Of a stretch of 64,000 nt of DNA, positions 1 to 64,000 are shown one piece after another. Both the position numbers and the translations under genes were made by a program. Source of the stretch: an uncultured Acidobacteriota bacterium (lineage in GTDB: Bacteria; Actinomycetota; Acidimicrobiia; Spongiisociales; ZC4RG35); NCBI GenBank assembly GCA_963746905.1, contig CAVVCY010000003.1:484419-548418 (forward strand), read 5' to 3'. Position 1 is the stretch's first letter. Each line of letters begins with the position of its first letter. The notes below the pieces were generated by a model that was not told where the DNA came from, ran no database searches, and saw only the letters and a list, made by a program, of their open reading frames with translations.

Positions 1-1104
1 TGAGGCGCCTCCAACTGTTGCCAGCATCAGCGCATCCCGTGCCGTCATCTGGGTGCCTGCGCCAACGCCGGGTGCGACCGCGAGACGGTTCAACAACAAG
101 GTCTGACGAACCTCGGCCAGCATGTTCGACGAGTCGTTCGATGCCGAGCCGTCGACACCGAGGCCGACCCGGAGCCCGGCATCGAGGTATCCGGCCACCG
201 GTGCCAACCCCGAGGCCAGTCTCATGTTCGAGGTGGGGCAGTGTGCCACCCCGGTGCCGTCTTCTCCCATGCGGATGATCTCGTCGGGTGCGACGTGCAC
301 GGCGTGGGCATACCAGACGTCGGGCCCGGCCCATCTCAGATCCTCCATATGCCCGACTGGGCGGCGGTCGAAGCGAGTGACGCAGAACTCCTCCTCGTCG
401 GCCGTCTCGGCGAGATGGGTGTGCATCGTCACGTCGAGGTCACGGGCCAGGTCGGCGGTTTCCTTCATCAGGTCGGTGGTGACCGAGAACGGTGAGCAGG
501 GAGCGAGCACCACCCGAGTCATCGCACCCCGCTCCGGCTGATGAAAGGAGCCAACCACCCGCTGACAGTCGTCGAGGATGGCCTGGGGCTTCTCGACTAC
601 TGAGTCCGGTGGCAAACCACCGTCGGACTCGCCGAGGCTCATCGAGCCGCGGGAGACGTGGAATCGGAGCCCGACTGGCTCTGCGCCTTCGATCTGGTCG
701 TCGACCTTCGACCCGTTGGGCCAGAGATATTGGTGATCGAAGGCAGTGGTGCAGCCACTAAGAGCCAGCTCGGCGAGGCCGACCGTCGTGGCCACCCGAA
801 CGTGATCTGGGGTCATCCTGGCCCAGATCGGATACAGGGTGCGCAGCCACTGGAAGAGACCCGCGTCCTGGGCGCCAGGCACCACCCTGGTCAGGGTCTG
901 ATACAGATGATGATGGGTGTTGACCAGACCGGGGAGCACGACATGTCCAGAAAGGTCGACAACCTCGTCGGCAGCGTCGGGCAGTTCAGAGGTTGGTCCG
1001 AGAGCCTCGATCCACCCGTCACGGACAAAGAGACTCCCATCCTCGATCTCGGCCCCGTCCACGGTGACCAGGACGCGAGCGTGGCGAACCAGCAGTGTTC
1101 CCAT
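1..1104 (-). CDS. Amidohydrolase family protein (8-oxoguanine deaminase / hydroxydechloroatrazine ethylaminohydrolase-like); C-terminus runs off the window start
   Basis: Reverse-strand translation from the ATG at 1104 gives MGTLLVRHARVLVTVDG...LPGLVNTHHHLYQT... with the HxH metal-binding motif and the overall architecture of guanine/cytosine-deaminase-type amidohydrolases. It has no stop before position 1, so the six-frame track did not list it. Confidence 0.75.
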   Translation of the reverse strand, partial: MGTLLVRHARVLVTVDGAEIEDGSLFVRDGWIEALGPTSELPDAADEVVDLSGHVVLPGLVNTHHHLYQTLTRVVPGAQDAGLFQWLRTLYPIWARMTPDHVRVATTVGLAELALSGCTTAFDHQYLWPNGSKVDDQIEGAEPVGLRFHVSRGSMSLGESDGGLPPDSVVEKPQAILDDCQRVVGSFHQPERGAMTRVVLAPCSPFSVTTDLMKETADLARDLDVTMHTHLAETADEEEFCVTRFDRRPVGHMEDLRWAGPDVWYAHAVHVAPDEIIRMGEDGTGVAHCPTSNMRLASGLAPVAGYLDAGLRVGLGVDGSASNDSSNMLAEVRQTLLLNRLAVAPGVGAGTQMTARDALMLATVGGAS

Positions 1105-1143
1105 CGGACGCCACGGTACCGGCAGCCATAGAGTCGACTCAGC

Positions 1144-2463
1144 ATGACATTGCACGAAGACTCACTAGCCGATTGGACCGACCGGCTAAATCGGGCGTCA
1201 GGGCAGGTGAAGGCCGACTTTCCCGGCGAGCGGCCCGACCGCCAGCCCGTCCACACGGTCTACGGCGGTGCACATCTCTTCGCTTCGACCACCACGGGGA
1301 GGCTTGGAGAGTTGGCAAGAAGCGCGTTGGACCGGTGGCTGCCCGACCCAGACCACCTCGTCGAGGTGTTGGGAATTCATCACTCACTGAGCGAGAAGGT
1401 GCACACCAAAGTCGGTGAGAAGCTGGTCCGGGAGGCGGTGGAGGACTTCCGACTCGACTTCGAAGACGGCTACGGGCACCGACCCGACGAGGAAGAGGAC
1501 GGTCACGCCCATTCCTCCGCCCAGGAGGTCGCCTTCGGGATCGCCAACAACTCACTGTCGCCGTTCATCGGGATCCGAATCAAGTCGCTTACCGGTGAAC
1601 TCCAGCGAAGGGCACTACGCACCCTCGACCTTTTCGTGAGCACCCTCGCCGAGACCGCCGGCCGCCTGCCTGAAGGGTTTGCGGTCACCCTTCCCAAAAT
1701 CCAGGGCGTGGAGCAGGTGACAGTCCTAACCGAGGCGCTGACGCAACTCGAGCAGGAACTGGGTCTGGCCGAGATCCCGATCGAGCTGATGATGGAGACC
1801 CCGCAGATGGTGATCGACCGGGACGGCACCGCCGGAGTGCGCAAATTCGTCGATGCCGGCGCCGGTCGGGTTCGGGGCGCCCATTTCGGGACCTACGACT
1901 ACACCGCTTCGATGAACATCACCGCCGCCTATCAGACGATGACTCATCCGGCGTGTGACTTCGCCCGCCATGTGCTCCAGGTGGGTCTGGCCGGCACCGG
2001 GGTTTGGCTCTCCGATGGGGCCACCAATGTGATGCCGGTGCCGATCCACCGCGGCGACTCCCTCACCGACTCTGAGAGGCAGGTGAACGAGTCGACTGTC
2101 CACGAGGCGATGAAGCTCCACTACGACCACATCCGCCACTCGCTCTCCCACGCCTACTACCAGGGATGGGACCTTCATCCCGCCCAACTTCCCACCCGCT
2201 ACGCCGCGGTGTACGCCTTCTTCCTCGAAGGTCTCGACCAGGCCGGCGAGCGTCTTTCCAACTTCGTCGAGTCGGCGGCGAAAGCCACCCTCGTAGGGGA
2301 GGTGTTCGACGACGCAGCCACCGGGCAGGGCCTGCTCAACTTCTTTCTGCGCGCCATCAATTGCGGAGCGATCACCGAGGACGACGCGATCGCGCGCACG
2401 GGGCTCACTGTCGACGAGCTCAGGACCAGGTCGTTCCTCAGGATCCTCGAGGGCCGCAGCTGA
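1144..2463 (+). CDS. Conserved hypothetical protein (439 aa), unknown function, located next to the purine-catabolism genes
   Basis: Long ORF with GC-rich third codon positions and no competing ORF. I recognise no confident domain. It is divergent from the amidohydrolase and adjacent to the uricase operon. Confidence 0.55.
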   Translation: MTLHEDSLADWTDRLNRASGQVKADFPGERPDRQPVHTVYGGAHLFASTTTGRLGELARSALDRWLPDPDHLVEVLGIHHSLSEKVHTKVGEKLVREAVEDFRLDFEDGYGHRPDEEEDGHAHSSAQEVAFGIANNSLSPFIGIRIKSLTGELQRRALRTLDLFVSTLAETAGRLPEGFAVTLPKIQGVEQVTVLTEALTQLEQELGLAEIPIELMMETPQMVIDRDGTAGVRKFVDAGAGRVRGAHFGTYDYTASMNITAAYQTMTHPACDFARHVLQVGLAGTGVWLSDGATNVMPVPIHRGDSLTDSERQVNESTVHEAMKLHYDHIRHSLSHAYYQGWDLHPAQLPTRYAAVYAFFLEGLDQAGERLSNFVESAAKATLVGEVFDDAATGQGLLNFFLRAINCGAITEDDAIARTGLTVDELRTRSFLRILEGRS

Positions 2464-2466
2464 CGA

Positions 2467-3714
2467 TCAGATCTTTTTGATGCGGCGAACTTCGATCCTG
2501 GTGATCCGCCGCCCGCGGACACTCACTACCCGAAGCACGTGATGACCGAAGGTCACCTCGTCCCCAACGTGGGGCAGGCGGCCGAGCAGGCTCAGCACCA
2601 GACCCGCCGCGGTATTCCAGTCGGTGTCGTCGAGGTCCTCGTCGATGATCTCGGAGAGGTCCTCCACGGGTAACGAGCCATCGATCAGCCATTCGTCGTC
2701 GCCGACATGCACCACATCGGCCTGCTCCGGCCCTTCGCTGATCGAGCCCATGACCTCCTCGGCGATGTCCTCGATGGTGACCAAACCGGCGGTGCTCCCG
2801 TATTCGTCGACCACCACCGCGAGATGGGTTCCCGCCTCCTGCATCTCGTTGAGCAAACCCAGCACCCGCTTCGACTCGGGGACCACCAGCACCGGCTCGC
2901 TCAACCTCGAGACCGGGAGGGCCTCCCGGCGGTCCTCGGGCACCTGGATCAGATTGTGCAGTTTCACCACCCCGGTGATGTTGTCGATGCTTCCCTCGAA
3001 GATAGGCACCCGACGGTGACCGGCTTCGAGGGCAGCCTGGAGGGCGAAGGCGACCGACGAATCGCCGTCGACCGCCGTGATATCGGGGCGGGGAACCATG
3101 ATGTCGTCCACCTGACGATCTCCGATTCGGAACGCTCGCTCGATCAGGTCCAGATCCTCTGAGGTGATCTCGCCCTCGATTGCGGCTCGGGAAGCCAGCA
3201 TCCGCAACTCGTTCTCGGTAATGGTCGGCGAGGTCACTATGCCCTTGCCCGGCATCTGAATGTCCGCGATCCAGACCAGCACCGTCACGAAGGGCTTGAG
3301 GATGGTCACTACCGCGGCCAGCGGATACGCCAGGGTGAGGGCGACCCGATCGGGGTGACGCACCGCATAAGTCTTGGGGATGGCCTCGGCGTAGATGTAA
3401 AGGAGAAAGGTGAGCACCGCCGAGGCAATTGTCACCCCGAAGGCGGACCACCACTGGGAGGCGAGGATCCCGGCCACGGTGGCGGCGCCGATCTGGGAGA
3501 GCAGGGCAGCCAGGAGGATGGCGTTGAGCACCTCGGGAAGGCGGTCGGTGAGCTGGGCGAGCTTCTTGGCCGATCGACTCCCCTCCTCGGCGAGGGTGTG
3601 CACCCGGACCGCGGGGATGCGAAGGAAGGCGGTTTCCGCTGCCGAGATGAACACCGAGATGACGAAGAGAACGACCAAAAGCAGGATCAGGGCCAGATCC
3701 TGGGAGAGGTCCAT
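2467..3714 (-). CDS. Hemolysin-family / CNNM (TlyC/CorC-like) membrane protein with DUF21, CBS-pair and CorC_HlyC domains
   Basis: N-terminal transmembrane DUF21 (MDLSQDLALILLLVVLFVISVFISAAETAF), then CBS-pair region, then C-terminal CorC/HlyC motif (...ITRIEVRRI). Confidence 0.85.
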   Translation of the reverse strand: MDLSQDLALILLLVVLFVISVFISAAETAFLRIPAVRVHTLAEEGSRSAKKLAQLTDRLPEVLNAILLAALLSQIGAATVAGILASQWWSAFGVTIASAVLTFLLYIYAEAIPKTYAVRHPDRVALTLAYPLAAVVTILKPFVTVLVWIADIQMPGKGIVTSPTITENELRMLASRAAIEGEITSEDLDLIERAFRIGDRQVDDIMVPRPDITAVDGDSSVAFALQAALEAGHRRVPIFEGSIDNITGVVKLHNLIQVPEDRREALPVSRLSEPVLVVPESKRVLGLLNEMQEAGTHLAVVVDEYGSTAGLVTIEDIAEEVMGSISEGPEQADVVHVGDDEWLIDGSLPVEDLSEIIDEDLDDTDWNTAAGLVLSLLGRLPHVGDEVTFGHHVLRVVSVRGRRITRIEVRRIKKI

Positions 3715-3720
3715 CGGCGC

Positions 3721-4539
3721 CTACCGCTCGACGGTGAGGGCGATGTCACCGTAGGGCTCGGAAACTGGCTGGAGCACGACTCCCTTGTCGGTCATCCCGA
3801 AACGGGTGAGGTCGAAGGGGAGGTGATGCTGGTTGGGGAGATGGAACGTGATCTCGGAGATCTCGGGGACCGCGGCCAACGCAGCCTCGGCCATCAGCCA
3901 ACCCTGATGCTGCAGCGACTTGGAATCGACGTCGAAGAAGGCGCCAGCGATGGCTCCCCGGGCAGCCTCCCATGACCCCGTGGTGTCTGCAGGAACCCGG
4001 TCGTAATGCCATTCGGCGCTGACCGAAGTCGCCAAGAGCCGATCCTCCGCCTCGGGCAGGATCGTGAACTCGTCGTGAGGGAAACCCGCGAAGGCAGAGC
4101 CCCTGGTCTTGAGCACGACCAGGCCCTCGATACCGGCCCAAACCGTGGTCCCGGCCTCATCGAACGTCATCCGGGCGGTCCTGCGCTCCGAGCCGCCACC
4201 GGTGAATCCGGTCCCGGTCACCCGGGTCCAAAGCCGCTCAGCGATAGCGATCTCCACCCGGTCCACATCCGGTCGGGCGATAAACCGCTCCCCAAGGACT
4301 GCAGCGAACGCCTCCAGATCCCGGGTGAGATGCTCCTGGGCCATCGCGTAGACCGTGTTCTTCATGGTGTCGGTGGGCAGGACCGTGGCGTTGTCCCCTT
4401 CGGTATGGGTGGCGACCACATCGTTGGAGAGCAGGATCCGCACGGTCAGATCGGAGAAGTCGTCGCCGTTCTCATCACGATGGATCTTGGAGACCCTGAC
4501 GCCGGACTTGCCCCAGCGGCTCTCGCCAAGTTGGGCCAC
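3721..4539 (-). CDS. uox: Urate oxidase (factor-independent uricase)
   Basis: 272 aa. N-terminus LGESRWGKSGVRVSKIHRD matches the uricase T-fold N-terminus (YGKxxVRxxKV). Length and operon context match. Start is GTG at 4539. Confidence 0.85.
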   Translation of the reverse strand: MAQLGESRWGKSGVRVSKIHRDENGDDFSDLTVRILLSNDVVATHTEGDNATVLPTDTMKNTVYAMAQEHLTRDLEAFAAVLGERFIARPDVDRVEIAIAERLWTRVTGTGFTGGGSERRTARMTFDEAGTTVWAGIEGLVVLKTRGSAFAGFPHDEFTILPEAEDRLLATSVSAEWHYDRVPADTTGSWEAARGAIAGAFFDVDSKSLQHQGWLMAEAALAAVPEISEITFHLPNQHHLPFDLTRFGMTDKGVVLQPVSEPYGDIALTVER

Positions 4540-4541
4540 TC

Positions 4542-4860
4542 TCAGCTACCCCGATAGGTGGTGTACCCGTAAGGGCTGATCAAGAGCGGTATGTGATAGT
4601 GGTCCTGGTCTTCGTCGAGGTCGACCACCACGTGGACCTGGGGGATAGAAGGGGTTGCCCGCATCGCCGGTCTCGAAGACGAGCCGATAGACACCGCTGA
4701 ACACGGCGCCGGCCAGCATCACGATTCGCCCGTTGACATCGGTCACCCCATCGGACATGTGCTGCCAATGGCCATCGAGAGAGCGCTCGATGGTCACGGT
4801 GACCCCCTCCACCGGCTCGCCGCTAGCGGTGTCGAGGACATGGGTGCTCACAGACGTCAC
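4542..4860 (-). pseudogene. uraH: 5-hydroxyisourate hydrolase (transthyretin-like), reading frame broken by a 1-nt insertion in a G5 run; possibly a sequencing artifact
   Basis: N-terminal part MTSVSTHVLDTASGEPVEGVTV...YRLVFETGDAGNPFYP is in one frame. The conserved C-terminus QVHVVVDLDEDQDHYHIPLLISPYGYTTYRGS* is in the +1 frame and ends at the TGA at 4542-4544. Removing one G from GGGGG at 4640-4644 restores a continuous about-105-aa HIUase with the canonical YRGS end. Confidence 0.75.
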
Positions 4861-6287
4861 TTCTGGTCTCCTTCACACAACATTCTGCGGAGTCTGGTCG
4901 TCGTGATCGACCGCTGCTCACGGGACGCGTTCTCGATCTCTTGCACCCTGTCGTTTTCGAGCCGCCTCTGGGCGAGCGCCAGCATTTCCTCCGCCGTCTT
5001 CCCGGTTGCATAGACGATATAGGTGAAACCGAACCGTTCTTCATAGCGACGATTCGCCTCGGCGATGGCGGCCAGGGTGTCGGTTCCGGCATCGGATGCA
5101 CCGGACTGCTCCTGGTTGGCGGTTTGGTCCCCTCGTTCCCCGATCCGAGGATGCCCTTCGAAGCCCTCCAACCAGTCCGCCTCGGTGAGTTGGTCGAAGG
5201 CGGATTCGGCCGCGGCGTGCACTTCCAGCGAACCGGGATAAGGGCGCCCGGCCAACATCGAGCCGGCCCAGACGCCCGATGCGCAGGCGTGTCTGAAGAA
5301 ACGCCTCGCCGCCTGGGCGGTGAGCGCATTGAGATAGGAGAGCCGTTTCTCGACCGCCGCCTGACTGTCGGGGTGGCCCAGGGCCTTGATCCGGGCCAGT
5401 CCACCGTCGGGGTGGATGTCCACCCGCAAGTAGGCGCTGTGGGTCGGCTCCGGAAGATCGAGGCCGGCTGCCTCATGTGGGTTGACGGCAACCCGATCCA
5501 GGATCATGGTCCAAGCCGAGGCGTCTTCGGACACCGAGATCGAGACCCAACCCGGTGCGTTGCCCTTGAAATGCCGGGTGTCGATCACCACCGTCTCCAA
5601 GAGCCCCGGCATCCCTAGACGCAGTTCCACCCAGTCGTTGCCCGGGCCGCGGCGACGCTTGGTCTCCCAGCCGTCCCACATCCCCGCCGGCTCAGTGGGC
5701 CGGAGCAGGTTGGAGGGAGGCGAATAATGGACATCCGAGGCATCGACCGGCTCACCGCCGACCAGCATCGAGGCCAGATCGACCGGTTCCCCATCAGGGC
5801 AGACCTGGGAGCGCGAAGGGATCGGGGTGCCCTCGACCCGCAACCGGGCGACGCCCCCATCGGGAAAGATGTTGAGCCGGAGATAGGTGAACCGGTGTGG
5901 GTCGGCCACCGTGAACGATGCCCGGGAGTCGCCCGAGAGGGCAGTTAGGGGCAGAAGTTCCTCCCATTCGGCGGTCTCTAGTTGGCCGTCGTCGCCTTCG
6001 CCGCACCCTTCCAACGAGAAGGACTCGGCGTAGTTGCCGGTGAAGAAGGAGGTGTCCACGGTTACCTGCTCGACTCGTCCCGGGACTCCGAGGGCGATGA
6101 GGCACCAATCGTGCCCGGGGTCTCGGCGCCGCCTGGTCTCCCAGCCGTCCATCCACTTCCCGCGATCGGTGTATTCGGAATTGGAGATCGGATCGGCCAG
6201 TGAGATCAGATTCGAGGCGGGTGCAAAGAACTCGTCGTTGCAGGCGACGATCCGCCCACCGACGGCACTCGAGATCAGGTCGACCAT
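4857..6287 (-). CDS. alc: Bifunctional allantoicase / OHCU decarboxylase (two allantoicase repeats fused to a C-terminal UraD domain)
   Basis: From the ATG at 6287: MVDLISSAVGGRIVACNDEFFAP..., then two allantoicase repeat domains (WMDGWETRRRR..., MWDGWETKRRRGPG...), then a C-terminal about-160 aa with the OHCU-decarboxylase signature (...FGFTYIVYATGKTAEEMLALAQRRLENDRVQE...). The track ORF has a spurious Arg-rich extension upstream of this ATG. Confidence 0.8.
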   Translation of the reverse strand: MVDLISSAVGGRIVACNDEFFAPASNLISLADPISNSEYTDRGKWMDGWETRRRRDPGHDWCLIALGVPGRVEQVTVDTSFFTGNYAESFSLEGCGEGDDGQLETAEWEELLPLTALSGDSRASFTVADPHRFTYLRLNIFPDGGVARLRVEGTPIPSRSQVCPDGEPVDLASMLVGGEPVDASDVHYSPPSNLLRPTEPAGMWDGWETKRRRGPGNDWVELRLGMPGLLETVVIDTRHFKGNAPGWVSISVSEDASAWTMILDRVAVNPHEAAGLDLPEPTHSAYLRVDIHPDGGLARIKALGHPDSQAAVEKRLSYLNALTAQAARRFFRHACASGVWAGSMLAGRPYPGSLEVHAAAESAFDQLTEADWLEGFEGHPRIGERGDQTANQEQSGASDAGTDTLAAIAEANRRYEERFGFTYIVYATGKTAEEMLALAQRRLENDRVQEIENASREQRSITTTRLRRMLCEGDQK

Positions 6288-7585
6288 GTTCGCTCCAGCA
6301 TCCTGCCACCCACCCCGATGACTCCGGTCGCCGGGGTGAACAGAGTCTGCCCGCCCAGGATCACCTTCTCCACTTTGCCCCGTAGCCGCATTCCCTCGTA
6401 TGGGGTGAGGGGGTGGCGGTGCTCGAGCCCGGCCCCCACCACATCGGAGACGGCGTCGGGGTCCCAGATCACGAGGTCGGCGTCCTTTCCGACTTCGATG
6501 GCGCCTTTCCCGTCGAGCCCGGCGAGACGGGCTGGAGCGGTGGATAGCCATTCTGTGAGCCGATCGAAACCGAAGCCGCGACGACTGGCCTCAGTCCAGG
6601 TGGCCTGAAGCCGGATCTGCAGCGAGCTGATGCCTCCCCAGGCGGCGCCGAAGTCCCCGCTCTCGACCTGCTTCAGATCGGGCGGCGACGGTGAGTGGTC
6701 GGACACGATCATGGTCAGCGTTCCCTCGCCCAGGGCTTCCCACAGCGCTTCCCGGTGGGCAGTGCCCCGGATCGGTGGGGCACATTTGAACTCGGTGGCG
6801 CCGGTCCCGATCTGCTCGGCGGTGAAGGTGAGGTAGTGAGGACAAGTCTCGGCGCTGATGCCGGGTCCCGCCGATCGCAGCACGTCGGCGGCGTCGGCAG
6901 ACGAAACGTGGAGGATGTGAATCTGACCACCGGCTTCCAGGCCCAGGGAAATGGCGACCTCGATCGCCTCCGCCTCGCACTCCGCCGGCCGCGATTCGAG
7001 GTACCGGCCGTAGTTTCGAGGATCGCCGGTCATCGGATGGAGCCGGGCTGGATCCTCGGCGTGGAGCAAGAGCGGGACTCTGAGCCGGGCCAGAGTGGAA
7101 AGGGCGGCCTCCAGCCCGTCAACCGTCATCGGGGGGAACTCGGGGACCCCGGAGTCGACGAGGAATGACTTGAAACCGCAGACACCGGCCTTGACCAGAT
7201 CCTCGAGCCAGAACTCGGAGCCGGGGATCAGACCGCCCCAGAATGCGAGGTCGACGGCTATCGCTCCTTGGGCGGCCGTGCGTTTGACCGCAAGCGACTC
7301 GGGGTTCACCGTGGGCGGGATCGAGTTCAGAGGCATGTCGACGATCGTCGTCGTGCCTCCGGCCGCCGCGGCCCTGGTCGCAGTGGGGAAGCCCTCCCAA
7401 TCCGAGCGCCCCGGGTCGTTCACATGGACATGGGAATCGACCAGGCCAGGCATGACTACCAGATCCCCGAAATCCTCATCAGCAGGGCCATTTCCGATCT
7501 CGACGATCACACCGCTCTCGTGGCGGATGGTGGCCGGGCGCACCCCATCCGGCAGAACGACACGCCGGCTGCGCAAGGAAGGCAC
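6275..7585 (-). CDS. allB: Allantoinase (cyclic amidohydrolase superfamily)
   Basis: 436 aa. DSHVHVNDPGRSDWEGF...GGTTTIVDMP metal-binding motifs of the dihydroorotase/hydantoinase/allantoinase family. It is first in the operon with allantoicase, HIUase and uricase and overlaps the allantoicase start. Confidence 0.8.
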   Translation of the reverse strand: MPSLRSRRVVLPDGVRPATIRHESGVIVEIGNGPADEDFGDLVVMPGLVDSHVHVNDPGRSDWEGFPTATRAAAAGGTTTIVDMPLNSIPPTVNPESLAVKRTAAQGAIAVDLAFWGGLIPGSEFWLEDLVKAGVCGFKSFLVDSGVPEFPPMTVDGLEAALSTLARLRVPLLLHAEDPARLHPMTGDPRNYGRYLESRPAECEAEAIEVAISLGLEAGGQIHILHVSSADAADVLRSAGPGISAETCPHYLTFTAEQIGTGATEFKCAPPIRGTAHREALWEALGEGTLTMIVSDHSPSPPDLKQVESGDFGAAWGGISSLQIRLQATWTEASRRGFGFDRLTEWLSTAPARLAGLDGKGAIEVGKDADLVIWDPDAVSDVVGAGLEHRHPLTPYEGMRLRGKVEKVILGGQTLFTPATGVIGVGGRMLERTWST

Positions 7586-7662
7586 TGCCCGAAGCTAATC
7601 GATCCACCGCGCCGAGCACCGCGCCAGGTATCTTTGACTCGCTCGCAACAGGCCTATAAGGA

Positions 7663-8199
7663 GTGTTGAAGATGGCTATGACGGCGTCCCCGGAACGAAC
7701 GGTCAACTACGCGTTCCTCCTCGGCGGCATCACCGCCGCCATTTTCGGGATCATCCTCCTCATCCGTGGGGAAGAGGCCCTCACCTTGGTTGTGGTGATC
7801 CTCGGTCTGTGGTGGCTCATCCACGGCGCCTTCATGATGTTCTCGGTGTTCATCGACAGCAGCGACTGGGGTTGGAAGGTCGCCATCGGGCTCTTGGGGA
7901 TGATCGCCGGGATCGCTGTCCTCATGAACCCCCAGGACGCCACCAACTTCCTGAAGGGAGCGTTCGGCGTCTTTCTGGGCGTGATGGGAATCCTGATCGG
8001 GATCGCCGCCTTCGTCGGCGCCTTCCGTGGAGGAGGCCTCGGCGCCGGTGTGTTCGGGGCGGTCAGCATCATCCTCGGGTTGCTGGTCTTGTTCAACGCC
8101 CAGTTCACCGTCGACCTGCTGATCACTCTCTTCGCCGTGATGCTCCTGGTCGACGCCGTCGCCGGGATCTACCTCGGGCTCAAATACCGGGACGCCTAG
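7663..8199 (+). CDS. hdeD: HdeD-family (DUF308) acid-resistance membrane protein
   Basis: 178 aa, glycine-rich repeated TM helices (GIILLIRGEEAL...GLWWLIHGAFMM...) typical of HdeD/DUF308. Confidence 0.7.
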   Translation: MLKMAMTASPERTVNYAFLLGGITAAIFGIILLIRGEEALTLVVVILGLWWLIHGAFMMFSVFIDSSDWGWKVAIGLLGMIAGIAVLMNPQDATNFLKGAFGVFLGVMGILIGIAAFVGAFRGGGLGAGVFGAVSIILGLLVLFNAQFTVDLLITLFAVMLLVDAVAGIYLGLKYRDA

Positions 8200-8243
8200 C
8201 CGCCCCCGATTTCACTGTAAGTACACTCTGACCGCGGAGAAGG

Positions 8244-9608
8244 GTGGCTAGCGCGCGCAGCGGTCGGGTGTTCCAGTTGGCGATCTTGATCTCGATGGGC
8301 TGTTTGCTGGCGTGCACTGGTGCCCCGGGCAGCAGTCCCGACCCCACAGTCGCCTCCGCCGGCGACCCGCTGACGGCGACCACCACAATCGCGAGCCAGC
8401 CAACCATCACCACTGCCGAGGGATGCGAACCCCCTTCAGACGGTGTCGACTGGCGTGACGACGGCACGGTCACCCTGGAGCAGATCTCCTCCGGGGACGG
8501 AGTCGAGGTCTACGCCGCCGGATACCCCCTTCCCGGGCCCACCGAAGGGTTGTGGACACAATGGGGTCAAGGAATATCCCTCAACGACGGTCGGCATCTT
8601 TCCGCCGTTGGCGACCATCTCGGGATCGACGCCAACTCCTACTTGTTCGTCTACGACGAGGAAGCGCGCACCCTGACCCGATTCGGGGATGTCCTCTCTG
8701 TGGTGCCCCATGAGCCAGGGACCTTCGGATACGGGAAGATCCACGCCCAGATGGTGAGAGACGCCTGTGGATCGGTCTGGGCCGCCACCTACTGGGGAAC
8801 CCGCGATGGCCTGGTGTACGGCGACGGGTACGAAGGCGACCGTCTGCTCGAGATCGATCCCGCCGCGATGACGATCTCCGACCGGGGCGCCTTCGCCGGG
8901 GAGCATGGCAATCCAACTATGACGATGTCGGGCGACGGGCAGACCCTGGTTGCCGGCTCGGTCGATGTCGAATCGGAGGAGCCCGACCGTGGGCTGCTGA
9001 CTGTTTACGACACCTCGACCAGGGAAACAGTCAACCAGATCGACGATCCGCGTCAGGAGGGTTTCCGTGCGCTCGGAATCGACCCGGTGAGCGGCAACGT
9101 CTTCTACTCGATCGGCGACAATTCGCTGGCGGCTCTCGACCCCGCCACCGGTGAGCTCTCCGACCTCGGCGTGACACTTCCCGGGTGGTGGTTGCGCTCG
9201 GTCACCCCGCCCGCACCCAATGGGACGGTGTACGGGGTCGCCGACGACGAGCCCGGCCTCTTCTCCATCTCCCCCGACGGCCGGTTGACCGATCTCGGTG
9301 ATCCGGACGGGAGCGTCACGTCTATTGCGATGACACCTGATGGCTCACGCATCTTCTGGATGCCCGACGCCCACGGTGGGGCCTGGGAAATCGGGGCCCC
9401 AATCCGCTCCATGGACACCTCGACCGGGGAGATCGTCGAAGTGACCACACTGGTCGACGCTTTCGCCGACAAACTGGGGCTCCTGCCTGGTGGCAGCTAC
9501 TCCCTGGTCTATGACGACGGCCGACTCATCCTCGGGGTGAACGCATCCCCGCTCGATGACGACTCGGGGTTTGGCGTCCCGGTGTTGGTGGTCATCGAGG
9601 GCGTATGA
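8244..9608 (+). CDS. Secreted lipoprotein, hypothetical (beta-propeller-like repeats)
   Basis: Lipoprotein signal MASARSGRVFQLAILISMGCLLAC|TG; Thr-rich linker; repeated Gly/Asp-rich strands. It overlaps the next gene by 4 nt. Confidence 0.6.
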   Translation: MASARSGRVFQLAILISMGCLLACTGAPGSSPDPTVASAGDPLTATTTIASQPTITTAEGCEPPSDGVDWRDDGTVTLEQISSGDGVEVYAAGYPLPGPTEGLWTQWGQGISLNDGRHLSAVGDHLGIDANSYLFVYDEEARTLTRFGDVLSVVPHEPGTFGYGKIHAQMVRDACGSVWAATYWGTRDGLVYGDGYEGDRLLEIDPAAMTISDRGAFAGEHGNPTMTMSGDGQTLVAGSVDVESEEPDRGLLTVYDTSTRETVNQIDDPRQEGFRALGIDPVSGNVFYSIGDNSLAALDPATGELSDLGVTLPGWWLRSVTPPAPNGTVYGVADDEPGLFSISPDGRLTDLGDPDGSVTSIAMTPDGSRIFWMPDAHGGAWEIGAPIRSMDTSTGEIVEVTTLVDAFADKLGLLPGGSYSLVYDDGRLILGVNASPLDDDSGFGVPVLVVIEGV

Positions 9609-11245
9609 GCCGGAATCTGGCGACCTCACTCGTCGTCGTGCTCCTGGCTGCTTGCACCGCTTCGGGGTCCAGCGGAACTGCCACCAGCCGCCCTGGTGCC
9701 CCGACCACCACGACTATTGATGCTGGCTCAGGGACCTCGGTCGCTGAGACCCCAGGGGACCTCACCTGCTGGACCGGCCCCACCACCGGCACTCCAGGCC
9801 CGATCAGCTTCGCCGACGTCACCGAGGAGATGGGCCTGATCGATCCCCTGATCGGGATGTACGGGCACACCGGCGCCTTCGGAGATCCCAACGGCGACGG
9901 TTACCCCGACCTGGTGTTCGGCACCTTCGCCGACCGGGAGATCGAGGACTATCAGGTTCGGGGAGCGGACGGCCCCCGACCCGACCAGTTGCTGCTCAGC
10001 ACACCCGGATTGACTCCCCTCGATGGGTGGAGCACTGAGCTGGGGCGCACCTCGGGGGCGGTGTTCGCCGACTTCGACGGGGACGGCGACGACGACCTTC
10101 TCCTCATCCGCCATGCCGGGCGCTCCGCCGACTCGGAGACCCCGAGCCGTCTCTTCGAGAACGTCGACGGCACACTCCAGCCCCACGGCGAGATCCTTCC
10201 TCCTGATTTCCGGGGAAGAACTCCGGCGGTTGCTGACTTCGACCGCGATGGTCTCCTCGATCTCTACGTATCCGAGGACAACTCCGGCGAGACCGGCGGA
10301 CTGCTCCTTCACAATGAGGGCTCACTCGAGTTCACCGACGTGACCGGCGGTTCCGGGCTAGAAGGGGTATTGGCCCTGAGTGCCGCCGCCGGAGATCTCA
10401 ACGGTGACGGCCTCCCCGACCTAGCCACCTCCACCGCGGTGTTCCTCAACCAGGGCAGTCTCGCCTTTGAGGACGTGACTCCGGCCGACTACGCGGCGAT
10501 CCCCGTCGGAATCGAGGACGACGCAGCCGGGGTCGCAATCGGCGATCTCAACAAGGACGGGATGCCCGAGATCGTGGTCGGCCAGCATTATCGGGCGACG
10601 GTGGAATTCGACTCCGAGATCCCGGTGCGCGTATTCCTCAACCAGGAAAGTGGGTTCGAGGACGTCACCGAGGAGGCCGGGCTCACCCCTCTCCCCACTC
10701 TGGCACCCCATGTCGAAATCGCGGATATCGACAACGACGGCTGGCCGGACATCGTCACTTCGGCCTCGGCCAGTGATGGGAACGCCCCCGCCGTCTATCG
10801 CAATCTCGGCGGGGCAGCCATCTCCTTCGAAGTCTCCTCAGGGCTTGGGTCGGATCAGTACTGGGTAGGCGCCCCGGTAGTCGACGTGGACCGCGACGGA
10901 CGACTCGATGTCTTCGGGGTCGAATGGGAGCCGGCGCTCCCCTCGATCATGTTCCGCAACACCGGTGACAGCGGTCATTGGCTCGAGGTGTCGATTGGTG
11001 GCCCGGGACGGGGCATCGGTGCCGTGGTCACGGTGTCCACCGAAGACGGCACTGTGATCGCGCGCCAGGAGATCAGCGCCGGGGGCGGCTACGCCTCGGG
11101 GCATCTCCCCGTGGCCCACTTCGGCCTGGGCGCTTCGACCGAGGCGGTTGTCAGGATCCAGATGCCCGACGGGACCGTCACCGAACTGCCCGGAATCCTC
11201 GCTGACCAGCACCTACGCTGGCCCCAGGGGTGTGGAGGGCAGTAG
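9605..11245 (+). CDS. CRTAC1-family protein: FG-GAP/VCBS repeats plus C-terminal ASPIC/UnbV domain, lipoprotein
   Basis: Lipobox LLAAC|TASG. At least 6 FG-GAP-like calcium-binding repeats (FADFDGDGDDDLLL, VADFDRDGLLDLYV, GDLNGDGLPDL, IGDLNKDGMPEIVVG, ADIDNDGWPDIV, VDVDRDGRLDVF) and a C-terminal UnbV_ASPIC-like region (GIGAVVTVSTEDGTVIARQEISAGGGYASG). Confidence 0.75.
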   Translation: MSRNLATSLVVVLLAACTASGSSGTATSRPGAPTTTTIDAGSGTSVAETPGDLTCWTGPTTGTPGPISFADVTEEMGLIDPLIGMYGHTGAFGDPNGDGYPDLVFGTFADREIEDYQVRGADGPRPDQLLLSTPGLTPLDGWSTELGRTSGAVFADFDGDGDDDLLLIRHAGRSADSETPSRLFENVDGTLQPHGEILPPDFRGRTPAVADFDRDGLLDLYVSEDNSGETGGLLLHNEGSLEFTDVTGGSGLEGVLALSAAAGDLNGDGLPDLATSTAVFLNQGSLAFEDVTPADYAAIPVGIEDDAAGVAIGDLNKDGMPEIVVGQHYRATVEFDSEIPVRVFLNQESGFEDVTEEAGLTPLPTLAPHVEIADIDNDGWPDIVTSASASDGNAPAVYRNLGGAAISFEVSSGLGSDQYWVGAPVVDVDRDGRLDVFGVEWEPALPSIMFRNTGDSGHWLEVSIGGPGRGIGAVVTVSTEDGTVIARQEISAGGGYASGHLPVAHFGLGASTEAVVRIQMPDGTVTELPGILADQHLRWPQGCGGQ

Positions 11246-11303
11246 TCGGCCAACCGGCACGCGGGGCTCCTGCTGTCCGGCCGGTTGGGTAGCATCGCGA
11301 CCT

Positions 11304-12581
11304 ATGACCGACCTCGTCACCCGTCACAAGGACGTGATCTCGCCCGTGATCGCTTTCGACACGGATATCCACGCCGTGAAGGCGGAGGGGATCTGGGTCA
11401 CCGACGTCAACGGCAGACGCTGGGCCGATTTCGCCTGCGGCACCGCGGTGGTCAACCTCGGTCACAACCACCCGGCGGTCGTCGAGGCCGCCCACCGCCA
11501 GATCGACAGCCTCATGCATTCGGGGTGCATCGTCCGCTACGACGCCATCGTCGAGGCCGCGGAGAGACTTCGGGAGATCACCCCGCCTGGCATCCAGAAG
11601 TTCGCCTTCGCCAACTCTGGCGCTGAGGCGGTCGAAGCCGCCGTGAAGCTCGCCAAATACTCGACCGGGCGTCAGGGAGTCATCGCCTTCCGCGGGGCGT
11701 TTCATGGGCGGACCATGGGGTCGATTAGCTACACCACCTCCAACGCCAGGTACCGGGATGGGTACCACCCGGTCCTGGGATCGGTGTTCGTGGCCCCCTT
11801 CCCCCACCCCTATCGCTGGGGGATGACCGAGGCCGAGGCCGTCGATCACGCCCTCAACGAGTTGCGGATGACCTTCAAGCACGTGGTCACCCCCAAAAAC
11901 ATCGCTTGCTTCTTGGTGGAACCGGTTCAGGGCGAGGGCGGTTACTACCCGGCGCCATCGGCATTCCTCGACGCTCTTAGGGAACTTGCGAACGAGCACG
12001 GGATCATGCTGGTCTACGACGAGGTCCAAACCGGCTTCGGCCGGACCGCCGAGTGGTTCGCAGCCGACCACTTCGACGCCAAGCCGGACATCATGGCCAT
12101 GGGCAAGGGGATCGCCAATGGCTTGCCCCTCTCCGCCTATGGATCCTCGGTCGAGATCATGGACAACTGGCCGGTCGGCGCCCACGGCACCACCTTCGGG
12201 GGCAACCCCGTCTCGACCGCCGCCGCGGTGGCGGTGATGGACACCATGGAAGGGCTCCTCCCCCACGCCCGGGAGCTGTCGAAGCGGGTCTTTGAGCGCT
12301 TCCATGAGATGGCGGAGAGTCACCCCACGATCGGAGACGTGCGCGGCCTGGGGTTGATGACCGGTGTCGAGTTGGTCACTGACCGGGAGAGCCGGACTCC
12401 GGACAAGCCCGCCTTCCAGCACGTCGAAAAGCACGCCTACGACCGTGATCTGATTGTCATCAATTGTGGCCCCGACGGGAACGTCATCCGTTTCATCCCG
12501 CCACTGGTGGCCACCACCGAGGAGGTCGACTGGGCGATGGACCTGCTTGACGAAGGTCTGACCAGTTGGGAGAGCCGCTAG
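11304..12581 (+). CDS. Class-III (aspartate aminotransferase fold) PLP-dependent aminotransferase, GabT/ornithine aminotransferase-like
   Basis: From the ATG at 11304: MTDLVTRHKDVISPVIAFD...; GSISYTT..., LVEPVQGEGG, DEVQTGFGRT, and the PLP-lysine region MAMGKGIANGLP. The track ORF has a spurious 52-aa N-terminal extension. Confidence 0.85.
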   Translation: MTDLVTRHKDVISPVIAFDTDIHAVKAEGIWVTDVNGRRWADFACGTAVVNLGHNHPAVVEAAHRQIDSLMHSGCIVRYDAIVEAAERLREITPPGIQKFAFANSGAEAVEAAVKLAKYSTGRQGVIAFRGAFHGRTMGSISYTTSNARYRDGYHPVLGSVFVAPFPHPYRWGMTEAEAVDHALNELRMTFKHVVTPKNIACFLVEPVQGEGGYYPAPSAFLDALRELANEHGIMLVYDEVQTGFGRTAEWFAADHFDAKPDIMAMGKGIANGLPLSAYGSSVEIMDNWPVGAHGTTFGGNPVSTAAAVAVMDTMEGLLPHARELSKRVFERFHEMAESHPTIGDVRGLGLMTGVELVTDRESRTPDKPAFQHVEKHAYDRDLIVINCGPDGNVIRFIPPLVATTEEVDWAMDLLDEGLTSWESR

Positions 12582-12589
12582 CGGCCAGC

Positions 12590-13110
12590 CCGACTTCGCC
12601 CTGACCGCGGCGATCGCCTGGTCGATGGTTGGATAGAGGGCCGGTCCGGACCCCCGCTCGCCAGTTGGGAGCAGGTCCTGCACCTGGCCTATGTCGTGTG
12701 CGATCACCAGATCGACCTCATTCGACCGCAATTCTTCGTTTACTTCGATGAGCATTCGCACCGCGGTGACGTCGATCGAGGGGATGGTCTCGGCATCGAT
12801 GATCACTGCCTTCGTCCCCGGCCTTGCCGCGGCTGAGCGGATATGGGCACGCACGAACTCCGAGTTGGCAAAGAAGAGGCCGCTTTCGACCCGAACGATC
12901 TCTATGCCAGCAGGCTTGACCGCCTCCGGCCTGCGCTCGATGTCGGTGTAGACGTCTGTGCCCGGAACCACCCCGAGTTCGGCGATGTGCGGCCTGGAGG
13001 ACCGATAGACGATGAGCAGGATCGACACGATGATGCCGATGAACAGACCGGGCAGGGTGTCGAAGATGAGAACCCCGAGCACCGCTGCCATCGCGGCGAT
13101 GAAGTCCGGC
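12590..13110 (-). pseudogene. Remnant of a SulP-family anion transporter: last TM helices plus complete STAS domain only, N-terminal about 380 aa missing
   Basis: Within the long minus ORF 11178..13340, only residues about 78-250 look SulP-like (FIAAMAAVLGVLIFDTLPGLFIGIIVSILLIVYRSSRPHIAELGVVPGT...GLFFANSEFVRAHIRS...ETIPSIDVTAVRMLIEV...TIDQAIAAV). Upstream sequence is not transporter-like. There is no stop before it runs antisense into the aminotransferase gene. Confidence 0.5.
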
Positions 13111-13224
13111 CGGGCGGGGCTGGACGTGGGGCGGCTATTGGGATTCTCCCACCGACTTCCAGCACTTTTCGACAACAGGACATTGACCGGGAACCGACTC
13201 GTGGTGAAACGACATCTAATCCCC

Positions 13225-14043
13225 ATGGGAAGGAAGACCATCGGACTGCTCGCCGCAGCCACCCTGCTCCTTGTCGCCTGTGGAACCGAGATCGCCACCC
13301 TCGAACCGCCAGACGATCCGGTCACCCCCGTCATGCGCATCCACTACGAGGGTGGATTCGTGCCCCTGGAGTGGAGCCTCGCCTCTGGCCCCTCTTATGA
13401 GCTCCTGAGCGATGGCCGCTTGATAATTCCCGGTGTCACAACCATGCAGTACCCCGGACCTCTTGTGGTTCCCTACCAGCAGGTTCAGTTGAGCGAGGCC
13501 GATGTCGACCGGGTGATGGCCCTGCTCCAGGACATGGGAATCGCGGAGATGACGGACGAGAGGGACGACTCTCAGGCTGCCCACATCGCCGACGCTCCCA
13601 ACTATGTCATCACCTTTTGGGACGATCAAGGCGAGCACAAGTACTCGATCTACGCCCTTGGGATCGAGTCCGACGCCAACAACGCCGCCACCCAGGCGGC
13701 CGTCCAACTCGACGCTCTGATGCTCGAGCTGTCCTCGAACCCGACCGAGCCCTACGTGGCTGACGAGATCAAGGTGTTGGCCGGGGTGAGCACAGCTCAG
13801 CCCGAACCTGGCTTCGAAGACGTTCGCCCCTGGCCGTTGCCCGACGATCCTCAGGAATGGGGCGGGTTCTCCGGGATCGACTGGAAGTGCAACGTCTACC
13901 TGGGTGACACCATCGATCTGTTCGCTGATGCCACTCAGGTCACCACCTGGACTCCGCCATCCGGCGACGGAGACCCCTACACCCTGCTCGTGCGACAGTT
14001 GCTGCCCGGCGAGGAAGGCTGCCGGGAGCTCGCCTCGCCCTAG
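13225..14043 (+). CDS. Hypothetical lipoprotein
   Basis: From the ATG at 13225: MGRKTIGLLAAATLLLVAC|GTE lipobox; 272 aa; no recognised domain. Confidence 0.6.
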   Translation: MGRKTIGLLAAATLLLVACGTEIATLEPPDDPVTPVMRIHYEGGFVPLEWSLASGPSYELLSDGRLIIPGVTTMQYPGPLVVPYQQVQLSEADVDRVMALLQDMGIAEMTDERDDSQAAHIADAPNYVITFWDDQGEHKYSIYALGIESDANNAATQAAVQLDALMLELSSNPTEPYVADEIKVLAGVSTAQPEPGFEDVRPWPLPDDPQEWGGFSGIDWKCNVYLGDTIDLFADATQVTTWTPPSGDGDPYTLLVRQLLPGEEGCRELASP

Positions 14044-14103
14044 GCCCCCCTCGCCCGACCTGGAAGGTCGGGCGGTCCCCCCGCTTCGCAGGGGGACAAA
14101 AGC
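14044..14103. repeat. REP-like two-hairpin intergenic element (copy A), between convergent genes
   Basis: gcccccctcg-[cgcccgacc tggaa ggtcgggcg]-gtcccccc gcttcgc agggggac aaaag. It shares its 5' and 3' modules with the two copies at 42033-42180. Confidence 0.7.
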
Positions 14104-14106
14104 TCC

Positions 14107-15462
14107 TCAGGCGATGACCGGGACCTTCTCCATGGCGGCCGCGATCCGCTCCTCCGGGTACTCGTAGTCCTCCATCGAGCCATCGAAGTGAGACTGATAT
14201 GCGCCCATGTCGAAATGCCCATGCCCCGATAGGTTGAAGACGATCACCTTTTCCTCACCGGACTCCTTGGCTTGCTCGGCCTGAGCAAGCGCCGAAGCTA
14301 TGGCATGGCTCGACTCCGGGGCGGGAAGAATGCCTTCGGTGCGGGCGAACTTGACGGCAGCGGTGAAGGTCTCGGTTTGCTGCCTCGCCTCGGCTTCGAT
14401 TACTCCCTGATCGTGGAGTAGCGACACCAGAGGCGCCATCCCGTGATACCGAAGCCCACCAGCATGGATCGGGTCGGGCACAAAGTCATGGCCCAGGGTG
14501 TGCATCTTGACGATGGGGGCCATCCCCACCGCGTCGCCGAAATCGAACTGGTAGCTGCCCCTGGTCAACGAGGGGGCGGCGGCCGGCTCGACAGCGATCA
14601 CGGTCGGGTTGGTGGTCCCGGCCAACTTGTCTCGAAGAAAGGGGAAGGCGAACCCTGAGAAGTTCGAACCGCCACCAGCACAACCAATGAGGACATCTGG
14701 CGTCTCCCCCACCAGGGCCAACTGCTTCAGCGCTTCCTCGCCAATCACAGTCTGATGCATAAGCACGTGGTTAAGGACCGAGCCCAACGAGTACTTGGTG
14801 TCATCGTGGGTTGCCGCCACCTCGACCGCCTCGGAGATGGCAATGCCAAGACTCCCGGTTGAAGTTGGGTCGGCCTCGAGGATCGAGCGCCCGGCCCCGG
14901 TCCGGTCCGAGGGCGACGGGTAGACGGTGGCACCCCAGGCTTCGATCATCGCCCGACGATATGGCTTCTGGTCGTAGGAGGCCCGGACCATGTAGACCTC
15001 CAACTCGATGCCGAACAAGGCGCAGGCAAACGAGAGTGCCGATCCCCACTGGCCGGCTCCGGTCTCCGTGGACAGCTTTTTCACCCCGGCTTTGGCGTTG
15101 TAGTAGGCCTGAGCCACCGCAGTGTTCGGCTTGTGCGATCCGGCCGGACTAACTCCTTCGTACTTGTAATAGATCCGAGCCGGGCCGCCGATCGAGTTCT
15201 CCAGGTTCTTGGCCCGATATAGCGGCGTTGGGCGCCACATCCGGTAGACCTCGCGGACCTCTTCAGGGATCTCGATGAACCGGTCCTGACTTACTTCCTG
15301 GAGGATGAGATCCATCGGGAACAGAGGCGCCAGATCGTCGGGCCCCACCGGCTCGTGGGTGCCCGGATGGAGAACCGGCGGAGGCGGGACCGGAAGATCG
15401 GGGACGATGTTGTACCAGTGGGTCGGCAGCTCTGACTCCGGCAGGGTGATCTTGGTGTCCAT
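14107..15462 (-). CDS. TrpB-like PLP-dependent enzyme (tryptophan synthase beta chain type 2, TrpB2)
   Basis: 451 aa. The long N-terminal extension and fold-type II PLP motifs (...[19 protein letters not shown]..., [11 protein letters not shown]) are characteristic of TrpB2. Confidence 0.8.
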
Positions 15463-15529
15463 AGTTTGAAGTTACACCGCTAGGTCGAGGGTATGTTGGG
15501 CCCGGGAAGAGCTAACCGGGAGCGATTCA

Positions 15530-16291
15530 ATGACCGATGGCCCCTTGTTCAGCCGCCGAATGGCGATCGCCGAGATGGGCAAGGCCGGTCTGGCTGTAGC
15601 CGTCCTTGGAATTGCAGCCTGCTCCGACGAGGGAACCGGCGGCTCGAGCAGTCCGACCACGTCGGCACCACGGGCGGCAACCTCGAGCACCGTGGTCGTC
15701 GGGTCGTCCTACAGGCGCATCAATCTCGGATTCGTCAACGCCTACATCCTTTTCCGCGCCGGCGAGGTGGCGCTGGTCGATACCGGCACCTCGGGAAGCG
15801 AGGAGGCGATTGCGGCTGCCCTCGACGGAATCGGGGTGGGATGGGAGGCCGTGGGCCATGTGATCGTCACTCACAAGCATCCAGACCACCAGGGGAGCCT
15901 GGCCGCGGTGGTGGCACTGGCTCCGGCCGCGCATGTCTACGCCGGAGCCGAAGACATACCTGAGATGGAGACCGTCACCACACCCACCGCGGTGGGCGAC
16001 GGGGAACAGGTGTTTGGCTTGGAGATCATCAAGACCCCGGGGCACACAGCCGGTCACATCTCGGTACTCGACGAGGTGGCGGGGGTCATGGTGACCGGTG
16101 ACGCCCTCAATGGGCTCAATGGAGGGGTGACAGGACCCAACCCGTCGTTCTCCGAGGACATGACGGCGGCCAACGCATCCGTGGCCAAGCTGGCGGGGTT
16201 CACCTACCAGACTGCTCTGTTTGGCCACGGTGAGCCGGTGCTCACCGAGGCTTCGGAACGGGTCAACGAACTCGCATCGAGTCTCGGCTGA
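15530..16291 (+). CDS. MBL-fold metallo-hydrolase, secreted (lipoprotein/Tat-like signal)
   Basis: HKHPDHQG (HxHxDH) zinc motif and downstream GHTAGH; N-terminal signal with a ...LGIAAC|S lipobox. Confidence 0.8.
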   Translation: MTDGPLFSRRMAIAEMGKAGLAVAVLGIAACSDEGTGGSSSPTTSAPRAATSSTVVVGSSYRRINLGFVNAYILFRAGEVALVDTGTSGSEEAIAAALDGIGVGWEAVGHVIVTHKHPDHQGSLAAVVALAPAAHVYAGAEDIPEMETVTTPTAVGDGEQVFGLEIIKTPGHTAGHISVLDEVAGVMVTGDALNGLNGGVTGPNPSFSEDMTAANASVAKLAGFTYQTALFGHGEPVLTEASERVNELASSLG

Positions 16292-16318
16292 GAGCCCGGC
16301 AATCCTTACGATCCGGAC

Positions 16319-16798
16319 ATGAGCCCGCTTGGAGAGTTCGTGGTGGCACTGGCGATTCTCGCCGGCCTATTTGGGATCGTCCTCCCATTCCTACCGGGGC
16401 TGATCCTGATCGTTGCCGCGGTCCTGGTCTGGGCCTTCGCCGTCGGCACTCCGACCGCATGGGCGGTGGCATTGGTCAGCATCGCGCTCGGAGTTGGAGG
16501 CACGATCTTCAAGTACCTGGTGCCTGGCCGCCGGCTGAAAGAGGTGGGCCTGCCTACGTCGACCCTGGTCATTGCGATCGGAGTCGCCATCGTGGGCCTC
16601 TTCGTCATCCCGGTGGTCGGAGCCCCCATCGGATTCGTTGCCACGATCTACCTGGCCGAGCGGATCCGCGTCGGCGCCAAGGCGGCGTGGCCGACCACGA
16701 AGACGTCACTGGGGGCGGTGGCGGCCTCGATCGGGATCGAACTGGCGACCGGCCTCATCATCGCCGCCCTCTGGTTCGGCGCGGTGATCTTCGACTGA
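16319..16798 (+). CDS. DUF456-family membrane protein
   Basis: 159 aa, four hydrophobic helices, GLFGIVLPFLPGLILIV motif typical of DUF456. Confidence 0.65.
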   Translation: MSPLGEFVVALAILAGLFGIVLPFLPGLILIVAAVLVWAFAVGTPTAWAVALVSIALGVGGTIFKYLVPGRRLKEVGLPTSTLVIAIGVAIVGLFVIPVVGAPIGFVATIYLAERIRVGAKAAWPTTKTSLGAVAASIGIELATGLIIAALWFGAVIFD

Positions 16799-16860
16799 TC
16801 TCCGTAGTTGGGTTGCACAGGTCCGTATTTGACCCCTGTTGATCCCAATTAGAGGTGGGT

Positions 16861-18806
<1,946 letters not shown>

Positions 18807-18810
<4 letters not shown>

Positions 18811-20379
18811 GCGCTCTCATCCTCCTCGGGGTCGGCGGAAGCTACCAGAGGCTTGCGGGCCCGCCACCAGGTGACAAGGCCGATAGCGGCGAAGGCGATC
18901 ATCAGGACGTCACCGGTCCGGGCGTAAAGGGAGGGCTGGAGACCATCCACGCTTCCGTAGAGGATCTCCTGGGTGCCAAGCCCGGTGGTCGGCGACAAGC
19001 CACCACCTGCGCTGATGAACGCCGATTTCCCGGTGACCGCGGCATGGACCACGTCAAGGCCCAATTCGGCGGCCCGCATCCGGGTCATCCCGATGAACTG
19101 ATCGGAACCGGGGGTGGTCCCATACGAGGCCTCGTTGGTGGCGACCACGATGAAGTTGGCGCCCTCCTTCACATGCTGTCTCGGGTAACGGGAGAAGCCG
19201 CCCTCGAAGGAGATCACCGAGCCCATCATCACCCCGTCGCCAAGGTCGAACACCACCGGGCCGTCGCCGGGGATCATGTCACGGGGCACCTGATCGAGGG
19301 CCGGGATCCATTCGAATAGGGGACGGATCGGGATGTACTCCCCGAACGGAACGGGGTGTTGTTTCTGGTATTCGCCGACGATCTCACCTTGAGGGTTGAA
19401 CACGATGTTGACGTTCACCCACTGCGTGTCGCTGATCGGGCGATCCGAGCCGACCAGGAACCAGGCCCCGATGCGCCGGGCCTCGGCGGCGATCGCATCT
19501 CCGATCTCCGGGTTCTGCACCGGGTCGGCATTGAAACCGCCGGTCGAACCCTCGGCCCAGACCACCAAGGACACCGCTCCCGGCTCGATGGTCTTGGTCA
19601 ATTCGAGATGTTGCTGGAAAGTGCGGAGTCGCTCGTCGGGCGGGCAGTGCTCGAAAGGACAGGGCGTGGATCCCTGGACAACGGCCACAGGGATTCCCTG
19701 ACTCTGCGCGTTCCGGTTGTAGTGGGGATTGACTGAGCCACCCAGAAGGAGGATCGGCAGCGGGGTCAGGACCCACCAATTGCGTGGCTTCCTCCACAGC
19801 GCCACCACCGCGGCCACAGCCATCACGGCCAGCACGGTGACCCCGGTGTGTCCCGTACATCGGGGCGAAGTCCCGGGCCCAAACCTGATCGGACAGGCCG
19901 TAGCCCACGGCCCCCCACTCGAAAGAGAGGACTGGCATGTGATAACGGATCAACTCGGTGACGGCCCAGCCCCCGACTGCGAGCAGGAACCAGGTCCCGG
20001 AATCACGATCGTTGTACTTCGACAGCCACCATCCGTAGGCCGCCCAGAAAGTGGCCTGGTACACCACGAGGGGGATCACCGCCACCAGACCAAGCTCTAC
20101 GAACCACCAGAGCAGGATGGCGTTGAACACCATCCCGTAGGCCGTGCCCAGCAACAGACCCTGCTTGCGGTTGGGCGCAGTGCGCAACCCGGCGAGGAAG
20201 AGGGCAACGCCAGGCAGGATCAGCCACCCGGGGCCGATTCGGGGAAAAGCGAGGCCGGAGAGGACAGCCCCACCGACAACCAGCAACAGGCCAGTCACCG
20301 GCGAGAGGGTAGGGATTCCCGTTCCGTAGAGTGCCGGCCATGTGGGAAGGTGACCTCTGGGTTGCGGTGCGAGCGGCAC
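18807..20379 (-). pseudogene. lnt: Apolipoprotein N-acyltransferase (Lnt): membrane domain and CN-hydrolase domain in two frames, about 1-nt indel near 19841-19846; possibly a sequencing artifact
   Basis: ORF 19384..20379 carries the Lnt N-terminal TM region through ...GYGLSDQVWARDFAPMYG. ORF 18807..19835 carries the following TM (GVTVLAVMAVAAVVALW) plus the CN-hydrolase domain (VAVVQGS...VVWAEG...). The frames differ by 1; the switch lies in a CCCCGG run. Confidence 0.75.
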
Positions 20380-21150
20380 GGGCCGGAGCCGATGTGGTTC
20401 GCCGTGGCTTTGAGGAGTCCTTCGACACCGAGATGAAAGGCGTCGTCGACCCGGTGACCGACATCGACCGTGAGGCGGAGGCCGCGGTCACCGAGGTCAT
20501 CTCCGACCATTTCCCGGACGACTCCATCCTCGCCGAGGAGGGCGGAGGCGGCGGACGATTGGCACGGTCCACGGGTTTGGATCATTGATCCACTCGACGG
20601 CACCGTGAACTTCGTCAACCGCGTCCCTCATGTTGCGGTCTCGGTCGCCCTCTGGGACAACGGCGAGCCCTTGGTTGGGGTAGTTATCGATGTCGGCCGA
20701 AATGAGGAGTTCGTAGCAGCTGTCGGTGAAGGGGCGCGCAGCAACGGGCAGGCGATCCACGTGTCCAACACCGACTCGCTGGAGGATTCACTGCTGGCAA
20801 CGGGTTTTCCCTACGACCGTCAGGAACATGCCGGGGCCTATCTCGAGGCCATGGAACAAGTGATGACCCGGTGCCGGGACTCACGACGGATGGGTGCAGC
20901 TGCCCTCGACATGGCCTGGGTGGCCTGCGGCCGCTTCGATGGTTACTGGGAGCACGCAGGGACCCATGGTGTGAAGCCCTGGGACGCGGCGGCGGCCATG
21001 CTCCTCGTGACAGAGGCCGGTGGGACCGCCACGAACAGCAAGGGCGGGGTCAACGACCTCGAACCGTCCGCCTTTGTCGTCACCAACGGCAAGATCCACG
21101 AGGACCTGCGGATGGTCATCGACGAGCACATGCCGGCTCATCTCCAATGA
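20331..21150 (+). pseudogene. Inositol monophosphatase family protein (SuhB/ImpA-like), split by a 1-nt indel in a GGCGG repeat; possibly a sequencing artifact
   Basis: ORF 20331..20588 has the IMPase N-terminus through ...ILAEEGGGGG. ORF 20470..21150 continues in the other frame with DDWHGPRVWIIDPLDGTVNF... and the rest of the fold. Removing one G in ggcggaggcggcgga (20541-20556) gives EEGGGGDDWHGPRVWIIDPLDGT. Confidence 0.75.
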
Positions 21151-22385
21151 AGCTTCACGACCACCACTTCCATCCGATGGGCTACGCCCAGATGAAGACC
21201 GGGCTCGACTTGATGGACTCGGCGGACCTCAACCAGGTGAAAGCTCGGGTCGCCGCCAGGGCCGAACAGACCTCGGGGGCGATCATCGGTCAACGACTGA
21301 ACGATGAGGGCCTCGCCGAGCTTCAGCTCCCCACAAGGACCGATCTGGATGAAGCCCTGCCCGACCGCCCGGTGGTCCTCTATCGCTACTGCGGACATAT
21401 CGCAATCGCCAACAGCGAGGCGCTACGACTCGCCGGGATCGACGCCAACACGCCGGACCCGCCCGGCGGGACCTTCGACCGGGACCGAACCGGTTTCCCA
21501 ACCGGGGTCCTGCGGGAAACCGCCCTGCTTGTGATCGGGAACGCCATCGCCCCACTCGCCGAAGCCCCCTCCGATGCAGATGTCCTCGAAGCGCTGCGAG
21601 GGCTCCTCGACTACGGCCTCGGATCCGTAACCGGGATGGTCTCGGCAACGGATCCGATTTGGTGCGGGGTCGGTGACGAGTTGGAGACCCTTTGCCGCAT
21701 GGCACCCGACCTTCCCCTCGACATCGACGTATACGTGATCACCGAAAGCCCGGCCGACCTGGTTTCCGCGGCCAAGCGCATTACTGAGGCAGACGGTCGT
21801 CTCAGTTTCTCCGGCTGGAAAGGTTTCGCCGACGGAAGTTTTGGCGGGCATACCGCTTCGATGTATGAGCCGTTCGCCGACAAGCCGAACGCCACCGGGA
21901 CCCTCCGTCTCTACCCCGGCCAGGCGTTGACCATGGCCGAGGCCTCCCTGGAGATCGGGGGTGGAGTTGCCCTCCATGCGATCGGCGACCGTGCCAACGA
22001 CGCCGTCCTCGATGTCTTCGAGAGCCTCACCCGTGACGGAACCGACCCGTCGTTGCTCCGAGTGGAGCATGCCTCCCTCCTCACCGAGTCCGCGATCGAG
22101 CGGATGGCCCGTCTCGGGGTCACTGCTTCGGTGCAGCCCGCCTTCCTCGGATCGGAGGCTTCCTGGCTCCACAAGCGGTTGGGCGAGGAGAGAATGCGAC
22201 GGGCTTATCCGTTCCGCACCCTGGAGGAAGCCGGAGTGCATCTGATCGGCGGCAGCGACTCACCCGTGGAGTTGCCGGATCCACAGTGCGGGATCAGGGC
22301 GGCGGTCAACCGACCTGGTTTCAACGCTGACGAGGCATTGACCACTGACCAGGCGGCCGCGCTCTTTGCCCCTCCGGCCCGCTGA
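21147..22385 (+). CDS. Amidohydrolase-family metal-dependent hydrolase (YtcJ-like / amidohydrolase 3)
   Basis: From the ATG at 21147, overlapping the IMPase stop: MKLHDHHFHP...; 412 aa; HxH start motif and C-terminal ...HLIGGSDSPV metal-ligand region. Confidence 0.75.
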   Translation: MKLHDHHFHPMGYAQMKTGLDLMDSADLNQVKARVAARAEQTSGAIIGQRLNDEGLAELQLPTRTDLDEALPDRPVVLYRYCGHIAIANSEALRLAGIDANTPDPPGGTFDRDRTGFPTGVLRETALLVIGNAIAPLAEAPSDADVLEALRGLLDYGLGSVTGMVSATDPIWCGVGDELETLCRMAPDLPLDIDVYVITESPADLVSAAKRITEADGRLSFSGWKGFADGSFGGHTASMYEPFADKPNATGTLRLYPGQALTMAEASLEIGGGVALHAIGDRANDAVLDVFESLTRDGTDPSLLRVEHASLLTESAIERMARLGVTASVQPAFLGSEASWLHKRLGEERMRRAYPFRTLEEAGVHLIGGSDSPVELPDPQCGIRAAVNRPGFNADEALTTDQAAALFAPPAR

Positions 22386-22429
22386 CGGCTTGGAGTGCAG
22401 GGGGCCCACTTCCACTACCGTCGCGGCCC

Positions 22430-24403
22430 ATGAGTGAACTGGATTTTGGCTTCGCGAGCGTTGACGTCGCCGCCGTTGAGAATGGCGTGGCCCGGACCCT
22501 CGACGAGGCACGCCAAATAGTCGACGAGGCTGTTGCACCCAAGGACGGCCGCACCTTCGAGAACACCCTGATGCCCCTGGATCGCATGTCCGACGTCATG
22601 GGAAGGGCGTTCACCCGCTATGTCTTCATGGGATATGTCCACCCCGACAAGGACGTCCGCGCTGCAGCCAAGGCCAGCGAGGAGGAGCTCAGCAATTTCG
22701 CGGTTGAGGTCATCTTCAGAGACGACCTCAACGCCGCGGTCAAGGAGTACGCGGCCACGGAAGAGGCCCAGAATCTCGAAGGGGAGCGAGCCCGTGGTCT
22801 CGAATTTGCCTTGCGTGACCTGCGTCTGGCGGGCCACGACCTACCGCCTGACGTCAGAGCCTCGGTCAAGGAGAAGACTCAGCGTCTGGTGGAGCTCGGA
22901 GTCCGATTCCAGAGCAACATCGACGAGTGGGACGACTGGATTCTCGTCGATCGGACGGATCTCGAAGGTCTGCCCGCCAGCTTTGCCGACGGGTTGGACA
23001 AGGACGAGGAGACCGGCAAGCTCAAAGTCACCCTCGCCTATCCCCACTTCATCCCGTTCGTGGAAAATGCCAAGCGGCGCGACCTGCGTGAGCAGCTCTC
23101 GTTCAAGTTCAACACTCAGGCCGTGGAAGCGAATCGGCCGATCCTCGAAGAGGCGCTGAGACTTCGTGACGAGATCGCCCAAGATTTCGACGTCAAGAGC
23201 TGGGCGCACTATCGGCTGGAAGACCGAATGGCGAAGAACCCTGAGCGGGTGGCGACCTTCTATGAGGAGCTGATCCCGCCCCTCACCGCTCAAGGTCGCA
23301 AGGACATCGCCGTGATGAGTGAGCTCCTCGAGGCCGAGACCGGGGAGACAAAGGTCCGGACGTGGGACTGGCGGTACTACGACACCCAACAGCGCAGGAC
23401 CGATTACGGGGTCGATCCGTTCGAGGTGGCGAGCTACTTCCCGATGGACGCCGTGCTCACCGGCATGTTCGACATGGTTCAGGAAGTGTTCGGACTGGAC
23501 TTCGTGGAGGTGGCCGACCCACAGGTATGGCATCCCGATGTCAGGCTTTACAGGATCCTCGACCACGACTCGGGTGAGGAACTGGCCCACTTCTACCTCG
23601 ACCTCTTCCCGCGTGAGGGCAAATACTCACACGCGGCAGAGTTTCCCCTGATCACCAGCCGGCGCGTAGAGGACGGGAGCTATCAGAACCCGGTCTGCGC
23701 CATGGTCGCCAATTTCACCAAGCCCACCGCCGACACACCGGCGCTGCTCCAGCACGGCGAGGTGGAGACCCTGTTCCACGAGTTCGGCCATGTCCTCCAC
23801 CAAAACCTGGGACGGACCGAGCTGGCTCGATTTTCAGGTACGAGTGTCGAGACCGACTTCGTGGAGGCGCCGAGTCAGATCATGCAGAACTGGGTCTGGA
23901 GGGCCGACGTTCTCAAGAAATTCGCCCGACATCACGAAACCGGTGAGCCGATCCCCGACACCTTGGTTGACCAGTTGGTGGCTGCCCGTCGTCTCAACAT
24001 CGCAGTTCATCAGCTGCGCCAGCTCAAGTACGGCTGGTTGGACCAGGCGATCCACGCCCCCGGGCCGGATAAGGACCTCGACGAGATCTCACGGCTGGCC
24101 TCCGACCTGAGCCTGCTCCCGATCCACGAGGGGACGTTCGATCTGGCCTCATTCGGCCATCTCATGGGCGGCTACGACGCCGCCTACTACAGCTACATGT
24201 GGGCCGAGGTGTTCGGCGACGACATGTTCGGGCGTTTCGAGCTGGAGGGGGTCACCAATCCGATCGTGGGCATGGCCTATCGCCGCGAGGTGTTGGAGAA
24301 GGGCGGCTCCGTCGATGCCGATCAGATGTTGGTCGGGTTTCTTGGTAGGGAGCCTGACAACAGCGCCTTCTTGCGTAAACTGGGGATCACGGGAACCGAC
24401 TGA
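22430..24403 (+). CDS. M3-family zinc metallopeptidase (peptidyl-dipeptidase Dcp / oligopeptidase A-like)
   Basis: 657 aa; HEFGHVLH zinc-binding motif and downstream ...FVEAPSQIMQNW typical of M3. Confidence 0.9.
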   Translation: MSELDFGFASVDVAAVENGVARTLDEARQIVDEAVAPKDGRTFENTLMPLDRMSDVMGRAFTRYVFMGYVHPDKDVRAAAKASEEELSNFAVEVIFRDDLNAAVKEYAATEEAQNLEGERARGLEFALRDLRLAGHDLPPDVRASVKEKTQRLVELGVRFQSNIDEWDDWILVDRTDLEGLPASFADGLDKDEETGKLKVTLAYPHFIPFVENAKRRDLREQLSFKFNTQAVEANRPILEEALRLRDEIAQDFDVKSWAHYRLEDRMAKNPERVATFYEELIPPLTAQGRKDIAVMSELLEAETGETKVRTWDWRYYDTQQRRTDYGVDPFEVASYFPMDAVLTGMFDMVQEVFGLDFVEVADPQVWHPDVRLYRILDHDSGEELAHFYLDLFPREGKYSHAAEFPLITSRRVEDGSYQNPVCAMVANFTKPTADTPALLQHGEVETLFHEFGHVLHQNLGRTELARFSGTSVETDFVEAPSQIMQNWVWRADVLKKFARHHETGEPIPDTLVDQLVAARRLNIAVHQLRQLKYGWLDQAIHAPGPDKDLDEISRLASDLSLLPIHEGTFDLASFGHLMGGYDAAYYSYMWAEVFGDDMFGRFELEGVTNPIVGMAYRREVLEKGGSVDADQMLVGFLGREPDNSAFLRKLGITGTD

Positions 24404-24576
24404 CCGGTCCGCAACGTCTTAATCACAGACAAACGGGGGAAACTGTTTACCTTCGTTTTAGGGCTGGGCAAGCAGAGTTGGGGACGACAAAGGGTCGTCG
24501 ATGACCCGCTTTTCCGAGAACCACCAAAGACATCACAACGTATTAATTGGAGAACCGGCCCGCTACCAGGAGGGCC

Positions 24577-24780
24577 ATGAACATGACAGACATCGTAAAA
24601 GGGGCAGCCATCAAGGGAGTGACCAGACCGTCACGGCGTTTCAGCACGGACCGCATCTGTTCCAAGCCCGGGTGCACCACCAAACTTTCGCAATACAACA
24701 AAGCCGAGTACTGCCACGCCCATGCGCCGGTCCGTTTCCCGCGGGTCCGGGGCAAGATCATGGACGAACAAGACGCCTGA
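24577..24780 (+). CDS. Small Cys/His-rich (zinc-ribbon-like) hypothetical protein, 67 aa
   Basis: MNMTDIVKGAAIKGVTRPSRRFSTDRICSKPGCTTKLSQYNKAEYCHAHAPVRF...; C-x4-C ... C-H-x-H pattern. AGGAGG Shine-Dalgarno at 24568-24573. It sits in a lower-GC about-170 bp intergenic region and is followed by a strong terminator. Confidence 0.45.
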   Translation: MNMTDIVKGAAIKGVTRPSRRFSTDRICSKPGCTTKLSQYNKAEYCHAHAPVRFPRVRGKIMDEQDA

Positions 24781-24834
24781 ACCACTCTGGCCGGGACAGG
24801 TCCTCTCCCCCTCCCAGTCCCAAGCCAGACAACC

Positions 24835-24872
24835 AGAGAGCCCCGGTTTCTACCGGGGCTCTCTTTTATTTG
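24835..24872 (+). terminator. Rho-independent terminator (12-bp GC-rich stem, T-tract)
   Basis: agagagccccgg-tttcta-ccggggctctct-tttattt. Confidence 0.8.
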
Positions 24873-24891
24873 ACTCGTGCTCGAACCTGGA

Positions 24892-25686
24892 TCAGGTGCC
24901 GCCGTCGGTCTGCAGGCGGAGATCGATGTCGTCGATCGTGGCCTGTTGTTGGGCCATCAGTTCCTTGAGCTGGCTGATCTTGTCTCGGACATCGTCATCT
25001 GATGCCGATTCTTCCGACTCCGGAGCCGCCTTAGACGGGGAAAGAAACAGGTTCGCCAGGTAGCCGGTGAAGGTGCCGAAGATGCCCACCCCGATGATGA
25101 TGATCACGGCGCCAAATAGCCGGCCTCCCCCTGTCACCGGAAACTGGTCGCCGTAGCCGACAGTCGAAATGGTGACGACGACATACCACAACGCATCGGA
25201 AGCCGAGGTGATGTTGGCTCCGGGCGCGTATTGCTCGAGGTAAAGGATCTCGAGACTCCCGAACTCGAGCACCAGGATGCCCATCAGCAGCAGGGTGAAG
25301 AGGGCGCTGCCGGCGCGGTCCTTGACCAGACCGCTGACGATCCTCCTGGTGCCATTGGCTCGTAGAAGCCGAATGACCCTGAACAGGCGGAATACCCGCA
25401 GAACTTTCGCCCCGTCGAATGGGAGGCTGGCGAGCAGGTCGGCCCAGCCGAACTGGCGAAAGAAATATTGGGACTTCGACTCCGCTGACAACAGTCGGTA
25501 GGTGAAATCACCCAAGAAGATGACGCTGAACAGCCCGTTCATGGTGTCCAGGACCGTGTCCAGGTTCGGGTCTTCAGCCAGGATCTTCAGAACGATGTTG
25601 ACTATGGACAGGATCGAGAGGATGCCGACGAAGATCTCGTACCCGGTGTTCTTGAGTTCTTCGCCCTGCACCTTCACGTCGTCCAT
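24892..25686 (-). CDS. Voltage-gated-type potassium channel (ion transport protein with TVGYGD selectivity filter)
   Basis: S4-like RVFRLFRVIRLLR, pore signature TISTVGYGDQ, inner helix with AVIIIIGVGIF, C-terminal coiled-coil tail. Confidence 0.8.
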   Translation of the reverse strand: MDDVKVQGEELKNTGYEIFVGILSILSIVNIVLKILAEDPNLDTVLDTMNGLFSVIFLGDFTYRLLSAESKSQYFFRQFGWADLLASLPFDGAKVLRVFRLFRVIRLLRANGTRRIVSGLVKDRAGSALFTLLLMGILVLEFGSLEILYLEQYAPGANITSASDALWYVVVTISTVGYGDQFPVTGGGRLFGAVIIIIGVGIFGTFTGYLANLFLSPSKAAPESEESASDDDVRDKISQLKELMAQQQATIDDIDLRLQTDGGT

Positions 25687-25799
25687 GTCCGTCCTCCTGT
25701 TTGGAGGATGGCGATTTCACGTCCGGATACCAAGGATCCGACGCAAGGAGCTCGTCGGGGCGGAATAAATCTCCCTTCGCCGCCGTACACTTCACCGAG

Positions 25800-26009
25800 A
25801 TGAAACAAGCCCTCCTTCAGGCTCCCGAGATCCACTGTGATCACTGCAAGATGAGCATCGAGGGTGCCGTGGGCGCCCTGGAAGGGGTTTCGTCCGTCGA
25901 GGTGGCTATCGCCGATGCGACGGTCGACGTCACCTACGACGACAACACCACCGACCTCGATGCGATCAAACACACCATCGAGGAGCAGGGTTACGCCGTC
26001 TTCGGCTGA
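25800..26009 (+). CDS. copZ: Heavy-metal-associated (HMA) domain copper chaperone, CopZ-like
   Basis: From the ATG at 25800: [35 protein letters not shown]...; ferredoxin-like HMA fold with a C-D-H-C metal-binding motif. It lies directly upstream of the P-type ATPase. Confidence 0.7.
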
Positions 26010-28182
26010 CACCCACGACAGGCACGCGGAGACCGTTCTCTTCGACGTCGACGGCATGACCTGCGCCACCTGCGCGGTGAGGATCGAACGTGTCCTCGGC
26101 CGTCAAGATGGGGTCGAGAATGCCTCGGTGAGCCTCGCCGGCGCCTCGGCTTTGGTCCGTGTCAACGAGAACGCCGACATCGAATCTCTCGCCACCGCGG
26201 TTGACAAGATCGGCTATCGCATCTCGCCACATGAATCGGGTGAGCACGGCCGCGACCTGATGGACCACTACCACGACAGCGAGGATCTCCAGTGGAGACG
26301 GTTCTGGATCGCCGCAGCATTGACCCTTCCCGCCGTGTTGCTTGCGATGTTTGGCCCGGAGACCTTCTGGAGCCGAGCCCTGCAGGGGATCCTGGTCACG
26401 CCCGTGGTGACCTGGAGTGGCTGGCAGTTCCACAGGGTGGCGATCAAACAGGCGCGCAACTTCAGCGCCAACATGGACACCCTGATTTCGCTGGGCTCAA
26501 TCACCGCCTACGTGTATTCGATTTGGGCCCTTTTCGCCGACCTCCCGGTCTTCTTTGAGATCTCCGGAGTCATCATCACGTTGATAACCCTCGGCCGGGC
26601 TTTCGAGGCGCGGGCCAAGGGACGCGCTTCGACGGCAGTCCATCAGTTGGTCGCGCTCGGTGCCAGGGAGGCACGGGTGATGGTCGATGGGGCGGAGCGG
26701 TCGGTGCCCATCGAGCAGGTGCTCCCCGGTGACCTGATGCTGGTCCTCCCCGGCGAGAAGATCCCGACCGACGGGGTCATCGAAACCGGCGCGTCATCGA
26801 TCGACGAGTCGATGCTCACCGGAGAATCCCTCCCGCTTGACAAGCAAGCCGGCGACCTCGTGTTCGGCGCAACCGTCAACCAGGAGGGGATGATCCAGGT
26901 CCGGGCCACCGCAGTTGGGGCGGGCACTGCCCTGGCCGGGATAGTGCGCATGGTCGAAGAGGCCCAAAACTCGAAAGCCCCGATCCAGCGGATGGCGGAC
27001 CGGGTCTCGTCGATCTTCGTGCCGGTGGTGATCCTGATCGCCATCGTCACGACCGGGGCCTGGCTCGCGTTGGGCAATGGCGTGCCCGAGTCGGTCCAGG
27101 CCGGAGTGGCGGTCCTGATCATTGCCTGCCCCTGCGCTCTGGGTCTGGCCACCCCGACCGCGATCATGGTCGGGAGCGGGCGGGGCGCCGAGCTCGGGAT
27201 CCTGTTCAAGCAGGCGGACGTTTTTGAGCGGACCCGGGACATCGACACCGTCCTGTTCGACAAGACGGGGACTCTGACCACCGGAGTGATGGATCTCGCA
27301 GATGTGGTCACCGATGACGTCGAAGCAGAGTTTCTACGCCTGGTGGCTTCGGTGGAGGCCGCTTCCGGACATCCGATCGGCAAGGCGGTCGCCCTCGGTG
27401 CGGACGAGCGACACATCGAGCTCGATACCCCCGACCGGACAGAAAGCCTCGCCGGGCTCGGAGTGGTCGGGTCCATCGACGGCCATGAGGTCGTGGTGGG
27501 CAGGGAGAAGCTGGTGGTCGACCGTGGCCTTCACGTGGCAGACCGATGGCTTGACTCGCTGGCCCGCTTCGAGGAGGAAGGAAAGACTGCCTTTCTCGCC
27601 GGATGGGACGGCGAGGTCAGAGGCGTGATCGCGGTTGCAGACATGGTGCGAGACGAGTCACAAGCCGCCGTGGCACGACTCGAGGCGGCCGGGATCTCAA
27701 TCCGCCTGGTGACCGGCGACAACCAGCGCACAGCAACCCGCATCGCCAAGCAGGTCGGGATCATGGATCTCGAGGCTGAGGTGATGCCCGGTGAGAAAGT
27801 CGAACTGGTCCGAAGAATCCAGGCTCGAGGCCGCCAGGTCGCATTTGTCGGAGATGGGATCAACGATGCCCCGGCCCTCACCCAGGCCGATCTGGGGATG
27901 GCGGTCGGGTCCGGCACTGAGGTCGCCCTGGAGGCGGGAGATGTCATCCTCCTCAATGGTGACCCCCGCCTGGTGCCCACGGCTATCGACCTGGCAAACG
28001 CCACGTTCCGGACCATTCGCCAGAACCTATTCTGGGCCTTCGGCTACAACGTCGCCGCAATACCCCTGGCCGCTGCCGGCCTGCTCGACCCCATGATCGC
28101 CGCGGCGGCGATGGCGTTCTCCTCGTTGTCAGTCGTCTTGAACGCCCTCCGTTTGAAGAGATTCGCTCCCGATTGGCCGTGA
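25960..28182 (+). CDS. copA: Copper-translocating P1B-type ATPase (CopA)
   Basis: N-terminal HMA ([21 protein letters not shown]), CPC in TM6 ([13 protein letters not shown]), DKTGTLT phosphorylation site, GDGINDAP hinge. Start is uncertain: the first in-frame ATG that keeps the HMA beta1 strand is 25960, overlapping the copZ 3' end. Confidence 0.85.
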
Positions 28183-28217
28183 CAAAACTATCCGGAGACG
28201 ACGTGTAGGTTGTTCGG

Positions 28218-29039
28218 ATGGCCTCGTTGCAATGGCTAGACAGACCGATCCTCCAGGACCCGGTCGCGCTCATTGCCTTCGAGGGTTGGGGTGACGCCGG
28301 CGAGTCGGCCAGCCATGCAGCGACCGAGTTCCTCACCAAACTCGACGCCCAGATCTTCGCCATCATCGACCCCGACGACCACTTCGACTTCCAGGTGCGG
28401 CGACCGATCGTCGAGCTTGACTCCACCGGGATCCGTTCGATCACCTGGCCCCGCAACGAGATGTATGCGGTGCGAGGAGGGGAGCGTGACCTTGTGATCG
28501 TGCTTGGTGAAGAGCCTCACTATCGCTGGAAGGCGTTCACCAATGACCTTGTTGATACTCTGCGCGCCGTCGGGGTCACGCGGGCGGTGACCATGGGAGC
28601 CTTCATCGGCCAGGTGGCCCACACTCTTCCAGTGCCACTGGTGGGCTCGGCCAACCGTCCGGATGACCTCACCTTCCACGGGCTACTCCCGTCGGGCTAC
28701 GAAGGGCCGACCGGGATCCTGGGCGTCCTCAACCACGCCCTCGGCAATGCGGGCATCGATGTGATCTCGGTTTGGGCGGCGGTGCCTCACTACCTGTCGA
28801 ATCAGGAGTACCCGCCTGCGGCCGAGGCTCTCGCGATCAAGGCATCGGAACTGGTAGGGGTCACCCTTGACATCGACGAGTTGGCAACCGCCTCGCGCAC
28901 CTTCCTCTCCACGGTGGACGCCGCCATCGAAGGCAATACCGAATTGGAGGAGTATGTCGAGCGGCTGGAGCAAGAAGCCGACGACGACGAGGGCGACCAC
29001 CTCGTCGACGAGATCGAGCGCTACCTGAAAGGCCAGTAG
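28218..29039 (+). CDS. PAC2-family protein (proteasome-assembly-chaperone-2-like, actinobacterial)
   Basis: 273 aa; N-terminal ...LIAFEGWGDAGESASHAATEFL... and an acidic C-terminal tail typical of actinobacterial PAC2 proteins. Confidence 0.7.
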   Translation: MASLQWLDRPILQDPVALIAFEGWGDAGESASHAATEFLTKLDAQIFAIIDPDDHFDFQVRRPIVELDSTGIRSITWPRNEMYAVRGGERDLVIVLGEEPHYRWKAFTNDLVDTLRAVGVTRAVTMGAFIGQVAHTLPVPLVGSANRPDDLTFHGLLPSGYEGPTGILGVLNHALGNAGIDVISVWAAVPHYLSNQEYPPAAEALAIKASELVGVTLDIDELATASRTFLSTVDAAIEGNTELEEYVERLEQEADDDEGDHLVDEIERYLKGQ

Positions 29040-29123
29040 CGGCTTTCTCTGTTCGCCCGACGCCGTATATGGCGTCACGTACCTGAGGTACGTTGCGCCA
29101 CATCTGGCGCAACCGCCGCAAAG

Positions 29124-29150
29124 AAAGGACCGGGCGCCGCCCGGTCCTTT
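29124..29150 (-). terminator. Terminator hairpin downstream of bS22 (possibly bidirectional)
   Basis: aaaggaccggg-cgccg-cccggtccttt; on the minus transcript the stem is followed by UCUUUG. Confidence 0.65.
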
Positions 29151-29157
29151 CAAGAAG

Positions 29158-29247
29158 TCACTTCCGCTTGTGGCGATTGGCCTTCAGACGCTTGCGGTAC
29201 TTGTGCTTCGACATCTTCTTACGACGCTTCTTTACCAACGATCCCAT
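29158..29247 (-). CDS. 30S ribosomal protein bS22 (29-aa basic mini-protein)
   Basis: Minus-strand ATG at 29247 gives MGSLVKKRRKKMSKHKYRKRLKANRHKRK*. This matches the actinobacterial bS22 family (MGSVIKKRRKRM...). It is too short for the ORF track. A GC-rich terminator hairpin lies immediately downstream. Confidence 0.7.
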   Translation of the reverse strand: MGSLVKKRRKKMSKHKYRKRLKANRHKRK

Positions 29248-29340
29248 GCAAAAACCTCACGGAGAAGGGGACGACGGGTGAATGGTCGCGTGATACGGCA
29301 ACTAGGTCAAACCGGAGTCGGCATTAAGGAAGCTCTCGAA

Positions 29341-30801
29341 CTACCAGCTGGTGTGGCCCATAGCGACGGCTGCCACATCCCGGATCCGAAAATCCCGGGC
29401 CCGACGCTTCTCTGCCATCTCCAGGTTGCCTTCGGGCACATACATCCTGAGGCCGCGGGGGTGGGTCTCAAACTTCAAGGGTGTTGAAGCTTGAAGAGCC
29501 TCACCATCGACACCCACGAATGCGGAGCCGGAATGAGACCGCACCTCGAATTCGGCAGCTGTGAACTCATGCCAGTGGGGGCTGGTCTTCCGCAAGCCGA
29601 TCGCGGACATGGTGAGGAGATGGGCAGCCTGTGCCGCCGTTCTGGTGGAGACTGCGAACACCCCGAGAACGCCCGCGTCCATCTGTCGGCGTTGCGCGAC
29701 GTCACGTTTCATGCCGAGTACGTACTGGTTGTTCGAGACCATGATCAGAAAGGCGTCCTTGATGTCCAATCCATCAGGCGTCGAGTACTGGAGATCGAAG
29801 CCTTCTCCCTGGTGGCCGAGGAGCTCGGCTGCCATGGACATGCTCACCTCGCTCTTGTTGTCCCGGTAGTCCTCGGATTGGACGATCGTCGCGTAGATAC
29901 CTAGTGAGACGTTGTTGACGAACAGCCGGTCGTTGACCGTGGCAAAGTCCACCCTCCGTTCCACCCTGTCTTGGAAGGCCCGCATGCTCGCCCGCGGATC
30001 GTCGCGATCGAGACCAAGGTCGAGCGCGAAGTGGTTGCGGGTCCCTGCTGACACACAAACGAAGGGCAAGTCGTGCTCAATGGCGATCGACGCGACCAGC
30101 GCCTGGGAGCCATCCCCACCGGCCATTCCCAAGCAGTCGGCGCCGCGGGCGACGGCGTCCAATGCAAGCTCCTCGAGGTCGAGACCGCGCTCCAGCATCA
30201 CCGTCTCAACACCTAGCTCCTTGGCCAATCCGACCAATCCGAAGCTCTCTACCTTCCCCCCTCCCGACCACGGATTGCACAGAAGCACAGAATGATTCAG
30301 ACCACGGGAATGATGTGGTGCCTGACCCTTGGCCGTCTTCGGCACCGACCGGGTCACCGAATAACGAGCCATCATCATGGTCAGCGAGAGACCCCCCAAC
30401 ACGACGACCAGTCGCAGGATGAACTGCTCAGGACGGTGGTAGGTGACCATGAAGGCAGCGACGATCAAGACGGCTCCCAGTGCGCTGCCCACTCCACCAA
30501 GAATCCGCCTCAGCCCGGTCTCGGTGATCATCCACCATGCTGCGCCAACCATGATTGCCAGACCGGGCAAGCCGAAGGCCATGCTCGGTAGATTCCGATA
30601 CAGCGCCAGGACCAACACCGCAGTGACGACCAACAACAGCGGGAGAAAGGCAATGGCTGCTATTCGTTGCTTGGCGCCTGGCCGCTCCACAAAAATGGAG
30701 AATACGCGACTATCCGGATGCGGGGCGGGGCGACCTGACGGCGACGCTGCCATCATGCGTCGGATATGGGCCGCCAGCCGAAAGCCTTGGGCTTCCTTCA
30801 C
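29341..30801 (-). CDS. Diacylglycerol-kinase-catalytic-domain lipid kinase with N-terminal membrane domain
   Basis: N-terminal TM helices, then the DAGK_cat region with GMAGGDGS (GGDG ATP-binding motif). The start may be an internal Met (MMAASPSG). Confidence 0.75.
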   Translation of the reverse strand: MKEAQGFRLAAHIRRMMAASPSGRPAPHPDSRVFSIFVERPGAKQRIAAIAFLPLLLVVTAVLVLALYRNLPSMAFGLPGLAIMVGAAWWMITETGLRRILGGVGSALGAVLIVAAFMVTYHRPEQFILRLVVVLGGLSLTMMMARYSVTRSVPKTAKGQAPHHSRGLNHSVLLCNPWSGGGKVESFGLVGLAKELGVETVMLERGLDLEELALDAVARGADCLGMAGGDGSQALVASIAIEHDLPFVCVSAGTRNHFALDLGLDRDDPRASMRAFQDRVERRVDFATVNDRLFVNNVSLGIYATIVQSEDYRDNKSEVSMSMAAELLGHQGEGFDLQYSTPDGLDIKDAFLIMVSNNQYVLGMKRDVAQRRQMDAGVLGVFAVSTRTAAQAAHLLTMSAIGLRKTSPHWHEFTAAEFEVRSHSGSAFVGVDGEALQASTPLKFETHPRGLRMYVPEGNLEMAEKRRARDFRIRDVAAVAMGHTSW

Positions 30802-31338
30802 GAACTCGACGAGTCGGTCTTCAGACAGATTGCCGATTGGAAGTCGCCCATCCTCGATCGGACCCTCCCTGACCTATCCGAGACCGCCAGCTACTCCCGA
30901 ATCTGGATCGTTGCCTCTCTGGGACTCGCCGCCTTCGGCGGGCCAAAGGGCAGGCGCAGTGCCGTCCTGGGTATGGCTGCGATAGGCGCGACGTCCGCCC
31001 TGACCAATATCGCGCTCAAGGGAGTGGCGAAGCGACGACGCCCGGTGAGTGAGGTTCCTGAGGCGCGACGTCTCGTCCACCCGGAATCCACGTCCTTTCC
31101 TTCCGGTCACACCGCCTCGGCCGCAGCATTCTCGGGAGTGGTCGGGCAGGAGATACCGGGTCTGTGGTTGCCCTTGAATGCATTGGCAGGCCTCGTCGGC
31201 TTCTCGCGGATCTACACCGGTGTTCACTATCCGGGCGACGTCCTGGCCGGGTGGCTCGTAGGCAAGTCAGTTGCCGGGATGGTCCGCTGGGTGGCCCAGC
31301 GGTTCAAGCGCCGCCAGCCCGCAACAAGCCAACAGTGA
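30766..31338 (+). CDS. PAP2-family phosphatase (phosphatidic acid / undecaprenyl-diphosphate phosphatase-like)
   Basis: KxxxxxxRP (KGVAKRRRP), PSGH (SFPSGHTAS) and SRxxxxxHxxxD (SRIYTGVHYPGD) acid-phosphatase motifs. Confidence 0.8.
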   Translation: MGRQPKALGFLHELDESVFRQIADWKSPILDRTLPDLSETASYSRIWIVASLGLAAFGGPKGRRSAVLGMAAIGATSALTNIALKGVAKRRRPVSEVPEARRLVHPESTSFPSGHTASAAAFSGVVGQEIPGLWLPLNALAGLVGFSRIYTGVHYPGDVLAGWLVGKSVAGMVRWVAQRFKRRQPATSQQ

Positions 31339-32872
31339 TCCCCTCGCGGAGCGCTTGCCAGGAGGCCTCGATGATGTTCTGGTGGACTCCAACCGTTCCC
31401 CACGTTGAATCGCCGTCGGTGGTCTCGATCAGGACCCGCACCCGGGCCGCGGTCCCGTCCGATGAGTCGAGGTCGCGGACCTTGTAGTCGGTGAGGCGGA
31501 GACGTTTCACATCGGGGTAGGCGGCCTCCAACGCCTTGCGCAGCGCCTCGTCCATGGCGTTGACCGGGCCGTCGCCTTCGGTCGACACTTCGATCTCGTC
31601 TTCGTCCACCGCTACCACGAGATGGGCCCGGGCCGTCACCCTGCCCTCCTCGTTGGTCTGGATGCTCACCGACATCGACCGCACTTCGTAAAGCTCCTCG
31701 AAGTCCTCGGTAGCCCGCCGCATCAGCATCTCGAAAGAGCCGTCCGCCGCCTCGAACTGATAGCCGGCGTGTTCCAACTCCTTGACCTGATCAACCAACG
31801 CTTGGGCCTTCTCGGCGTCGAGGTCCCACCCCTTCTCTTCGGCAACGGCCAACACCGTCGAGCGCCCCATCAACTCGCTGAAAAGCATCCGGGCGGAGTT
31901 TCCTACTGCCCCCGGGTCGATGTGCTCGTAGGCCCCTTCGAGACGTGCCAAACCCGACGTGTGGAGCCCGGCCTTGTGGGCAAAGGCCGATGCGCCGACG
32001 TAAGGGCGACGGGAATCGATGGGGGCGCCCAGGATCTCGGCTATCTGCTGTGCGATCGGGTAGAGGCGAGCCATCGACTCCCATGGGATGGTCTCCACGC
32101 CCGACTTGAGGCTCAGGTTGGGGATGACCGAGCACAGGTCGGCGTTGCCGGTTCGCTCCCCGTAACCGTTCACGCATCCCTGGACCTGATGCACTCCATG
32201 GGCCAGCGCCGTCATCGAGTTGGCGACCGCACAGTCGGAGTCATTGTGGAAATGCACGCCGAGCGTGGTCTCGATTCGTGTTTTCACCGCGTCGAGAGCG
32301 GGGATGATGTGAGAGGGCAAGGCTCCCCCATTCGTGTCACAGAGCACCACTCGCTCCGCGCCGGCGGAGGCGGCGGTCTCCAACACAGACAGGGCGTAAT
32401 CGGGGTTGGAGCGGAACCCGTCGAAGAAATGTTCGGCATCGAAGAAGACCTGTTTCCCCTGGCCTCGGAGAAACTCGATCGATTCGCCAACCATGGCCAG
32501 GCCTTCCTCCAACGATGCGTTGAGGGCATCCGTGACGTGACGATCCCAGGCCTTGCCGACGATGCACACGTAGTCGGTGTCGGCCGCGAGCAACGCCTGG
32601 AGCTGGGCGTCCCTCGCCACCTGCTCCCGTGGCCGGCGAGTGGACCCGAAAGCGACCAGGATCGACCGCTCCAGCGACAGCTCGCCCTTCGCCCTCTGAA
32701 AGAACTCGTCGTCCTTGGGGTTGGCCCCGGGCCAGCCCCCTTCGATGAAGTGGACTCCGAGCTCGTCGAGCAGGTGGACGACTCGCAACTTTTCCCCGAC
32801 CGTTGGCGACAGGCCTTCGGCCTGGGTGCCATCACGCAGGGTGGTGTCGTAGATCTCGGCTGTCTGGTTCAT
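31304..32872 (-). CDS. cimA: (R)-citramalate synthase / short-form 2-isopropylmalate-synthase family (CimA-like)
   Basis: From the ATG at 32872: MNQTAEIYDTTLRDGTQAEG...; 522 aa (the short LeuA/CimA class); AAGGTG RBS 8 nt upstream. The alternative TTG at 32890 would overlap the attenuator U-tract. Confidence 0.8.
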   Translation of the reverse strand: MNQTAEIYDTTLRDGTQAEGLSPTVGEKLRVVHLLDELGVHFIEGGWPGANPKDDEFFQRAKGELSLERSILVAFGSTRRPREQVARDAQLQALLAADTDYVCIVGKAWDRHVTDALNASLEEGLAMVGESIEFLRGQGKQVFFDAEHFFDGFRSNPDYALSVLETAASAGAERVVLCDTNGGALPSHIIPALDAVKTRIETTLGVHFHNDSDCAVANSMTALAHGVHQVQGCVNGYGERTGNADLCSVIPNLSLKSGVETIPWESMARLYPIAQQIAEILGAPIDSRRPYVGASAFAHKAGLHTSGLARLEGAYEHIDPGAVGNSARMLFSELMGRSTVLAVAEEKGWDLDAEKAQALVDQVKELEHAGYQFEAADGSFEMLMRRATEDFEELYEVRSMSVSIQTNEEGRVTARAHLVVAVDEDEIEVSTEGDGPVNAMDEALRKALEAAYPDVKRLRLTDYKVRDLDSSDGTAARVRVLIETTDGDSTWGTVGVHQNIIEASWQALREGITVGLLRAGGA

Positions 32873-32953
32873 GGATTCACACCTTGCCAAAGAAAAGACC
32901 CCCGCAGTCTGCGGAGGTCGTGAGGGGGCGGCGCCTCAGGTGAGGCGCGAACC
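32873..32953 (-). promoter_or_regulatory. Transcription attenuator: pause/anti-terminator hairpin (about 32925-32942) and intrinsic terminator (about 32890-32918) between the leader peptide and cimA
   Basis: Minus-strand RNA: ...UAG GGUUC GCGCCUCA-CC-UGAGGCGC CGCCCCCUC ACG ACCUCCGCA-GAC-UGCGGGGGU CUUUUCUUUGGCAAGGUGUGAAUCC AUG. The terminator has a 9-bp stem, a 3-nt loop and a U-tract. Confidence 0.6.
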
Positions 32954-32998
32954 CCTAGGGAATGATGATGTGCGCAGTTGCCTGGATTCTTCCTCGCA
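32954..32998 (-). CDS. Leader peptide MRGRIQATAHIIIP (14 aa) of an Ile-responsive attenuator
   Basis: ATG at 32998, three consecutive Ile codons (atc atc att), then Pro and TAG. It lies directly upstream of a hairpin and an intrinsic terminator preceding cimA. Confidence 0.6.
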
Positions 32999-33075
32999 TC
33001 GCAGGGCCAGTATGGGTGGAGCCAACTAAATCGTCAAGACGTGGTGGAGACGGTGGTTAGGGTCGCGCCGTCTCC

Positions 33076-33981
33076 ATGGACCGTTACGCCCCGATCCCCA
33101 CACCGGAGCAGTTAGAGAGCTTGGGCGATGACCTCGGCGCTTCGCTCTCCTATGACTATCGGATACTCGGTGGGCTCGGCGGCACAATGGATGTGCTTCG
33201 GACCGACCTCGACAGGGTCGTGCTCAAGCGGTACTGGCTTCCTGAGCCCGACGAAGGCATCAATCCGGCGGAGTCGGAGTATCGGGCTCTGGCCCTTGCC
33301 GCCGAGCATCGAATTCCGGCCCCCTCACCGCTCTGGATCGACAGGGCCGGGCTGTTCCCGGAACGGGCCGTGGTCATCTCATTCCTCGAAGGCATAGTGA
33401 TACTCGAGCCAGCCGACCCGATGGACTGGGCGACCCAATTGGCAACGGTGCTGACCGAGATCCACGGGATGCGGCCTTCCGCTTCCGACTCCATCTTCCC
33501 CACTCTGGGCCACGACGACGGGCACACCTCGGAGGAAGCGGTGCTCGAGCATCCCCTGGGAGCGGAGCTTTGGAAGCGGCGGTCCGAGGCTGTCGCCACC
33601 CTGGTGCCAGACGAGATGGTGTACGTCCACCACGATTTCTGGCCGGGTAACACGCTGTGGGTGGATGAGCGCCTGGTAGCGGTCGTCGACTGGGAAGGCG
33701 GCTCCATTGCCGATCCCGCGCTCGACGTCGCCAACTGCGCGCTCGACATCAGGCTGCTGGGCAACGATGAAGTGGCGGATCACTTCGTCGCCGAGTACCG
33801 AAGGATCTCCGGGCGACCCCTGACGAATTTCGGTTATTGGGAGATCAATGCCGTCTGTCGGCCGATGCCAGATGTCGCCATGTGGTTGCCCGGGTGGCAG
33901 GCCGTGGGACTCGACGTCTCACCGGACGAAGTCCGCCGCCGTCACTGGGAGCTGATCGAGATCGTGATCAATCGCAACTGA
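33076..33981 (+). CDS. Aminoglycoside-phosphotransferase-fold (APH/choline-kinase family) protein kinase-like phosphotransferase
   Basis: Brenner motif HHDFWPGNTLW and DWEGG metal-binding motif; 301 aa. Confidence 0.75.
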   Translation: MDRYAPIPTPEQLESLGDDLGASLSYDYRILGGLGGTMDVLRTDLDRVVLKRYWLPEPDEGINPAESEYRALALAAEHRIPAPSPLWIDRAGLFPERAVVISFLEGIVILEPADPMDWATQLATVLTEIHGMRPSASDSIFPTLGHDDGHTSEEAVLEHPLGAELWKRRSEAVATLVPDEMVYVHHDFWPGNTLWVDERLVAVVDWEGGSIADPALDVANCALDIRLLGNDEVADHFVAEYRRISGRPLTNFGYWEINAVCRPMPDVAMWLPGWQAVGLDVSPDEVRRRHWELIEIVINRN

Positions 33982-33993
33982 GGTTGCTCTTCC

Positions 33994-35262
33994 TCAGGTG
34001 CTGGCGGCCCGCCACAGGTTGCCAGCGACCGAGTCGACGTCGTGGTCGGCGTTCGCCAGCACCACGACGACGACGCCTGGATTCTGAAAGCACAGCGCCA
34101 CGGTCCTGTATCCCTCATCCACGATGCCCACGAGGCCCAAAGCCCCGGACTCGTAGCCGTATTCCGACCGCCTGTCCCAGATACCGAGCCCGTATTCGGG
34201 CCGTTCCTCGAAGTCGGTCATCTCGTCCACCGACTCAGGCGAGACGACCTGACCGGCGCACAATGCCCTCCACCATCGGGCGAGGCTCGGTGAGTCCGAC
34301 GCCATGTTGGCCTCGGCGGTCTCGGCGGTCACGCGGGCGAGCGACGGGAGAGATCCGCCGTTCTCCCCGAATGTGTCGGCCGACGCACCGAGCGGCATCG
34401 CCATCGGATCGGTTGGCCGCTCGTCCGGCTGATAGATCAGACGCTCATACCCGTCGCCGTCGAGGACCTCGCTGCGCAGCACCTCGGCAACCGACCGACC
34501 GGTGACCTGTTCGACGATCAAGCCGAGCAGCACGGCGTTGGTTCCCACGAACTCCCAGTTCTGACCGACCGGGGTGCGTTCAGGTCCGACCGTCGCAATC
34601 ACCTCTTCAGGCGTCCAGGCGTGCAGCGGGTCGGTAGTGAGGCTCTCCCACTGCACGGGATCGGGAAACGTATCTGGGAACCCGCTGCGGTGACTGAGGA
34701 GATCAGCAATGCTCGCGCCGTTGGTGTCGAACTCCAGGTCGGGCGGAAGGCGATCGGCGGCGAGATCGTCGAGACCGAGCCCGCCTGCTTCGACCAGCTG
34801 CATCACCTGGGCCGACACCACTGTCTGCGTGATATGAGCGATGGACATCTGATCTGTTGGGACCATCGCGCGATCCCCGGCAGCGAAGCCGGTTGCACCA
34901 CTCCAGGTCCCTTGCGGTGTGATCAGCGTCGCCGTGAGCCCATCACCTTTAGCCGACCCGTCCAGTACCTCTTGAAGCTCGGCCGCCAACTCATCAGAGA
35001 CGGGCTCGTCACCAAGGCCAGCGAACAGGGCAGTCGGGAACCCGTCCGACTCGGCGGACACCACGCTGGTCGAAGCACTGCTCGCGAATGTGGTCGTCGG
35101 CGCCTGCGTCGTCGTGGGCGCCTGCGGCATCGTCGGCGTCGTCGAATCTGGCGACGCCTGATCCGCTGTACACGAGGCGAGCACCACCAGAGTGGCGAGC
35201 CACGTGACAGGAGATCGACGCCTCGAGGCACCGAACGTACGACGGATCGAAATCGCGCTCAC
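33994..35262 (-). CDS. Beta-lactamase-fold serine hydrolase lipoprotein (class C/DD-peptidase-like) with an atypical S-I-A-H in place of S-x-x-K
   Basis: Probable GTG start at 35262, giving signal ...RRRSPVTWLATLVVLASC|TAD. The region MSIAHITQTVVSAQVMQLVEAGGLGLDD aligns to the SxxK-helix of AmpC-like enzymes, but Lys is replaced by His. Confidence 0.7.
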   Translation of the reverse strand: MSAISIRRTFGASRRRSPVTWLATLVVLASCTADQASPDSTTPTMPQAPTTTQAPTTTFASSASTSVVSAESDGFPTALFAGLGDEPVSDELAAELQEVLDGSAKGDGLTATLITPQGTWSGATGFAAGDRAMVPTDQMSIAHITQTVVSAQVMQLVEAGGLGLDDLAADRLPPDLEFDTNGASIADLLSHRSGFPDTFPDPVQWESLTTDPLHAWTPEEVIATVGPERTPVGQNWEFVGTNAVLLGLIVEQVTGRSVAEVLRSEVLDGDGYERLIYQPDERPTDPMAMPLGASADTFGENGGSLPSLARVTAETAEANMASDSPSLARWWRALCAGQVVSPESVDEMTDFEERPEYGLGIWDRRSEYGYESGALGLVGIVDEGYRTVALCFQNPGVVVVVLANADHDVDSVAGNLWRAAST

Positions 35263-35291
35263 CGAGTCTCGCCAACTGGGCAACTTCGAAC

Positions 35292-36233
35292 TCACGGGGT
35301 GAGCACCAGAGAGTCGATCACGTCTCTCAGCGGGGCAAGCCGCTCGTCGTCCGGGGTGATGCTCGGCGACAAGGTGAGCCACAACGCCTCGACCATCACT
35401 ACGGAGCCGTCCATGTCGAAACTCCAGACTTCCATTACATCACCCGGGTAGATCCAGATATGCGGGGTTCCTTCACCTCCGAACAGGCACCCTTCAGGCA
35501 CCTCGACGACTACGTGGTACCCGTCGCGGCCGAAGGCACTGACCGGCGCTGGCGCTTCAAGGACGGTGAATCCGCTGGCGGCGAACCCGTCGGCTAGATC
35601 AGCCGCAGTCGACCCGGCGGCCAACGGATTGCCTGCGATCGAGCCACTCTGGCCACACACCGGTGTAAACGGCTCGACAAATGGCTTCAGGTGCAGCGTG
35701 TGGGGAAAGGCCCCGATCTCGCTGTTGAAATTGACACCTTCTTTCGAGCCGATCCACCCTTGGTTCTCGATGACGAAGGTGGCGCCTGCCGTTGTGGTGG
35801 GGTCGCCGTCGGCGTCGACGAAGTAGGCACCGGGTTCGATTGACTCGAACTCCTCCTGCGTGAGCCGGGTCGGGTCGAGGGTGGGTGTTAGAACCGTGCT
35901 CGGGGTGGTGGCAGTTGTTGGGACCGTTGTCGGGGTGGGGACGGTGGATTGATCAACCACCTCGCCATCTCCGCTGAACGCCAGATACAACCCACCCACC
36001 GCCAGGACGATGGCGAACGTCGCCAGCGCCCATGCGAGCCCTCGCCCCGGACCAGGGTTCTGGGTCTTCGCTGGCAAATCTGTCTTGGTCATGAGAACTC
36101 CCTCTCGTTGTTTGTCAACAACGACCAGGGGATCGCCGGCCAGTTCGGCCTCGATACGCTCGATCAACTCCTCCGCGCCGACAGGGATACCCCTCACACT
36201 CAGCTGTTGGAGCTTGCTCGTGAAGTCAGCCAC
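35292..36233 (-). CDS. Membrane-anchored putative anti-sigma factor (cytoplasmic N-domain, 1 TM, Thr/Pro-rich linker, extracytoplasmic domain)
   Basis: GTG start overlaps the stop of the upstream ECF sigma gene by 8 nt. TM LAWALATFAIVLAVGGLYLAF. No ZAS motif. Confidence 0.55.
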   Translation of the reverse strand: MADFTSKLQQLSVRGIPVGAEELIERIEAELAGDPLVVVDKQREGVLMTKTDLPAKTQNPGPGRGLAWALATFAIVLAVGGLYLAFSGDGEVVDQSTVPTPTTVPTTATTPSTVLTPTLDPTRLTQEEFESIEPGAYFVDADGDPTTTAGATFVIENQGWIGSKEGVNFNSEIGAFPHTLHLKPFVEPFTPVCGQSGSIAGNPLAAGSTAADLADGFAASGFTVLEAPAPVSAFGRDGYHVVVEVPEGCLFGGEGTPHIWIYPGDVMEVWSFDMDGSVVMVEALWLTLSPSITPDDERLAPLRDVIDSLVLTP

Positions 36234-36801
36234 CGGCCACCTCCATAGCGAGCCGGGCCTTTTCCCTGGCTCTGCTCGCCATCGCTCTCGCCGCCATCGT
36301 GGTCATGCCCAACTGATCCGCCGCCTCCGCATAGGGCACACCCTCCACCTCGACGAGATAGAGGATGGCCCTGTGCTTTGGAGGAAGATCGAGGATCGCC
36401 TCGATATCGGCCGGATAGCTGGGCGACCAGCTCTCCTCGACGGAAAGCCGAGCTACGGCCTTCCGCCGGCGACCGAGGCTGCGCCGCTGATTCGAAGCCA
36501 GGTTCACGATCGTCGCTCGGAGGTATGCCAGCGGATCATCGAGGTCCGAGATGGTCCCTTTCCTCAAGATTCTCACCAATGCCTCCTGAACCAGATCGTC
36601 TGGCTCGATGTCAACGGAGCCCGCCACCGCCGCGATCCTTCGCAAGGCCGGATAGAGAGCTGTGATCAACTCCCTCTCCCGTTCCTCGATCGAAGATCGC
36701 TTTGGCAATCGAAGGTTCTCCCTGTCGTCACGTATGAAGACACCGCTCGGGCGCGATGTGTGACACGACTTCTCGAACAGTTTTCCATCCGCCGCCTGCA
36801 T
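36226..36801 (-). CDS. ECF-subfamily RNA polymerase sigma-70 factor
   Basis: Region 2 (ELITALYPALRRIAAVAGSVDIEPDDLVQEALVRIL) and region 4 (AILYLVEVEGVPYAEAADQLGMTTMAARAMASRAREK). Start is uncertain: Met at 36801 or a downstream GTG. Confidence 0.8.
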   Translation of the reverse strand: MQAADGKLFEKSCHTSRPSGVFIRDDRENLRLPKRSSIEERERELITALYPALRRIAAVAGSVDIEPDDLVQEALVRILRKGTISDLDDPLAYLRATIVNLASNQRRSLGRRRKAVARLSVEESWSPSYPADIEAILDLPPKHRAILYLVEVEGVPYAEAADQLGMTTMAARAMASRAREKARLAMEVAGG

Positions 36802-36870
36802 CGGCGGGCCCAAACGCGAAAAAGGAGGGGTTCTCACGGCCCCTCCCTTTGTCTATCTCGAATCAGCTGC

Positions 36871-37480
36871 TCAGCTCGGGAAGGCTTCCTCGAAGGCTGC
36901 CTGCAGCTCCGGAGTGCTCTCACCGCTGAAACCGCAGTAGTTCACGTTGCCGTCGAAGGCGGTGATCAGGTACTGAGTGCCCACCGAGAACGGGAACCCG
37001 CCAATCAACGCCTCCATGCCGGATGGCGCATGGAGGACCACCTGAGCGGCGTCGCCGCCCTTGTACCAGTGGTCCACATCCAGGGTGATGGTCTCCCCCT
37101 CGACCGAGGTGACCGTTCCCTCGAAGGCAACGGGCGCCTTGGCCAGTTCCTCGACGCTGAACATGATGCACATCGCCATCGGGTCCTCACCGCCGGCGTT
37201 CAGCTCGAGCGGCGGGCCCGAGGCGACCGGGTCGCTCCCACCGTCACGAGTTAGCAGGCCTACCGCGCCGATCGCCACGATGACGACAGCTGCTGCCGCC
37301 ACGGCGACCAGCCACGGTCTCTTGTTCTGGGCTGCCCGGGGATTCGGACTGCTCGGCATTTGGGGTGGTCATGATGTCCTCCAGAAGGTGTTGGGACGAT
37401 TCGGTCGTCACTGGCTCCGTCGGCACATCGGAAGTCATCGGGTCGAGCCGGCTGAGGCGATTGCGCAATTCGTCGGTCAC
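36871..37480 (-). pseudogene. Anti-sigma factor cognate to the upstream ECF sigma, split by a 1-nt indel in CCCGGGG (37335-37341); possibly a sequencing artifact
   Basis: GTG at 37480 overlaps the sigma stop (GTGA), giving MTDELRNRLSRLDPMTSDVPTEPVTTESSQHLLEDIMTTPNAEQSES... The frame then switches to ...RAAQNKRPWLVAVAAAAVVIVAIGAVGLL (TM) and an extracytoplasmic domain (ORF 36871..37359). Removing one C or G restores a single about-200-aa protein. Confidence 0.5.
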
Positions 37481-38016
37481 GGTCGATGCTCCTCGGTGTG
37501 TCGGTCCCGTTTCTGTCCAGAGTGAGAGGAATCCTGTCGGGCAAGTTTCTCTTCCAATTTGGCCTTGACTCTGGTGAGACGCAGGCTGACTGCGTTGGGT
37601 GTGGTTGCCAGCACCACAGCGATGTCCCGGGGCTCCAACTGCTCCCATGCCCAAAGGCGAAGCAACTCCTGATCGACCTCCGCCAGCTCGGCGAGCGCGG
37701 CCTCGAGCGTGGGATCATCGGGCTCGTGGCCTGGCGAAATCGCAGCCTCGTTTTTCATCCTGTCCACCAGACGCAGGTGACGCTCGGCCCCACGTCGTTG
37801 ATTGGCCAATGTTCGCCGGGCCACCCCGTAACACCAGGGCAGCGGCATGTCGGAGGGGACGTCGTCGAGGCGCCGCCACACGGTCAGCAGAACCTCGCTG
37901 AGAGCATCGGCCGCGTCCTCGGGCGTAGCGCGGCGTCGCAGATAGCGCTGGAGGGGCTCGTACACCTGGGCGGCGATGAGCTCGAAGCGTTGACGCCGCC
38001 CGATGTCGGAGTTCAC
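37477..38016 (-). CDS. ECF-subfamily RNA polymerase sigma-70 factor (SigE-like)
   Basis: 179 aa; region 2 (FELIAAQVYEPLQRYLRRRATPEDAADALSEVLLTVWRRL), region 4 (LWAWEQLEPRDIAVVLATTPNAVSLRLTRVKAKL). Confidence 0.85.
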   Translation of the reverse strand: MNSDIGRRQRFELIAAQVYEPLQRYLRRRATPEDAADALSEVLLTVWRRLDDVPSDMPLPWCYGVARRTLANQRRGAERHLRLVDRMKNEAAISPGHEPDDPTLEAALAELAEVDQELLRLWAWEQLEPRDIAVVLATTPNAVSLRLTRVKAKLEEKLARQDSSHSGQKRDRHTEEHRP

Positions 38017-38123
38017 TGAAGGTTTCTGTCCGGCATAGACCTGATTCTGTCAGCCCCTCGAGTCGAAGCGGCTCACCGGATGTAGCCTCGGCGGTTCGAG
38101 GTGTCGAAGGTCTGGAGATCGCC

Positions 38124-38279
38124 ATGGAAACCGAACAGGAAAAGGCCGCCCGCGACGAGCGAGAGCGCAAGGAGGAGGGCGCGGAATATGAGAAGGCTCG
38201 CAAAGAGGAGAACGAGCGCGATGAGCGGGCCCGCAAGGAGGAGAGCGAGCGTTACGAGAAAGAGCGCAAGGGAAGTTGA
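38124..38279 (+). CDS. Candidate small ORF encoding a 51-aa highly charged K/E/R-repeat peptide
   Basis: METEQEKAARDERERKEEGAEYEKARKEENERDERARKEESERYEKERKGS*. GGAG about 8 nt upstream; third codon positions mostly G/C; three about-12-aa quasi-repeats. The track shows only spurious frames of this region. Confidence 0.35.
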   Translation: METEQEKAARDERERKEEGAEYEKARKEENERDERARKEESERYEKERKGS

Positions 38280-38286
38280 GAGCCGC

Positions 38287-39153
38287 TCAGCCGCAGACCA
38301 GGCCGCTGGTGGCGATGGTGGCCTCCAACACCTCGAGGCCTGACTCTCGGAAGGCACCGGCAACCCTCACCGCCTGATCGACGGAACATAGGGCCAAAAC
38401 CGACGGCCCCGCTCCGGAGCGTGCCGCGTGCAGGGCTCCAGCCCGTTTGGCGATCTCGATCAAGCCATTCACCTCCGGCGACAACTCCGCCCTTGGCGCC
38501 TCGTGTATCTCGTCGCCATGAGCCGCGGCGAGAGTCTCCGGGTCTCCGGTGATCAGCCCCGCTGTCAGCGCGGCCACCCGGGCCAGGCTCCGCCGCACCA
38601 CATCGTGGTCATGGACCGAGTCGATGACGCGGCGGGCGTCGTCAGTTGGAAGATTCCCCTCAGGGATCGCCACCACCACCCTGAGCGTGGGGTGAATCGG
38701 GAGTCGGATCGGCATCCCCTCGGCCGGCACCAGGACCAGGCCGCCGTAGACCGCGGCGGCGACATTGTCGGGATGGCCTTCCAACTCGGCAGCGATCCGG
38801 AAGACTTTGTCCGGGTTGGCTTCGTCACCGAGGGCTCGCATAGCAGCAGCAGCACCGGCAACGAAGGCGGCCGCCGACGAGCCCAGCCCCTTTCCCATTG
38901 GGATGCTGGCATCGACTTCCAGAGCGAGCGGCTGCTCGTCGCCCACCACCATCCTCGCCGCATCCAGGACCCCGTCGCCCTCCTCCTGTGAGGGCCGAAA
39001 ACGGCCGACGTGTTTCACGCTCCAACTCTCTGCGGGTCGGGCCGTCACCTGACATCTCATTTCCAATGCGAGGCCGAGACAGTCGAAAGCCGGTCCCAGG
39101 TTGGCCGAGGTGGCCGGCGCGGAGGCAAAAGCGGCCATCTGATCCTGAGTCAC
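38287..39153 (-). CDS. thrB: Homoserine kinase
   Basis: GHMP-kinase motif PMGKGLGSSAA, N-terminal ...NLGPAFDCLGLAL, 288 aa. Confidence 0.9.
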   Translation of the reverse strand: MTQDQMAAFASAPATSANLGPAFDCLGLALEMRCQVTARPAESWSVKHVGRFRPSQEEGDGVLDAARMVVGDEQPLALEVDASIPMGKGLGSSAAAFVAGAAAAMRALGDEANPDKVFRIAAELEGHPDNVAAAVYGGLVLVPAEGMPIRLPIHPTLRVVVAIPEGNLPTDDARRVIDSVHDHDVVRRSLARVAALTAGLITGDPETLAAAHGDEIHEAPRAELSPEVNGLIEIAKRAGALHAARSGAGPSVLALCSVDQAVRVAGAFRESGLEVLEATIATSGLVCG

Positions 39154-39187
39154 GGGGGGAGATTAAGCGGCGTTACCGTCACCCGAA

Positions 39188-39406
39188 GTGGCCGACCTCT
39201 TCGACGTCCAAAACCTGCTCCCGGAATTGGTCCTCGGTCTCGGCCTGGCTCTGCTCGTTGGCAACGGCCTTGCCTGGTGGAAACAGCGACACGGGGAAAC
39301 CCCAAAGGGAGTGGTCGACGCCCAATATCGCCCCGGACGAGTGAGATTCCTGGTGGTGGTGGGGCTGCTGATGACAACCTGGGGAGCGGTGACCCTCCTC
39401 ACCTAG
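39188..39406 (+). CDS. Possible small two-TM membrane protein (72 aa, GTG start) immediately upstream of the CDF transporter
   Basis: Two hydrophobic helices (LLPELVLGLGLALLVGNGLAWW; FLVVVGLLMTTWGAVTLL); GC3-rich. It ends 10 nt before the CDF start. No strong RBS. Confidence 0.3.
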   Translation: MADLFDVQNLLPELVLGLGLALLVGNGLAWWKQRHGETPKGVVDAQYRPGRVRFLVVVGLLMTTWGAVTLLT

Positions 39407-39415
39407 GATCGGGCC

Positions 39416-40381
39416 ATGTCCACAGGTGGAGGAACCAGGGCAATCATCGCTGCTTTGCTGGCCAACGCCGGGATCGCCCTTGCCAAGTTCATCGCCTATG
39501 TGGTCACCGGGTCGGCGTCGATGCTGGCCGAATCGATCCACTCGGTGGCCGACACCGCAAACCAGGGACTTCTCCTGCTGGGTGGCCGGCAATCCCGGAG
39601 AGTCGCTGATCAGGAACACCAATTCGGATACGGAAGAGAGCGCTATTTCTGGTCGTTTGTCGTGGCGCTGGTTCTCTTCTCGCTTGGTGGGCTCTACTCG
39701 ATCTACGAGGGGATCTCGAAGATCCTCCACCCCCACGAACTGACATCGATCGGCTGGGCGATCGCCGTTCTGCTCGTAGCCATAGTCCTGGAGGGATTCA
39801 GCTTTCGCACCGCCGTGGGGGAGTCACGAAAGATCAAAGGCGAGCGCAAGTGGGTGGAATTCGTACGCACCTCGCGCTCGCCAGAGTTGCCGGTCGTCCT
39901 CCTCGAAGACGCCGGAGCTCTCTGCGGCCTCTCGCTGGCCATGGTCGGCCTCGGGCTCTATGTCATCACCGGAAACGTGATCTGGGACGCACTAGGGACG
40001 CTGAGCATCGGGGTCCTCCTGGTGGCAATCGCCATCTTCCTCACCATCGAGATGAAGTCGCTGCTGATCGGAGAAGCTGCCCTCGAGATTCACATCAAGG
40101 CGATCAACCAGGCACTGGCGGGCAGCCCACATGTGAGCCGGGTCATCGACCTGCGCACCCAGCACATCGGGCCCGAAGAGCTGCTGGTCGCGGCCAAGGT
40201 CGAATTCACGGAGACTCTGACCAGCCCCGAGGTGGCAGCCGCAATCGACGAGGCCGAGGCTTCGATCCGCAACGCGATCCCCATCGCCAGCCGCATCTAC
40301 ATCGAGCCGGATATATGGAAGGAGGGCCATATCCCCGTCCCCAAAATGCCGCCAGGGGAAGAGGACGGGGCTCATGGCTGA
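39416..40381 (+). CDS. Cation diffusion facilitator (CDF) family metal efflux transporter
   Basis: Six TM helices with HSVADT... and the C-terminal cytoplasmic domain typical of CzcD/ZitB-like CDF proteins. Confidence 0.85.
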   Translation: MSTGGGTRAIIAALLANAGIALAKFIAYVVTGSASMLAESIHSVADTANQGLLLLGGRQSRRVADQEHQFGYGRERYFWSFVVALVLFSLGGLYSIYEGISKILHPHELTSIGWAIAVLLVAIVLEGFSFRTAVGESRKIKGERKWVEFVRTSRSPELPVVLLEDAGALCGLSLAMVGLGLYVITGNVIWDALGTLSIGVLLVAIAIFLTIEMKSLLIGEAALEIHIKAINQALAGSPHVSRVIDLRTQHIGPEELLVAAKVEFTETLTSPEVAAAIDEAEASIRNAIPIASRIYIEPDIWKEGHIPVPKMPPGEEDGAHG

Positions 40382-40408
40382 GGGTTTCGGTCAGCCCGGT
40401 GCGATCCG

Positions 40409-41850
40409 TCAGCCGTCGAGGTTGGTCATGACGTGCTTGATACGGGTGTAGTCGTCAAGTGCGTACATGGATAGGTCCTTGCCGTACCCGGACTGCTTGA
40501 AGCCGCCGTGGGGCATCTCGGCCACGATCGGGATGTGGGTGTTGATCCAAACGCAGCCGTAGTCCAGGGCTTTTGCCATTCTCATCGCTCGCCCGTGATC
40601 CTTGGTCCAGACACTGGAGGCCAGCCCGTATGGAACCCCGTTGGCCCACGAGATGGCTTGCTCTTCGTCGTCGAACTGCTGAACCGTGACCACCGGTCCA
40701 AAGATCTCGTTCTGGCTCATCTCGTCGTCCTGAAGGAGACCGTCCACGACGGTCGGCTCGAAGAAGTACCCATCGCCGGCGACGGCTTTGCCACCGGTCA
40801 GAACCGACGCGTGACCCGGCACTCGCTCCAGGAAACCTGAGACCCGGTCCCGTTGATTCGGGTTGTTGAGGGGTCCGAACGCGGTGTCCTCGTCATAGGG
40901 ATCACCAGTCGCGGTGTCGCGTGCAGCCTCGACCAGCGCTTCGGCGAGGTCCGAGCGGACCCGTCCCGCGGCGAGGACCCTCGTTGAGGCAGTGCAATCC
41001 TGCCCGGCGTTGTAATAGCCGGCACCCGCGATCGCCTCGGCCGCTGCCTCGATGTCGGCATCGTCGAAGACCACGACCGGTGCCTTGCCCCCGAGCTCGA
41101 GATGGACTCGTTTCAAGTCCGAGGCGGCCGCTACCGCGACCTCTTTCCCGGCTCGGACGCTTCCCGTCACCGAAACCATGCTTGGGATCTCGTGCGCCAC
41201 CAGAGCCCTTCCAGTGTCCCGGTCTCCCGTGATCACGTTGAACACGCCAGGTGGGAGGAACTCGGCACACAACTCAGCAAGCGCCACTGCTGTGGCCGGG
41301 GTGGTGTCCGACGGCTTGAGGACGATGGTGTTCCCCGCTGCCAGGGCGGGGGCAATCTTCCACACCGCCATCATCAGCGGGTAGTTCCAGGGCGCTACCT
41401 GGGCGCACACCCCGATCGGCTCTCGCCTGATCATCGAAGTGTGGTTGGCGAGGTACTCACCGGTGGAGAGACCCTGGAGGTGGCGCGCCGCTCCGGCAAA
41501 GAACCGGATCTGGTCGACAGATGGCGGCAGCTCGTCTCCGAGGGCCAAACCGTAGGGCTTTCCTGTGTTCTCGGTCTCGATGCTGGCGAAATCCTCAGCC
41601 CGCGCCTCCAGGGCATCGGCGATCCGGAGCAGGGCCAGGCTCCGCTCCGAGGGCGTGGCGTCTCTCCAGCCAGGGAAGGCATCCAGGGCGGCCTTGCACG
41701 CCGCGTCCACGTCGGCCTCGCGAGAGAGGGGGCGCGTGCGTATTCCTGGCCGGTCGCCGGGTTGATCACCGCCGTGGTCTCTCCGCTCATGGGATCGGTG
41801 AACGCCCCGTTGATGAAGTTCCTGAGAGTCCCGGTTGTCGTAACAGCCAC
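40409..41850 (-). pseudogene. Aldehyde dehydrogenase family protein, N-terminal 47 codons in a different frame (1-nt deletion in a G5/C5 run at 41728-41732); possibly a sequencing artifact
   Basis: ORF 41431..41850 begins [41 protein letters not shown], then goes out of frame. ORF 40409..41710 continues ...(LSREADV)[14 protein letters not shown]... through the catalytic Cys (GQDCTAST) and ELGGKAP. Adding one C restores about 480 aa. Confidence 0.8.
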
Positions 41851-41958
41851 AGCTACCTCCGTGTGAGTGAGAACTAGTGAAACTTACCTGGCCTGATCGA
41901 ACCGGGGCAGTCCGACACGGGTTTGTGGCCCCGACCGCGACCTAGAATCGAACCCTCC

Positions 41959-42032
41959 GCGGGTGTAGTTCAATGGTAGAACACGAGCTTCCCAAGCTCG
42001 GGGCGAGGGTTCGATTCCCTTCACCCGCTCCA
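41959..42032 (+). tRNA. tRNA-Gly (anticodon CCC)
   Basis: gcgggtgtagttcaatggtagaacacgagcttcccaagctcggggcgagggttcgattcccttcacccgctcca; 7-bp acceptor stem, anticodon loop uuCCCaa, T-arm GGTTCGATTCC, encoded CCA. Confidence 0.9.
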
Positions 42033-42100
42033 GCCCCCCTCGGTCGCACTCGCTGCGCTCGCTGGCGACCGGTCCCCCCGCTCCCGCAGGGGGACAACCC
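42033..42100. repeat. REP-like two-hairpin element, copy B1, immediately after the tRNA-Gly CCA end
   Basis: gcccccctcg-[gtcgc actcgctgcgctcgctg gcgac]-cggtcccccc gctcccgc agggggac aaccc (68 bp). Confidence 0.75.
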
Positions 42101-42113
42101 ACCCGCTCTCGTA

Positions 42114-42180
42114 GCCCCCCTCGGTCGCACTCGCTGCGCTCGCTGGCGACCGGTCCCCCCGCTCCCGCAGGGGGACAACC
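42114..42180. repeat. REP-like two-hairpin element, copy B2, a perfect tandem copy of B1
   Basis: A 67-bp copy identical to B1. It is separated by the 13 bp acccgctctcgta, which itself repeats the tRNA 3' end acccgctc. It abuts the stop of the downstream minus-strand gene. Confidence 0.75.
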
Positions 42181-42950
42181 TAAGGGTTGCCTAGAGGTCC
42201 GGTTCCCGCAGTGGCCGGTGCCTGATCCACGGTGATGAGCTCCTCTCGGCCACCTCCACCTGAAACCGCAAGGACCAGAACCGGGCCGACACCCGGGGCG
42301 TAAAGCTTGTACTCGAGGACGTCGGGCTCGAGGGTGATGGTGTCCTTGATGAGAAGGACATCCTGGAACTGGCCATAGGGAACCTCGGCCATCTCCTCGA
42401 CACTGAGAACCTCACCGTTGTCCTCGGCCTCACCGGCGTAGTACTCCTCCCGATATTTCATCCCAGGCTGCGGTTCGCCAGGCATGATGATCCCGGGTAA
42501 AGCGCCATCCACGCCCGCTTCGAACGAACCTTCGGTTGAGACCATTTCACCGTTTTCGAATTCTGCGGTGTCCTCGCCGAGATACCAAATGTTCCCGTCC
42601 GAGTCCTGGGCGTACCAGTCGAAGGTGTCCTCGATGATCTCGCCATCCTGAGACACCGTGTCCCGCACCACACGGGCGACGATGCCGTTGGCGATCTCCT
42701 TGGTCTCGGTCGTAACCACGACGACCACGTCCGAGACGTTGCCCTCGGCGTTGGTCTCGCGATAGGTCCACCGGGTCCCCGGGGCCATCGGCCAGTAGGT
42801 GTTGTCGATCTCGGTGGTGAAGTCGGCGGGGTCGAGCTCTACGGGTTGGTCTCCCTGCGGGAGGCCGCCGGAGTCCGAAGGTCCGCAGGCGGTGAGCACC
42901 ATCGCCGCGGCCACTGCTCCTGTCCAAATGGCTATCCGGTTGGCTCCCAT
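42180..42950 (-). CDS. Hypothetical lipoprotein
   Basis: MGANRIAIWTGAVAAAMVLTAC|GPSD lipobox from the internal Met at 42950; 256 aa; no recognised domain. Confidence 0.6.
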   Translation of the reverse strand: MGANRIAIWTGAVAAAMVLTACGPSDSGGLPQGDQPVELDPADFTTEIDNTYWPMAPGTRWTYRETNAEGNVSDVVVVVTTETKEIANGIVARVVRDTVSQDGEIIEDTFDWYAQDSDGNIWYLGEDTAEFENGEMVSTEGSFEAGVDGALPGIIMPGEPQPGMKYREEYYAGEAEDNGEVLSVEEMAEVPYGQFQDVLLIKDTITLEPDVLEYKLYAPGVGPVLVLAVSGGGGREELITVDQAPATAGTGPLGNP

Positions 42951-43066
42951 GATCAATGGCTCCTTTGTCACTCCAACAGTGTGCCCGATGGTTCCTGACC
43001 CCCGGCTGAACGGCTTCGACGACGAGCATGCCGCCTACGATCAGGGTTGCAGCCCCAGGAGCTCCA

Positions 43067-43645
43067 ATGATCTTCTCTGACAGATCCATCCTTGAGGCAA
43101 TCGATGCCGGAGTGATCCAGATCGATCCATTCGAGCCGTCCTTCGTCCAGCCCTCCTCCGTCGATCTCCGGGTGGGCAATGGGTTCCGGGTCTTCGTCAA
43201 CCACCGCTACAGCCAGATCGACCCCCGCTCGCCACAGGCAGACCTGACCCAGTTGGTGGAGGTCGAGGCCGACGAGCCATTCATGCTCCACCCCGGTGAA
43301 TTCGTGCTCGGTTCGACTCTGGAGCGGATCAAGCTCGGCGACGACGTCGTCGCCCGCCTCGAGGGGAAATCATCCCTCGGCAGGCTCGGTTTGCTGATCC
43401 ATTCAACGGCTGGGTTCATCGACCCCGGGTTCGAAGGTCACATCACGCTTGAGCTTTCCAACGTTGCCACCCTCCCTATCGCCATTTATCCGGAGATGAA
43501 GATCGGACAGGTCAGCTTCTACCGGATGACGACCGCTGCCGACCACCCGTACGGCTCGCCAGAGCTCGGATCGAAGTACCAGGGCCAGAGCGGGCCGACT
43601 GCGAGCCGTTCCCATCAGGATTTCAGCCCCCCGGACACGAACTAG
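43067..43645 (+). CDS. dcd: dCTP deaminase
   Basis: From the ATG at 43067: [24 protein letters not shown]...SSVDLRVG...; dUTPase-like fold. The C-terminal ...[13 protein letters not shown] is typical of actinobacterial bifunctional Dcd. Confidence 0.9.
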
Positions 43646-43796
43646 TGCATTTGCGTATAGTTCGAATTGAGCCTCAATCTGCTCGACCCTGAGGGTGCGA
43701 AGAGTCACAGACTGGGTTGAGGCGCCACGCCCTAATTTGAGTCCCCCTCAGGAAGCTTCCCCGGCTTCACAGGGCAAGTGGCAACCCCTCCAAAAT

Positions 43797-43819
43797 GCGG
43801 CGACCCCTTGGGTCGCCGC
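43797..43819 (-). terminator. Terminator hairpin (10-bp perfect stem) for the minus-strand lipoprotein gene
   Basis: gcggcgaccc-ctt-gggtcgccgc. On the minus transcript it is followed by CAUUUUGG, 3 nt after the stop codon. Confidence 0.7.
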
Positions 43820-43821
43820 GC

Positions 43822-45663
43822 TCATTCCTTGGGGGTTACGGTCACCACCGCCTGAACTCCACCACCGGGAGCTGAGATCGTCTGCGTGGTCGGCTCGCCG
43901 ATTCGGATCTCGCTCCGGCCCGCGCTGGCGACAATGTTGCCCACCGCGGCGCCAACCGGAACCGGTATCGGATCCATTCCGGGGCAGGTCTCAGTAACCG
44001 TGCCGCTGAGCGACTCGACCGGGATCACGACCCGAATCATCTCCGAATCGGTCTCATTGAGACGCCCTTCCACCGACAACGAAACCGGGGAGTCGGCGGT
44101 AGCGGTGCACTCGCCGGTGAGCACCGACCCACCGACGACGGTCCCCGTACCCGACCCGCGATATACACCGTCGTCCCCTCGGGTGAGTGGGAGATCCGAA
44201 ACCACGAAGTGGACGTTGATCTCACCGTCGCCCAGGTCCAGGACGTAAGTCCCGTCGAGGTCGAACAGAAGGTCCTGGGGTTTGACTTCGAATTCAAGAG
44301 TCTTGCGGCCGATCCCACGTTTCGACTTCTGTTCCAACTTGATGGTCCCCTTATCACCATCCTCCGATCCTGCAGTGAATGTGTAGGACGCCGGCGGGTC
44401 CACCGGGGTGCCCGACTCGGGGGTGATCGACTCCTTGCCAGTGAAGGTGGCAATGATCGGACGCTCGATCTCGCCACCGTCGAAACGCTGCTTGGCGCTG
44501 ACGTCGAACTCGACCTCCTCGGAGGGATCGACCTCGCGTGATTCTTCCGAGGTGACCAGGTCGACACATTTGCCGGACCGCCAGAACTTCTCGGCGGCCT
44601 GAGAGGCGAGGCTGATCGCCATATAGGGCATGAGGGTCGACCCCCTCACGCTATTCACCTGTGCGGGAGTGGCGTTGTCTGAGGTCTCGCTGGCAGTGCC
44701 TGAAGGTGGTCCCAAGATCGCCACCGGGACCACGGCCGAGACATTCCACGGATCGCCTCCCCCGGTTCGGCCCTGGGCATCGACGTTGGCCGTGAATCTG
44801 GCTCCCACCAGCACCGCGTTGTCATCGGCGGTCAAGGTGAACGGAGCGTCGATCCTCCGCGTGCTGGTCACCGAAGGCGCACCGACCTGGGTGTAGCCCT
44901 GGGCCACATCGAGCACGTAATGACCTTCGGCTGAACCGTCCGGCTCCGGGCAGGCCAGCACGTCAAAACTTCCTTCGGCGGCCCCGACCATCGTGCCCAC
45001 GGTCGCCCCATCGGCACTGCTCACCGTGGTAGTTGAGAGTATCGAGACCTCGCCGTGCATTTGGCCCTCTCCGGTCCGCAATCCGAGTCGGGTCGTGATC
45101 CGGACCGACTCTCTGAGGTCTCCCTGTTGCGCCGGGTTGTAGGTCTCGGTCCTCTCGGTGCGGCTCAGCGGCTGTTCGACATCGGCTCTCTCTACAAAAC
45201 TTGACATCATCCCCATCATCATCGAAGCGGTGAATGTGGCGTCCCCCACCGAGCTCCCCGACCAATCGGCGGTGGGCAGGGCGTCACCAAGGCTGACCGA
45301 CAAACCACTTCCAGCAGTGAGATCCACCCCCAGCTCCTCGGCGAAGGCGAGAACCGTCGTTTCGCCGAACTCGGTCTCGGCCGCGTGCCGCCCGTCGACC
45401 AGCGCTGGGCCATCCTCGCCGAATGCCTCTGCGAGCCCCAGGTCCTCTTGCATCCCCCAGGTCATCGCCAGCTCCGCCTCGGCGGTCGCCAGCACGGTCG
45501 CGTCCCCCGGTGGGGGCAGGGTGATATCGGCAGAGGGGCCGGTGCTGGAACCCGTGTCGGCCTGGCTAGTCGTCGAGGTCGAGCTCCCTCCCTTCGAACC
45601 GGAGCAAGCGGCGACCAGCACCAGTGCGAGCACCATCGAAACCGAACACAGCCGACGCATCAA
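43822..45663 (-). CDS. Large secreted hypothetical lipoprotein (613 aa)
   Basis: MMRRLCSVSMVLALVLVAAC|SGS lipobox; Ser/Thr-rich linker; no recognised catalytic motifs. Confidence 0.6.
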   Translation of the reverse strand: MMRRLCSVSMVLALVLVAACSGSKGGSSTSTTSQADTGSSTGPSADITLPPPGDATVLATAEAELAMTWGMQEDLGLAEAFGEDGPALVDGRHAAETEFGETTVLAFAEELGVDLTAGSGLSVSLGDALPTADWSGSSVGDATFTASMMMGMMSSFVERADVEQPLSRTERTETYNPAQQGDLRESVRITTRLGLRTGEGQMHGEVSILSTTTVSSADGATVGTMVGAAEGSFDVLACPEPDGSAEGHYVLDVAQGYTQVGAPSVTSTRRIDAPFTLTADDNAVLVGARFTANVDAQGRTGGGDPWNVSAVVPVAILGPPSGTASETSDNATPAQVNSVRGSTLMPYMAISLASQAAEKFWRSGKCVDLVTSEESREVDPSEEVEFDVSAKQRFDGGEIERPIIATFTGKESITPESGTPVDPPASYTFTAGSEDGDKGTIKLEQKSKRGIGRKTLEFEVKPQDLLFDLDGTYVLDLGDGEINVHFVVSDLPLTRGDDGVYRGSGTGTVVGGSVLTGECTATADSPVSLSVEGRLNETDSEMIRVVIPVESLSGTVTETCPGMDPIPVPVGAAVGNIVASAGRSEIRIGEPTTQTISAPGGGVQAVVTVTPKE

Positions 45664-45897
45664 CTCCCCCGAAAGTCCCTGTTGAGGCTACCGATCAGTG
45701 ACGTTCGTTGCGCCGCTTGTAGTTGCCGGTCGCCCGCGCCATCACCTGCTGGGGATCCCAGATGTAGACCCGCTTCAGGAACTTCTCAGCGGCCTTTCCC
45801 CGCAGGATGGTGACCACCTCGCCGTGCCGGCTGATCGCCACCTCCCCGGCCTTCCAGATCTGATAGGAGAAGCCAAGATCAGGGCCGGGCTCCCGTC

Positions 45898-47250
45898 TCA
45901 GCTCACATCCCGCCCGAGATTGGCAAACCTGGTGAACTCGGGTTGGAAGGTCATCTCAACTGTTCCGGTCGCGCCGGAACGGTGCTTCTCGATGATCAGC
46001 TCGGCAATCCCCTTCTTCTCCTGATCCTCGGGGTGGTAGTACTCGTGGCGGTAGACGAACATCACCACGTCGGAGTCCTGTTCGATGGCGCCCGACTCAC
46101 GGAGGTCGGAGAGACGGGGGCGGCGGTTCTCTCGTGTCTCGACGGATCGGTTGAGCTGGGACACGGCAATGATCGGCACCGCCAACTCTTTGGCGAGGTT
46201 CTTCAGATTCCTGGTGATCTCCGAGATCTCCTGTTGGCGGTTCTCCCGCGTCGAGGCCTGCAGAAGTTGGAGGTAGTCGACGATCACCAACGACAACCCA
46301 CGCTTGCGCTTGAGACGCCGACACTTGGCCCGGATGTCGGTGACCGTGACCATCGACGAGTCGTCGATGAAGATCGGCGCCTTGTACATCTTCCCTGCCG
46401 CATCCACCACTCTCTGCCAAAGCGGTCCGAGTTGACCGTTGCGCAGCTTCTTTGAATCCACCTGGCCCACTGAGGAGAGGATCCGCTGCACGATTTCCTC
46501 CTTGGACATCTCGAGGGAGAAGATGGCGACCGGCTCGCCCTTGGCGGCGACATTGGTCGCGATGTTCAGGGCGATAGCCGACTTGCCCATGCCCGGCCGT
46601 CCGGCGATGACGACCAGATTGGCGGGCTGGATCCCTGCGAGTTTGGAGTCGAGGTCGACGAACCCGGTGGCGAGCCCGTTGATCTCGGATCCGAGTTGCT
46701 CGAGGGCTTCGATGTGCTCGAGGACGTCGCTGAACAGGGGGCCGACCTCGAGCAAGGTCTGCGAGCTCCGTCGCTCGGCGACACCGAGCACCGTTTGCTC
46801 GGCGCGGTCGAGGACGATGGCGATCTCCTCGTCGATGTTGAAGGCGACCTCGGTGACCGTCGCTCCCGCCCGAATCAGCTCCCTTCGCTTGCCGTGCTCC
46901 TCCACGATCCCGGCGTAGTAGACGATGTTGGAGGTGGAAGGGACGATGTCAACGAGACGGGTCAGATAGTTGACCCCACCCACCTTCTCGAGCTCTCCCC
47001 TGCGACGAAGCTCCTCTGAGACCGTCACCGCGTCGATCGCCTGGTTGCCGTCGAACAATTGGCGCATCGACTCGAAGATCGCTTGATGGGCCGGGACGTA
47101 GAAATCCTCGGGATGGAGCCGGTCCATCACCTCGTTGACGGCATCGACTGAGAGGAGCACTGCTCCGATGACCGACTCCTCCGCCTCACGTGAGTGGGGC
47201 GGGCTCCGGTAGCCGGGACGCATCTCGGTCTGTTCGGTCAGGCTGCTCAT
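45898..47250 (-). CDS. dnaB: Replicative DNA helicase DnaB (no intein)
   Basis: N-terminal primase-interaction domain (PHSREAEESVIGAVLL), Walker A GRPGMGKSA, Walker B/arginine finger, C-terminal ...ELIIEKHRSGATGTV. Confidence 0.95.
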   Translation of the reverse strand: MSSLTEQTEMRPGYRSPPHSREAEESVIGAVLLSVDAVNEVMDRLHPEDFYVPAHQAIFESMRQLFDGNQAIDAVTVSEELRRRGELEKVGGVNYLTRLVDIVPSTSNIVYYAGIVEEHGKRRELIRAGATVTEVAFNIDEEIAIVLDRAEQTVLGVAERRSSQTLLEVGPLFSDVLEHIEALEQLGSEINGLATGFVDLDSKLAGIQPANLVVIAGRPGMGKSAIALNIATNVAAKGEPVAIFSLEMSKEEIVQRILSSVGQVDSKKLRNGQLGPLWQRVVDAAGKMYKAPIFIDDSSMVTVTDIRAKCRRLKRKRGLSLVIVDYLQLLQASTRENRQQEISEITRNLKNLAKELAVPIIAVSQLNRSVETRENRRPRLSDLRESGAIEQDSDVVMFVYRHEYYHPEDQEKKGIAELIIEKHRSGATGTVEMTFQPEFTRFANLGRDVS

Positions 47251-47519
47251 CTACTCTCTTCTACCAACGCCGTGTGACAGTTTTCGCGAACCGACGCGTC
47301 AAACCCTGACGGGTTGGGGGAAGATCGGCCAGCTTCTGGGGAAGCGATCGGAACATAGACCACCGGCAGCCGGCAATCCAAAACTCCGCGAAAGACTGCC
47401 AAAAGACGCGAAATCGGAGTCTGATGCCCGCGAAAACCGACGCTAGATGCGGAGGCCTTTCACCTAATTGGGCTCCCCAGGGGTCATAAGCGGACCTGTG
47501 GCTCCCAATTTGGAGAGGG

Positions 47520-47969
47520 TTAGGTGGCCGGGATGACGTCGAGGAGGAGCGGGAACTCGACTTCGGGGTGAAGCTTGATCTCGATCTCGTGGAGCCCGAT
47601 TGCCTTGATCGGGGTGCCGATCACGACCGAGTCACGCTCCAACTCCAGACCGGTGAACCGCTTGATCCCCTCGACCACATCGTTGACCGAGATCGAGCCG
47701 TAGAGCCGTCCCTCGTCGCCCGCTTGAGCGGCGAGAACAACCCGGGTGCCCACCAGTTGGGTGGCGACGTTCTCCGCCGCCTCCCGGGCCCTCTGCTCGC
47801 TCTCGATGCGCGCCTCGCGGGTGGCTTCGGCCTGAGCCAGGGAGCCATCACTCGCCTTAACCGCCTTCTTCCTCGGCAACAGGAAGTTTCTGGCATAGCC
47901 CTCGGCGACCTCGACCACGTCTCCCCGTTTCCCGAGCTCGTTTACATCCGAGATGAGGATGAGCTTCAT
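47520..47969 (-). CDS. rplI: 50S ribosomal protein L9
   Basis: [32 protein letters not shown]... canonical bL9. Confidence 0.95.
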
Positions 47970-48238
47970 CGGGTGCTCAGATAGGGCAGCAGGGCCATCT
48001 CGCGGGCGCTCTTGATGGCAACGGCGATCTCACGCTGATGGCGAGGGCAGTTCCCATTGACCCGCCGACCCCGGATCTTGCCGCGGTCGGAGATGTACTT
48101 GCGCAGGACGGAGACGTCCTTCCAGTCGATGTAGTCGACTCTCGCCTTACAGAACGCACAGGGTTTGGGACGACCCCGGCGCACTTCCATGCCGCGACGT
48201 CGCTTCGGCCGCGGGTTATTGGTGGATTTGCGTGCCAT
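47966..48238 (-). CDS. rpsR: 30S ribosomal protein S18
   Basis: ...[30 protein letters not shown]... canonical bS18. Confidence 0.95.
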
Positions 48239-48258
48239 CTAGTTTGAAACTCCTGAAA

Positions 48259-48708
48259 TCAGAACGGGGCCTCGTCGGGCCCATAGCTGTCACGTGCGAC
48301 CGGAGCCGAAGGAACGTCTCCCCCTTGGGCCGGGGCGAAGTCGCCGCCGCCGGATCGCGCAGTCTTGTTCACGGTGGCCGTTGCCCAACGCAGAGAAGGG
48401 CCGATCTCGTCGATTTGGATTTCGACGACTGACCGCTTGTCCCCCTGGTCGGTCTCCCAGGTCCGCTGCTCGAGCCGTCCGGTGACGATCACCCGTGCGC
48501 CCTTCTGCAATGACTCCGCGGCGGATTCCGCCTGCTCTCTCCACACGGTGCCGGTGAAGAAGCTGGTGTCTTCCTGCCACTCGCCATCGTTGCCCCGCCA
48601 GCGGCGGTTGACCGCCATGCGGATCTTGGCCATGGCCACCCCCGACGGGGTGAAGCGCAGCTCGGGGTCATCGACGAGGTTGCCGATGAGTGTGACGTTG
48701 TTCGACAT
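48259..48708 (-). CDS. ssb: Single-stranded DNA-binding protein
   Basis: OB-fold N-terminus MSNNVTLIGNLVDDPELRFTPSGVAMAKI..., Gly-rich linker, acidic C-terminal tip DEAPF. Confidence 0.95.
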   Translation of the reverse strand: MSNNVTLIGNLVDDPELRFTPSGVAMAKIRMAVNRRWRGNDGEWQEDTSFFTGTVWREQAESAAESLQKGARVIVTGRLEQRTWETDQGDKRSVVEIQIDEIGPSLRWATATVNKTARSGGGDFAPAQGGDVPSAPVARDSYGPDEAPF

Positions 48709-48768
48709 TCAGATCTCCTCTTCTCACGCCCACCGACGATCATGCCGCGCCGGTGTGACGTATTCCAG

Positions 48769-49056
48769 TCAGGCGCCCAGCCGCACGATCTTGTGTCGGA
48801 CAACCTCGTCGGCGAGGGACAGCATCCGATCTAGTGAATCGACGGCTCCCGCCTCAGCCTCGAAGTTCACCACCGAGTAGTAACCCTCGGAGAGATGCTC
48901 GATCTCGTAGGCGAAGCGACGCTTCCCCCAGAGATCCTTGCCTTTGACACTCGCTCCATGCTCGGAGAGGTACGACTCGAGTTCGCCGATCTTGGCGTCG
49001 ATGTCGTCCTCTGCGAGATCAGGACGATGAATCGTCATTAGTTCATAGTCGCGCAT
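48769..49056 (-). CDS. rpsF: 30S ribosomal protein S6
   Basis: From the ATG at 49056 with an AGGAGG RBS: MRDYELMTIHRPDLAEDDIDAKIGELESYL...; 95 aa. The track ORF has a spurious upstream extension. Confidence 0.9.
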   Translation of the reverse strand: MRDYELMTIHRPDLAEDDIDAKIGELESYLSEHGASVKGKDLWGKRRFAYEIEHLSEGYYSVVNFEAEAGAVDSLDRMLSLADEVVRHKIVRLGA

Positions 49057-49168
49057 TCGACCTCCTGTGGACATCCGTATGGAAGGCCCCATCCATTTGA
49101 TGGAGCAGGGGTTGCACGCATCCGAACGGCGCGAGACGTCGGTGCGGTCGCTCGAAGTGTATCCGCAG

Positions 49169-49590
49169 TCAGCCGCTTTCCCCATTCGGGGCGCCACTGA
49201 TCTGTGCACCGTCCTCGAACTCGTAGACCCCGGCCACCGTCTCCAGGACCCAAGACACATCGGCGGGAGATGGGTAGAGCGGGCACGGCTCGGCGGGACA
49301 GGGGGCCATCTCGGTGCCTCCGACGAGGGACCCGCTGGGGTCGAAGAACCAGATGTCGAGTGCGATTGGCACGTCCAGCATCCAATACCGCACAGGAGCC
49401 GGGACCTCGTAGACGAAGAGCATCCCGTCGGCTCCACCGGGGATCTCCTCGACCCCGGTCAGACCGACCTGGCGCTCCTCAGGAGTATCGGCGACGAGGA
49501 CATCGAGGGGTGCCTCGCCAACCTGGATCGACGTGGTCTCGACTCCCGGCTGCCAAGCACAGCCAACGACCAGGACCAGCAGAAAGAAGA
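49169..49590 (-). CDS. DUF192 (COG1430) family secreted protein; start codon unresolved
   Basis: ...RLAIFFLLVLVVGC|AWQPG signal/lipobox, then the DUF192 core (MLFVYEVPAPVRYWMLDVPIALDIWFFDPSG...). No ATG/GTG/TTG is in frame upstream of the signal peptide before it enters panB. Confidence 0.5.
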
Positions 49591-49593
49591 TGG

Positions 49594-50442
49594 CTAGGCG
49601 GACGACTTGCCCCTGAGCAGCTCGGCTGCGACTTCGTCCGACACGTGATAGCTCTCCTCCTCGCCGGGGAAGGCGCCGGACTGGATGTCGGCAGCGAAGC
49701 GCTTCAATGCCTCGATCGACTCCTCGCCGACGTTCGCGTAGCTTCGGACAAACTTGGCACGGTGGCCGAGGCCAATCCCGAGGACGTCGTGATATACGAG
49801 GACCTGGCCGTCGGTGTTGGGGCCGGCGCCGATCCCGATCGTCGGGACGTCGACCTCCTTGGTGATCAGCTCACCGAGGACACCGGGGACGCCTTCGAGA
49901 ACGATCGAGAAGCAACCCGCTTCGGCGAGTGCTCGAGCATCTTCGATCATCTCCCTGGCGGCGTCGACGACCTTTCCCTGCACTTTGAAACCACCCATCG
50001 CATTCACTGATTGCGGGGTGAGCCCGAGATGGCCCATCACAGGGATCTCCGCATCAAGGATGCGCTCGATGGCGGGAACCCGCTTACGCCCGCCCTCCAG
50101 CTTCACCGCCTCGGCTCCGCCCTCCTGGACGATCCGGCCCGCATTGCGAACGGCGTCCTCAGGTGAGATGTGAAAGCTCAACCAGGGCATATCGACCACG
50201 AAGAGGGCCGAAACCTGGGCTCGTTTCACGGCCCGGGCATGCACGATCATCTCGTCGAGGCCGATCTCGAGGGTGGTGCCCATGCCATGGACCACATTGG
50301 CCACCGAGTCACCGACCAGGATGATGTCCATTCCGGCACGATCGGCGATCACGGCCGACGGGTAGTCGTAGGCGGTCACCATCGTGATCTTGGGGCCACC
50401 CTTGCGGGCCCGAATATCAGGAACCGTCGTCTTCTTGGTCAT
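49594..50442 (-). CDS. panB: 3-methyl-2-oxobutanoate hydroxymethyltransferase (ketopantoate hydroxymethyltransferase)
   Basis: From the ATG at 50442: MTKKTTVPDIRARKGGPKITMVTAYDYPSA...; 283 aa; canonical PanB. Confidence 0.9.
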   Translation of the reverse strand: MTKKTTVPDIRARKGGPKITMVTAYDYPSAVIADRAGMDIILVGDSVANVVHGMGTTLEIGLDEMIVHARAVKRAQVSALFVVDMPWLSFHISPEDAVRNAGRIVQEGGAEAVKLEGGRKRVPAIERILDAEIPVMGHLGLTPQSVNAMGGFKVQGKVVDAAREMIEDARALAEAGCFSIVLEGVPGVLGELITKEVDVPTIGIGAGPNTDGQVLVYHDVLGIGLGHRAKFVRSYANVGEESIEALKRFAADIQSGAFPGEEESYHVSDEVAAELLRGKSSA

Positions 50443-50488
50443 GGGTAAAGGGTAGTTGGTGCTTGGTATTCGGTACCTGGCCGGTCGG

Positions 50489-51265
50489 TCAGGAGGACCG
50501 AGCGCTGACGGCTGCTCGCACCCACTCGATATCAGCCGTGTGCTCCGCAGCTCCGCCCGGGGTCTCCACAACCACCGGGGCATCGGCCTGGGCGATCACC
50601 AGGGCCAAGTCCTCGGATGGGATCTGGCCCAATCCCAGGTTCTCGTGGCGGTCGCGCCGAGAGTCGAATGGGTCCTTGGAATCGTTGGCGTGCACCAGGT
50701 CGATTCGACCGGTCGCCTCCATAACTCTCGGCACCAACTCGTCGAATGGCTCCCCTCCGGCCCACACATGACAGGTGTCGAGGACGAAGCCCACGCCAAA
50801 TTCAGCCACCTCGTCGAAGAGCCGGGCAATCCACTCCACACGCCTGGCCACCGCCTTGTCCCCTCCTGCCGTGTTCTCGATCAGGACCGGGACCTTGCTG
50901 TCCAGTGGTTCCAGCGCCTTTCGCCAACGAAGGATCCCTTCTTCCTGAGGCCCATCGCCGGTCACGTGACCGCCATGGACCACCACCCCGGCGGCTGCGA
51001 TCTCGGCCGCCGCGTCGCAGGTCTCCTGGAGGATCCGCCTCGAGGGCACTCTGATCTTGTTGTTGTCGGCGCAGACGTTGATCAAATAGGGAGAGTGGAC
51101 ATAGATCGGGATCGGCGATGCCCTCAGTTCGGCCGCGTCGGGCCTGGGGAGAGGCTTCTTCCAACCTTGCGGATCGGATAGGAAGATCTGGACCAGGTCG
51201 GCGCCGCGTTCCCGAGCCTCCTCGATGGGGCGACCGGAGTCCACGTGGGCGCCGACTGCCCTCAA
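50489..51265 (-). CDS. nfo: Endonuclease IV-family (Nfo-like, xylose-isomerase-like TIM barrel) AP endonuclease
   Basis: MRAVGAHVDSG... aligns to the E. coli Nfo N-terminus MKFVGAHVS. HSPYLINV, VLIENTAGG, LDTCHVWAGG and HANDSK metal-ligand blocks are present. Confidence 0.75.
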   Translation of the reverse strand: MRAVGAHVDSGRPIEEARERGADLVQIFLSDPQGWKKPLPRPDAAELRASPIPIYVHSPYLINVCADNNKIRVPSRRILQETCDAAAEIAAAGVVVHGGHVTGDGPQEEGILRWRKALEPLDSKVPVLIENTAGGDKAVARRVEWIARLFDEVAEFGVGFVLDTCHVWAGGEPFDELVPRVMEATGRIDLVHANDSKDPFDSRRDRHENLGLGQIPSEDLALVIAQADAPVVVETPGGAAEHTADIEWVRAAVSARSS

Positions 51266-51849
51266 GACGGCTCCCAGAGCCCTGCCACCCTGGCCCGCTC
51301 CGCCCGGCGTGCGGCGTCCACCGCGTACTCACCAATCAGCCTGGCCGCCTCCTTGGGTGTGACCGCCCAATCCTGGGCGAGGATCCCCAACACCCGAGTC
51401 TCCATCCAACGAGCGCCCCAGGGGTGGGGAGGCAGCGATCCCCTTTCCAGGACCTTGATTCTCAAGAGGAGCAGGAGCTCACCTTCGTCTTCGATCTCGC
51501 CTGCATCGACGTCGACCAGGTTTCCCCACGGTATGACATCGTGCGAGCGGAACGGGCCACGCAATTTCAGAGCCAGGCCCTCATCACGGCACTCGACCAC
51601 CCTGGTGGGCACAAACAGCTCCTTTAGGCCCCAGATCACCAGGAAACCTGCGAACAACAACAGCGCCCAGGCATAAATGACATCACGCGGCTCATAGATC
51701 TGGGTGTCTGCCGGAGTGAACAACAACTCCCTGAGCCAGTTCGTGATTCGGCGATTGGTCAAAACGTCGATGGCGATGACCAGCAGCGGCACGGCGCCAA
51801 TGGCCATCAACCACATCCTGACTGCCGAGCGCTGCACCACGACTTTCAC
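51262..51849 (-). CDS. Hypothetical membrane protein
   Basis: 195 aa, two N-terminal TM helices, 4-nt overlap with nfo and pyrE. No recognised domain. Confidence 0.55.
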   Translation of the reverse strand: MKVVVQRSAVRMWLMAIGAVPLLVIAIDVLTNRRITNWLRELLFTPADTQIYEPRDVIYAWALLLFAGFLVIWGLKELFVPTRVVECRDEGLALKLRGPFRSHDVIPWGNLVDVDAGEIEDEGELLLLLRIKVLERGSLPPHPWGARWMETRVLGILAQDWAVTPKEAARLIGEYAVDAARRAERARVAGLWEPS

Positions 51850-52391
51850 TCGTCGACTCCGAGATCCGAAGGAGTGACCAGGGCGATGTATGGAATGCCT
51901 CTGGCGGCGAAGGCCTCTTCCGCCCGGCCGTTGGAACGATCGACCAGCGCGACCGCCTGGACCACCTCGAGGCCCTCGGCCTCCGCGACGACAGTCGCTT
52001 CCAATGCGGCGCTCCCGGTGGTGGTGGTGTCCTCGAGGATCACAACCCTGGCTCCCGAAGCCACGGGGCCCACTACCCGACCCCCGGTGCCATGATCCTT
52101 TAGCTCCTTGCGGATCGAAAAGGCGCTCAGATCACGCCCATCACGTGCGGCCGCCATCGCCGTGGCCACAGCGATTGGGTCGGCACCCATGGTCATCCCT
52201 CCGATCGCCCGGGCGGTCGGATCGACGACCTCGAGCATCGCAGTCCCGACCAGCCAGGCGCCCTCCCCGCTAAATGTCGTCTGGCGGGCATCGAGATACC
52301 AGGAGGTGACGGCACCGGAACGCAGGGTGAAAGGTCCATCGGTGCGAAGGGCGTAAGTCCGGAGATGCTCGATGAGGGATTCGCCAGCCAC
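51846..52391 (-). CDS. pyrE: Orotate phosphoribosyltransferase
   Basis: 181 aa, PRPP-binding motif VVILEDTTTTGSA. Confidence 0.9.
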   Translation of the reverse strand: MAGESLIEHLRTYALRTDGPFTLRSGAVTSWYLDARQTTFSGEGAWLVGTAMLEVVDPTARAIGGMTMGADPIAVATAMAAARDGRDLSAFSIRKELKDHGTGGRVVGPVASGARVVILEDTTTTGSAALEATVVAEAEGLEVVQAVALVDRSNGRAEEAFAARGIPYIALVTPSDLGVDE

Positions 52392-52464
52392 CCTCTCATG
52401 GTATTGGGCCAGAACCGGTACCGGTCGTTCGCCGGTAGCCGGCGCCGGGTCTAGGTTTCATCCA

Positions 52465-53151
52465 ATGGATCTCTTCCTCGTCCGTCACGGCCAGCCGGAC
52501 TGGGCGCCGGATCGTGTGGCACGCAACGACCCGAACCTCACCGAGCTCGGCCATGAGCAGGCCCGCCGCGTTGCGCATCGCCTGGCCAGTCTCGACCGAT
52601 TCGACGAAGTGTGGGTGTCATCGATGAACCGGGCGGTCCAGACTTCCGATCCGATCGCGACCGATCTCGGTGCCCGACCCGAGATCTACGACTGGCTCCA
52701 GGAGATCAACAACCCCCCGGAGTGGGACGGGTCCCCGGTGGACGAGATCGACAAGGCGCTCCGCGACTCCAACCTGCGTTCGATGGACGAGATGTGGGAT
52801 GGGCTGCCCGGAGGTGAGACGTTTCGGGCGTTTCACCAACGAGTGGTGTCAGGGCTCCAACACACCCTGGATCACCACGGCATCCACCCGATGCAAGAGG
52901 AGCATCGGCATCTCTGGGCGGTCGACGACCCCGATCGGAGGGTCCTCATCGTGGCCCATGCCGGGACCAACGCGGTGGTCCTCGGTCACCTGCTCGGCCT
53001 GGAGCCGGTGCCATGGGAATGGGAGCGGTTCCGCCAGCCCCACACCGGGGTCTCCCGGTTGACCATGACCCGTATCAGCACCGGATGGGCCTTCTCCCTC
53101 CGTCAACTCGGTGACATCACCCATCTCCACCCGGGGATGGTCACCGCCTGA
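52465..53151 (+). CDS. Histidine-phosphatase (phosphoglycerate-mutase-like) family protein
   Basis: From the ATG at 52465: MDLFLVRHGQPDW... (RHG catalytic motif), downstream ...IVAHAGTN... Confidence 0.75.
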   Translation: MDLFLVRHGQPDWAPDRVARNDPNLTELGHEQARRVAHRLASLDRFDEVWVSSMNRAVQTSDPIATDLGARPEIYDWLQEINNPPEWDGSPVDEIDKALRDSNLRSMDEMWDGLPGGETFRAFHQRVVSGLQHTLDHHGIHPMQEEHRHLWAVDDPDRRVLIVAHAGTNAVVLGHLLGLEPVPWEWERFRQPHTGVSRLTMTRISTGWAFSLRQLGDITHLHPGMVTA

Positions 53152-53174
53152 TTTCCCGGGAAAGCTGGACGTGT

Positions 53175-54746
53175 ATGTTCAGCGACCAGCTCGAAAGGAC
53201 GGCAGCCATGGCAGACAAACCGAACATTCTGGTCATCTGGGGTGACGACATCGGGATCACCAACCTGAGTTGTTACAGCGACGGCTTGATGGGCTATCGA
53301 ACCCCCAACATCGACCGGATTGCCGACGAGGGAATGCGCTTCACCGATTCCTACGGGGAGCAGAGTTGCACCGCCGGGCGCTCCTCCTTCATCACCGGGC
53401 AAAGCGTCTACCGGACTGGTCTGAGCAAGGTTGGCGTGCCCGGAGCGCCGGTCGGTCTCAGCGCCGAGGATCCGACCATCGCCGAACTGCTCAAGCCGCT
53501 TGGCTACGCCACCGCCCAGTTCGGAAAGAACCACCTCGGTGATCGCAACGAGTTCCTGCCCACCGCCCACGGGTTCGACGAGTTCTTCGGGAACCTCTAC
53601 CACCTCAACGCCGAAGAGGAGCCGGAGCGACCCAATTGGCCACCGCCAGAGGACTTCCCCAAGTTCAACGAGATGTTTCGCCCGCGGGGCGTCATGCACT
53701 CCTGGGCAACCGATGAGGACGACCCAACGGAGGAAGGCCGCTATGGCCGGGTCGGCAGGCAGCGGATCGAAGACACCGGCCCGCTCACCAAGAAGCGGAT
53801 GGAAACCTGTGACGACGAGTTCGTCGCCGCTGCCAGCGAGTGGATCAAGGCACAGCAGGCTTCGGACACTCCGTTCTTTTGCTGGGTGAACACCACGCAC
53901 ATGCATGCCTTCACCCACCCCAAGCCGGAGAGCGTCGGCCAGGCCGGACGTTGGCAGTCGGAGTATCACGACACGATGATCGATCACGACAAGAACGTGG
54001 GGCAGTTGCTCGACCTCCTCGACGAACTCGGGATCGCCGAAGACACCATCGTCATCTACTCCACTGACAATGGCCCTCACATGAACAGCTGGCCGGATGC
54101 GGGGATGACCCCCTTCCGAAACGAGAAGAACTCCAACTGGGAAGGCGCGTTTCGGGTGCCGCAGGTGATCCGTTGGCCGGGAAAGGTCGAGGCGGGCACG
54201 GTCTCCAACGAGATCATCCAGCATCACGATTGGCTGCCGACTTTCCTGGCGGCGGCCGGCGAGCCAGACATCGTCGACAAACTGAAGGCCGGACACACCA
54301 TCGGGGACAAGACCTACAAAGTCCACATCGACGGGTTCAACTTCCTGCCCTACCTCACCGGAGAGAGCGAGAAGGGACCGCGACCAGGCCTGGTGTATTT
54401 CTCCGACGACGGGGACGTGCTGGCACTCCGCTTCGACAACTGGAAGGTCGTGTTCATGGAGCAAAGGGTCCCAGGCACATTGCAGATCTGGGCCGACCCC
54501 TTTGTCCCACTCCGGGTCCCCAAGCTCTACAACCTCAGAACCGATCCCTACGAACGGGCAGACATCACTTCCAACACCTACTACGAGTGGATGATGGAGA
54601 ACGTCTACCTGCTGTTGGCGGGGACGACATTGGTCGCTCAGTTCCTGGAGAGTTTCAAGGAGTTCCCGCCCCGCCAGAAGGCGGCCAGTTTCACTATCGA
54701 CCAGGTCATGGAGAAGCTGGAGGCGGCCCTCACCACGGGTCACTGA
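53175..54746 (+). CDS. Arylsulfatase (type I sulfatase, formylglycine-dependent), apparently cytoplasmic
   Basis: NILVIWGDDIG, signature C-T-A-G-R-S-S-F-I-T-G (CxAxR variant of CxPxR), GKNHLGD. No signal peptide. The long antisense ORF 53103..54743 is spurious. Confidence 0.85.
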   Translation: MFSDQLERTAAMADKPNILVIWGDDIGITNLSCYSDGLMGYRTPNIDRIADEGMRFTDSYGEQSCTAGRSSFITGQSVYRTGLSKVGVPGAPVGLSAEDPTIAELLKPLGYATAQFGKNHLGDRNEFLPTAHGFDEFFGNLYHLNAEEEPERPNWPPPEDFPKFNEMFRPRGVMHSWATDEDDPTEEGRYGRVGRQRIEDTGPLTKKRMETCDDEFVAAASEWIKAQQASDTPFFCWVNTTHMHAFTHPKPESVGQAGRWQSEYHDTMIDHDKNVGQLLDLLDELGIAEDTIVIYSTDNGPHMNSWPDAGMTPFRNEKNSNWEGAFRVPQVIRWPGKVEAGTVSNEIIQHHDWLPTFLAAAGEPDIVDKLKAGHTIGDKTYKVHIDGFNFLPYLTGESEKGPRPGLVYFSDDGDVLALRFDNWKVVFMEQRVPGTLQIWADPFVPLRVPKLYNLRTDPYERADITSNTYYEWMMENVYLLLAGTTLVAQFLESFKEFPPRQKAASFTIDQVMEKLEAALTTGH

Positions 54747-54763
54747 CAGGGGTCAGGCCACGT

Positions 54764-55534
54764 CTACTTTCCGAAGCGGCGGTCACGACTGGTGAAGTCG
54801 CGGAGAGCTCGCAGGAAGTCGACGCGACGGAACGCGGGCCAGTTGACGTCGACGAATACGAACTCTGCATAAGCGGACTGCCACAGGAGGAACCCCGAGA
54901 GGCGGGACTCGCCCGAAGTCCGGATCAGGAGATCGGGGTCCGGCAGGTCGGCGGAGTACATGTGGGCGGCGAGGGCGTCCGAGTCGATGTAGGAAGTGAC
55001 GTCTTCTGGCGGGACCCCGTCGGAGAGCAACTCGGACACCAGGTCTTTTGCGGCGTCGACAATCTCTTGGCGACCGCCGTACCCCATGGCCACATTGAGA
55101 CGACGCGATCCCCTGGGGTGGGCCTCTTCGGCGGACTTGGCCGCCGACACCAGCTGATCGGGGAGCAGGTCGAGGCTTCCGATGAACTTGATCGCCATGT
55201 CGTACTTCTCACAGAGGGCGGGCAGGCGGTCGAAGAGCTCGATGAGCACCTCGAAATAGGGTTCGAGCTCATCCTCTGGACGGCTGCTGATGTTCTCCTT
55301 GGAAAGTACCCAGGCGGTGACGGCCGGTATCTCCAGTTCATGGGCCCAGCCGAGGAACTCCTCGAACCGGCGCATCCCCACCCGATAGGACTCGGTGTAG
55401 GAAGGGAGCTTCTCCTCACGTGCATGGCGCCGGTGACCGTCGAGGACGATGCCGATGTGCCGGGGCAAACGGCCCTTGTCGAGCCCGTTGAGCAGATTTC
55501 GCTCATAGATGCGGTAGAGAAGACTCAGAGCCAT
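54764..55534 (-). CDS. uppS: Isoprenyl (cis-prenyl) transferase, undecaprenyl-diphosphate synthase family
   Basis: HIGIVLDGHRRHA, ...FLLWQSAYAEFVF..., C-terminal RDRRFG(K). Confidence 0.9.
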   Translation of the reverse strand: MALSLLYRIYERNLLNGLDKGRLPRHIGIVLDGHRRHAREEKLPSYTESYRVGMRRFEEFLGWAHELEIPAVTAWVLSKENISSRPEDELEPYFEVLIELFDRLPALCEKYDMAIKFIGSLDLLPDQLVSAAKSAEEAHPRGSRRLNVAMGYGGRQEIVDAAKDLVSELLSDGVPPEDVTSYIDSDALAAHMYSADLPDPDLLIRTSGESRLSGFLLWQSAYAEFVFVDVNWPAFRRVDFLRALRDFTSRDRRFGK

Positions 55535-55626
55535 TGCGGCTACAGATGCTACCGGCGCGGCGGAGCACGACCAGAGTCGGCCGCCCTACCTGTTGTCGCT
55601 GGGCGCCAATAACCTGTTGGTCACAC

Positions 55627-56289
55627 ATGGAGCGACTCACCCTCGGCCGCATGCAGAACCCAATCCGTGGCTTCCTCCACGGGTCGGCGGCGATCGCCGC
55701 CGTTGTCGGGCTCTTCGTGCTGCTCAACCAGGCCTGGGGAAACACTGCGGCTGCAGTCGGGTCCCTGGTCTTTGGCCTCGCGATGCTCGCCATGTACACC
55801 GTCTCCTCCCTCTATCACTCCGTCCCCTGGAGCTCGGAGTGGAAGGTGCGTCTGCAACGGGTAGACCACTCGATGATCTTTCTCCTCGTGGCGGGGACTT
55901 TCACCCCGATCGCCATCGCCACCATCGACGGGGTCGCCCTGGTGATCGTCCTCTGCCTGCTGTGGACTACAGCGGTGACCGGCATCATCCTCAAGGTGTT
56001 CCTTCCCAACGTGAAGACCTCCCTCTCGGTCACACTGCAGTTGGTGATGGGATGGTCGGCCTTGATCCTGATGCCCTGGGTGCTGAGCCGCCTTGGCGTC
56101 GGTGCGGTTGTCCTCATCGCACTCGGCGGGCTCTGCTACACGGTCGGAGCTGTCGTCTTCATGTCGAAGCGCCCCAGACTGTTTCCGAAGACGTTCTCCT
56201 ATCACGAGCTGTTCCATGTGCTCGTGATCGCCGGCACGGCATTCCATTTCCTCGCGGTGTACTGGTACGCCATCCCGGCGACGGTCTAA
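55627..56289 (+). CDS. Hemolysin III (PAQR/HlyIII) family channel protein
   Basis: From the ATG at 55627: MERLTLGRMQNPIRGFLHGSAAIAAVVG...; 7 TM; YHSVPW...RVDHSMIF...HELFHVLV motifs. Confidence 0.8.
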   Translation: MERLTLGRMQNPIRGFLHGSAAIAAVVGLFVLLNQAWGNTAAAVGSLVFGLAMLAMYTVSSLYHSVPWSSEWKVRLQRVDHSMIFLLVAGTFTPIAIATIDGVALVIVLCLLWTTAVTGIILKVFLPNVKTSLSVTLQLVMGWSALILMPWVLSRLGVGAVVLIALGGLCYTVGAVVFMSKRPRLFPKTFSYHELFHVLVIAGTAFHFLAVYWYAIPATV

Positions 56290-57738
56290 GCCAGCGGGAG
56301 CATCGACTCCTCGGCGCAGAGAGCCTCCACTTCTTCCCAGTCGGTGGGCACCGCCGAGGTCAGATTGTCGTGGCCCTGGTCGGTGATGACCACGTCGTCC
56401 TCGATCCTTATTCCGATCCCGAGGAAAGCTTCCGGCACCTTGTGCTTGATCTTCTCTGCATCGTCCCGCGCCTTCTGCTCAGCGGCCATCGCGGCCGACC
56501 TGCCCTCGAGAGTCCTCCGCAGCGCCCACTCGTCGAGGTCGTATTCGAGGAGGCTGAGCTCGATCTCGGCCTTGTGCGGGGCGACGTAGAGGCCGGGCTC
56601 GACCGTGAAGGCCATCCCCGGCTCCAGCTTGCGGGACACCCCGTCGATTCGATAGGAGCCGGCGTCGTGGACATCGAGACCGAGCCAATGGCCGGTCCCA
56701 TGGAAGTAGAACTGGTTGTAGTGGTGCATGGCCAGGCTCTCGTCAACCGACTTCGGGAGCAGGCCCAACTCGACCATGCCCTCGGTCAGGATCCGGGTGG
56801 CGGCGTCATGGATGGAGCGCATGCTCGACCCGGGCGTCGACATCTCGAGGCCGAGGCGCTGAGCGGCAAGCACCACCTCGTAGATGGCCTTCTGTGGGCC
56901 GCTGAACTTCCCGTTGGCGGGGAAGGTCCGGGTGATGTCTGATGAGTAGCCCTCGAATTCGGCCGCGGCGTCGATCAGACACCAGGTCGCCGTCTTCGAT
57001 CAGGCGCTCGTTCTCGACATAGTGGAGGACACAGGCATTCGCTCCCGAGGCGACGATCGATGGGTAGCCGTTGTGTCTCGACCCACCCGTCCGCCAGAAG
57101 TACTCCAGGGCTGCCTGCACCTGGTACTCGTAAATCCCCGGCCTCGCGAAGCGCATCGCCTCAATGTGGCCCCTAGCCGTCAGCTCGCAGGCGCGGCGCA
57201 AGCTGGCAATCTCGTCCTCGGTCTTGAATAGCCTCATCTCGCCAAGGACGACCGAAAGGTCGCGCACCGCGGAGGGCACCGATCCCCCGTAGCGAGATCG
57301 ATGGTCGCGAGCCTTCTCCACGAGTCGGTCGATTCGAGAGTCGTGGTGCTCGTTCCCGGTCTCATACCACAGGGCCTCACGACCGATCATGAGTCGGGTG
57401 ACCACCTCGTCGAGCTCGCCCAGCTCATAGGCGGCGTCCACTCCGAACCTCTCCTTGGCCCCGTCGACCCCTGCCCGGTAACCGTTCCAGGCCTCCATCT
57501 CGGGATCTCGGGCTCTCACGAAGAGGGTGTAGTCCCCATCGGAGTGGCCAGGAGTGATCACTGCCACCGCCTCGGGCTCCGGAAACCCGGTCAGATAGAG
57601 GAAATCGGGGTCCTGATGGAAGTCGAACGACGTGTCATAGCTGCGAGTCACCTCGACGGCAGCGGGGATCACAGCGATCCCGTCGCCACCAATGATCTCT
57701 GCCAGACGAAGGCGACGCGCTGCAAAGCGATCAGACAT
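56286..57738 (-). pseudogene. Xaa-Pro aminopeptidase (M24B, PepP-like), frame broken by a 1-nt insertion near 56974-56982; possibly a sequencing artifact
   Basis: ORF 56806..57738 encodes the N-terminal domain and the start of the pita-bread domain through ...ENERLIEDGDLV, then nonsense. The other frame continues LIDAAAEFEGYSSDITRTFPANGKFSGPQKAIYEVVLAAQRL...HGTGHWLGLDVHD... into ORF 56286..56876. Deleting one nt in ctggtgTctgatc restores DLVLIDAAAE. Confidence 0.8.
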
Positions 57739-57757
57739 GCGTCAGACGGTAGTTCGC

Positions 57758-58690
57758 CTAGGAGCCCACGTACTCCAGGTCCACCACCAGGGGGAAGTGG
57801 TCAGAGCCGAGGTTTGGCCCCAGCCTGCGGTCCCTGATCCTGAGCGCGTCGCTATGGAGGAGATGGTCGATCGGCACCCTCAGAACGGCGAAAGAGGTCG
57901 CCGAGAACGAAGGTTGCAATCCGAAGCCGATCTGCGAGTTCCGCAGTCGGCCCTCTGAGACCAAATTGCGAAACGGCCATGACCAGGGAGTTGCGTTGAG
58001 ATCCCCGACCACGAAGTAGGCGTCCGACTGCTTAGCCGCCCAACTCGCAGCAAAGTCAAGCTGGGCGTCACGGAGCCCGGCGCGCTCCTCGGTGGTCGGA
58101 GCCAGAGTGTGGCTGGAGAGGACTTGGACCGAGACCGGCCAGCCATCGGGCTGATAGTTGAGAGCGATCGCACGGGGCTGAGCCTCGGCGAAGCCATGGG
58201 AAACGGCTTCGACCTCATCGCGCGCCAGGACCACCGTGCCGAAGATGAGATTGTCGGACCGGGCCCTGATGATCTCGTAGTCGAGGTCCGCCGCCTCCAG
58301 GGCGACCTCCCAAGGCCGGCTCGCCTCGTGCAGAAAAACGAGATCGGCGTCCACGGACTCGATGTAGTCAATGACCTCGTTGTAGTTCTCGTTGGTCGAA
58401 AGCAGGTTGAAGCTCAACACGACGAGATGGGGGGCGGAAGGATCCGACTTCCCCGGTGAGCCGAAGTAGAGAGGTGCCACGAACGCCAGGTTCACCAGGC
58501 AAACAGCGAGGATCGCGCTCCCGCTCTTCTTCCACCGTGACAGGACGACGATCCCGCCCAGAATCGCAAGCAACACGACGTATTGGGCACGAAAATTGGC
58601 CAGCACGTCCAGCCACCAGACCCACCTCCCCCCGAACGAGGCGAGACTGGCCACGGCTATCACCGCCGCCGGGAGGATGACGAGGATCAC
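57758..58690 (-). CDS. Endonuclease/exonuclease/phosphatase (EEP) family protein with N-terminal TM helices
   Basis: Three N-terminal TM segments, then the EEP fold (...LVVLSFNLL...FLHEA...GDLNATPWS...SDHFPLVVDL). Confidence 0.75.
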   Translation of the reverse strand: MILVILPAAVIAVASLASFGGRWVWWLDVLANFRAQYVVLLAILGGIVVLSRWKKSGSAILAVCLVNLAFVAPLYFGSPGKSDPSAPHLVVLSFNLLSTNENYNEVIDYIESVDADLVFLHEASRPWEVALEAADLDYEIIRARSDNLIFGTVVLARDEVEAVSHGFAEAQPRAIALNYQPDGWPVSVQVLSSHTLAPTTEERAGLRDAQLDFAASWAAKQSDAYFVVGDLNATPWSWPFRNLVSEGRLRNSQIGFGLQPSFSATSFAVLRVPIDHLLHSDALRIRDRRLGPNLGSDHFPLVVDLEYVGS

Positions 58691-58696
58691 GGCGGT

Positions 58697-60061
58697 TCAG
58701 CCGGCGTCCGCGCCGATCCTGGACCGAATCGCCGCCACCTGCCGATTAACAGAGGCCGCCGTTCCCGAACCGGGAGACCGTTCGCCCGTGACCGACTTCT
58801 CAACGTCGACCACCGCGAGATCGGCTTCCTCGAAGCCGTCATGGGCCGTCTTCAGATCATCGAAGGTGGCGTCGGTCAGGCTCCGCCCGGCGGTCTCGAG
58901 GGTAATGATCAGCCTGCCGACCGTCTTATGCGCCTCGCGGAAGGGGACGCCCCGCCGAACCAGGGCCTCGGCGAGGTCGAGGCTGGCAGTCACCCCCTCC
59001 GGCATCGGAGGATCGAACTCGATCTGCCCCAGCATCTCGGTCATCGCCAAGAGAGACGAGGCGAGGACATCGTCGGCATCGAACACCATCCTCTTGTCCT
59101 CCTGAAGGTCACGGTTGTAGGCGAGGGGAAGACCCTTCTGCAGGGTGATCACCGCGGCCAGATCGCCGGCGACCCGGGCGGACCGTCCTCGCACGAGTTC
59201 GGCGATATCCGGATTTCTCTTATGGGGTAGGGCGGACGATCCGGTGCTCACAGAATCGTCGAGCCGGCCCCAACCGAACTCGGTCGAGGTCCACAGCACG
59301 ATCTCCTCGGCGAGACGGGATAGGTCGACCATCGCCTGGGCACAACAGAAGACGTATTCCGCGACGTGATCCCTGGAGCCCACCGCATCGAGAGAATTCT
59401 CGAAGACATTGGCGAAACCCAGCAAGCTGGCGCTCTCTTCCGGATCGATTGCCAAGGAAGTTCCCGAAGAGGCGCCCGCGCCGAGCGGCGAGACGTCGAG
59501 CCTTGCCCGGCTCCCGGCAAAACGATCAACGCTTCTCAGAGCCATCCAGGCGTGGGCGAGCAGGTGGTGACCCAGGGTGCTCGGTTGGGCCTGTTGGAGA
59601 TGGGTGTAAGAGGGAACCGGAACCGCTGCGGTGGTCTCCGCGACCTCACAAAGTCGAAGAGCGAATGCATGGAGCTGTTCGATCCGCTGCGTCGCCGACC
59701 GCCGGAGATAGAGCCTCAGGTCGAGCGCAATCTGGTCGTTGCGGGAGCGGGCCGTGTGCAGCTTGCCGGCCACGGCGCCGATCAGTTCGCCCAGTCGACG
59801 CTCGACGGCGCTGTGCACGTCCTCGTCGGTTTCGGAAAACAGGAACTTTCCATGCTTCGCCTCGGCCCGGATCGTCTCCAGTCCGGCAACGATTTCTGTG
59901 GAATCCTCGGCTGAAATGACCCCTGTGGTGCCAAGCATGGTGACATGGGCAATTGATCCGTCCAGATCATCGAGCAGCAAGCGGCGGTCGCTGGGGTCGG
60001 TGGTGTAATCCCAAAGCACGGTCCCAGGGCCGCTCTCAAAGCGCCCTTCCCAGAGTGTCAT
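58697..60061 (-). CDS. argH: Argininosuccinate lyase
   Basis: [12 protein letters not shown]..., fumarate-lyase signature ...[11 protein letters not shown]...; 454 aa; 4-nt overlap with argG. Confidence 0.95.
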
Positions 60062-61248
60062 CCGCCGCTCCCGTCCCCAAAACCCCGAATCCTCAGGGCG
60101 TTGAGATTGATGAAGCCTTCGGCGTCGGCCTGCCGATAGACCTCGTCGGCTTCAAAGGTGGCGGAGCCGGCGTCGTACAGGCTCTTGGGCGCCCTTCTCC
60201 CGGTCACCGTGGCGGATCCCTTGTAGAGCACGATCCGAGCCTCGCCTGTGACCGGCTTTTGGATTTCGTCCATGAACCCCTGGAGCCCGACCCTTTCCGG
60301 GCTGAACCAGAACCCGTTGTAGACCATGTCGGCATATCTGGGCACCAGCTGGTCCCGGAGATGCATCAACTCGCGGTCGAGAGTCAGCGACTCCACGGCA
60401 CGATGTGCGAGGTGAAGGAGGGTTCCCCCCGGTGTCTCGTAGACCCCGCGGCTCTTCATGCCAACGAACCGGTTCTCGACGATGTCGATCCTCCCCACGG
60501 CATTGCGGCCGGCGATCTCATTTGCCCTCTCCAGCAACGGCACGGGTCCGAGAACCTCGGAGTTGATCGAGACCGGATTGCCGGCTTCGAAGCCGACGAT
60601 CACTTCCTCGGCCTCATCGGGGGCATCGGCAGGATCGACTGTGAGCCGGAACATCTTCCCGGGTGGCGCGGTCCACGGATCCTCGAGGACACCCCCTTCG
60701 TAGGAGACGTGGAGAAGGTTGGCATCCGTCGAGTAGGGGGCTTCCTTGGTCACCGGCACCGCGATCCCGCGTTCGCGGGCGTAATCCATCAGATCCGACC
60801 GGCCCTTGAGCGACCACTCCCGCCACGGCGCGATGACCTTGAGATCCGGGGCGAGGGCGGCGATTGAAAGCTCGAATCGAACCTGGTCGTTTCCCTTCCC
60901 GGTGGCTCCATGGGAAATGGTGTCTGCCCCGAACTGGCGAGCACAACGGACCATGCCCTCGCTGATGATGGGGCGGGCCAGGGAAGTGCCCATCAGGTAA
61001 TGGCCCTCGTAGATTGCGGACGCCCGCAGCGCCGGAAAGACGGCACCGGTGACAAAGCGGTCGCGGAGATCTTCGACCACGGCCTCCGACGCCCCGGTCT
61101 CCAAAGCCTTCACCTTGGCCTCTTCCACCTCCGCCCCCTGACCCACATCGGCGGTGTAGGTCACGACTTCGGCACCGTGTTCCTCGCGCAACCAGGCCAG
61201 GATCACCGAGGTATCGAGACCCCCCGAATATGCGAGTACGACCTTCAT
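60058..61248 (-). CDS. argG: Argininosuccinate synthase
   Basis: From the ATG at 61248: [20 protein letters not shown]... (PP-loop); 396 aa. Confidence 0.95.
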
Positions 61249-62663
61249 TCCTCTTCCTCTGACGACAGCGCCGGCCCGGGGTCGGCGATGCCGCGCTCCA
61301 GGGCCCATTCCCGCACCAACGCGTAGGCCGCCTCGTCTGAGTACGGACCGTCATCGATGCGACGTTCGAGCAGTAAGTCCATGATGTCACCAACCATCCT
61401 GCCCGGCGGAATCGCGAGATACTCCATGACCTGGTGACCGTCAATGGGAGCTCGAAGCGCGGCTAGCTCCTCTTGCTCGGAGAGCACTTCGATCCGGGTT
61501 TCGAGCTCGCCAATCCGGTTGGTGATCTCCTTTTCCCGTCTCGGGTTGGCAGTGGTGACGTCACAACGAACCAGCTCGTTCAGATAACCGAGCAGGGGAC
61601 CGGCATCGCGCACGTAGCGGCGGACGGCCGAGTCGGTCCATCCCATCTTGAGCGTATGGGGCCGAAGGTGGAGGAACACAAGCTGTGAGACGTCGTCGAT
61701 GACCTCCTTCGGATATCGCAGTGCCCCGAGTCGACGACGGGTCATTCGCGCTCCGACCACCTCGTGGTGGTGAAACGACACCCCATCCGGCCCGAACTGG
61801 CGGGTATCCGGCTTCCCGATGTCGTGGAATAGCGCGGCCAGCCGCAGGATCAGATCGGGGGAAGCCTTGTCGACGACTGCAAATGTGTGAGCCAGGACGT
61901 CTTTGTGACGATGATGCGGGTCCTGTTCCATCGCCAGCGCCGGCAATTCAGGTAGGAAATAGGCAGCCAGGCCCGAGCTCACCACACCGTTGAGAGCGGC
62001 CCCAGGCGCCGGGGCGATCAACAACTTGGAGAGCTCGTCCCTGATCCGCTCCGCCGAGACGATCTCGAGCCGATCCGCCATCGAGCCGACAGCGGCCAAT
62101 GCTTCAGGATCGGCCTCGAACCCGAGGCTGGCCTGGAACCGGAACAGGCGCAACATGCGCAACGGGTCGTCCGAGAACGAGACCTTGGGATCGACCGGGG
62201 TCCGCAGTCGCCCTGCCGCCAGGTCGGCGAGGCCCCCATAGGGATCCACGGGCTCCATGGCCATCAGAGGAAGGGCAATGGAATTGACGGTGAAGTCGCG
62301 CCTGGCGAGGTCGTCTTCGATCCGATCCGAAAAGGTGACACGGGGTTTGCGTGAGTCGTCGCGATAGATCTCGTCGCGAAATGTGGTGACCTCCACTGTC
62401 CGCCCACCCTTGATCGCGGCAACGGTTCCGAACGCCGCACCCACCGTGTACACCGCATCCGCCCAGGCCTCGAGGATCCCGGCTATCTGCTCGGGGCGGG
62501 CATCGGTGGCGAAGTCGTAGTCCTCCACGGGACGCTCTAGAAAGGCGTCACGAACCGAGCCGCCGACCAGGTACAGCTGATGGCCTGATTCGGTGAAACG
62601 CGGGGCCAGCTGCGCAGGGGGCAGATCTGGAGAGACGAGAAACTCGAGCCGCTTGGGAATCAC
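61245..62663 (-). CDS. cca: CCA tRNA nucleotidyltransferase (class II polymerase-beta head plus HD domain)
   Basis: GGSVRDAFL...DYDFAT head motifs, HD-domain ...FHDIGKP... Confidence 0.85.
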
Positions 62664-62729
62664 CTGCTGAGGTTAAAGCGCTGGAGCTCCCGGGGTTCTG
62701 GCTTGGGACTTGCGACCTGAGACCTGGGA

Positions 62730-63809
62730 CTAAATAGCTATTCCCGCCGCCATGGCCTTGGCCCGAAGCTCATGGACATTACGGGAATGGGGCAAAGCGG
62801 TGGGAAGCTCGATCACCCGATTGACAACCAGCTTCAACATCGACTGGTCGAAAGTCTGCATGCCGAAGAACTCGCTCTCCTTCATGATGTCGATCAGGAC
62901 ACCGGCGTCCTTGGCCCCGATGATCCATTCCTGGACGCGCTCATTGCAGTTCACGATCTCATAGGACAGCACGGAGGTGCCTTCCTGACCTTCGAGCAGC
63001 CGCTGGCTGATGATGCCAAGCATCTGCGAGGCCAACTGAGTGCGGATGATCCCCTGCTCGGTCTCGGGGAAAAGGGAGATGATGCGATTGATCGTGTCCG
63101 CAGGATCAGTCGTGCGCATCGACGAGACCACGAGGTGACCCGTCTCCGATGCCGCGATCGCGGCCCGAGCCGTCTCGAGGTCCTCGATCTCGGACACGAT
63201 GATCACGTCGGTGTCGTGCCGCATGGCACTTCGAATCGCCTGGGCATAGTCGGCCGTGTCGACTCCGACCTCACGCTGGACGACAACGCTTCGCTTGTCG
63301 CTGTGGAGGACTTCGATCGGGTCCTCGATGGTGAGGATCGAGACGCCTCGGTTGGAATTGATCCAGTCGATGATGGCTGACATGGTCGAGGTCTTTCCCG
63401 AGCCCGAGGGCCCGGTAACGAGCAGAAGACCCGATTTCTCAGCGGCGAACTTCTCGATCATGTTGGGTAGGCCCAGCTCGGCAAACGTCTTCGACTCCCG
63501 AACCACCTTGCGGAGAACGAGAGATACCGAGCCACGCTGCCGGAAGGCTGACACCCGGAAGCGACCAAGGTCAGGCCGTCCGTATGCGAAGTCTGCAAAT
63601 CCGAGATTCTTGAAGTCGATCTCAGCCCTCGGAGTGAAAAGTGTGTCGGCGAACGCCTGAGTGTCCTCGGGCGTCAATATGTCAAAGCCTTCAAGCCTGC
63701 GGATCTCACCGTTGATGCGGGCGACGGGCGCCGATCCGACCTTTAGGTGAATGTCGGTCGAGTGTTGTGACCCAGCCTGACGCAGGAGTTCATCGATCTT
63801 GTTTTCCAT
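62730..63809 (-). CDS. pilT: Type IV pilus retraction ATPase PilT
   Basis: Walker A GPSGSGKTST, Asp box, Walker B VIIVSEIED, His box and the C-terminal PilT-specific region. Confidence 0.9.
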   Translation of the reverse strand: MENKIDELLRQAGSQHSTDIHLKVGSAPVARINGEIRRLEGFDILTPEDTQAFADTLFTPRAEIDFKNLGFADFAYGRPDLGRFRVSAFRQRGSVSLVLRKVVRESKTFAELGLPNMIEKFAAEKSGLLLVTGPSGSGKTSTMSAIIDWINSNRGVSILTIEDPIEVLHSDKRSVVVQREVGVDTADYAQAIRSAMRHDTDVIIVSEIEDLETARAAIAASETGHLVVSSMRTTDPADTINRIISLFPETEQGIIRTQLASQMLGIISQRLLEGQEGTSVLSYEIVNCNERVQEWIIGAKDAGVLIDIMKESEFFGMQTFDQSMLKLVVNRVIELPTALPHSRNVHELRAKAMAAGIAI

Positions 63810-63887
63810 GTCCCTTCCCGGAATGTCTTCCCAGCAGCTGTTTATCGGCCGCCGACAACCGAAATTGAAGGAAATCGCTGGTCAGAT

Positions 63888-64000
63888 CGGCCAGTGCCTT
63901 GCCACGGCCTCGAAAATGGGATCGAGGACACGGCCCGCCGGCTGAGGGGAGGACAACGGGTCTCCGAACTCGCCGCTGCCGGCAATTCCGCGCAGCGTCG
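63888..64000 (-). CDS. 3' end of an unidentified minus-strand gene (partial, runs off the window)
   Basis: An open frame ending ...GRVLDPIFEAVARHWPI* with a TGA at about 63888-63890. No identification is possible from 37 residues. Confidence 0.25.

Follow-up and report, generated by a model that had tools for sequence, protein, structure and literature searches.

Six frame breaks in an uncultured Acidimicrobiia contig are most probably single-base consensus errors, not gene loss

Introduction

Indels that persist in the consensus of long-read assemblies create false frameshifted 'pseudogenes', and in one assembly their share fell from 23.3% to 5.6% of the genes after correction (PMC12007338). 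Nanopore bins under ∼40-fold coverage need short-read polishing (PMC9262707), and big MAG sets assembled from Nanopore reads only, with Flye and Medaka, have been deposited at ENA (PMC12313526). Here, we analysed a stretch of 64,000 nucleotides (the window) from an uncultured Acidimicrobiia organism, in which a reading made from the sequence alone had claimed six genes disrupted by single-base indels. As in the Nanopore and PacBio assemblies described, isolated 1-nt indels split conserved genes (PMC12007338, PMC9262707). The lesions affect ∼10% of the genes, bear no relation to function and are absent from short-read assemblies of relatives; in ENA metagenome assemblies, Flye-style contigs of relatives carry a heavier load than the window. 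However, published long-read consensus errors are chiefly homopolymer-associated and, for Nanopore, chiefly deletions (PMC12007338, PMC9262707), whereas the window and four ENA contigs are rich in insertions (4–5 to 1) that mostly do not change the length of a run.

Results and Discussion

Six genes carry a single-base lesion

The six frame breaks are all present in the sequence: the runs that had been named lie at the coordinates given for them, and the reading frame switches at each of the six sites. The genes and their lesions are the following:

4542..4860, minus strand: uraH (5-hydroxyisourate hydrolase); one surplus base, either the A at 4645 after GGGGG (4640-4644) or a base inside the run
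18807..20307, minus strand: lnt (apolipoprotein N-acyltransferase); surplus base at ∼19849 (T on the plus strand; A flanked by C's on the minus strand), within TGTGT
20340..21150, plus strand: inositol monophosphatase (IMPase) family gene; surplus G at ∼20552-20553, GGC GGC G/GAC
36871..37438, minus strand: membrane anti-sigma-like protein; surplus base at 37327 (C on the plus strand; G flanked by A's on the minus strand)
40409..41850, minus strand: aldehyde dehydrogenase (aldh); one base lost between 41728 and 41729 (C on the plus strand, G on the minus strand)
56286..57738, minus strand: pepP (Xaa-Pro aminopeptidase); surplus base at 56979 (A on the plus strand; T between G and C on the minus strand)

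Alignment to relatives thus gives five insertions and one deletion (4645, 19849, 20553, 37327, 41728/9 and 56979). It bears out the deletion in aldh and the inserted T in pepP that the sequence-only reading had described. That a 1-nt correction restores a full-length protein also held, since the repair produces one full-length ORF in all six genes and five of the products cover whole Pfam domains. Repaired UraH spans positions 1–109 of the 109 of Transthyretin/HIUase and, across its 105 aa, shows no difference from the intact protein P0123 of contig_7003 (100% identity). Repaired Lnt matches LNT_N (2–158 of 159) and CN_hydrolase, the IMPase Inositol_P (8–262 of 271, E=6e-64), and PepP, whose orthologue is intact at 483 aa, AMP_N and Peptidase_M24 (2–208 of 208). 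The repaired aldehyde dehydrogenase covers Aldedh from 4 to 461 of 461 (E=5e-161), with 98% aa identity over 480 aa. The Pfam scan assigns no family to the anti-sigma-like protein, which after repair aligns colinearly, over residues 1–186, with 10 homologues from JGI metagenomes; its label rests on the position of the gene, downstream of an ECF sigma factor gene (37477-38016), and on a single transmembrane segment.

The breaks belong to the deposited record and were not produced by extraction of the window, as two database proteins match broken ORFs. P0049 is the exact translation of 18810-19823 and P0161 that of 4549-4860 (both minus strand), and both come from the same 1,144,023-bp NCBI/ENA contig, which carries no annotation.

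Position of each indel relative to the sequences of relatives

At the uraH site, two closer relatives (L085 and L086) read GGGGG-TAGAAGG and a more distant one (L084) reads GGGG-ATAGAAGG, so that the position of the indel is ambiguous; the five G's of the closer pair point to the following A as the extra base. At the lnt site, 5 nt from a CCCC run, seven of seven relatives are one base shorter and read GGGAC-CACCGG, and removal of the base gives YGTTGVTV, in agreement with the relatives. The extra G of the IMPase gene sits in a mere GG. For the anti-sigma-like gene, the window reads CCCAGAACAAG where the relative L081 has CCCA-AACAAG, so that the insertion lies 8 nt away from CCCGGGG and 11 nt away from the G4 within it. 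In aldh, the window has GCCCC-CTCTC and L081, 98.3% identical locally, has GCCCCGCTCTC; the relative thus carries GAGAG-C-GGGG, and the loss of the C itself generates the G5 run. Finally, pepP reads CTGGTGTCTGATC in the window versus CTTGTG-CTGATC in L081, and no run is present there. In lnt, the anti-sigma-like gene and pepP, the inserted base is unlike either of its neighbours.

Indel burden tracks assembly type

To compare assemblies, we counted indels only in coding sequence where the window genes are confidently intact; an 'ORF span' heuristic for assigning indel-bearing sequence was too noisy in GC-rich DNA and was dropped for this intact-gene counting. Three short-read contigs (L036, L001 and L086) contained no uncompensated 1-nt indel in 21 kb. 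In contrast, 45 kb from four Flye-style 'contig_N' contigs (loci L081-L085; ENA ERZ25039492, ERZ25039550 and ERZ25039478) contained 56 insertions and 14 deletions; most of these indels lie outside homopolymers, and only 20 of the 56 inserted bases are identical to a neighbour. The density reaches ∼70 per 10 kb in these long-read-style sister contigs. The window has this same signature at lower density, with insertions and deletions at 5:1 and mostly outside homopolymers.

Orthologues are broken in L082 (7 of 13) and in L083 (4 of 4), and none is broken in L036, L001, L002, L003 or L005, all five of which have an intact IMPase gene. No relative shares any of the six indels, and the orthologues are in frame at the sites. 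In L082 and L083 the breaks in lnt and the IMPase gene are at other positions, and L081 has a broken anti-sigma gene; damage to the same genes at different sites in sister assemblies is what random error predicts. L002, a Nanopore MAG of a relative from Microflora Danica, has no frameshift in 13 genes, which indicates that such errors need not follow from long-read origin alone. Indel burden follows the type of assembly rather than lineage or phylogeny.

Neither ∼15 billion proteins nor JGI contigs, when searched, yielded an independent sequence of the same species, short-read-derived or other. The best matches were at 88–89% aa for Lnt, 91% aa for an M3 peptidase and ∼70% aa for the anti-sigma protein (JGI contigs), and the closest DNA is contig_7003 (∼89–90% nt). 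The lack of a short-read copy of the species is consistent with a data set of long reads only, for which no polishing was possible. The three ENA assemblies are not mentioned in the full texts or supplements that we searched for a paper or platform; they resemble Nanopore-only Flye and Medaka projects such as PRJEB58634 (PMC12313526), a likeness that serves as a lead only.

Purifying selection persists downstream of the breaks

Including their 3' halves, the repaired genes are under the same purifying selection as the intact genes around them, with dN/dS values of 0–0.13 (lnt, 0.22) versus 0.007–0.16 in these neighbours. In uraH, dN is 0 on either side of the break, with dS of 0.55 and 0.21 (0.44 for the whole gene). 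Against contig_7003, dN/dS is 0.03 for aldh (0.029 in the 3' part), 0.078 for the 3' part of the anti-sigma-like gene, and 0.034 and 0.084 for the 5' and 3' parts of pepP. The 3' part of the IMPase gene gives 0.085. The values for lnt (0.21 in the 5' part and 0.23 in the 3' part) compare with 0.14–0.23 among intact lnt orthologues. Purifying selection thus persists downstream of the breaks, with no trace of inactivation or relaxed constraint, a picture that a very recent real mutation, within the last small fraction of divergence, would also give.

Origin of the frame breaks

We consider the six frame breaks to be single-base consensus errors of an error-prone assembly of the long-read type, and not gene loss, with a probability of roughly 0.88. 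Noisy reads, most likely long, of modest coverage and used without short-read polishing, would have left six spurious indels in the consensus, five insertions and one deletion. The source contig was presumably built from such long-read data, and the original reads would be expected not to support the indels. The living uncultured Acidimicrobiia organism most likely has intact, functional copies of all six genes. The finding is almost certainly an ordinary one, that is, a known kind of assembly artefact and not a real feature. Nevertheless, an automatic pipeline that annotates this record or comparable Mb-scale MAG contigs would list ∼10% of the genes as truncated or as pseudogenes. False inferences such as a lost purine catabolism (uraH) or a lost lipoprotein maturation (lnt) would result.

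A real and very recent inactivation, either through a burst of pseudogene formation in the lineage or in at least one or two of the six genes, is improbable. In its favour, the indels stand in the deposited consensus, dN/dS is blind to the latest events, and one gene remnant in the window, a SulP C-terminal/STAS fragment, is likely real. Moreover, loss of lnt or uraH would be tolerable, because several Actinobacteria survive deletion of lnt and the hydrolysis of hydroxyisourate also proceeds spontaneously. The sequence-only reading had counted lnt as an essential-type gene; this is a weak argument, and loss of lnt is not implausible on the ground of essentiality alone. Its view that the breaks are not biology is nonetheless supported on other grounds. 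About 10% of the genes (∼6 of 63, as had been estimated) are hit, once each, and we found no second frameshift, nonsense codon, larger deletion or IS element among the ∼63 genes. Relaxed selection is absent, orthologues are intact in all short-read contigs, and four long-read-style contigs show damage of the same kind. In addition, spontaneous bacterial indels are deletion-biased and arise mostly by slippage in runs, whereas here insertions outnumber deletions 5:1 and inserted bases are unlike their neighbours. True pseudogenes of decaying or recently host-restricted genomes likewise consist of frameshifted genes with recognizable halves, but the window differs from them in lacking multiple lesions, nonsense codons, IS elements, relaxed selection and sharing with relatives, and in its insertion-biased, non-slippage spectrum. 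Real indels would imply an unusual burst of gene loss in the organism, for which there is no support. A mixed origin, with one or more of the six genes truly and very recently inactivated in this Acidimicrobiia lineage and the rest of the breaks due to assembly error, is unlikely too; lnt would be the most interesting candidate, as its inactivation, if true, would leave lipoproteins without N-acylation.

Homopolymer context

Consensus error of the long-read type has to be distinguished from the run-length miscalls of flow platforms (454 or IonTorrent), in which every break would reflect a G/C run called with one base too many or too few. The sequence-only reading had placed five of the six lesions in G/C homopolymers or near-homopolymer runs. 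However, 21% of the window positions lie within 10 nt of a G/C run of at least 4, so that the apparent association is mostly chance in a sequence of 64% G+C. Only the lesions of uraH and aldh (two of six) adjoin a run, in both cases a G5. As 1.3% of the window lies within 1 nt of such a G/C run, two in six would occur by chance with a probability of ∼0.0025, which counts in favour of flow-platform miscalls, and the G4 of the distant relative permits a G4-to-G5 reading at uraH. Nevertheless, in no fewer than four of the six cases the indel is not a run-length change. The inserted bases of lnt, the anti-sigma-like gene and pepP do not extend a run, and the C lost from aldh lay between G's, so that its G5 is a consequence of the loss. 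The IMPase run is only GG, and uraH is ambiguous, with the closer relatives favouring a surplus A.

Flow-platform miscalls resemble the window in their frameshifting single-base indels, two of them beside a G5, but the size and context of the contig do not fit either: 1.14 Mb from an uncultured soil-type actinobacterium is unlike the yield of a 454 or Ion metagenome. We regard this mechanism as very unlikely and, on the strength of the alignments, as largely refuted. Of the causes that had been proposed for the breaks, a sequence-quality problem and an unpolished long-read assembly fit the data, and the 454/IonTorrent homopolymer mechanism does not, with at least four of six changes not being of run length and five of six being insertions. 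More generally, a nearby G/C run is no evidence of homopolymer error at 64% G+C, and the exact site needs alignment to relatives.

Programmed recoding or phase variation, in which ribosomal frameshifting or transcriptional slippage would bypass the breaks or repeat tracts would make them switchable, has short G/C runs near some sites in its favour and nothing more, and can practically be dismissed, because the orthologues are all single-frame at the sites, so that a frameshift is not conserved, and long tracts are absent (mononucleotide runs reach at most 6 nt anywhere in the window, well below typical contingency tracts); moreover, the six sites have no common motif and the six genes are functionally unrelated.

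Other genes of the window

A codon-usage frame plot, a closer look at five suspect sites and another Pfam scan revealed no seventh broken gene among the ∼63. Suspected frame breaks proved to be separate, intact genes: the amidohydrolase gene (1-1121), MBL and DUF456 (15530-16798), copZ and copA (25800-28182), the ECF sigma factor gene mentioned above (37477-38016), a small ORF near 45650-45880, and rpsF and DUF192 (48769-49556). Finally, we noted that the SulP C-terminal/STAS fragment (12582-13160), which is absent from the relatives, is likely a real gene remnant.

Location and repair of the frame breaks

All six sequence runs singled out by the sequence-only reading are present where it placed them, and in each case the reading frame switches at the run within its gene. 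Removal of one base from uraH, lnt, the IMPase gene, the anti-sigma gene and pepP, and addition of one base to aldh, gave single ORFs. After repair, five of the six ORFs align with full Pfam domains from end to end. The anti-sigma-like membrane protein belongs to no Pfam family; once repaired, its residues 1-186 are colinear with 10 JGI metagenome homologues. A codon-usage frame plot of the whole window revealed no further same-strand frame switch within any gene, and ten more ORFs scanned against Pfam showed complete domains or no hit. Closer inspection of five other candidate sites showed distinct, unbroken genes there: a sigma factor, rpsF/DUF192, copZ/copA, MBL/DUF456 and, near 45.7 kb, a small ORF. 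The earlier tally of affected genes is thus borne out, at 6 of ∼63.

The exact indel positions were obtained by comparison with syntenic loci of relatives: two short-read MAG contigs (L036 and L001, ∼80% nucleotide identity to the window), a JGI contig (L086, 86%), the closest relative, contig_7003 of the ENA assembly ERZ25039492 (L081 and L085, 89-90%), and three more ENA contigs named in the Flye style (L082, L083 and L084).

Frame-broken genes of the window and the single-base change in each
4542-4860, minus strand, uraH (5-hydroxyisourate hydrolase): extra A at 4645, directly after a G5 run
18807-20307, minus strand, lnt: extra base at 19849, inside TGTGT
20340-21150, plus strand, IMPase (inositol monophosphatase family): extra G at ∼20553, in a GG
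36871-37438, minus strand, anti-sigma-like membrane protein: extra coding-strand G at 37327, between two A's
40409-41850, minus strand, aldh (aldehyde dehydrogenase): base lost between 41728 and 41729
56286-57738, minus strand, pepP (Xaa-Pro aminopeptidase): extra T at 56979, between G and C

The G5 run of uraH is also found in L085 and L086, and L084 has G4, from which a G4-to-G5 change is a possible alternative reading of this site. Repair of lnt at 19849 restores the YGTTGVTV found in every relative; taking the base from the nearby G/C run instead would yield YGTHRV. The anti-sigma indel lies 8 nt from the CCCGGGG stretch to which it had been assigned and 11 nt from the G4 run of that stretch. 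At the aldh site, a relative that is locally 98.3% identical reads CCCC-G-CTC, and the five-base run of the window is therefore a product of the loss. The window thus contains five insertions and one deletion, and only those of uraH and aldh adjoin a run. As 21% of all window positions have a G/C run of at least 4 nt no more than 10 nt away, proximity to a homopolymer weighs little as evidence. The proposed mechanism, G/C homopolymer errors typical of 454/IonTorrent, does not fit, since at least four of the six changes alter no run length; its alternative, an unpolished long-read assembly, is the only part that does.

Selection on the repaired genes

Against contig_7003 (dS ∼0.3-0.5), whole-gene dN/dS was 0 for uraH, 0.030 for aldh, 0.054 for pepP and 0.127 for the anti-sigma gene, and 0, 0.029, 0.084 and 0.078, respectively, downstream of the breaks; 19 intact neighbours gave 0.007-0.159. 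The repaired UraH protein is 100% identical to its contig_7003 orthologue. Against L036 and L001, dN/dS was 0.09 for IMPase (3' part, 0.085) and 0.22 for lnt (5' part, 0.21; 3' part, 0.23), with 0.14-0.23 for intact lnt orthologues among themselves. Nothing in these comparisons indicates that the halves downstream of the breaks were ever untranslated. Moreover, the window genes carry no nonsense codons, second hits, larger within-gene deletions or IS elements. That lnt is an essential-type gene is a weak argument, given that several Actinobacteria tolerate its deletion.

Indel burden and assembly type

Uncompensated 1-nt indels were counted in the coding sequence of window genes that are intact. 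None occurred in the short-read contigs L036 (11.0 kb), L001 (8.3 kb) and L086 (2.0 kb).

Extra and missing bases in the ENA 'contig_N' loci (coding sequence compared)
contig_7003 (L081 and L085): 8 extra, 0 missing (21 kb)
L082: 6 extra, 1 missing (14.4 kb)
L083: 5 extra, 1 missing (2.9 kb)
L084: 37 extra, 12 missing (7.1 kb)
Total: 56 extra, 14 missing (45 kb)

In these ENA loci, 20 of the 56 inserted bases are identical to a neighbour, about the random expectation. Frame-broken orthologues were found for 7 of 13 genes in L082 and 4 of 4 in L083, and for none in L036, L001, L002, L003 and L005. Both lnt and IMPase are also broken in L082 and L083, at positions other than those of the window. 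In contig_7003, the anti-sigma gene carries frameshifts of its own in the C-terminal part, for which the window retains conserved sequence, and an amidohydrolase gene that is unbroken in the window has two insertions. Indel burden therefore follows assembly type, and the window, with a 5:1 ratio of insertions to deletions, mostly outside homopolymers, at ∼1 per 10 kb, carries the same signature as the ENA loci at lower density.

The frame breaks in the public record

The window has a G+C content of 64%, and the closest relatives of its genes are uncultured Acidimicrobiia MAGs. Two database proteins, a 338-aa Lnt C-terminal fragment (P0049) and a 104-aa UraH with an out-of-frame tail (P0161), are exact translations of broken ORFs at window 18810-19823 and 4549-4860 (both minus strand), so the frame breaks are present in the public record. 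Both are singletons from one 1,144,023-bp contig (NCBI and ENA) without annotation names. No same-species sequence was found among ∼15 billion proteins or JGI contigs, which fits a sample without a short-read counterpart.

Origin of the frame breaks

We consider it highly probable (∼0.88) that the six frame breaks are a sequence-quality artefact and not a biological feature. The sequence-only reading had made the same central call, which is supported by normal selection, single uniform lesions and the distribution of the burden by assembly type. These observations, together with the insertion bias and the non-slippage character of the insertions, also disfavour recent real pseudogenes, whether all six or some, even though a very recent mutation and a sequencing error look alike by sequence comparison alone. 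Orthologues are in frame and the longest mononucleotide run in the window is 6 nt, which for practical purposes excludes programmed frameshifting and phase variation.

The artefact would have arisen by assembly from noisy reads, leaving single-base consensus errors; the reads were most probably long, with modest coverage and without short-read polishing. False frameshifted genes are documented to arise from long-read indels; in one example, correction lowered their share from 23.3% to 5.6% of genes (PMC12007338). Nanopore bins below ∼40-fold coverage require polishing (PMC9262707). ENA holds large Nanopore-only MAG sets assembled with Flye plus Medaka (PMC12313526). However, the textbook long-read consensus profile differs from the insertion-rich, non-homopolymer profile seen here. 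In L002, a Nanopore MAG from a relative, 13 genes are free of frameshifts. The result serves as a warning for annotators of this record and similar MAGs.

Other features

Four public metagenome contigs of related Acidimicrobiia, contig_7003 (L081 and L085) and contig_83228 (L083) of ERZ25039492, contig_23114 (L082) of ERZ25039550 and contig_40939 (L084) of ERZ25039478, are riddled with gene-splitting 1-nt insertions. In L084, uncompensated indels reach ∼70 per 10 kb of coding sequence. Large protein collections contain, as fragments, the proteins predicted from these contigs.

A purine catabolism cluster (3721-7585) comprises uricase, uraH, alc/uraD and allantoinase. Within it, one ORF (4857-6130, minus strand) encodes allantoicase (two repeats) and OHCU decarboxylase; this 415-aa fusion is also found in contig_7003 and is therefore real, not another frame artefact. 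Of a SulP-type transporter, 12582-13160 (minus strand) encodes no more than the final transmembrane helix and the STAS domain (Pfam STAS, E=6e-14), and the transporter body is absent upstream. L036, L001 and L084 have 22-117 bp in place of these ∼600 bp, and L082 has a Peptidase_M15_4 gene; the spot is variable, and the feature is likely a real remnant of a gene, or else a small STAS protein. A ∼0.9-kb segment (24870-25761; G+C 0.595 versus 0.64) encodes an ion-channel-like membrane protein (24892-25686, minus strand). Neither L036 nor L082 has the gene at the corresponding position, and tblastn gave no match in any locus tested; the segment looks like a lineage-specific insertion.

The stretch 35292-38016 (minus strand) holds two pairs of genes, in which an ECF sigma factor gene (36226-36837; 37477-38016) precedes one for a membrane protein (35292-36233; 36871-37438). 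Both membrane proteins lack a Pfam family. That of the second pair is conserved in at least 10 soil and sediment metagenome contigs, and its C-terminal motif DGNVNYCGF is invariant. At 57740 and 57765 the window shows two more 1-nt differences from contig_7003, and either sequence may be the correct one. They fall immediately upstream of where pepP starts and two codons short of the Exo_endo_phos stop, the C-termini of the latter being ...EYVGS* versus ...EYVAPG*.

Follow-up and report, generated by a model that had tools for sequence, protein, structure and literature searches.

A conserved isoleucine-codon leader upstream of cimA in Acidimicrobiia: a probable transcription attenuator with two non-overlapping hairpins

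Does isoleucine supply control the expression of cimA, and if so, by which mechanism? In the window, i.e. the whole stretch of 64,000 nucleotides analysed here, a short ORF ending in Ile codons, a hairpin and an intrinsic terminator directly precede the gene for citramalate synthase (CimA). An earlier note on this DNA had proposed that these elements form a classical leader-peptide attenuator, in which terminator and antiterminator pairings are mutually exclusive. We therefore examined the layout of the locus, its conservation, its codon content and its possible alternative pairings.

All features of the locus lie on the minus strand. A promoter scan over 4 kb returned a single site (0.2 expected by chance), a sigma-70-type TTGACG-17-CATACT at 33037-33009, with its -35 hexamer at 33037-33032 and its -10 hexamer at 33014-33009. 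The leader ATG lies 9 nt past the -10 hexamer and the leader ORF has no Shine-Dalgarno (SD) sequence. With so short a distance to the -10 hexamer, the ORF would be leaderless or nearly so, the transcription start being one that we infer from promoter spacing alone. The ORF (32999-32955) comprises 14 codons, MRGRIQATAHIIIP*, from the ATG at 32999-32997 to the TAG at 32957-32955. The earlier note had rightly seen three Ile codons there but had ended the feature at 32998, whereas the A of the leader ATG is one base further, at 32999. Between these regulatory codons, ATC ATC ATT (32969-32961), and the stop lies a single CCC codon as a spacer. Hairpin 1 (32955-32925), which is present in the MFE structure and covaries in the family, has its first paired base at the G of this stop. 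RNAfold predicts an outer helix of 5 bp (GGGGU 32955-32951 with GCCCC 32929-32925) and an inner helix of 7 bp closed by an ACCU loop (GCGCCUC 32948-32942 with GAGGCGC 32937-32931); a hairpin GCGCCUCA/UGAGGCGC had been described at this place, and it exists, but not with the 8 bp given for it, which would leave a 2-nt loop. A linker of 5 nt, CUCAC (32924-32920), short throughout the family, joins hairpin 1 to the intrinsic terminator and its U-tract (32919-32889), which are indicated by folding, a terminator call and covariation. The terminator stem GACCUCCGCA/UGCGGGGGUC (32919-32897; also written GACCTCCGCA-GAC-TGCGGGGGTC, with the tail TTTTCTTTGG) has the GAC loop described before, but counts 10 pairs instead of 9, and is followed by the U-tract UUUUCUUU at 32896-32889. 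Folding confirmed that the terminator hairpin is thermodynamically favoured: hairpin 1 and the terminator have dG values of -22.3 and -16.8 kcal/mol, and the 69-nt core reaches -41.5 kcal/mol compared to -24.1 ± 3.0 kcal/mol for dinucleotide shuffles (z = -5.9, 0 of 200 as good). The terminator begins about 36 nt after the end of the ORF. An Ile T-box riboswitch, with its specifier loop, T-box sequence and antiterminator bulge for the tRNA 3' end, was rejected, as the roughly 65 nt of RNA after the ORF hold only two simple hairpins and Rfam gave no T-box match. More generally, cmscan of 32000-34000 (E ≤ 10) retrieved no leader, ilvB or T-box family, only sub-threshold chance matches to HIV-1_DIS, miRNAs and suhB/mmgR (19.9 bits, where the gathering score is 41); the last one, the sole Rfam match that overlaps the leader, reflects a generic hairpin-plus-terminator shape. 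A scan of the whole window for other leader-peptide-like ORFs found only an implausible RRR match at 38469-38519.

The gene controlled by this leader would be cimA (32872-31304, 522 aa), identified by the TIGR00977 equivalog with 650.5 bits for a cut-off of 450. Its start had been placed at a TTG at 32890 in the ORF track, and the earlier note had argued for the ATG at 32872 instead. The evidence agrees with the latter: the TTG falls within the terminator U-tract, the TIGR00977 match begins at residue 6 of the ATG-initiated protein, and near CimA homologues share the same ATGAACCAGACA start. The AAGGTG motif proposed as ribosome binding site is present just past the terminator, at 32885-32880, 7 nt upstream of this ATG, and related loci carry AGGAG or GAGGA SD-like motifs at the matching position. 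As judged from these features, the true start of cimA is the ATG at 32872, and the annotation, which had used the TTG at 32890, moves accordingly. The ATG follows the U-tract after only 16 nt, which leaves no room for a promoter of its own, so that cimA can be transcribed only by read-through of the terminator.

Comparison with related loci bore out the expectation that a leader ORF and a terminator would be conserved upstream of orthologous cimA genes, and extended it to the Ile codons and hairpin 1. About 40 of 80 cimA loci, with CimA identities of 50-84%, have a short III-X-stop ORF followed by hairpin 1 and a terminator; these homologous ORFs have 8-16 codons (mode 11) and end in III(I)-X-stop. 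Of 36 cimA-type leaders, 35 keep the promoter TTGACN-17-CATACT; the start codon follows the end of the -10 hexamer at a distance of 6-12 nt (mode 9). A covariance model of the leader, R1, gathers 68 leaders from Acidimicrobiia-type genomes and metagenomes, 65 from the cimA-locus set and 3 from metagenome contigs, and matches the window exactly once, at 32887-32972 on the minus strand (56.7 bits, E = 3.6e-9). The three metagenome leaders (L108, L123 and L140), all upstream of cimA, came from a scan with the pattern ATCATYNNNTAGN{0,2}GCGCAYRC, whose 80 loci were otherwise chance matches. With a plain MAFFT alignment, in which the variable loops were out of register, RNAalifold found no more than 6 terminator pairs; the structure was then supplied and the sequences realigned with the covariance model. 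In the resulting family alignment 90.6% of the cells are paired (74.3 ± 0.7% in shuffles), with 188 double-sided changes compared to 54.6 ± 8.5 in shuffles. Compensatory changes occur at 17 of 19 pairs, and register-slid controls pair in only 33-59%. Both hairpins contribute: the core helix of hairpin 1 has compensatory changes at 8 of 8 pairs (90.9% of cells paired) and the terminator at 7 of 9 (95.8%). U-G wobbles in the family imply that selection acts on the sense RNA; together with the compensatory changes, they ruled out that hairpin 1 is a DNA operator palindrome. The predicted layout is common to the whole class Acidimicrobiia.

The end of the leader peptide follows the operon that it precedes. 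Tails are pure Ile in front of cimA alone, VIII in front of leuB-cimA, mixed Ile/Val in front of leuB-ilvE-cimA (e.g. IVVIP, VVIIP, VIVIS) and VLLI in the single family member found in front of ilvB (L005:6002-6083). This agreement of tail and operon supports the proposed amino-acid-sensing logic, which had been put forward on the basis of the Ile codons at this one locus. Codon choice points in the same direction: the leaders favour ATT and GTA as regulatory codons, which are rare in the genes of the window (9% of Ile codons and 3% of Val codons, respectively). The leader stop, TAG, is also in the minority there (6 compared to 20 TGA). One could argue that the ORF senses nothing, the hairpins and terminator forming a constitutive partial terminator or a small RNA, and the Ile run being incidental or part of a functional micropeptide. 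A precedent for such caution is found in Streptomyces coelicolor, where mutations of the candidate regulatory codons of the ilvB leader left regulation unchanged according to the account in PMC1262725, so that actinobacterial leader peptides do not always behave as predicted. Against this, the peptide is not conserved apart from its Ile/Val tail, and this tail shifts in composition with the regulated operon, prefers rare codons and keeps a fixed distance from the stop codon and hairpin 1, which makes a leader without sensing function highly improbable. The conserved architecture, the covariation, the operon-tracking tails and the rare codons taken together indicate that the leader is very likely a ribosome-mediated, Ile-tRNA-sensing transcription attenuator; with high confidence, we predict that it controls cimA in response to isoleucine.

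The 'classical' part of the earlier proposal did not hold. Hairpin 1 and the terminator share no bases, and they coexist in the MFE structure of every member. When the terminator pairs were forbidden in 34 leaders, no consistent alternative emerged and the structures formed were 3-15 kcal/mol worse. Across 65 leaders, complementarity beyond shuffled controls was detected only between the two arms of each hairpin. Pairing of the 3' arm of hairpin 1 with the 5' arm of the terminator was, if anything, avoided (mean Z = +0.67, 0 of 65 significant). The mean Z values for pairing of the 3' arm of the terminator with the loop of hairpin 1 (+0.18), with the A arm and this loop together (+0.45) or with the A arm (+0.36), as well as those of the ORF with any arm (about 0), did not exceed composition-matched shuffles of 65 or 34 leaders. 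Duplex tests gave the same result, no Z above shuffled controls, for the 3' arm of hairpin 1 plus linker with the 5' arm of the terminator, for the loop of hairpin 1 with this arm or with the terminator loop, for the linker with the 3' arm of the terminator, for the ORF tail with either terminator arm or the 3' arm of hairpin 1, and for the whole ORF or its 5' half with every arm. Two further pairings were dropped: that of the Ile codons with the U-tract tail (UGAUG with CAUCA) is available in a few members only (Z = +0.59), and that of the A arm with the cimA SD appeared in one MFE structure of the window sequence and is absent in relatives. Stop-codon read-through or hungry-codon frameshifting, by which the ribosome would enter the terminator, was also considered, but it has no support: in 32, 25 and 32 of 34 leaders, respectively, the three frames stay open across the terminator, and hence no frame-specific signal is seen.

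A classical mechanism could nevertheless operate through an antiterminator that escapes such searches, short, tertiary, pseudoknotted or non-canonical, and competing with the terminator. The characterised leader-peptide attenuators all have overlapping alternative structures (PMC13236596; PMC11857589; PMC10272879). The best candidate here is a contact between the loop of hairpin 1 and the 3' arm of the terminator, comparable to the Corynebacterium ilvB-II motif: the loops are A/C-rich, the 3' arm is G-rich, and contacts of 3-5 bp can be drawn in many members. However, this pairing is among those found at the level of shuffled sequences, the structures obtained without the terminator are inconsistent, and a contact of 3-5 bp cannot outcompete a GC-rich stem of 9-10 bp whose 5' arm is adjacent. 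We consider a hidden classical antiterminator quite improbable.

If alternative pairing does not transmit the signal, the positions of the elements may. In 58 of the 68 leaders exactly one codon separates the last regulatory codon from the stop. In 39 leaders the final base of the stop codon is where hairpin 1 begins (range -3 to +1), and in 56 hairpin 1 begins within the stop codon, the stop codon being embedded in the base of hairpin 1 in 62. Counted from the first nucleotide of the last regulatory codon, hairpin 1 begins 8 nt further on (7-9 nt in 51 of 68, range 5-11), and its linker to the terminator is short, with a median length of 3 nt (range 0-7). The helicase activity of the ribosome reaches to about +11 from the P site, and a helix located beyond this boundary is no longer unwound. 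With hairpin 1 placed 8 nt past the last regulatory codon, a ribosome stalled for Ile should therefore leave it intact, while a ribosome at the stop codon, which is within the hairpin base, must melt it.

On this basis, we propose the following sequence of events. Transcription would begin a few bases upstream of the leader ATG, and the 14-codon ORF would be translated without an SD. With Ile-tRNA plentiful, the ribosome would reach the UAG and unwind the 5' arm of hairpin 1; the terminator 5 nt downstream could then fold and transcription would halt 16 nt short of cimA. With Ile-tRNA scarce, the ribosome would stall with its A site on an Ile codon, any of the three in the run that ends with the rare AUU. 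Its mRNA-entry edge would coincide exactly with the first base pair of hairpin 1, so that the hairpin would fold and stay wedged against the ribosome. Between this ribosome and the base of the terminator stem on its 5' side, only 0-7 nt would then remain. This base would be needed inside the exit channel of the RNA polymerase; with the lower stem incomplete, the polymerase would read through into cimA. Since hairpin 1 shares neither bases nor complementarity with the terminator, its action would be steric, not one of alternative pairing. In geometrical terms, hairpin 1 would loop out about 26 nt and pin the 5' base of the terminator to the ribosome surface, and the terminator would be blocked in the exit channel by a clash of ribosome, hairpin and polymerase; a ribosome at the stop would melt the hairpin, free about 20 nt of slack and permit termination. 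That translation is leaderless, in which direction the regulation runs and, most of all, that the block is steric are inferences from the layout. The steric step, in which hairpin 1 and the stalled ribosome together block the terminator, is tentative, and we would give it somewhat less than an even chance; for a purely steric model, the linkers of 5-7 nt in the clade of the window, in L005 and in L010 are longer than would be preferred. The combined view, an Ile-tRNA-sensing, ribosome-mediated attenuator of cimA conserved in Acidimicrobiia and including the steric step, appears rather probable.

Could hairpin 1 do this alone? Read-through would then be the default, hairpin 1 keeping the base of the terminator from forming in the exit channel, and termination would occur only once a ribosome reached the stop codon and melted the hairpin, which would make termination dependent on translation. 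Hairpin 1 is usually the more stable of the two (family median -19.5 compared to -16.7 kcal/mol), the linker is short, the stop codon lies in the hairpin base as described above, and the regulatory logic holds, since starvation and lack of translation would both lead to expression. However, 22 of the 68 leaders, that of the window among them, have linkers of 4-7 nt, which should suffice to thread from the exit channel, and the placement of hairpin 1 exactly at the leading edge of a stalled ribosome would have no explanation. Moreover, to our knowledge, termination in other attenuators and in small RNAs is not prevented merely by a hairpin adjoining the terminator. In the predicted fold of the untranslated RNA both hairpins form, so that the steric model also requires the stalled ribosome. 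A block by hairpin 1 alone seems distinctly unlikely.

Hairpin 1 might instead act mainly on the polymerase, as a pause or synchronisation hairpin similar to the 1:2 hairpin of the trp leader. The polymerase would be held until the leaderless ORF is translated, and NusA, NusG, Rho or polymerase kinetics would determine the outcome at the terminator. Leaderless initiation requires that the 5' end has emerged, so a delay of the polymerase is needed if an ORF of 11 codons is to affect a terminator that lies some 60 nt beyond it. As hairpin 1 can be melted only by a ribosome that has passed the Ile codons, release from the pause would be Ile-dependent. Terminators with interrupted U-tracts tend to be factor-dependent in Bacillus and Mycobacterium, and many U-tracts of the family are interrupted, e.g. 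UCUUUCAUUU and UUCUCUAU. A slow polymerase also raises ilvB1 attenuation in Mycobacterium tuberculosis (PMC13236596). On the other hand, pausing by itself has the same effect at the terminator whether the cells are starved or replete, and leaves the regulation unexplained, as well as the fixed linker of 0-7 nt; downstream of hairpin 1 we found no conserved pause consensus, and the G expected at +1 is missing from leuB-type leaders. Pausing as the main role of hairpin 1 is thus unlikely in our view.

How does the proposed attenuator compare with known systems? It has the general traits of the class, namely a short ORF with clustered end-product codons upstream of a biosynthetic gene, and a terminator between this ORF and a structural gene that has no separate promoter. 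For another trait of the class, read-through that depends on how much charged cognate tRNA is supplied, the rare ATT and GTA codons and the agreement of codons and pathway give indirect support. The enterobacterial trp, his, thr, leu, ilvGMEDA and ilvBN leaders have an SD, regulatory codons in segment 1, where a stalled ribosome disrupts the 1:2 hairpin, and a 2:3 pairing that overlaps the terminator. The cimA leader resembles them by its short ORF with tandem end-product codons, its terminator before the first gene and its stop codon near a hairpin covered by the terminating ribosome, but it is SD-less, its codons lie not inside segment 1 but 8 nt upstream of the first hairpin, and it has no 2:3 complementarity, hence no antiterminator sharing bases with the 5' arm of the terminator. 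In E. coli pyrBI and pyrE there is likewise no antiterminator RNA, and a ribosome near the polymerase blocks the terminator hairpin; however, UTP-dependent pausing of the polymerase provides the signal there, and the leader ORF extends into the terminator or right to its edge, whereas in the cimA leader such closeness would need the folding of hairpin 1.

Actinobacterial systems are closer. The uORF of M. tuberculosis ilvB1NC has LVVI codons, including a rare GUA, near its end; a hairpin after the stop forms upon stalling at LVVI, but a ribosome that has arrived at the stop masks it, and a Rho-independent terminator with a U-tract yields an abundant short terminated transcript, the attenuator being supported by reporter assays and SEnd-seq (PMC13236596). 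The cimA leader shares with it the short branched-chain amino acid (BCAA) uORF, the hairpin after the stop and the downstream terminator, and the VLLI member likewise precedes ilvB. The traits common to the mycobacterial and corynebacterial leaders, an SD-less or leaderless BCAA uORF and a post-stop hairpin masked by the terminating ribosome, are thus also predicted here. However, the M. tuberculosis hairpin is, by its published description, an antiterminator exclusive with the terminator, while here neither overlap nor cross-complementarity exists, and the regulated genes are cimA or leuB-ilvE-cimA instead of ilvB1NC. For Corynebacterium ilvBNC a three-hairpin model (PMC11857589) and the ilvB-II motif (PMC10272879) have been described. 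The Ile/Val/Leu-rich uORF, the P1 and P2 stems with P2 as terminator and the control by leader translation speed are similar; the uORF of Corynebacterium, however, spans P1, whereas that of cimA extends only to the foot of hairpin 1, and the antiterminator of Corynebacterium pairs the P1 loop with the lower 3' part of P2, or is an overlapping hairpin, whereas the corresponding loop-terminator pairing is at chance level here. Seliverstov et al. (2005) reported actinobacterial ilvB leader ORFs with terminators and without antiterminators, and stated that the mode of regulation was unclear (PMC1262725). These Ile/Val/Leu-rich ORFs with U-tract terminators and missing classical components resemble our family, except that they overlap the terminator hairpin itself; Acidimicrobiia and cimA lie outside the coverage of that study. 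The remark in the earlier note that attenuators are not usually annotated for cimA agrees with our search, as no leader-peptide control of cimA is described in Rfam 15 or in the literature searched. Whether the signal passes from ribosome to polymerase by geometry, with no RNA antiterminator, in a mechanistically new form of attenuation is speculative, and we lean against it.

The tight positions of stall site, stop codon, hairpin 1 and terminator, kept in 68 sequences without alternative pairing, nevertheless turn this into a concrete mechanistic question that can be tested, namely whether a ribosome that has stalled some way upstream can keep an intrinsic terminator from acting, with a folded hairpin as the spacer between them. 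Such a mechanism may also account for the older actinobacterial leaders with 'missing attenuator components'. For the Acidimicrobiia, which are widespread and almost entirely uncultured, the leader would represent a first predicted amino-acid regulon; CimA catalyses the committed step of isoleucine synthesis via citramalate. The same module would serve in front of cimA, leuB-cimA, leuB-ilvE-cimA and ilvB with its codon content fitted to the operon, and the covariance model can flag these leaders in metagenome-assembled genomes.

When read on the minus strand, the whole leader fits into the 204 bp that separate cimA from a divergent plus-strand ORF (33076-33981). It opens with a promoter (TTGACG, 17 nt, CATACT; 33037-33009, minus strand, as for all leader features of the window) and a 9-nt spacer (33008-33000), followed by the leader ORF ATG CGA GGA AGA ATC CAG GCA ACT GCG CAC ATC ATC ATT CCC TAG (32999-32955). 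The earlier note, which read this region as a classical Ile-codon attenuator, had placed the ORF correctly except for its end coordinate, since the ATG starts at 32999 and not at 32998. Hairpin 1 (32955-32925), described there as an 8-bp hairpin, comprises an inner helix of 7 bp with a 4-nt loop and an outer helix of 5 bp, whose first pair involves the stop codon's G. A 5-nt linker (32924-32920) leads to the terminator stem GACCUCCGCA-GAC-UGCGGGGGUC (32919-32897) and its U-tract UUUUCUUU (32896-32889), and then come the RBS AAGGTG (32885-32880) and the cimA start ATG (32872). Scanning positions 31000-35000 for promoters and terminators returned one promoter (0.2 expected) and one terminator, namely those given here. 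Folding of the 69-nt core gave the two hairpins, with an energy of -41.5 kcal/mol (z = -5.9 relative to dinucleotide shuffles); for a 151-nt region z was -2.2. The protein encoded downstream is a citramalate synthase (TIGR00977, 650 bits for a cut-off of 450); since no separate promoter would fit in front of cimA, expression of the gene would depend on read-through. The divergent ORF, of 301 aa, begins 39 bp upstream of the -35 box and shows weak similarity to kinases of the thiamine-kinase/aminoglycoside-phosphotransferase type (E 1e-6).

CimA relatives were collected by scanning one genome per species, which gave 80 loci (50-84% identity), all from Acidimicrobiia-type metagenome-assembled genomes (MAGs); most members of the leader family likewise come from MAGs. 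The three closest relatives (L001-L003, 82-83% identity) have leaders nearly identical to that of the window and are labelled 'uncultured Acidobacteriota bacterium', probably a taxonomic mislabel; the other relatives are all Acidimicrobiia or Actinomycetota. In about 40 of the 80 loci, cimA is preceded at 60-130 nt by a short ORF of 8-16 codons, unconserved in sequence save for a C-terminal III or IIII, then one codon, then the stop. TTGACN-17-CATACT was found upstream of 35 of the 36 cimA-type leaders, in which the start codon lies 6-12 nt (mode 9) past the end of the -10 hexamer and a Shine-Dalgarno sequence is absent. This spacing and this absence imply a leader ORF that would be leaderless or near-leaderless, with both transcription start and leaderless translation predicted from sequence. 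Literature cited within PMC13236596 describes leaderless translation as common among Actinobacteria. Most of the remaining loci have cimA at the end of a leuB-ilvE-cimA or leuB-cimA operon, and the module of ORF, hairpin and terminator stands before leuB. In the Acidimicrobiales-type genomes (L035-L080) cimA is third in leuB-ilvE-cimA, or second in leuB-cimA (L067), and the leaders preceding leuB, such as L061:370-463 and L080:345-443, are some 2.1 kb upstream of cimA. The low-GC locus L072, from a Syntrophomonadaceae-labelled MAG, lacks the module upstream of cimA and has there an AT-rich region with a hairpin-like element (cctgggagcaggatt...).

A covariance model trained on 58 leaders, with the structure supplied by hand, detected 65 leaders in the window and the 80 loci, with a single one in the window. 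It detected 3 further leaders in metagenome contigs that had been chosen by a DNA-pattern scan, most of whose matches were chance ones. In the model-based alignment, standard pairs filled 90.6% of cells compared to 74.3 ± 0.7% in column shuffles, double-sided changes numbered 188 compared to 54.6 ± 8.5, and 17 of 19 pairs showed compensatory changes. Although this alignment was fitted to the model structure, the controls were clear: with the 3' partners shifted by 1-3 columns, only 33-59% pairing was left. Covariation and both controls thus indicate that hairpin 1 and the terminator are selected RNA structures. The motif GCGCAC(GCC) stands directly 5' of the Ile codons in the leader ORFs of the window (32980-32970) and of L002, L003 and L004. 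In other clades this sequence is the consensus of the 5' arm of hairpin 1 (GCGCACRCC), from which hairpin 1 of the window clade itself differs; the motif may be the remnant of a rearranged hairpin.

Judged from its codons, the regulatory tail of the leader ORF tracks the enzymes encoded downstream: III or IIII before cimA alone (rarely IGI or LIL), VIII before leuB-cimA, mixed tails such as IVVIP, VVIIP, VIVIS, IVIQ and VIIIS before leuB-ilvE-cimA, and VLLI before ilvB. The regulatory codons are rare ones by the usage of the window's genes: ATT, present in nearly all leaders, makes up 9% of Ile codons there, and GTA, the prevailing Val codon of the leaders, 3% of Val codons. UAG is the stop in 54 of 68 leaders (TGA 20, TAG 6 in the window's genes), and pairing in hairpin 1 usually begins with its G (window UAG, 32957-32955); that RF1 plays a specific part in this bias is conceivable. 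It is against these tails and codons that the rival view of the leader ORF as a non-sensor has to be weighed. On evidence that is computational throughout, we consider it very probable that the cimA leader is an Ile-responsive leader-peptide attenuator, the direction of regulation being one that we infer. In three variant cimA leaders the Ile run is interrupted or shortened, the peptide ending in ...IGIT twice and ...GLILT once (L007:770-846, L020:2416-2493, L015:2345-2431); hairpin 1 and terminator are unaltered in them and an Ile or Leu stands two codons before the stop. In L005, an Acidimicrobiia MAG, a second leader copy is found some 2 kb downstream of cimA (6002-6083, plus strand). Its peptide MTNTPLTTVLLIT (Val-Leu-Leu-Ile) precedes an ORF from 6101 that encodes the N-terminus of the large subunit of acetolactate synthase (ilvB), and its tail resembles the LVVI of the Mycobacterium tuberculosis ilvB1 uORF.

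The earlier note's "classical" mechanism, with mutually exclusive terminator and antiterminator pairings, did not hold, as the minimum free energy structure of every member contains both hairpins together. When the terminator pairs were penalised, the alternative folds were unrelated to each other, 3-15 kcal/mol worse, and retained hairpin 1. Duplex energies of 65 leaders compared with composition-matched shuffles showed complementarity only within each hairpin's own arms (mean Z -3.6 for hairpin 1, -3.3 for the terminator). The classical 2:3 pairing of the hairpin 1 3' arm with the terminator 5' arm gave Z +0.67 and was significant in 0 of 65; in the same test the hairpin 1 5' arm against the terminator 3' arm gave Z +0.36, loop 1 against the terminator 3' arm, the pairing of the Corynebacterium ilvB-II motif (PMC10272879), Z +0.18, and the leader ORF against any hairpin arm Z ~0. 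Ribosome read-through or frameshifting into the terminator found no frame-specific support. The cimA leaders lack two tested defining features of a classical attenuator, an overlapping antiterminator and regulatory codons inside segment 1. Hairpin 1 cannot act on read-through via base pairing with the terminator; a rival to be set against these shuffle tests is a tertiary or short pairing that escaped detection.

Conservation in the 68 leaders lies in their geometry instead. One codon separates the last regulatory codon from the stop in 58, pairing in hairpin 1 starts on the stop codon's last base in 39 (range -3 to +1), and the distance from the first base of the last regulatory codon to hairpin 1 is 8 nt (7-9 in 51). 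Hairpin 1 spans 21-35 nt (median -19.5 kcal/mol), the linker has a median of 3 nt (range 0-7) and the terminator a median of -16.7 kcal/mol. Counted from the first P-site base, the mRNA helicase boundary of the ribosome is at about 11 nt, in agreement with the spacing of frameshift-stimulating structures. A helix starting 8 nt past the first A-site base would lie just outside a ribosome stalled on that codon and stay folded; a ribosome whose A site holds the stop codon would have to open up nearly all of the 5' arm. Hairpin 1 should hence be present during Ile starvation and absent once translation completes, and induction of an Ile-biosynthetic gene under Ile shortage requires that folded hairpin 1 mean read-through. 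With hairpin 1 folded on the stalled ribosome, nothing but the short linker would lie between the surface of the ribosome and the terminator stem's 5' base, which termination would need deep in the polymerase exit channel. As ribosome, hairpin 1 and polymerase would not fit there together, the lower stem would fail to form during the U-tract pause; melting of hairpin 1 at the stop codon would free about 20 nt of single strand and lift the constraint. This steric step is the best-supported proposal for linking folded hairpin 1 to read-through and is a tentative one. Its rivals make different use of the same hairpin, either as a pause or synchronisation element with factor-dependent termination, or as a ribosome-independent block with read-through as the default. 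Ile-responsive attenuation together with the steric step, taken as one statement, we hold to be reasonably probable.

The predicted behaviour of hairpin 1 is that assigned to the antiterminator of the experimentally supported M. tuberculosis ilvB1 attenuator, present in starvation and absent on completion (PMC13236596). In function and logic the cimA leaders match leader-peptide attenuation, and their closest relatives are the actinobacterial branched-chain amino acid uORF attenuators: M. tuberculosis ilvB1, C. glutamicum ilvBNC and the ilvB-II motif. Seliverstov et al. (PMC1262725) described actinobacterial ilvB leaders that have terminators and lack other components, in an analysis that took in neither cimA nor Acidimicrobiia; in those ilvB leaders, unlike in the cimA leaders, the ORF overlaps the terminator. 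The window leader matched no Rfam 15 family, and the literature searched held no leader peptide or attenuator for cimA or citramalate synthase. Given this known logic, the missing classical features and the lack of a match, we rate the cimA leaders as a putative attenuator family not described before, whose target gene is new and whose architecture, with its non-overlapping hairpins, is unusual.
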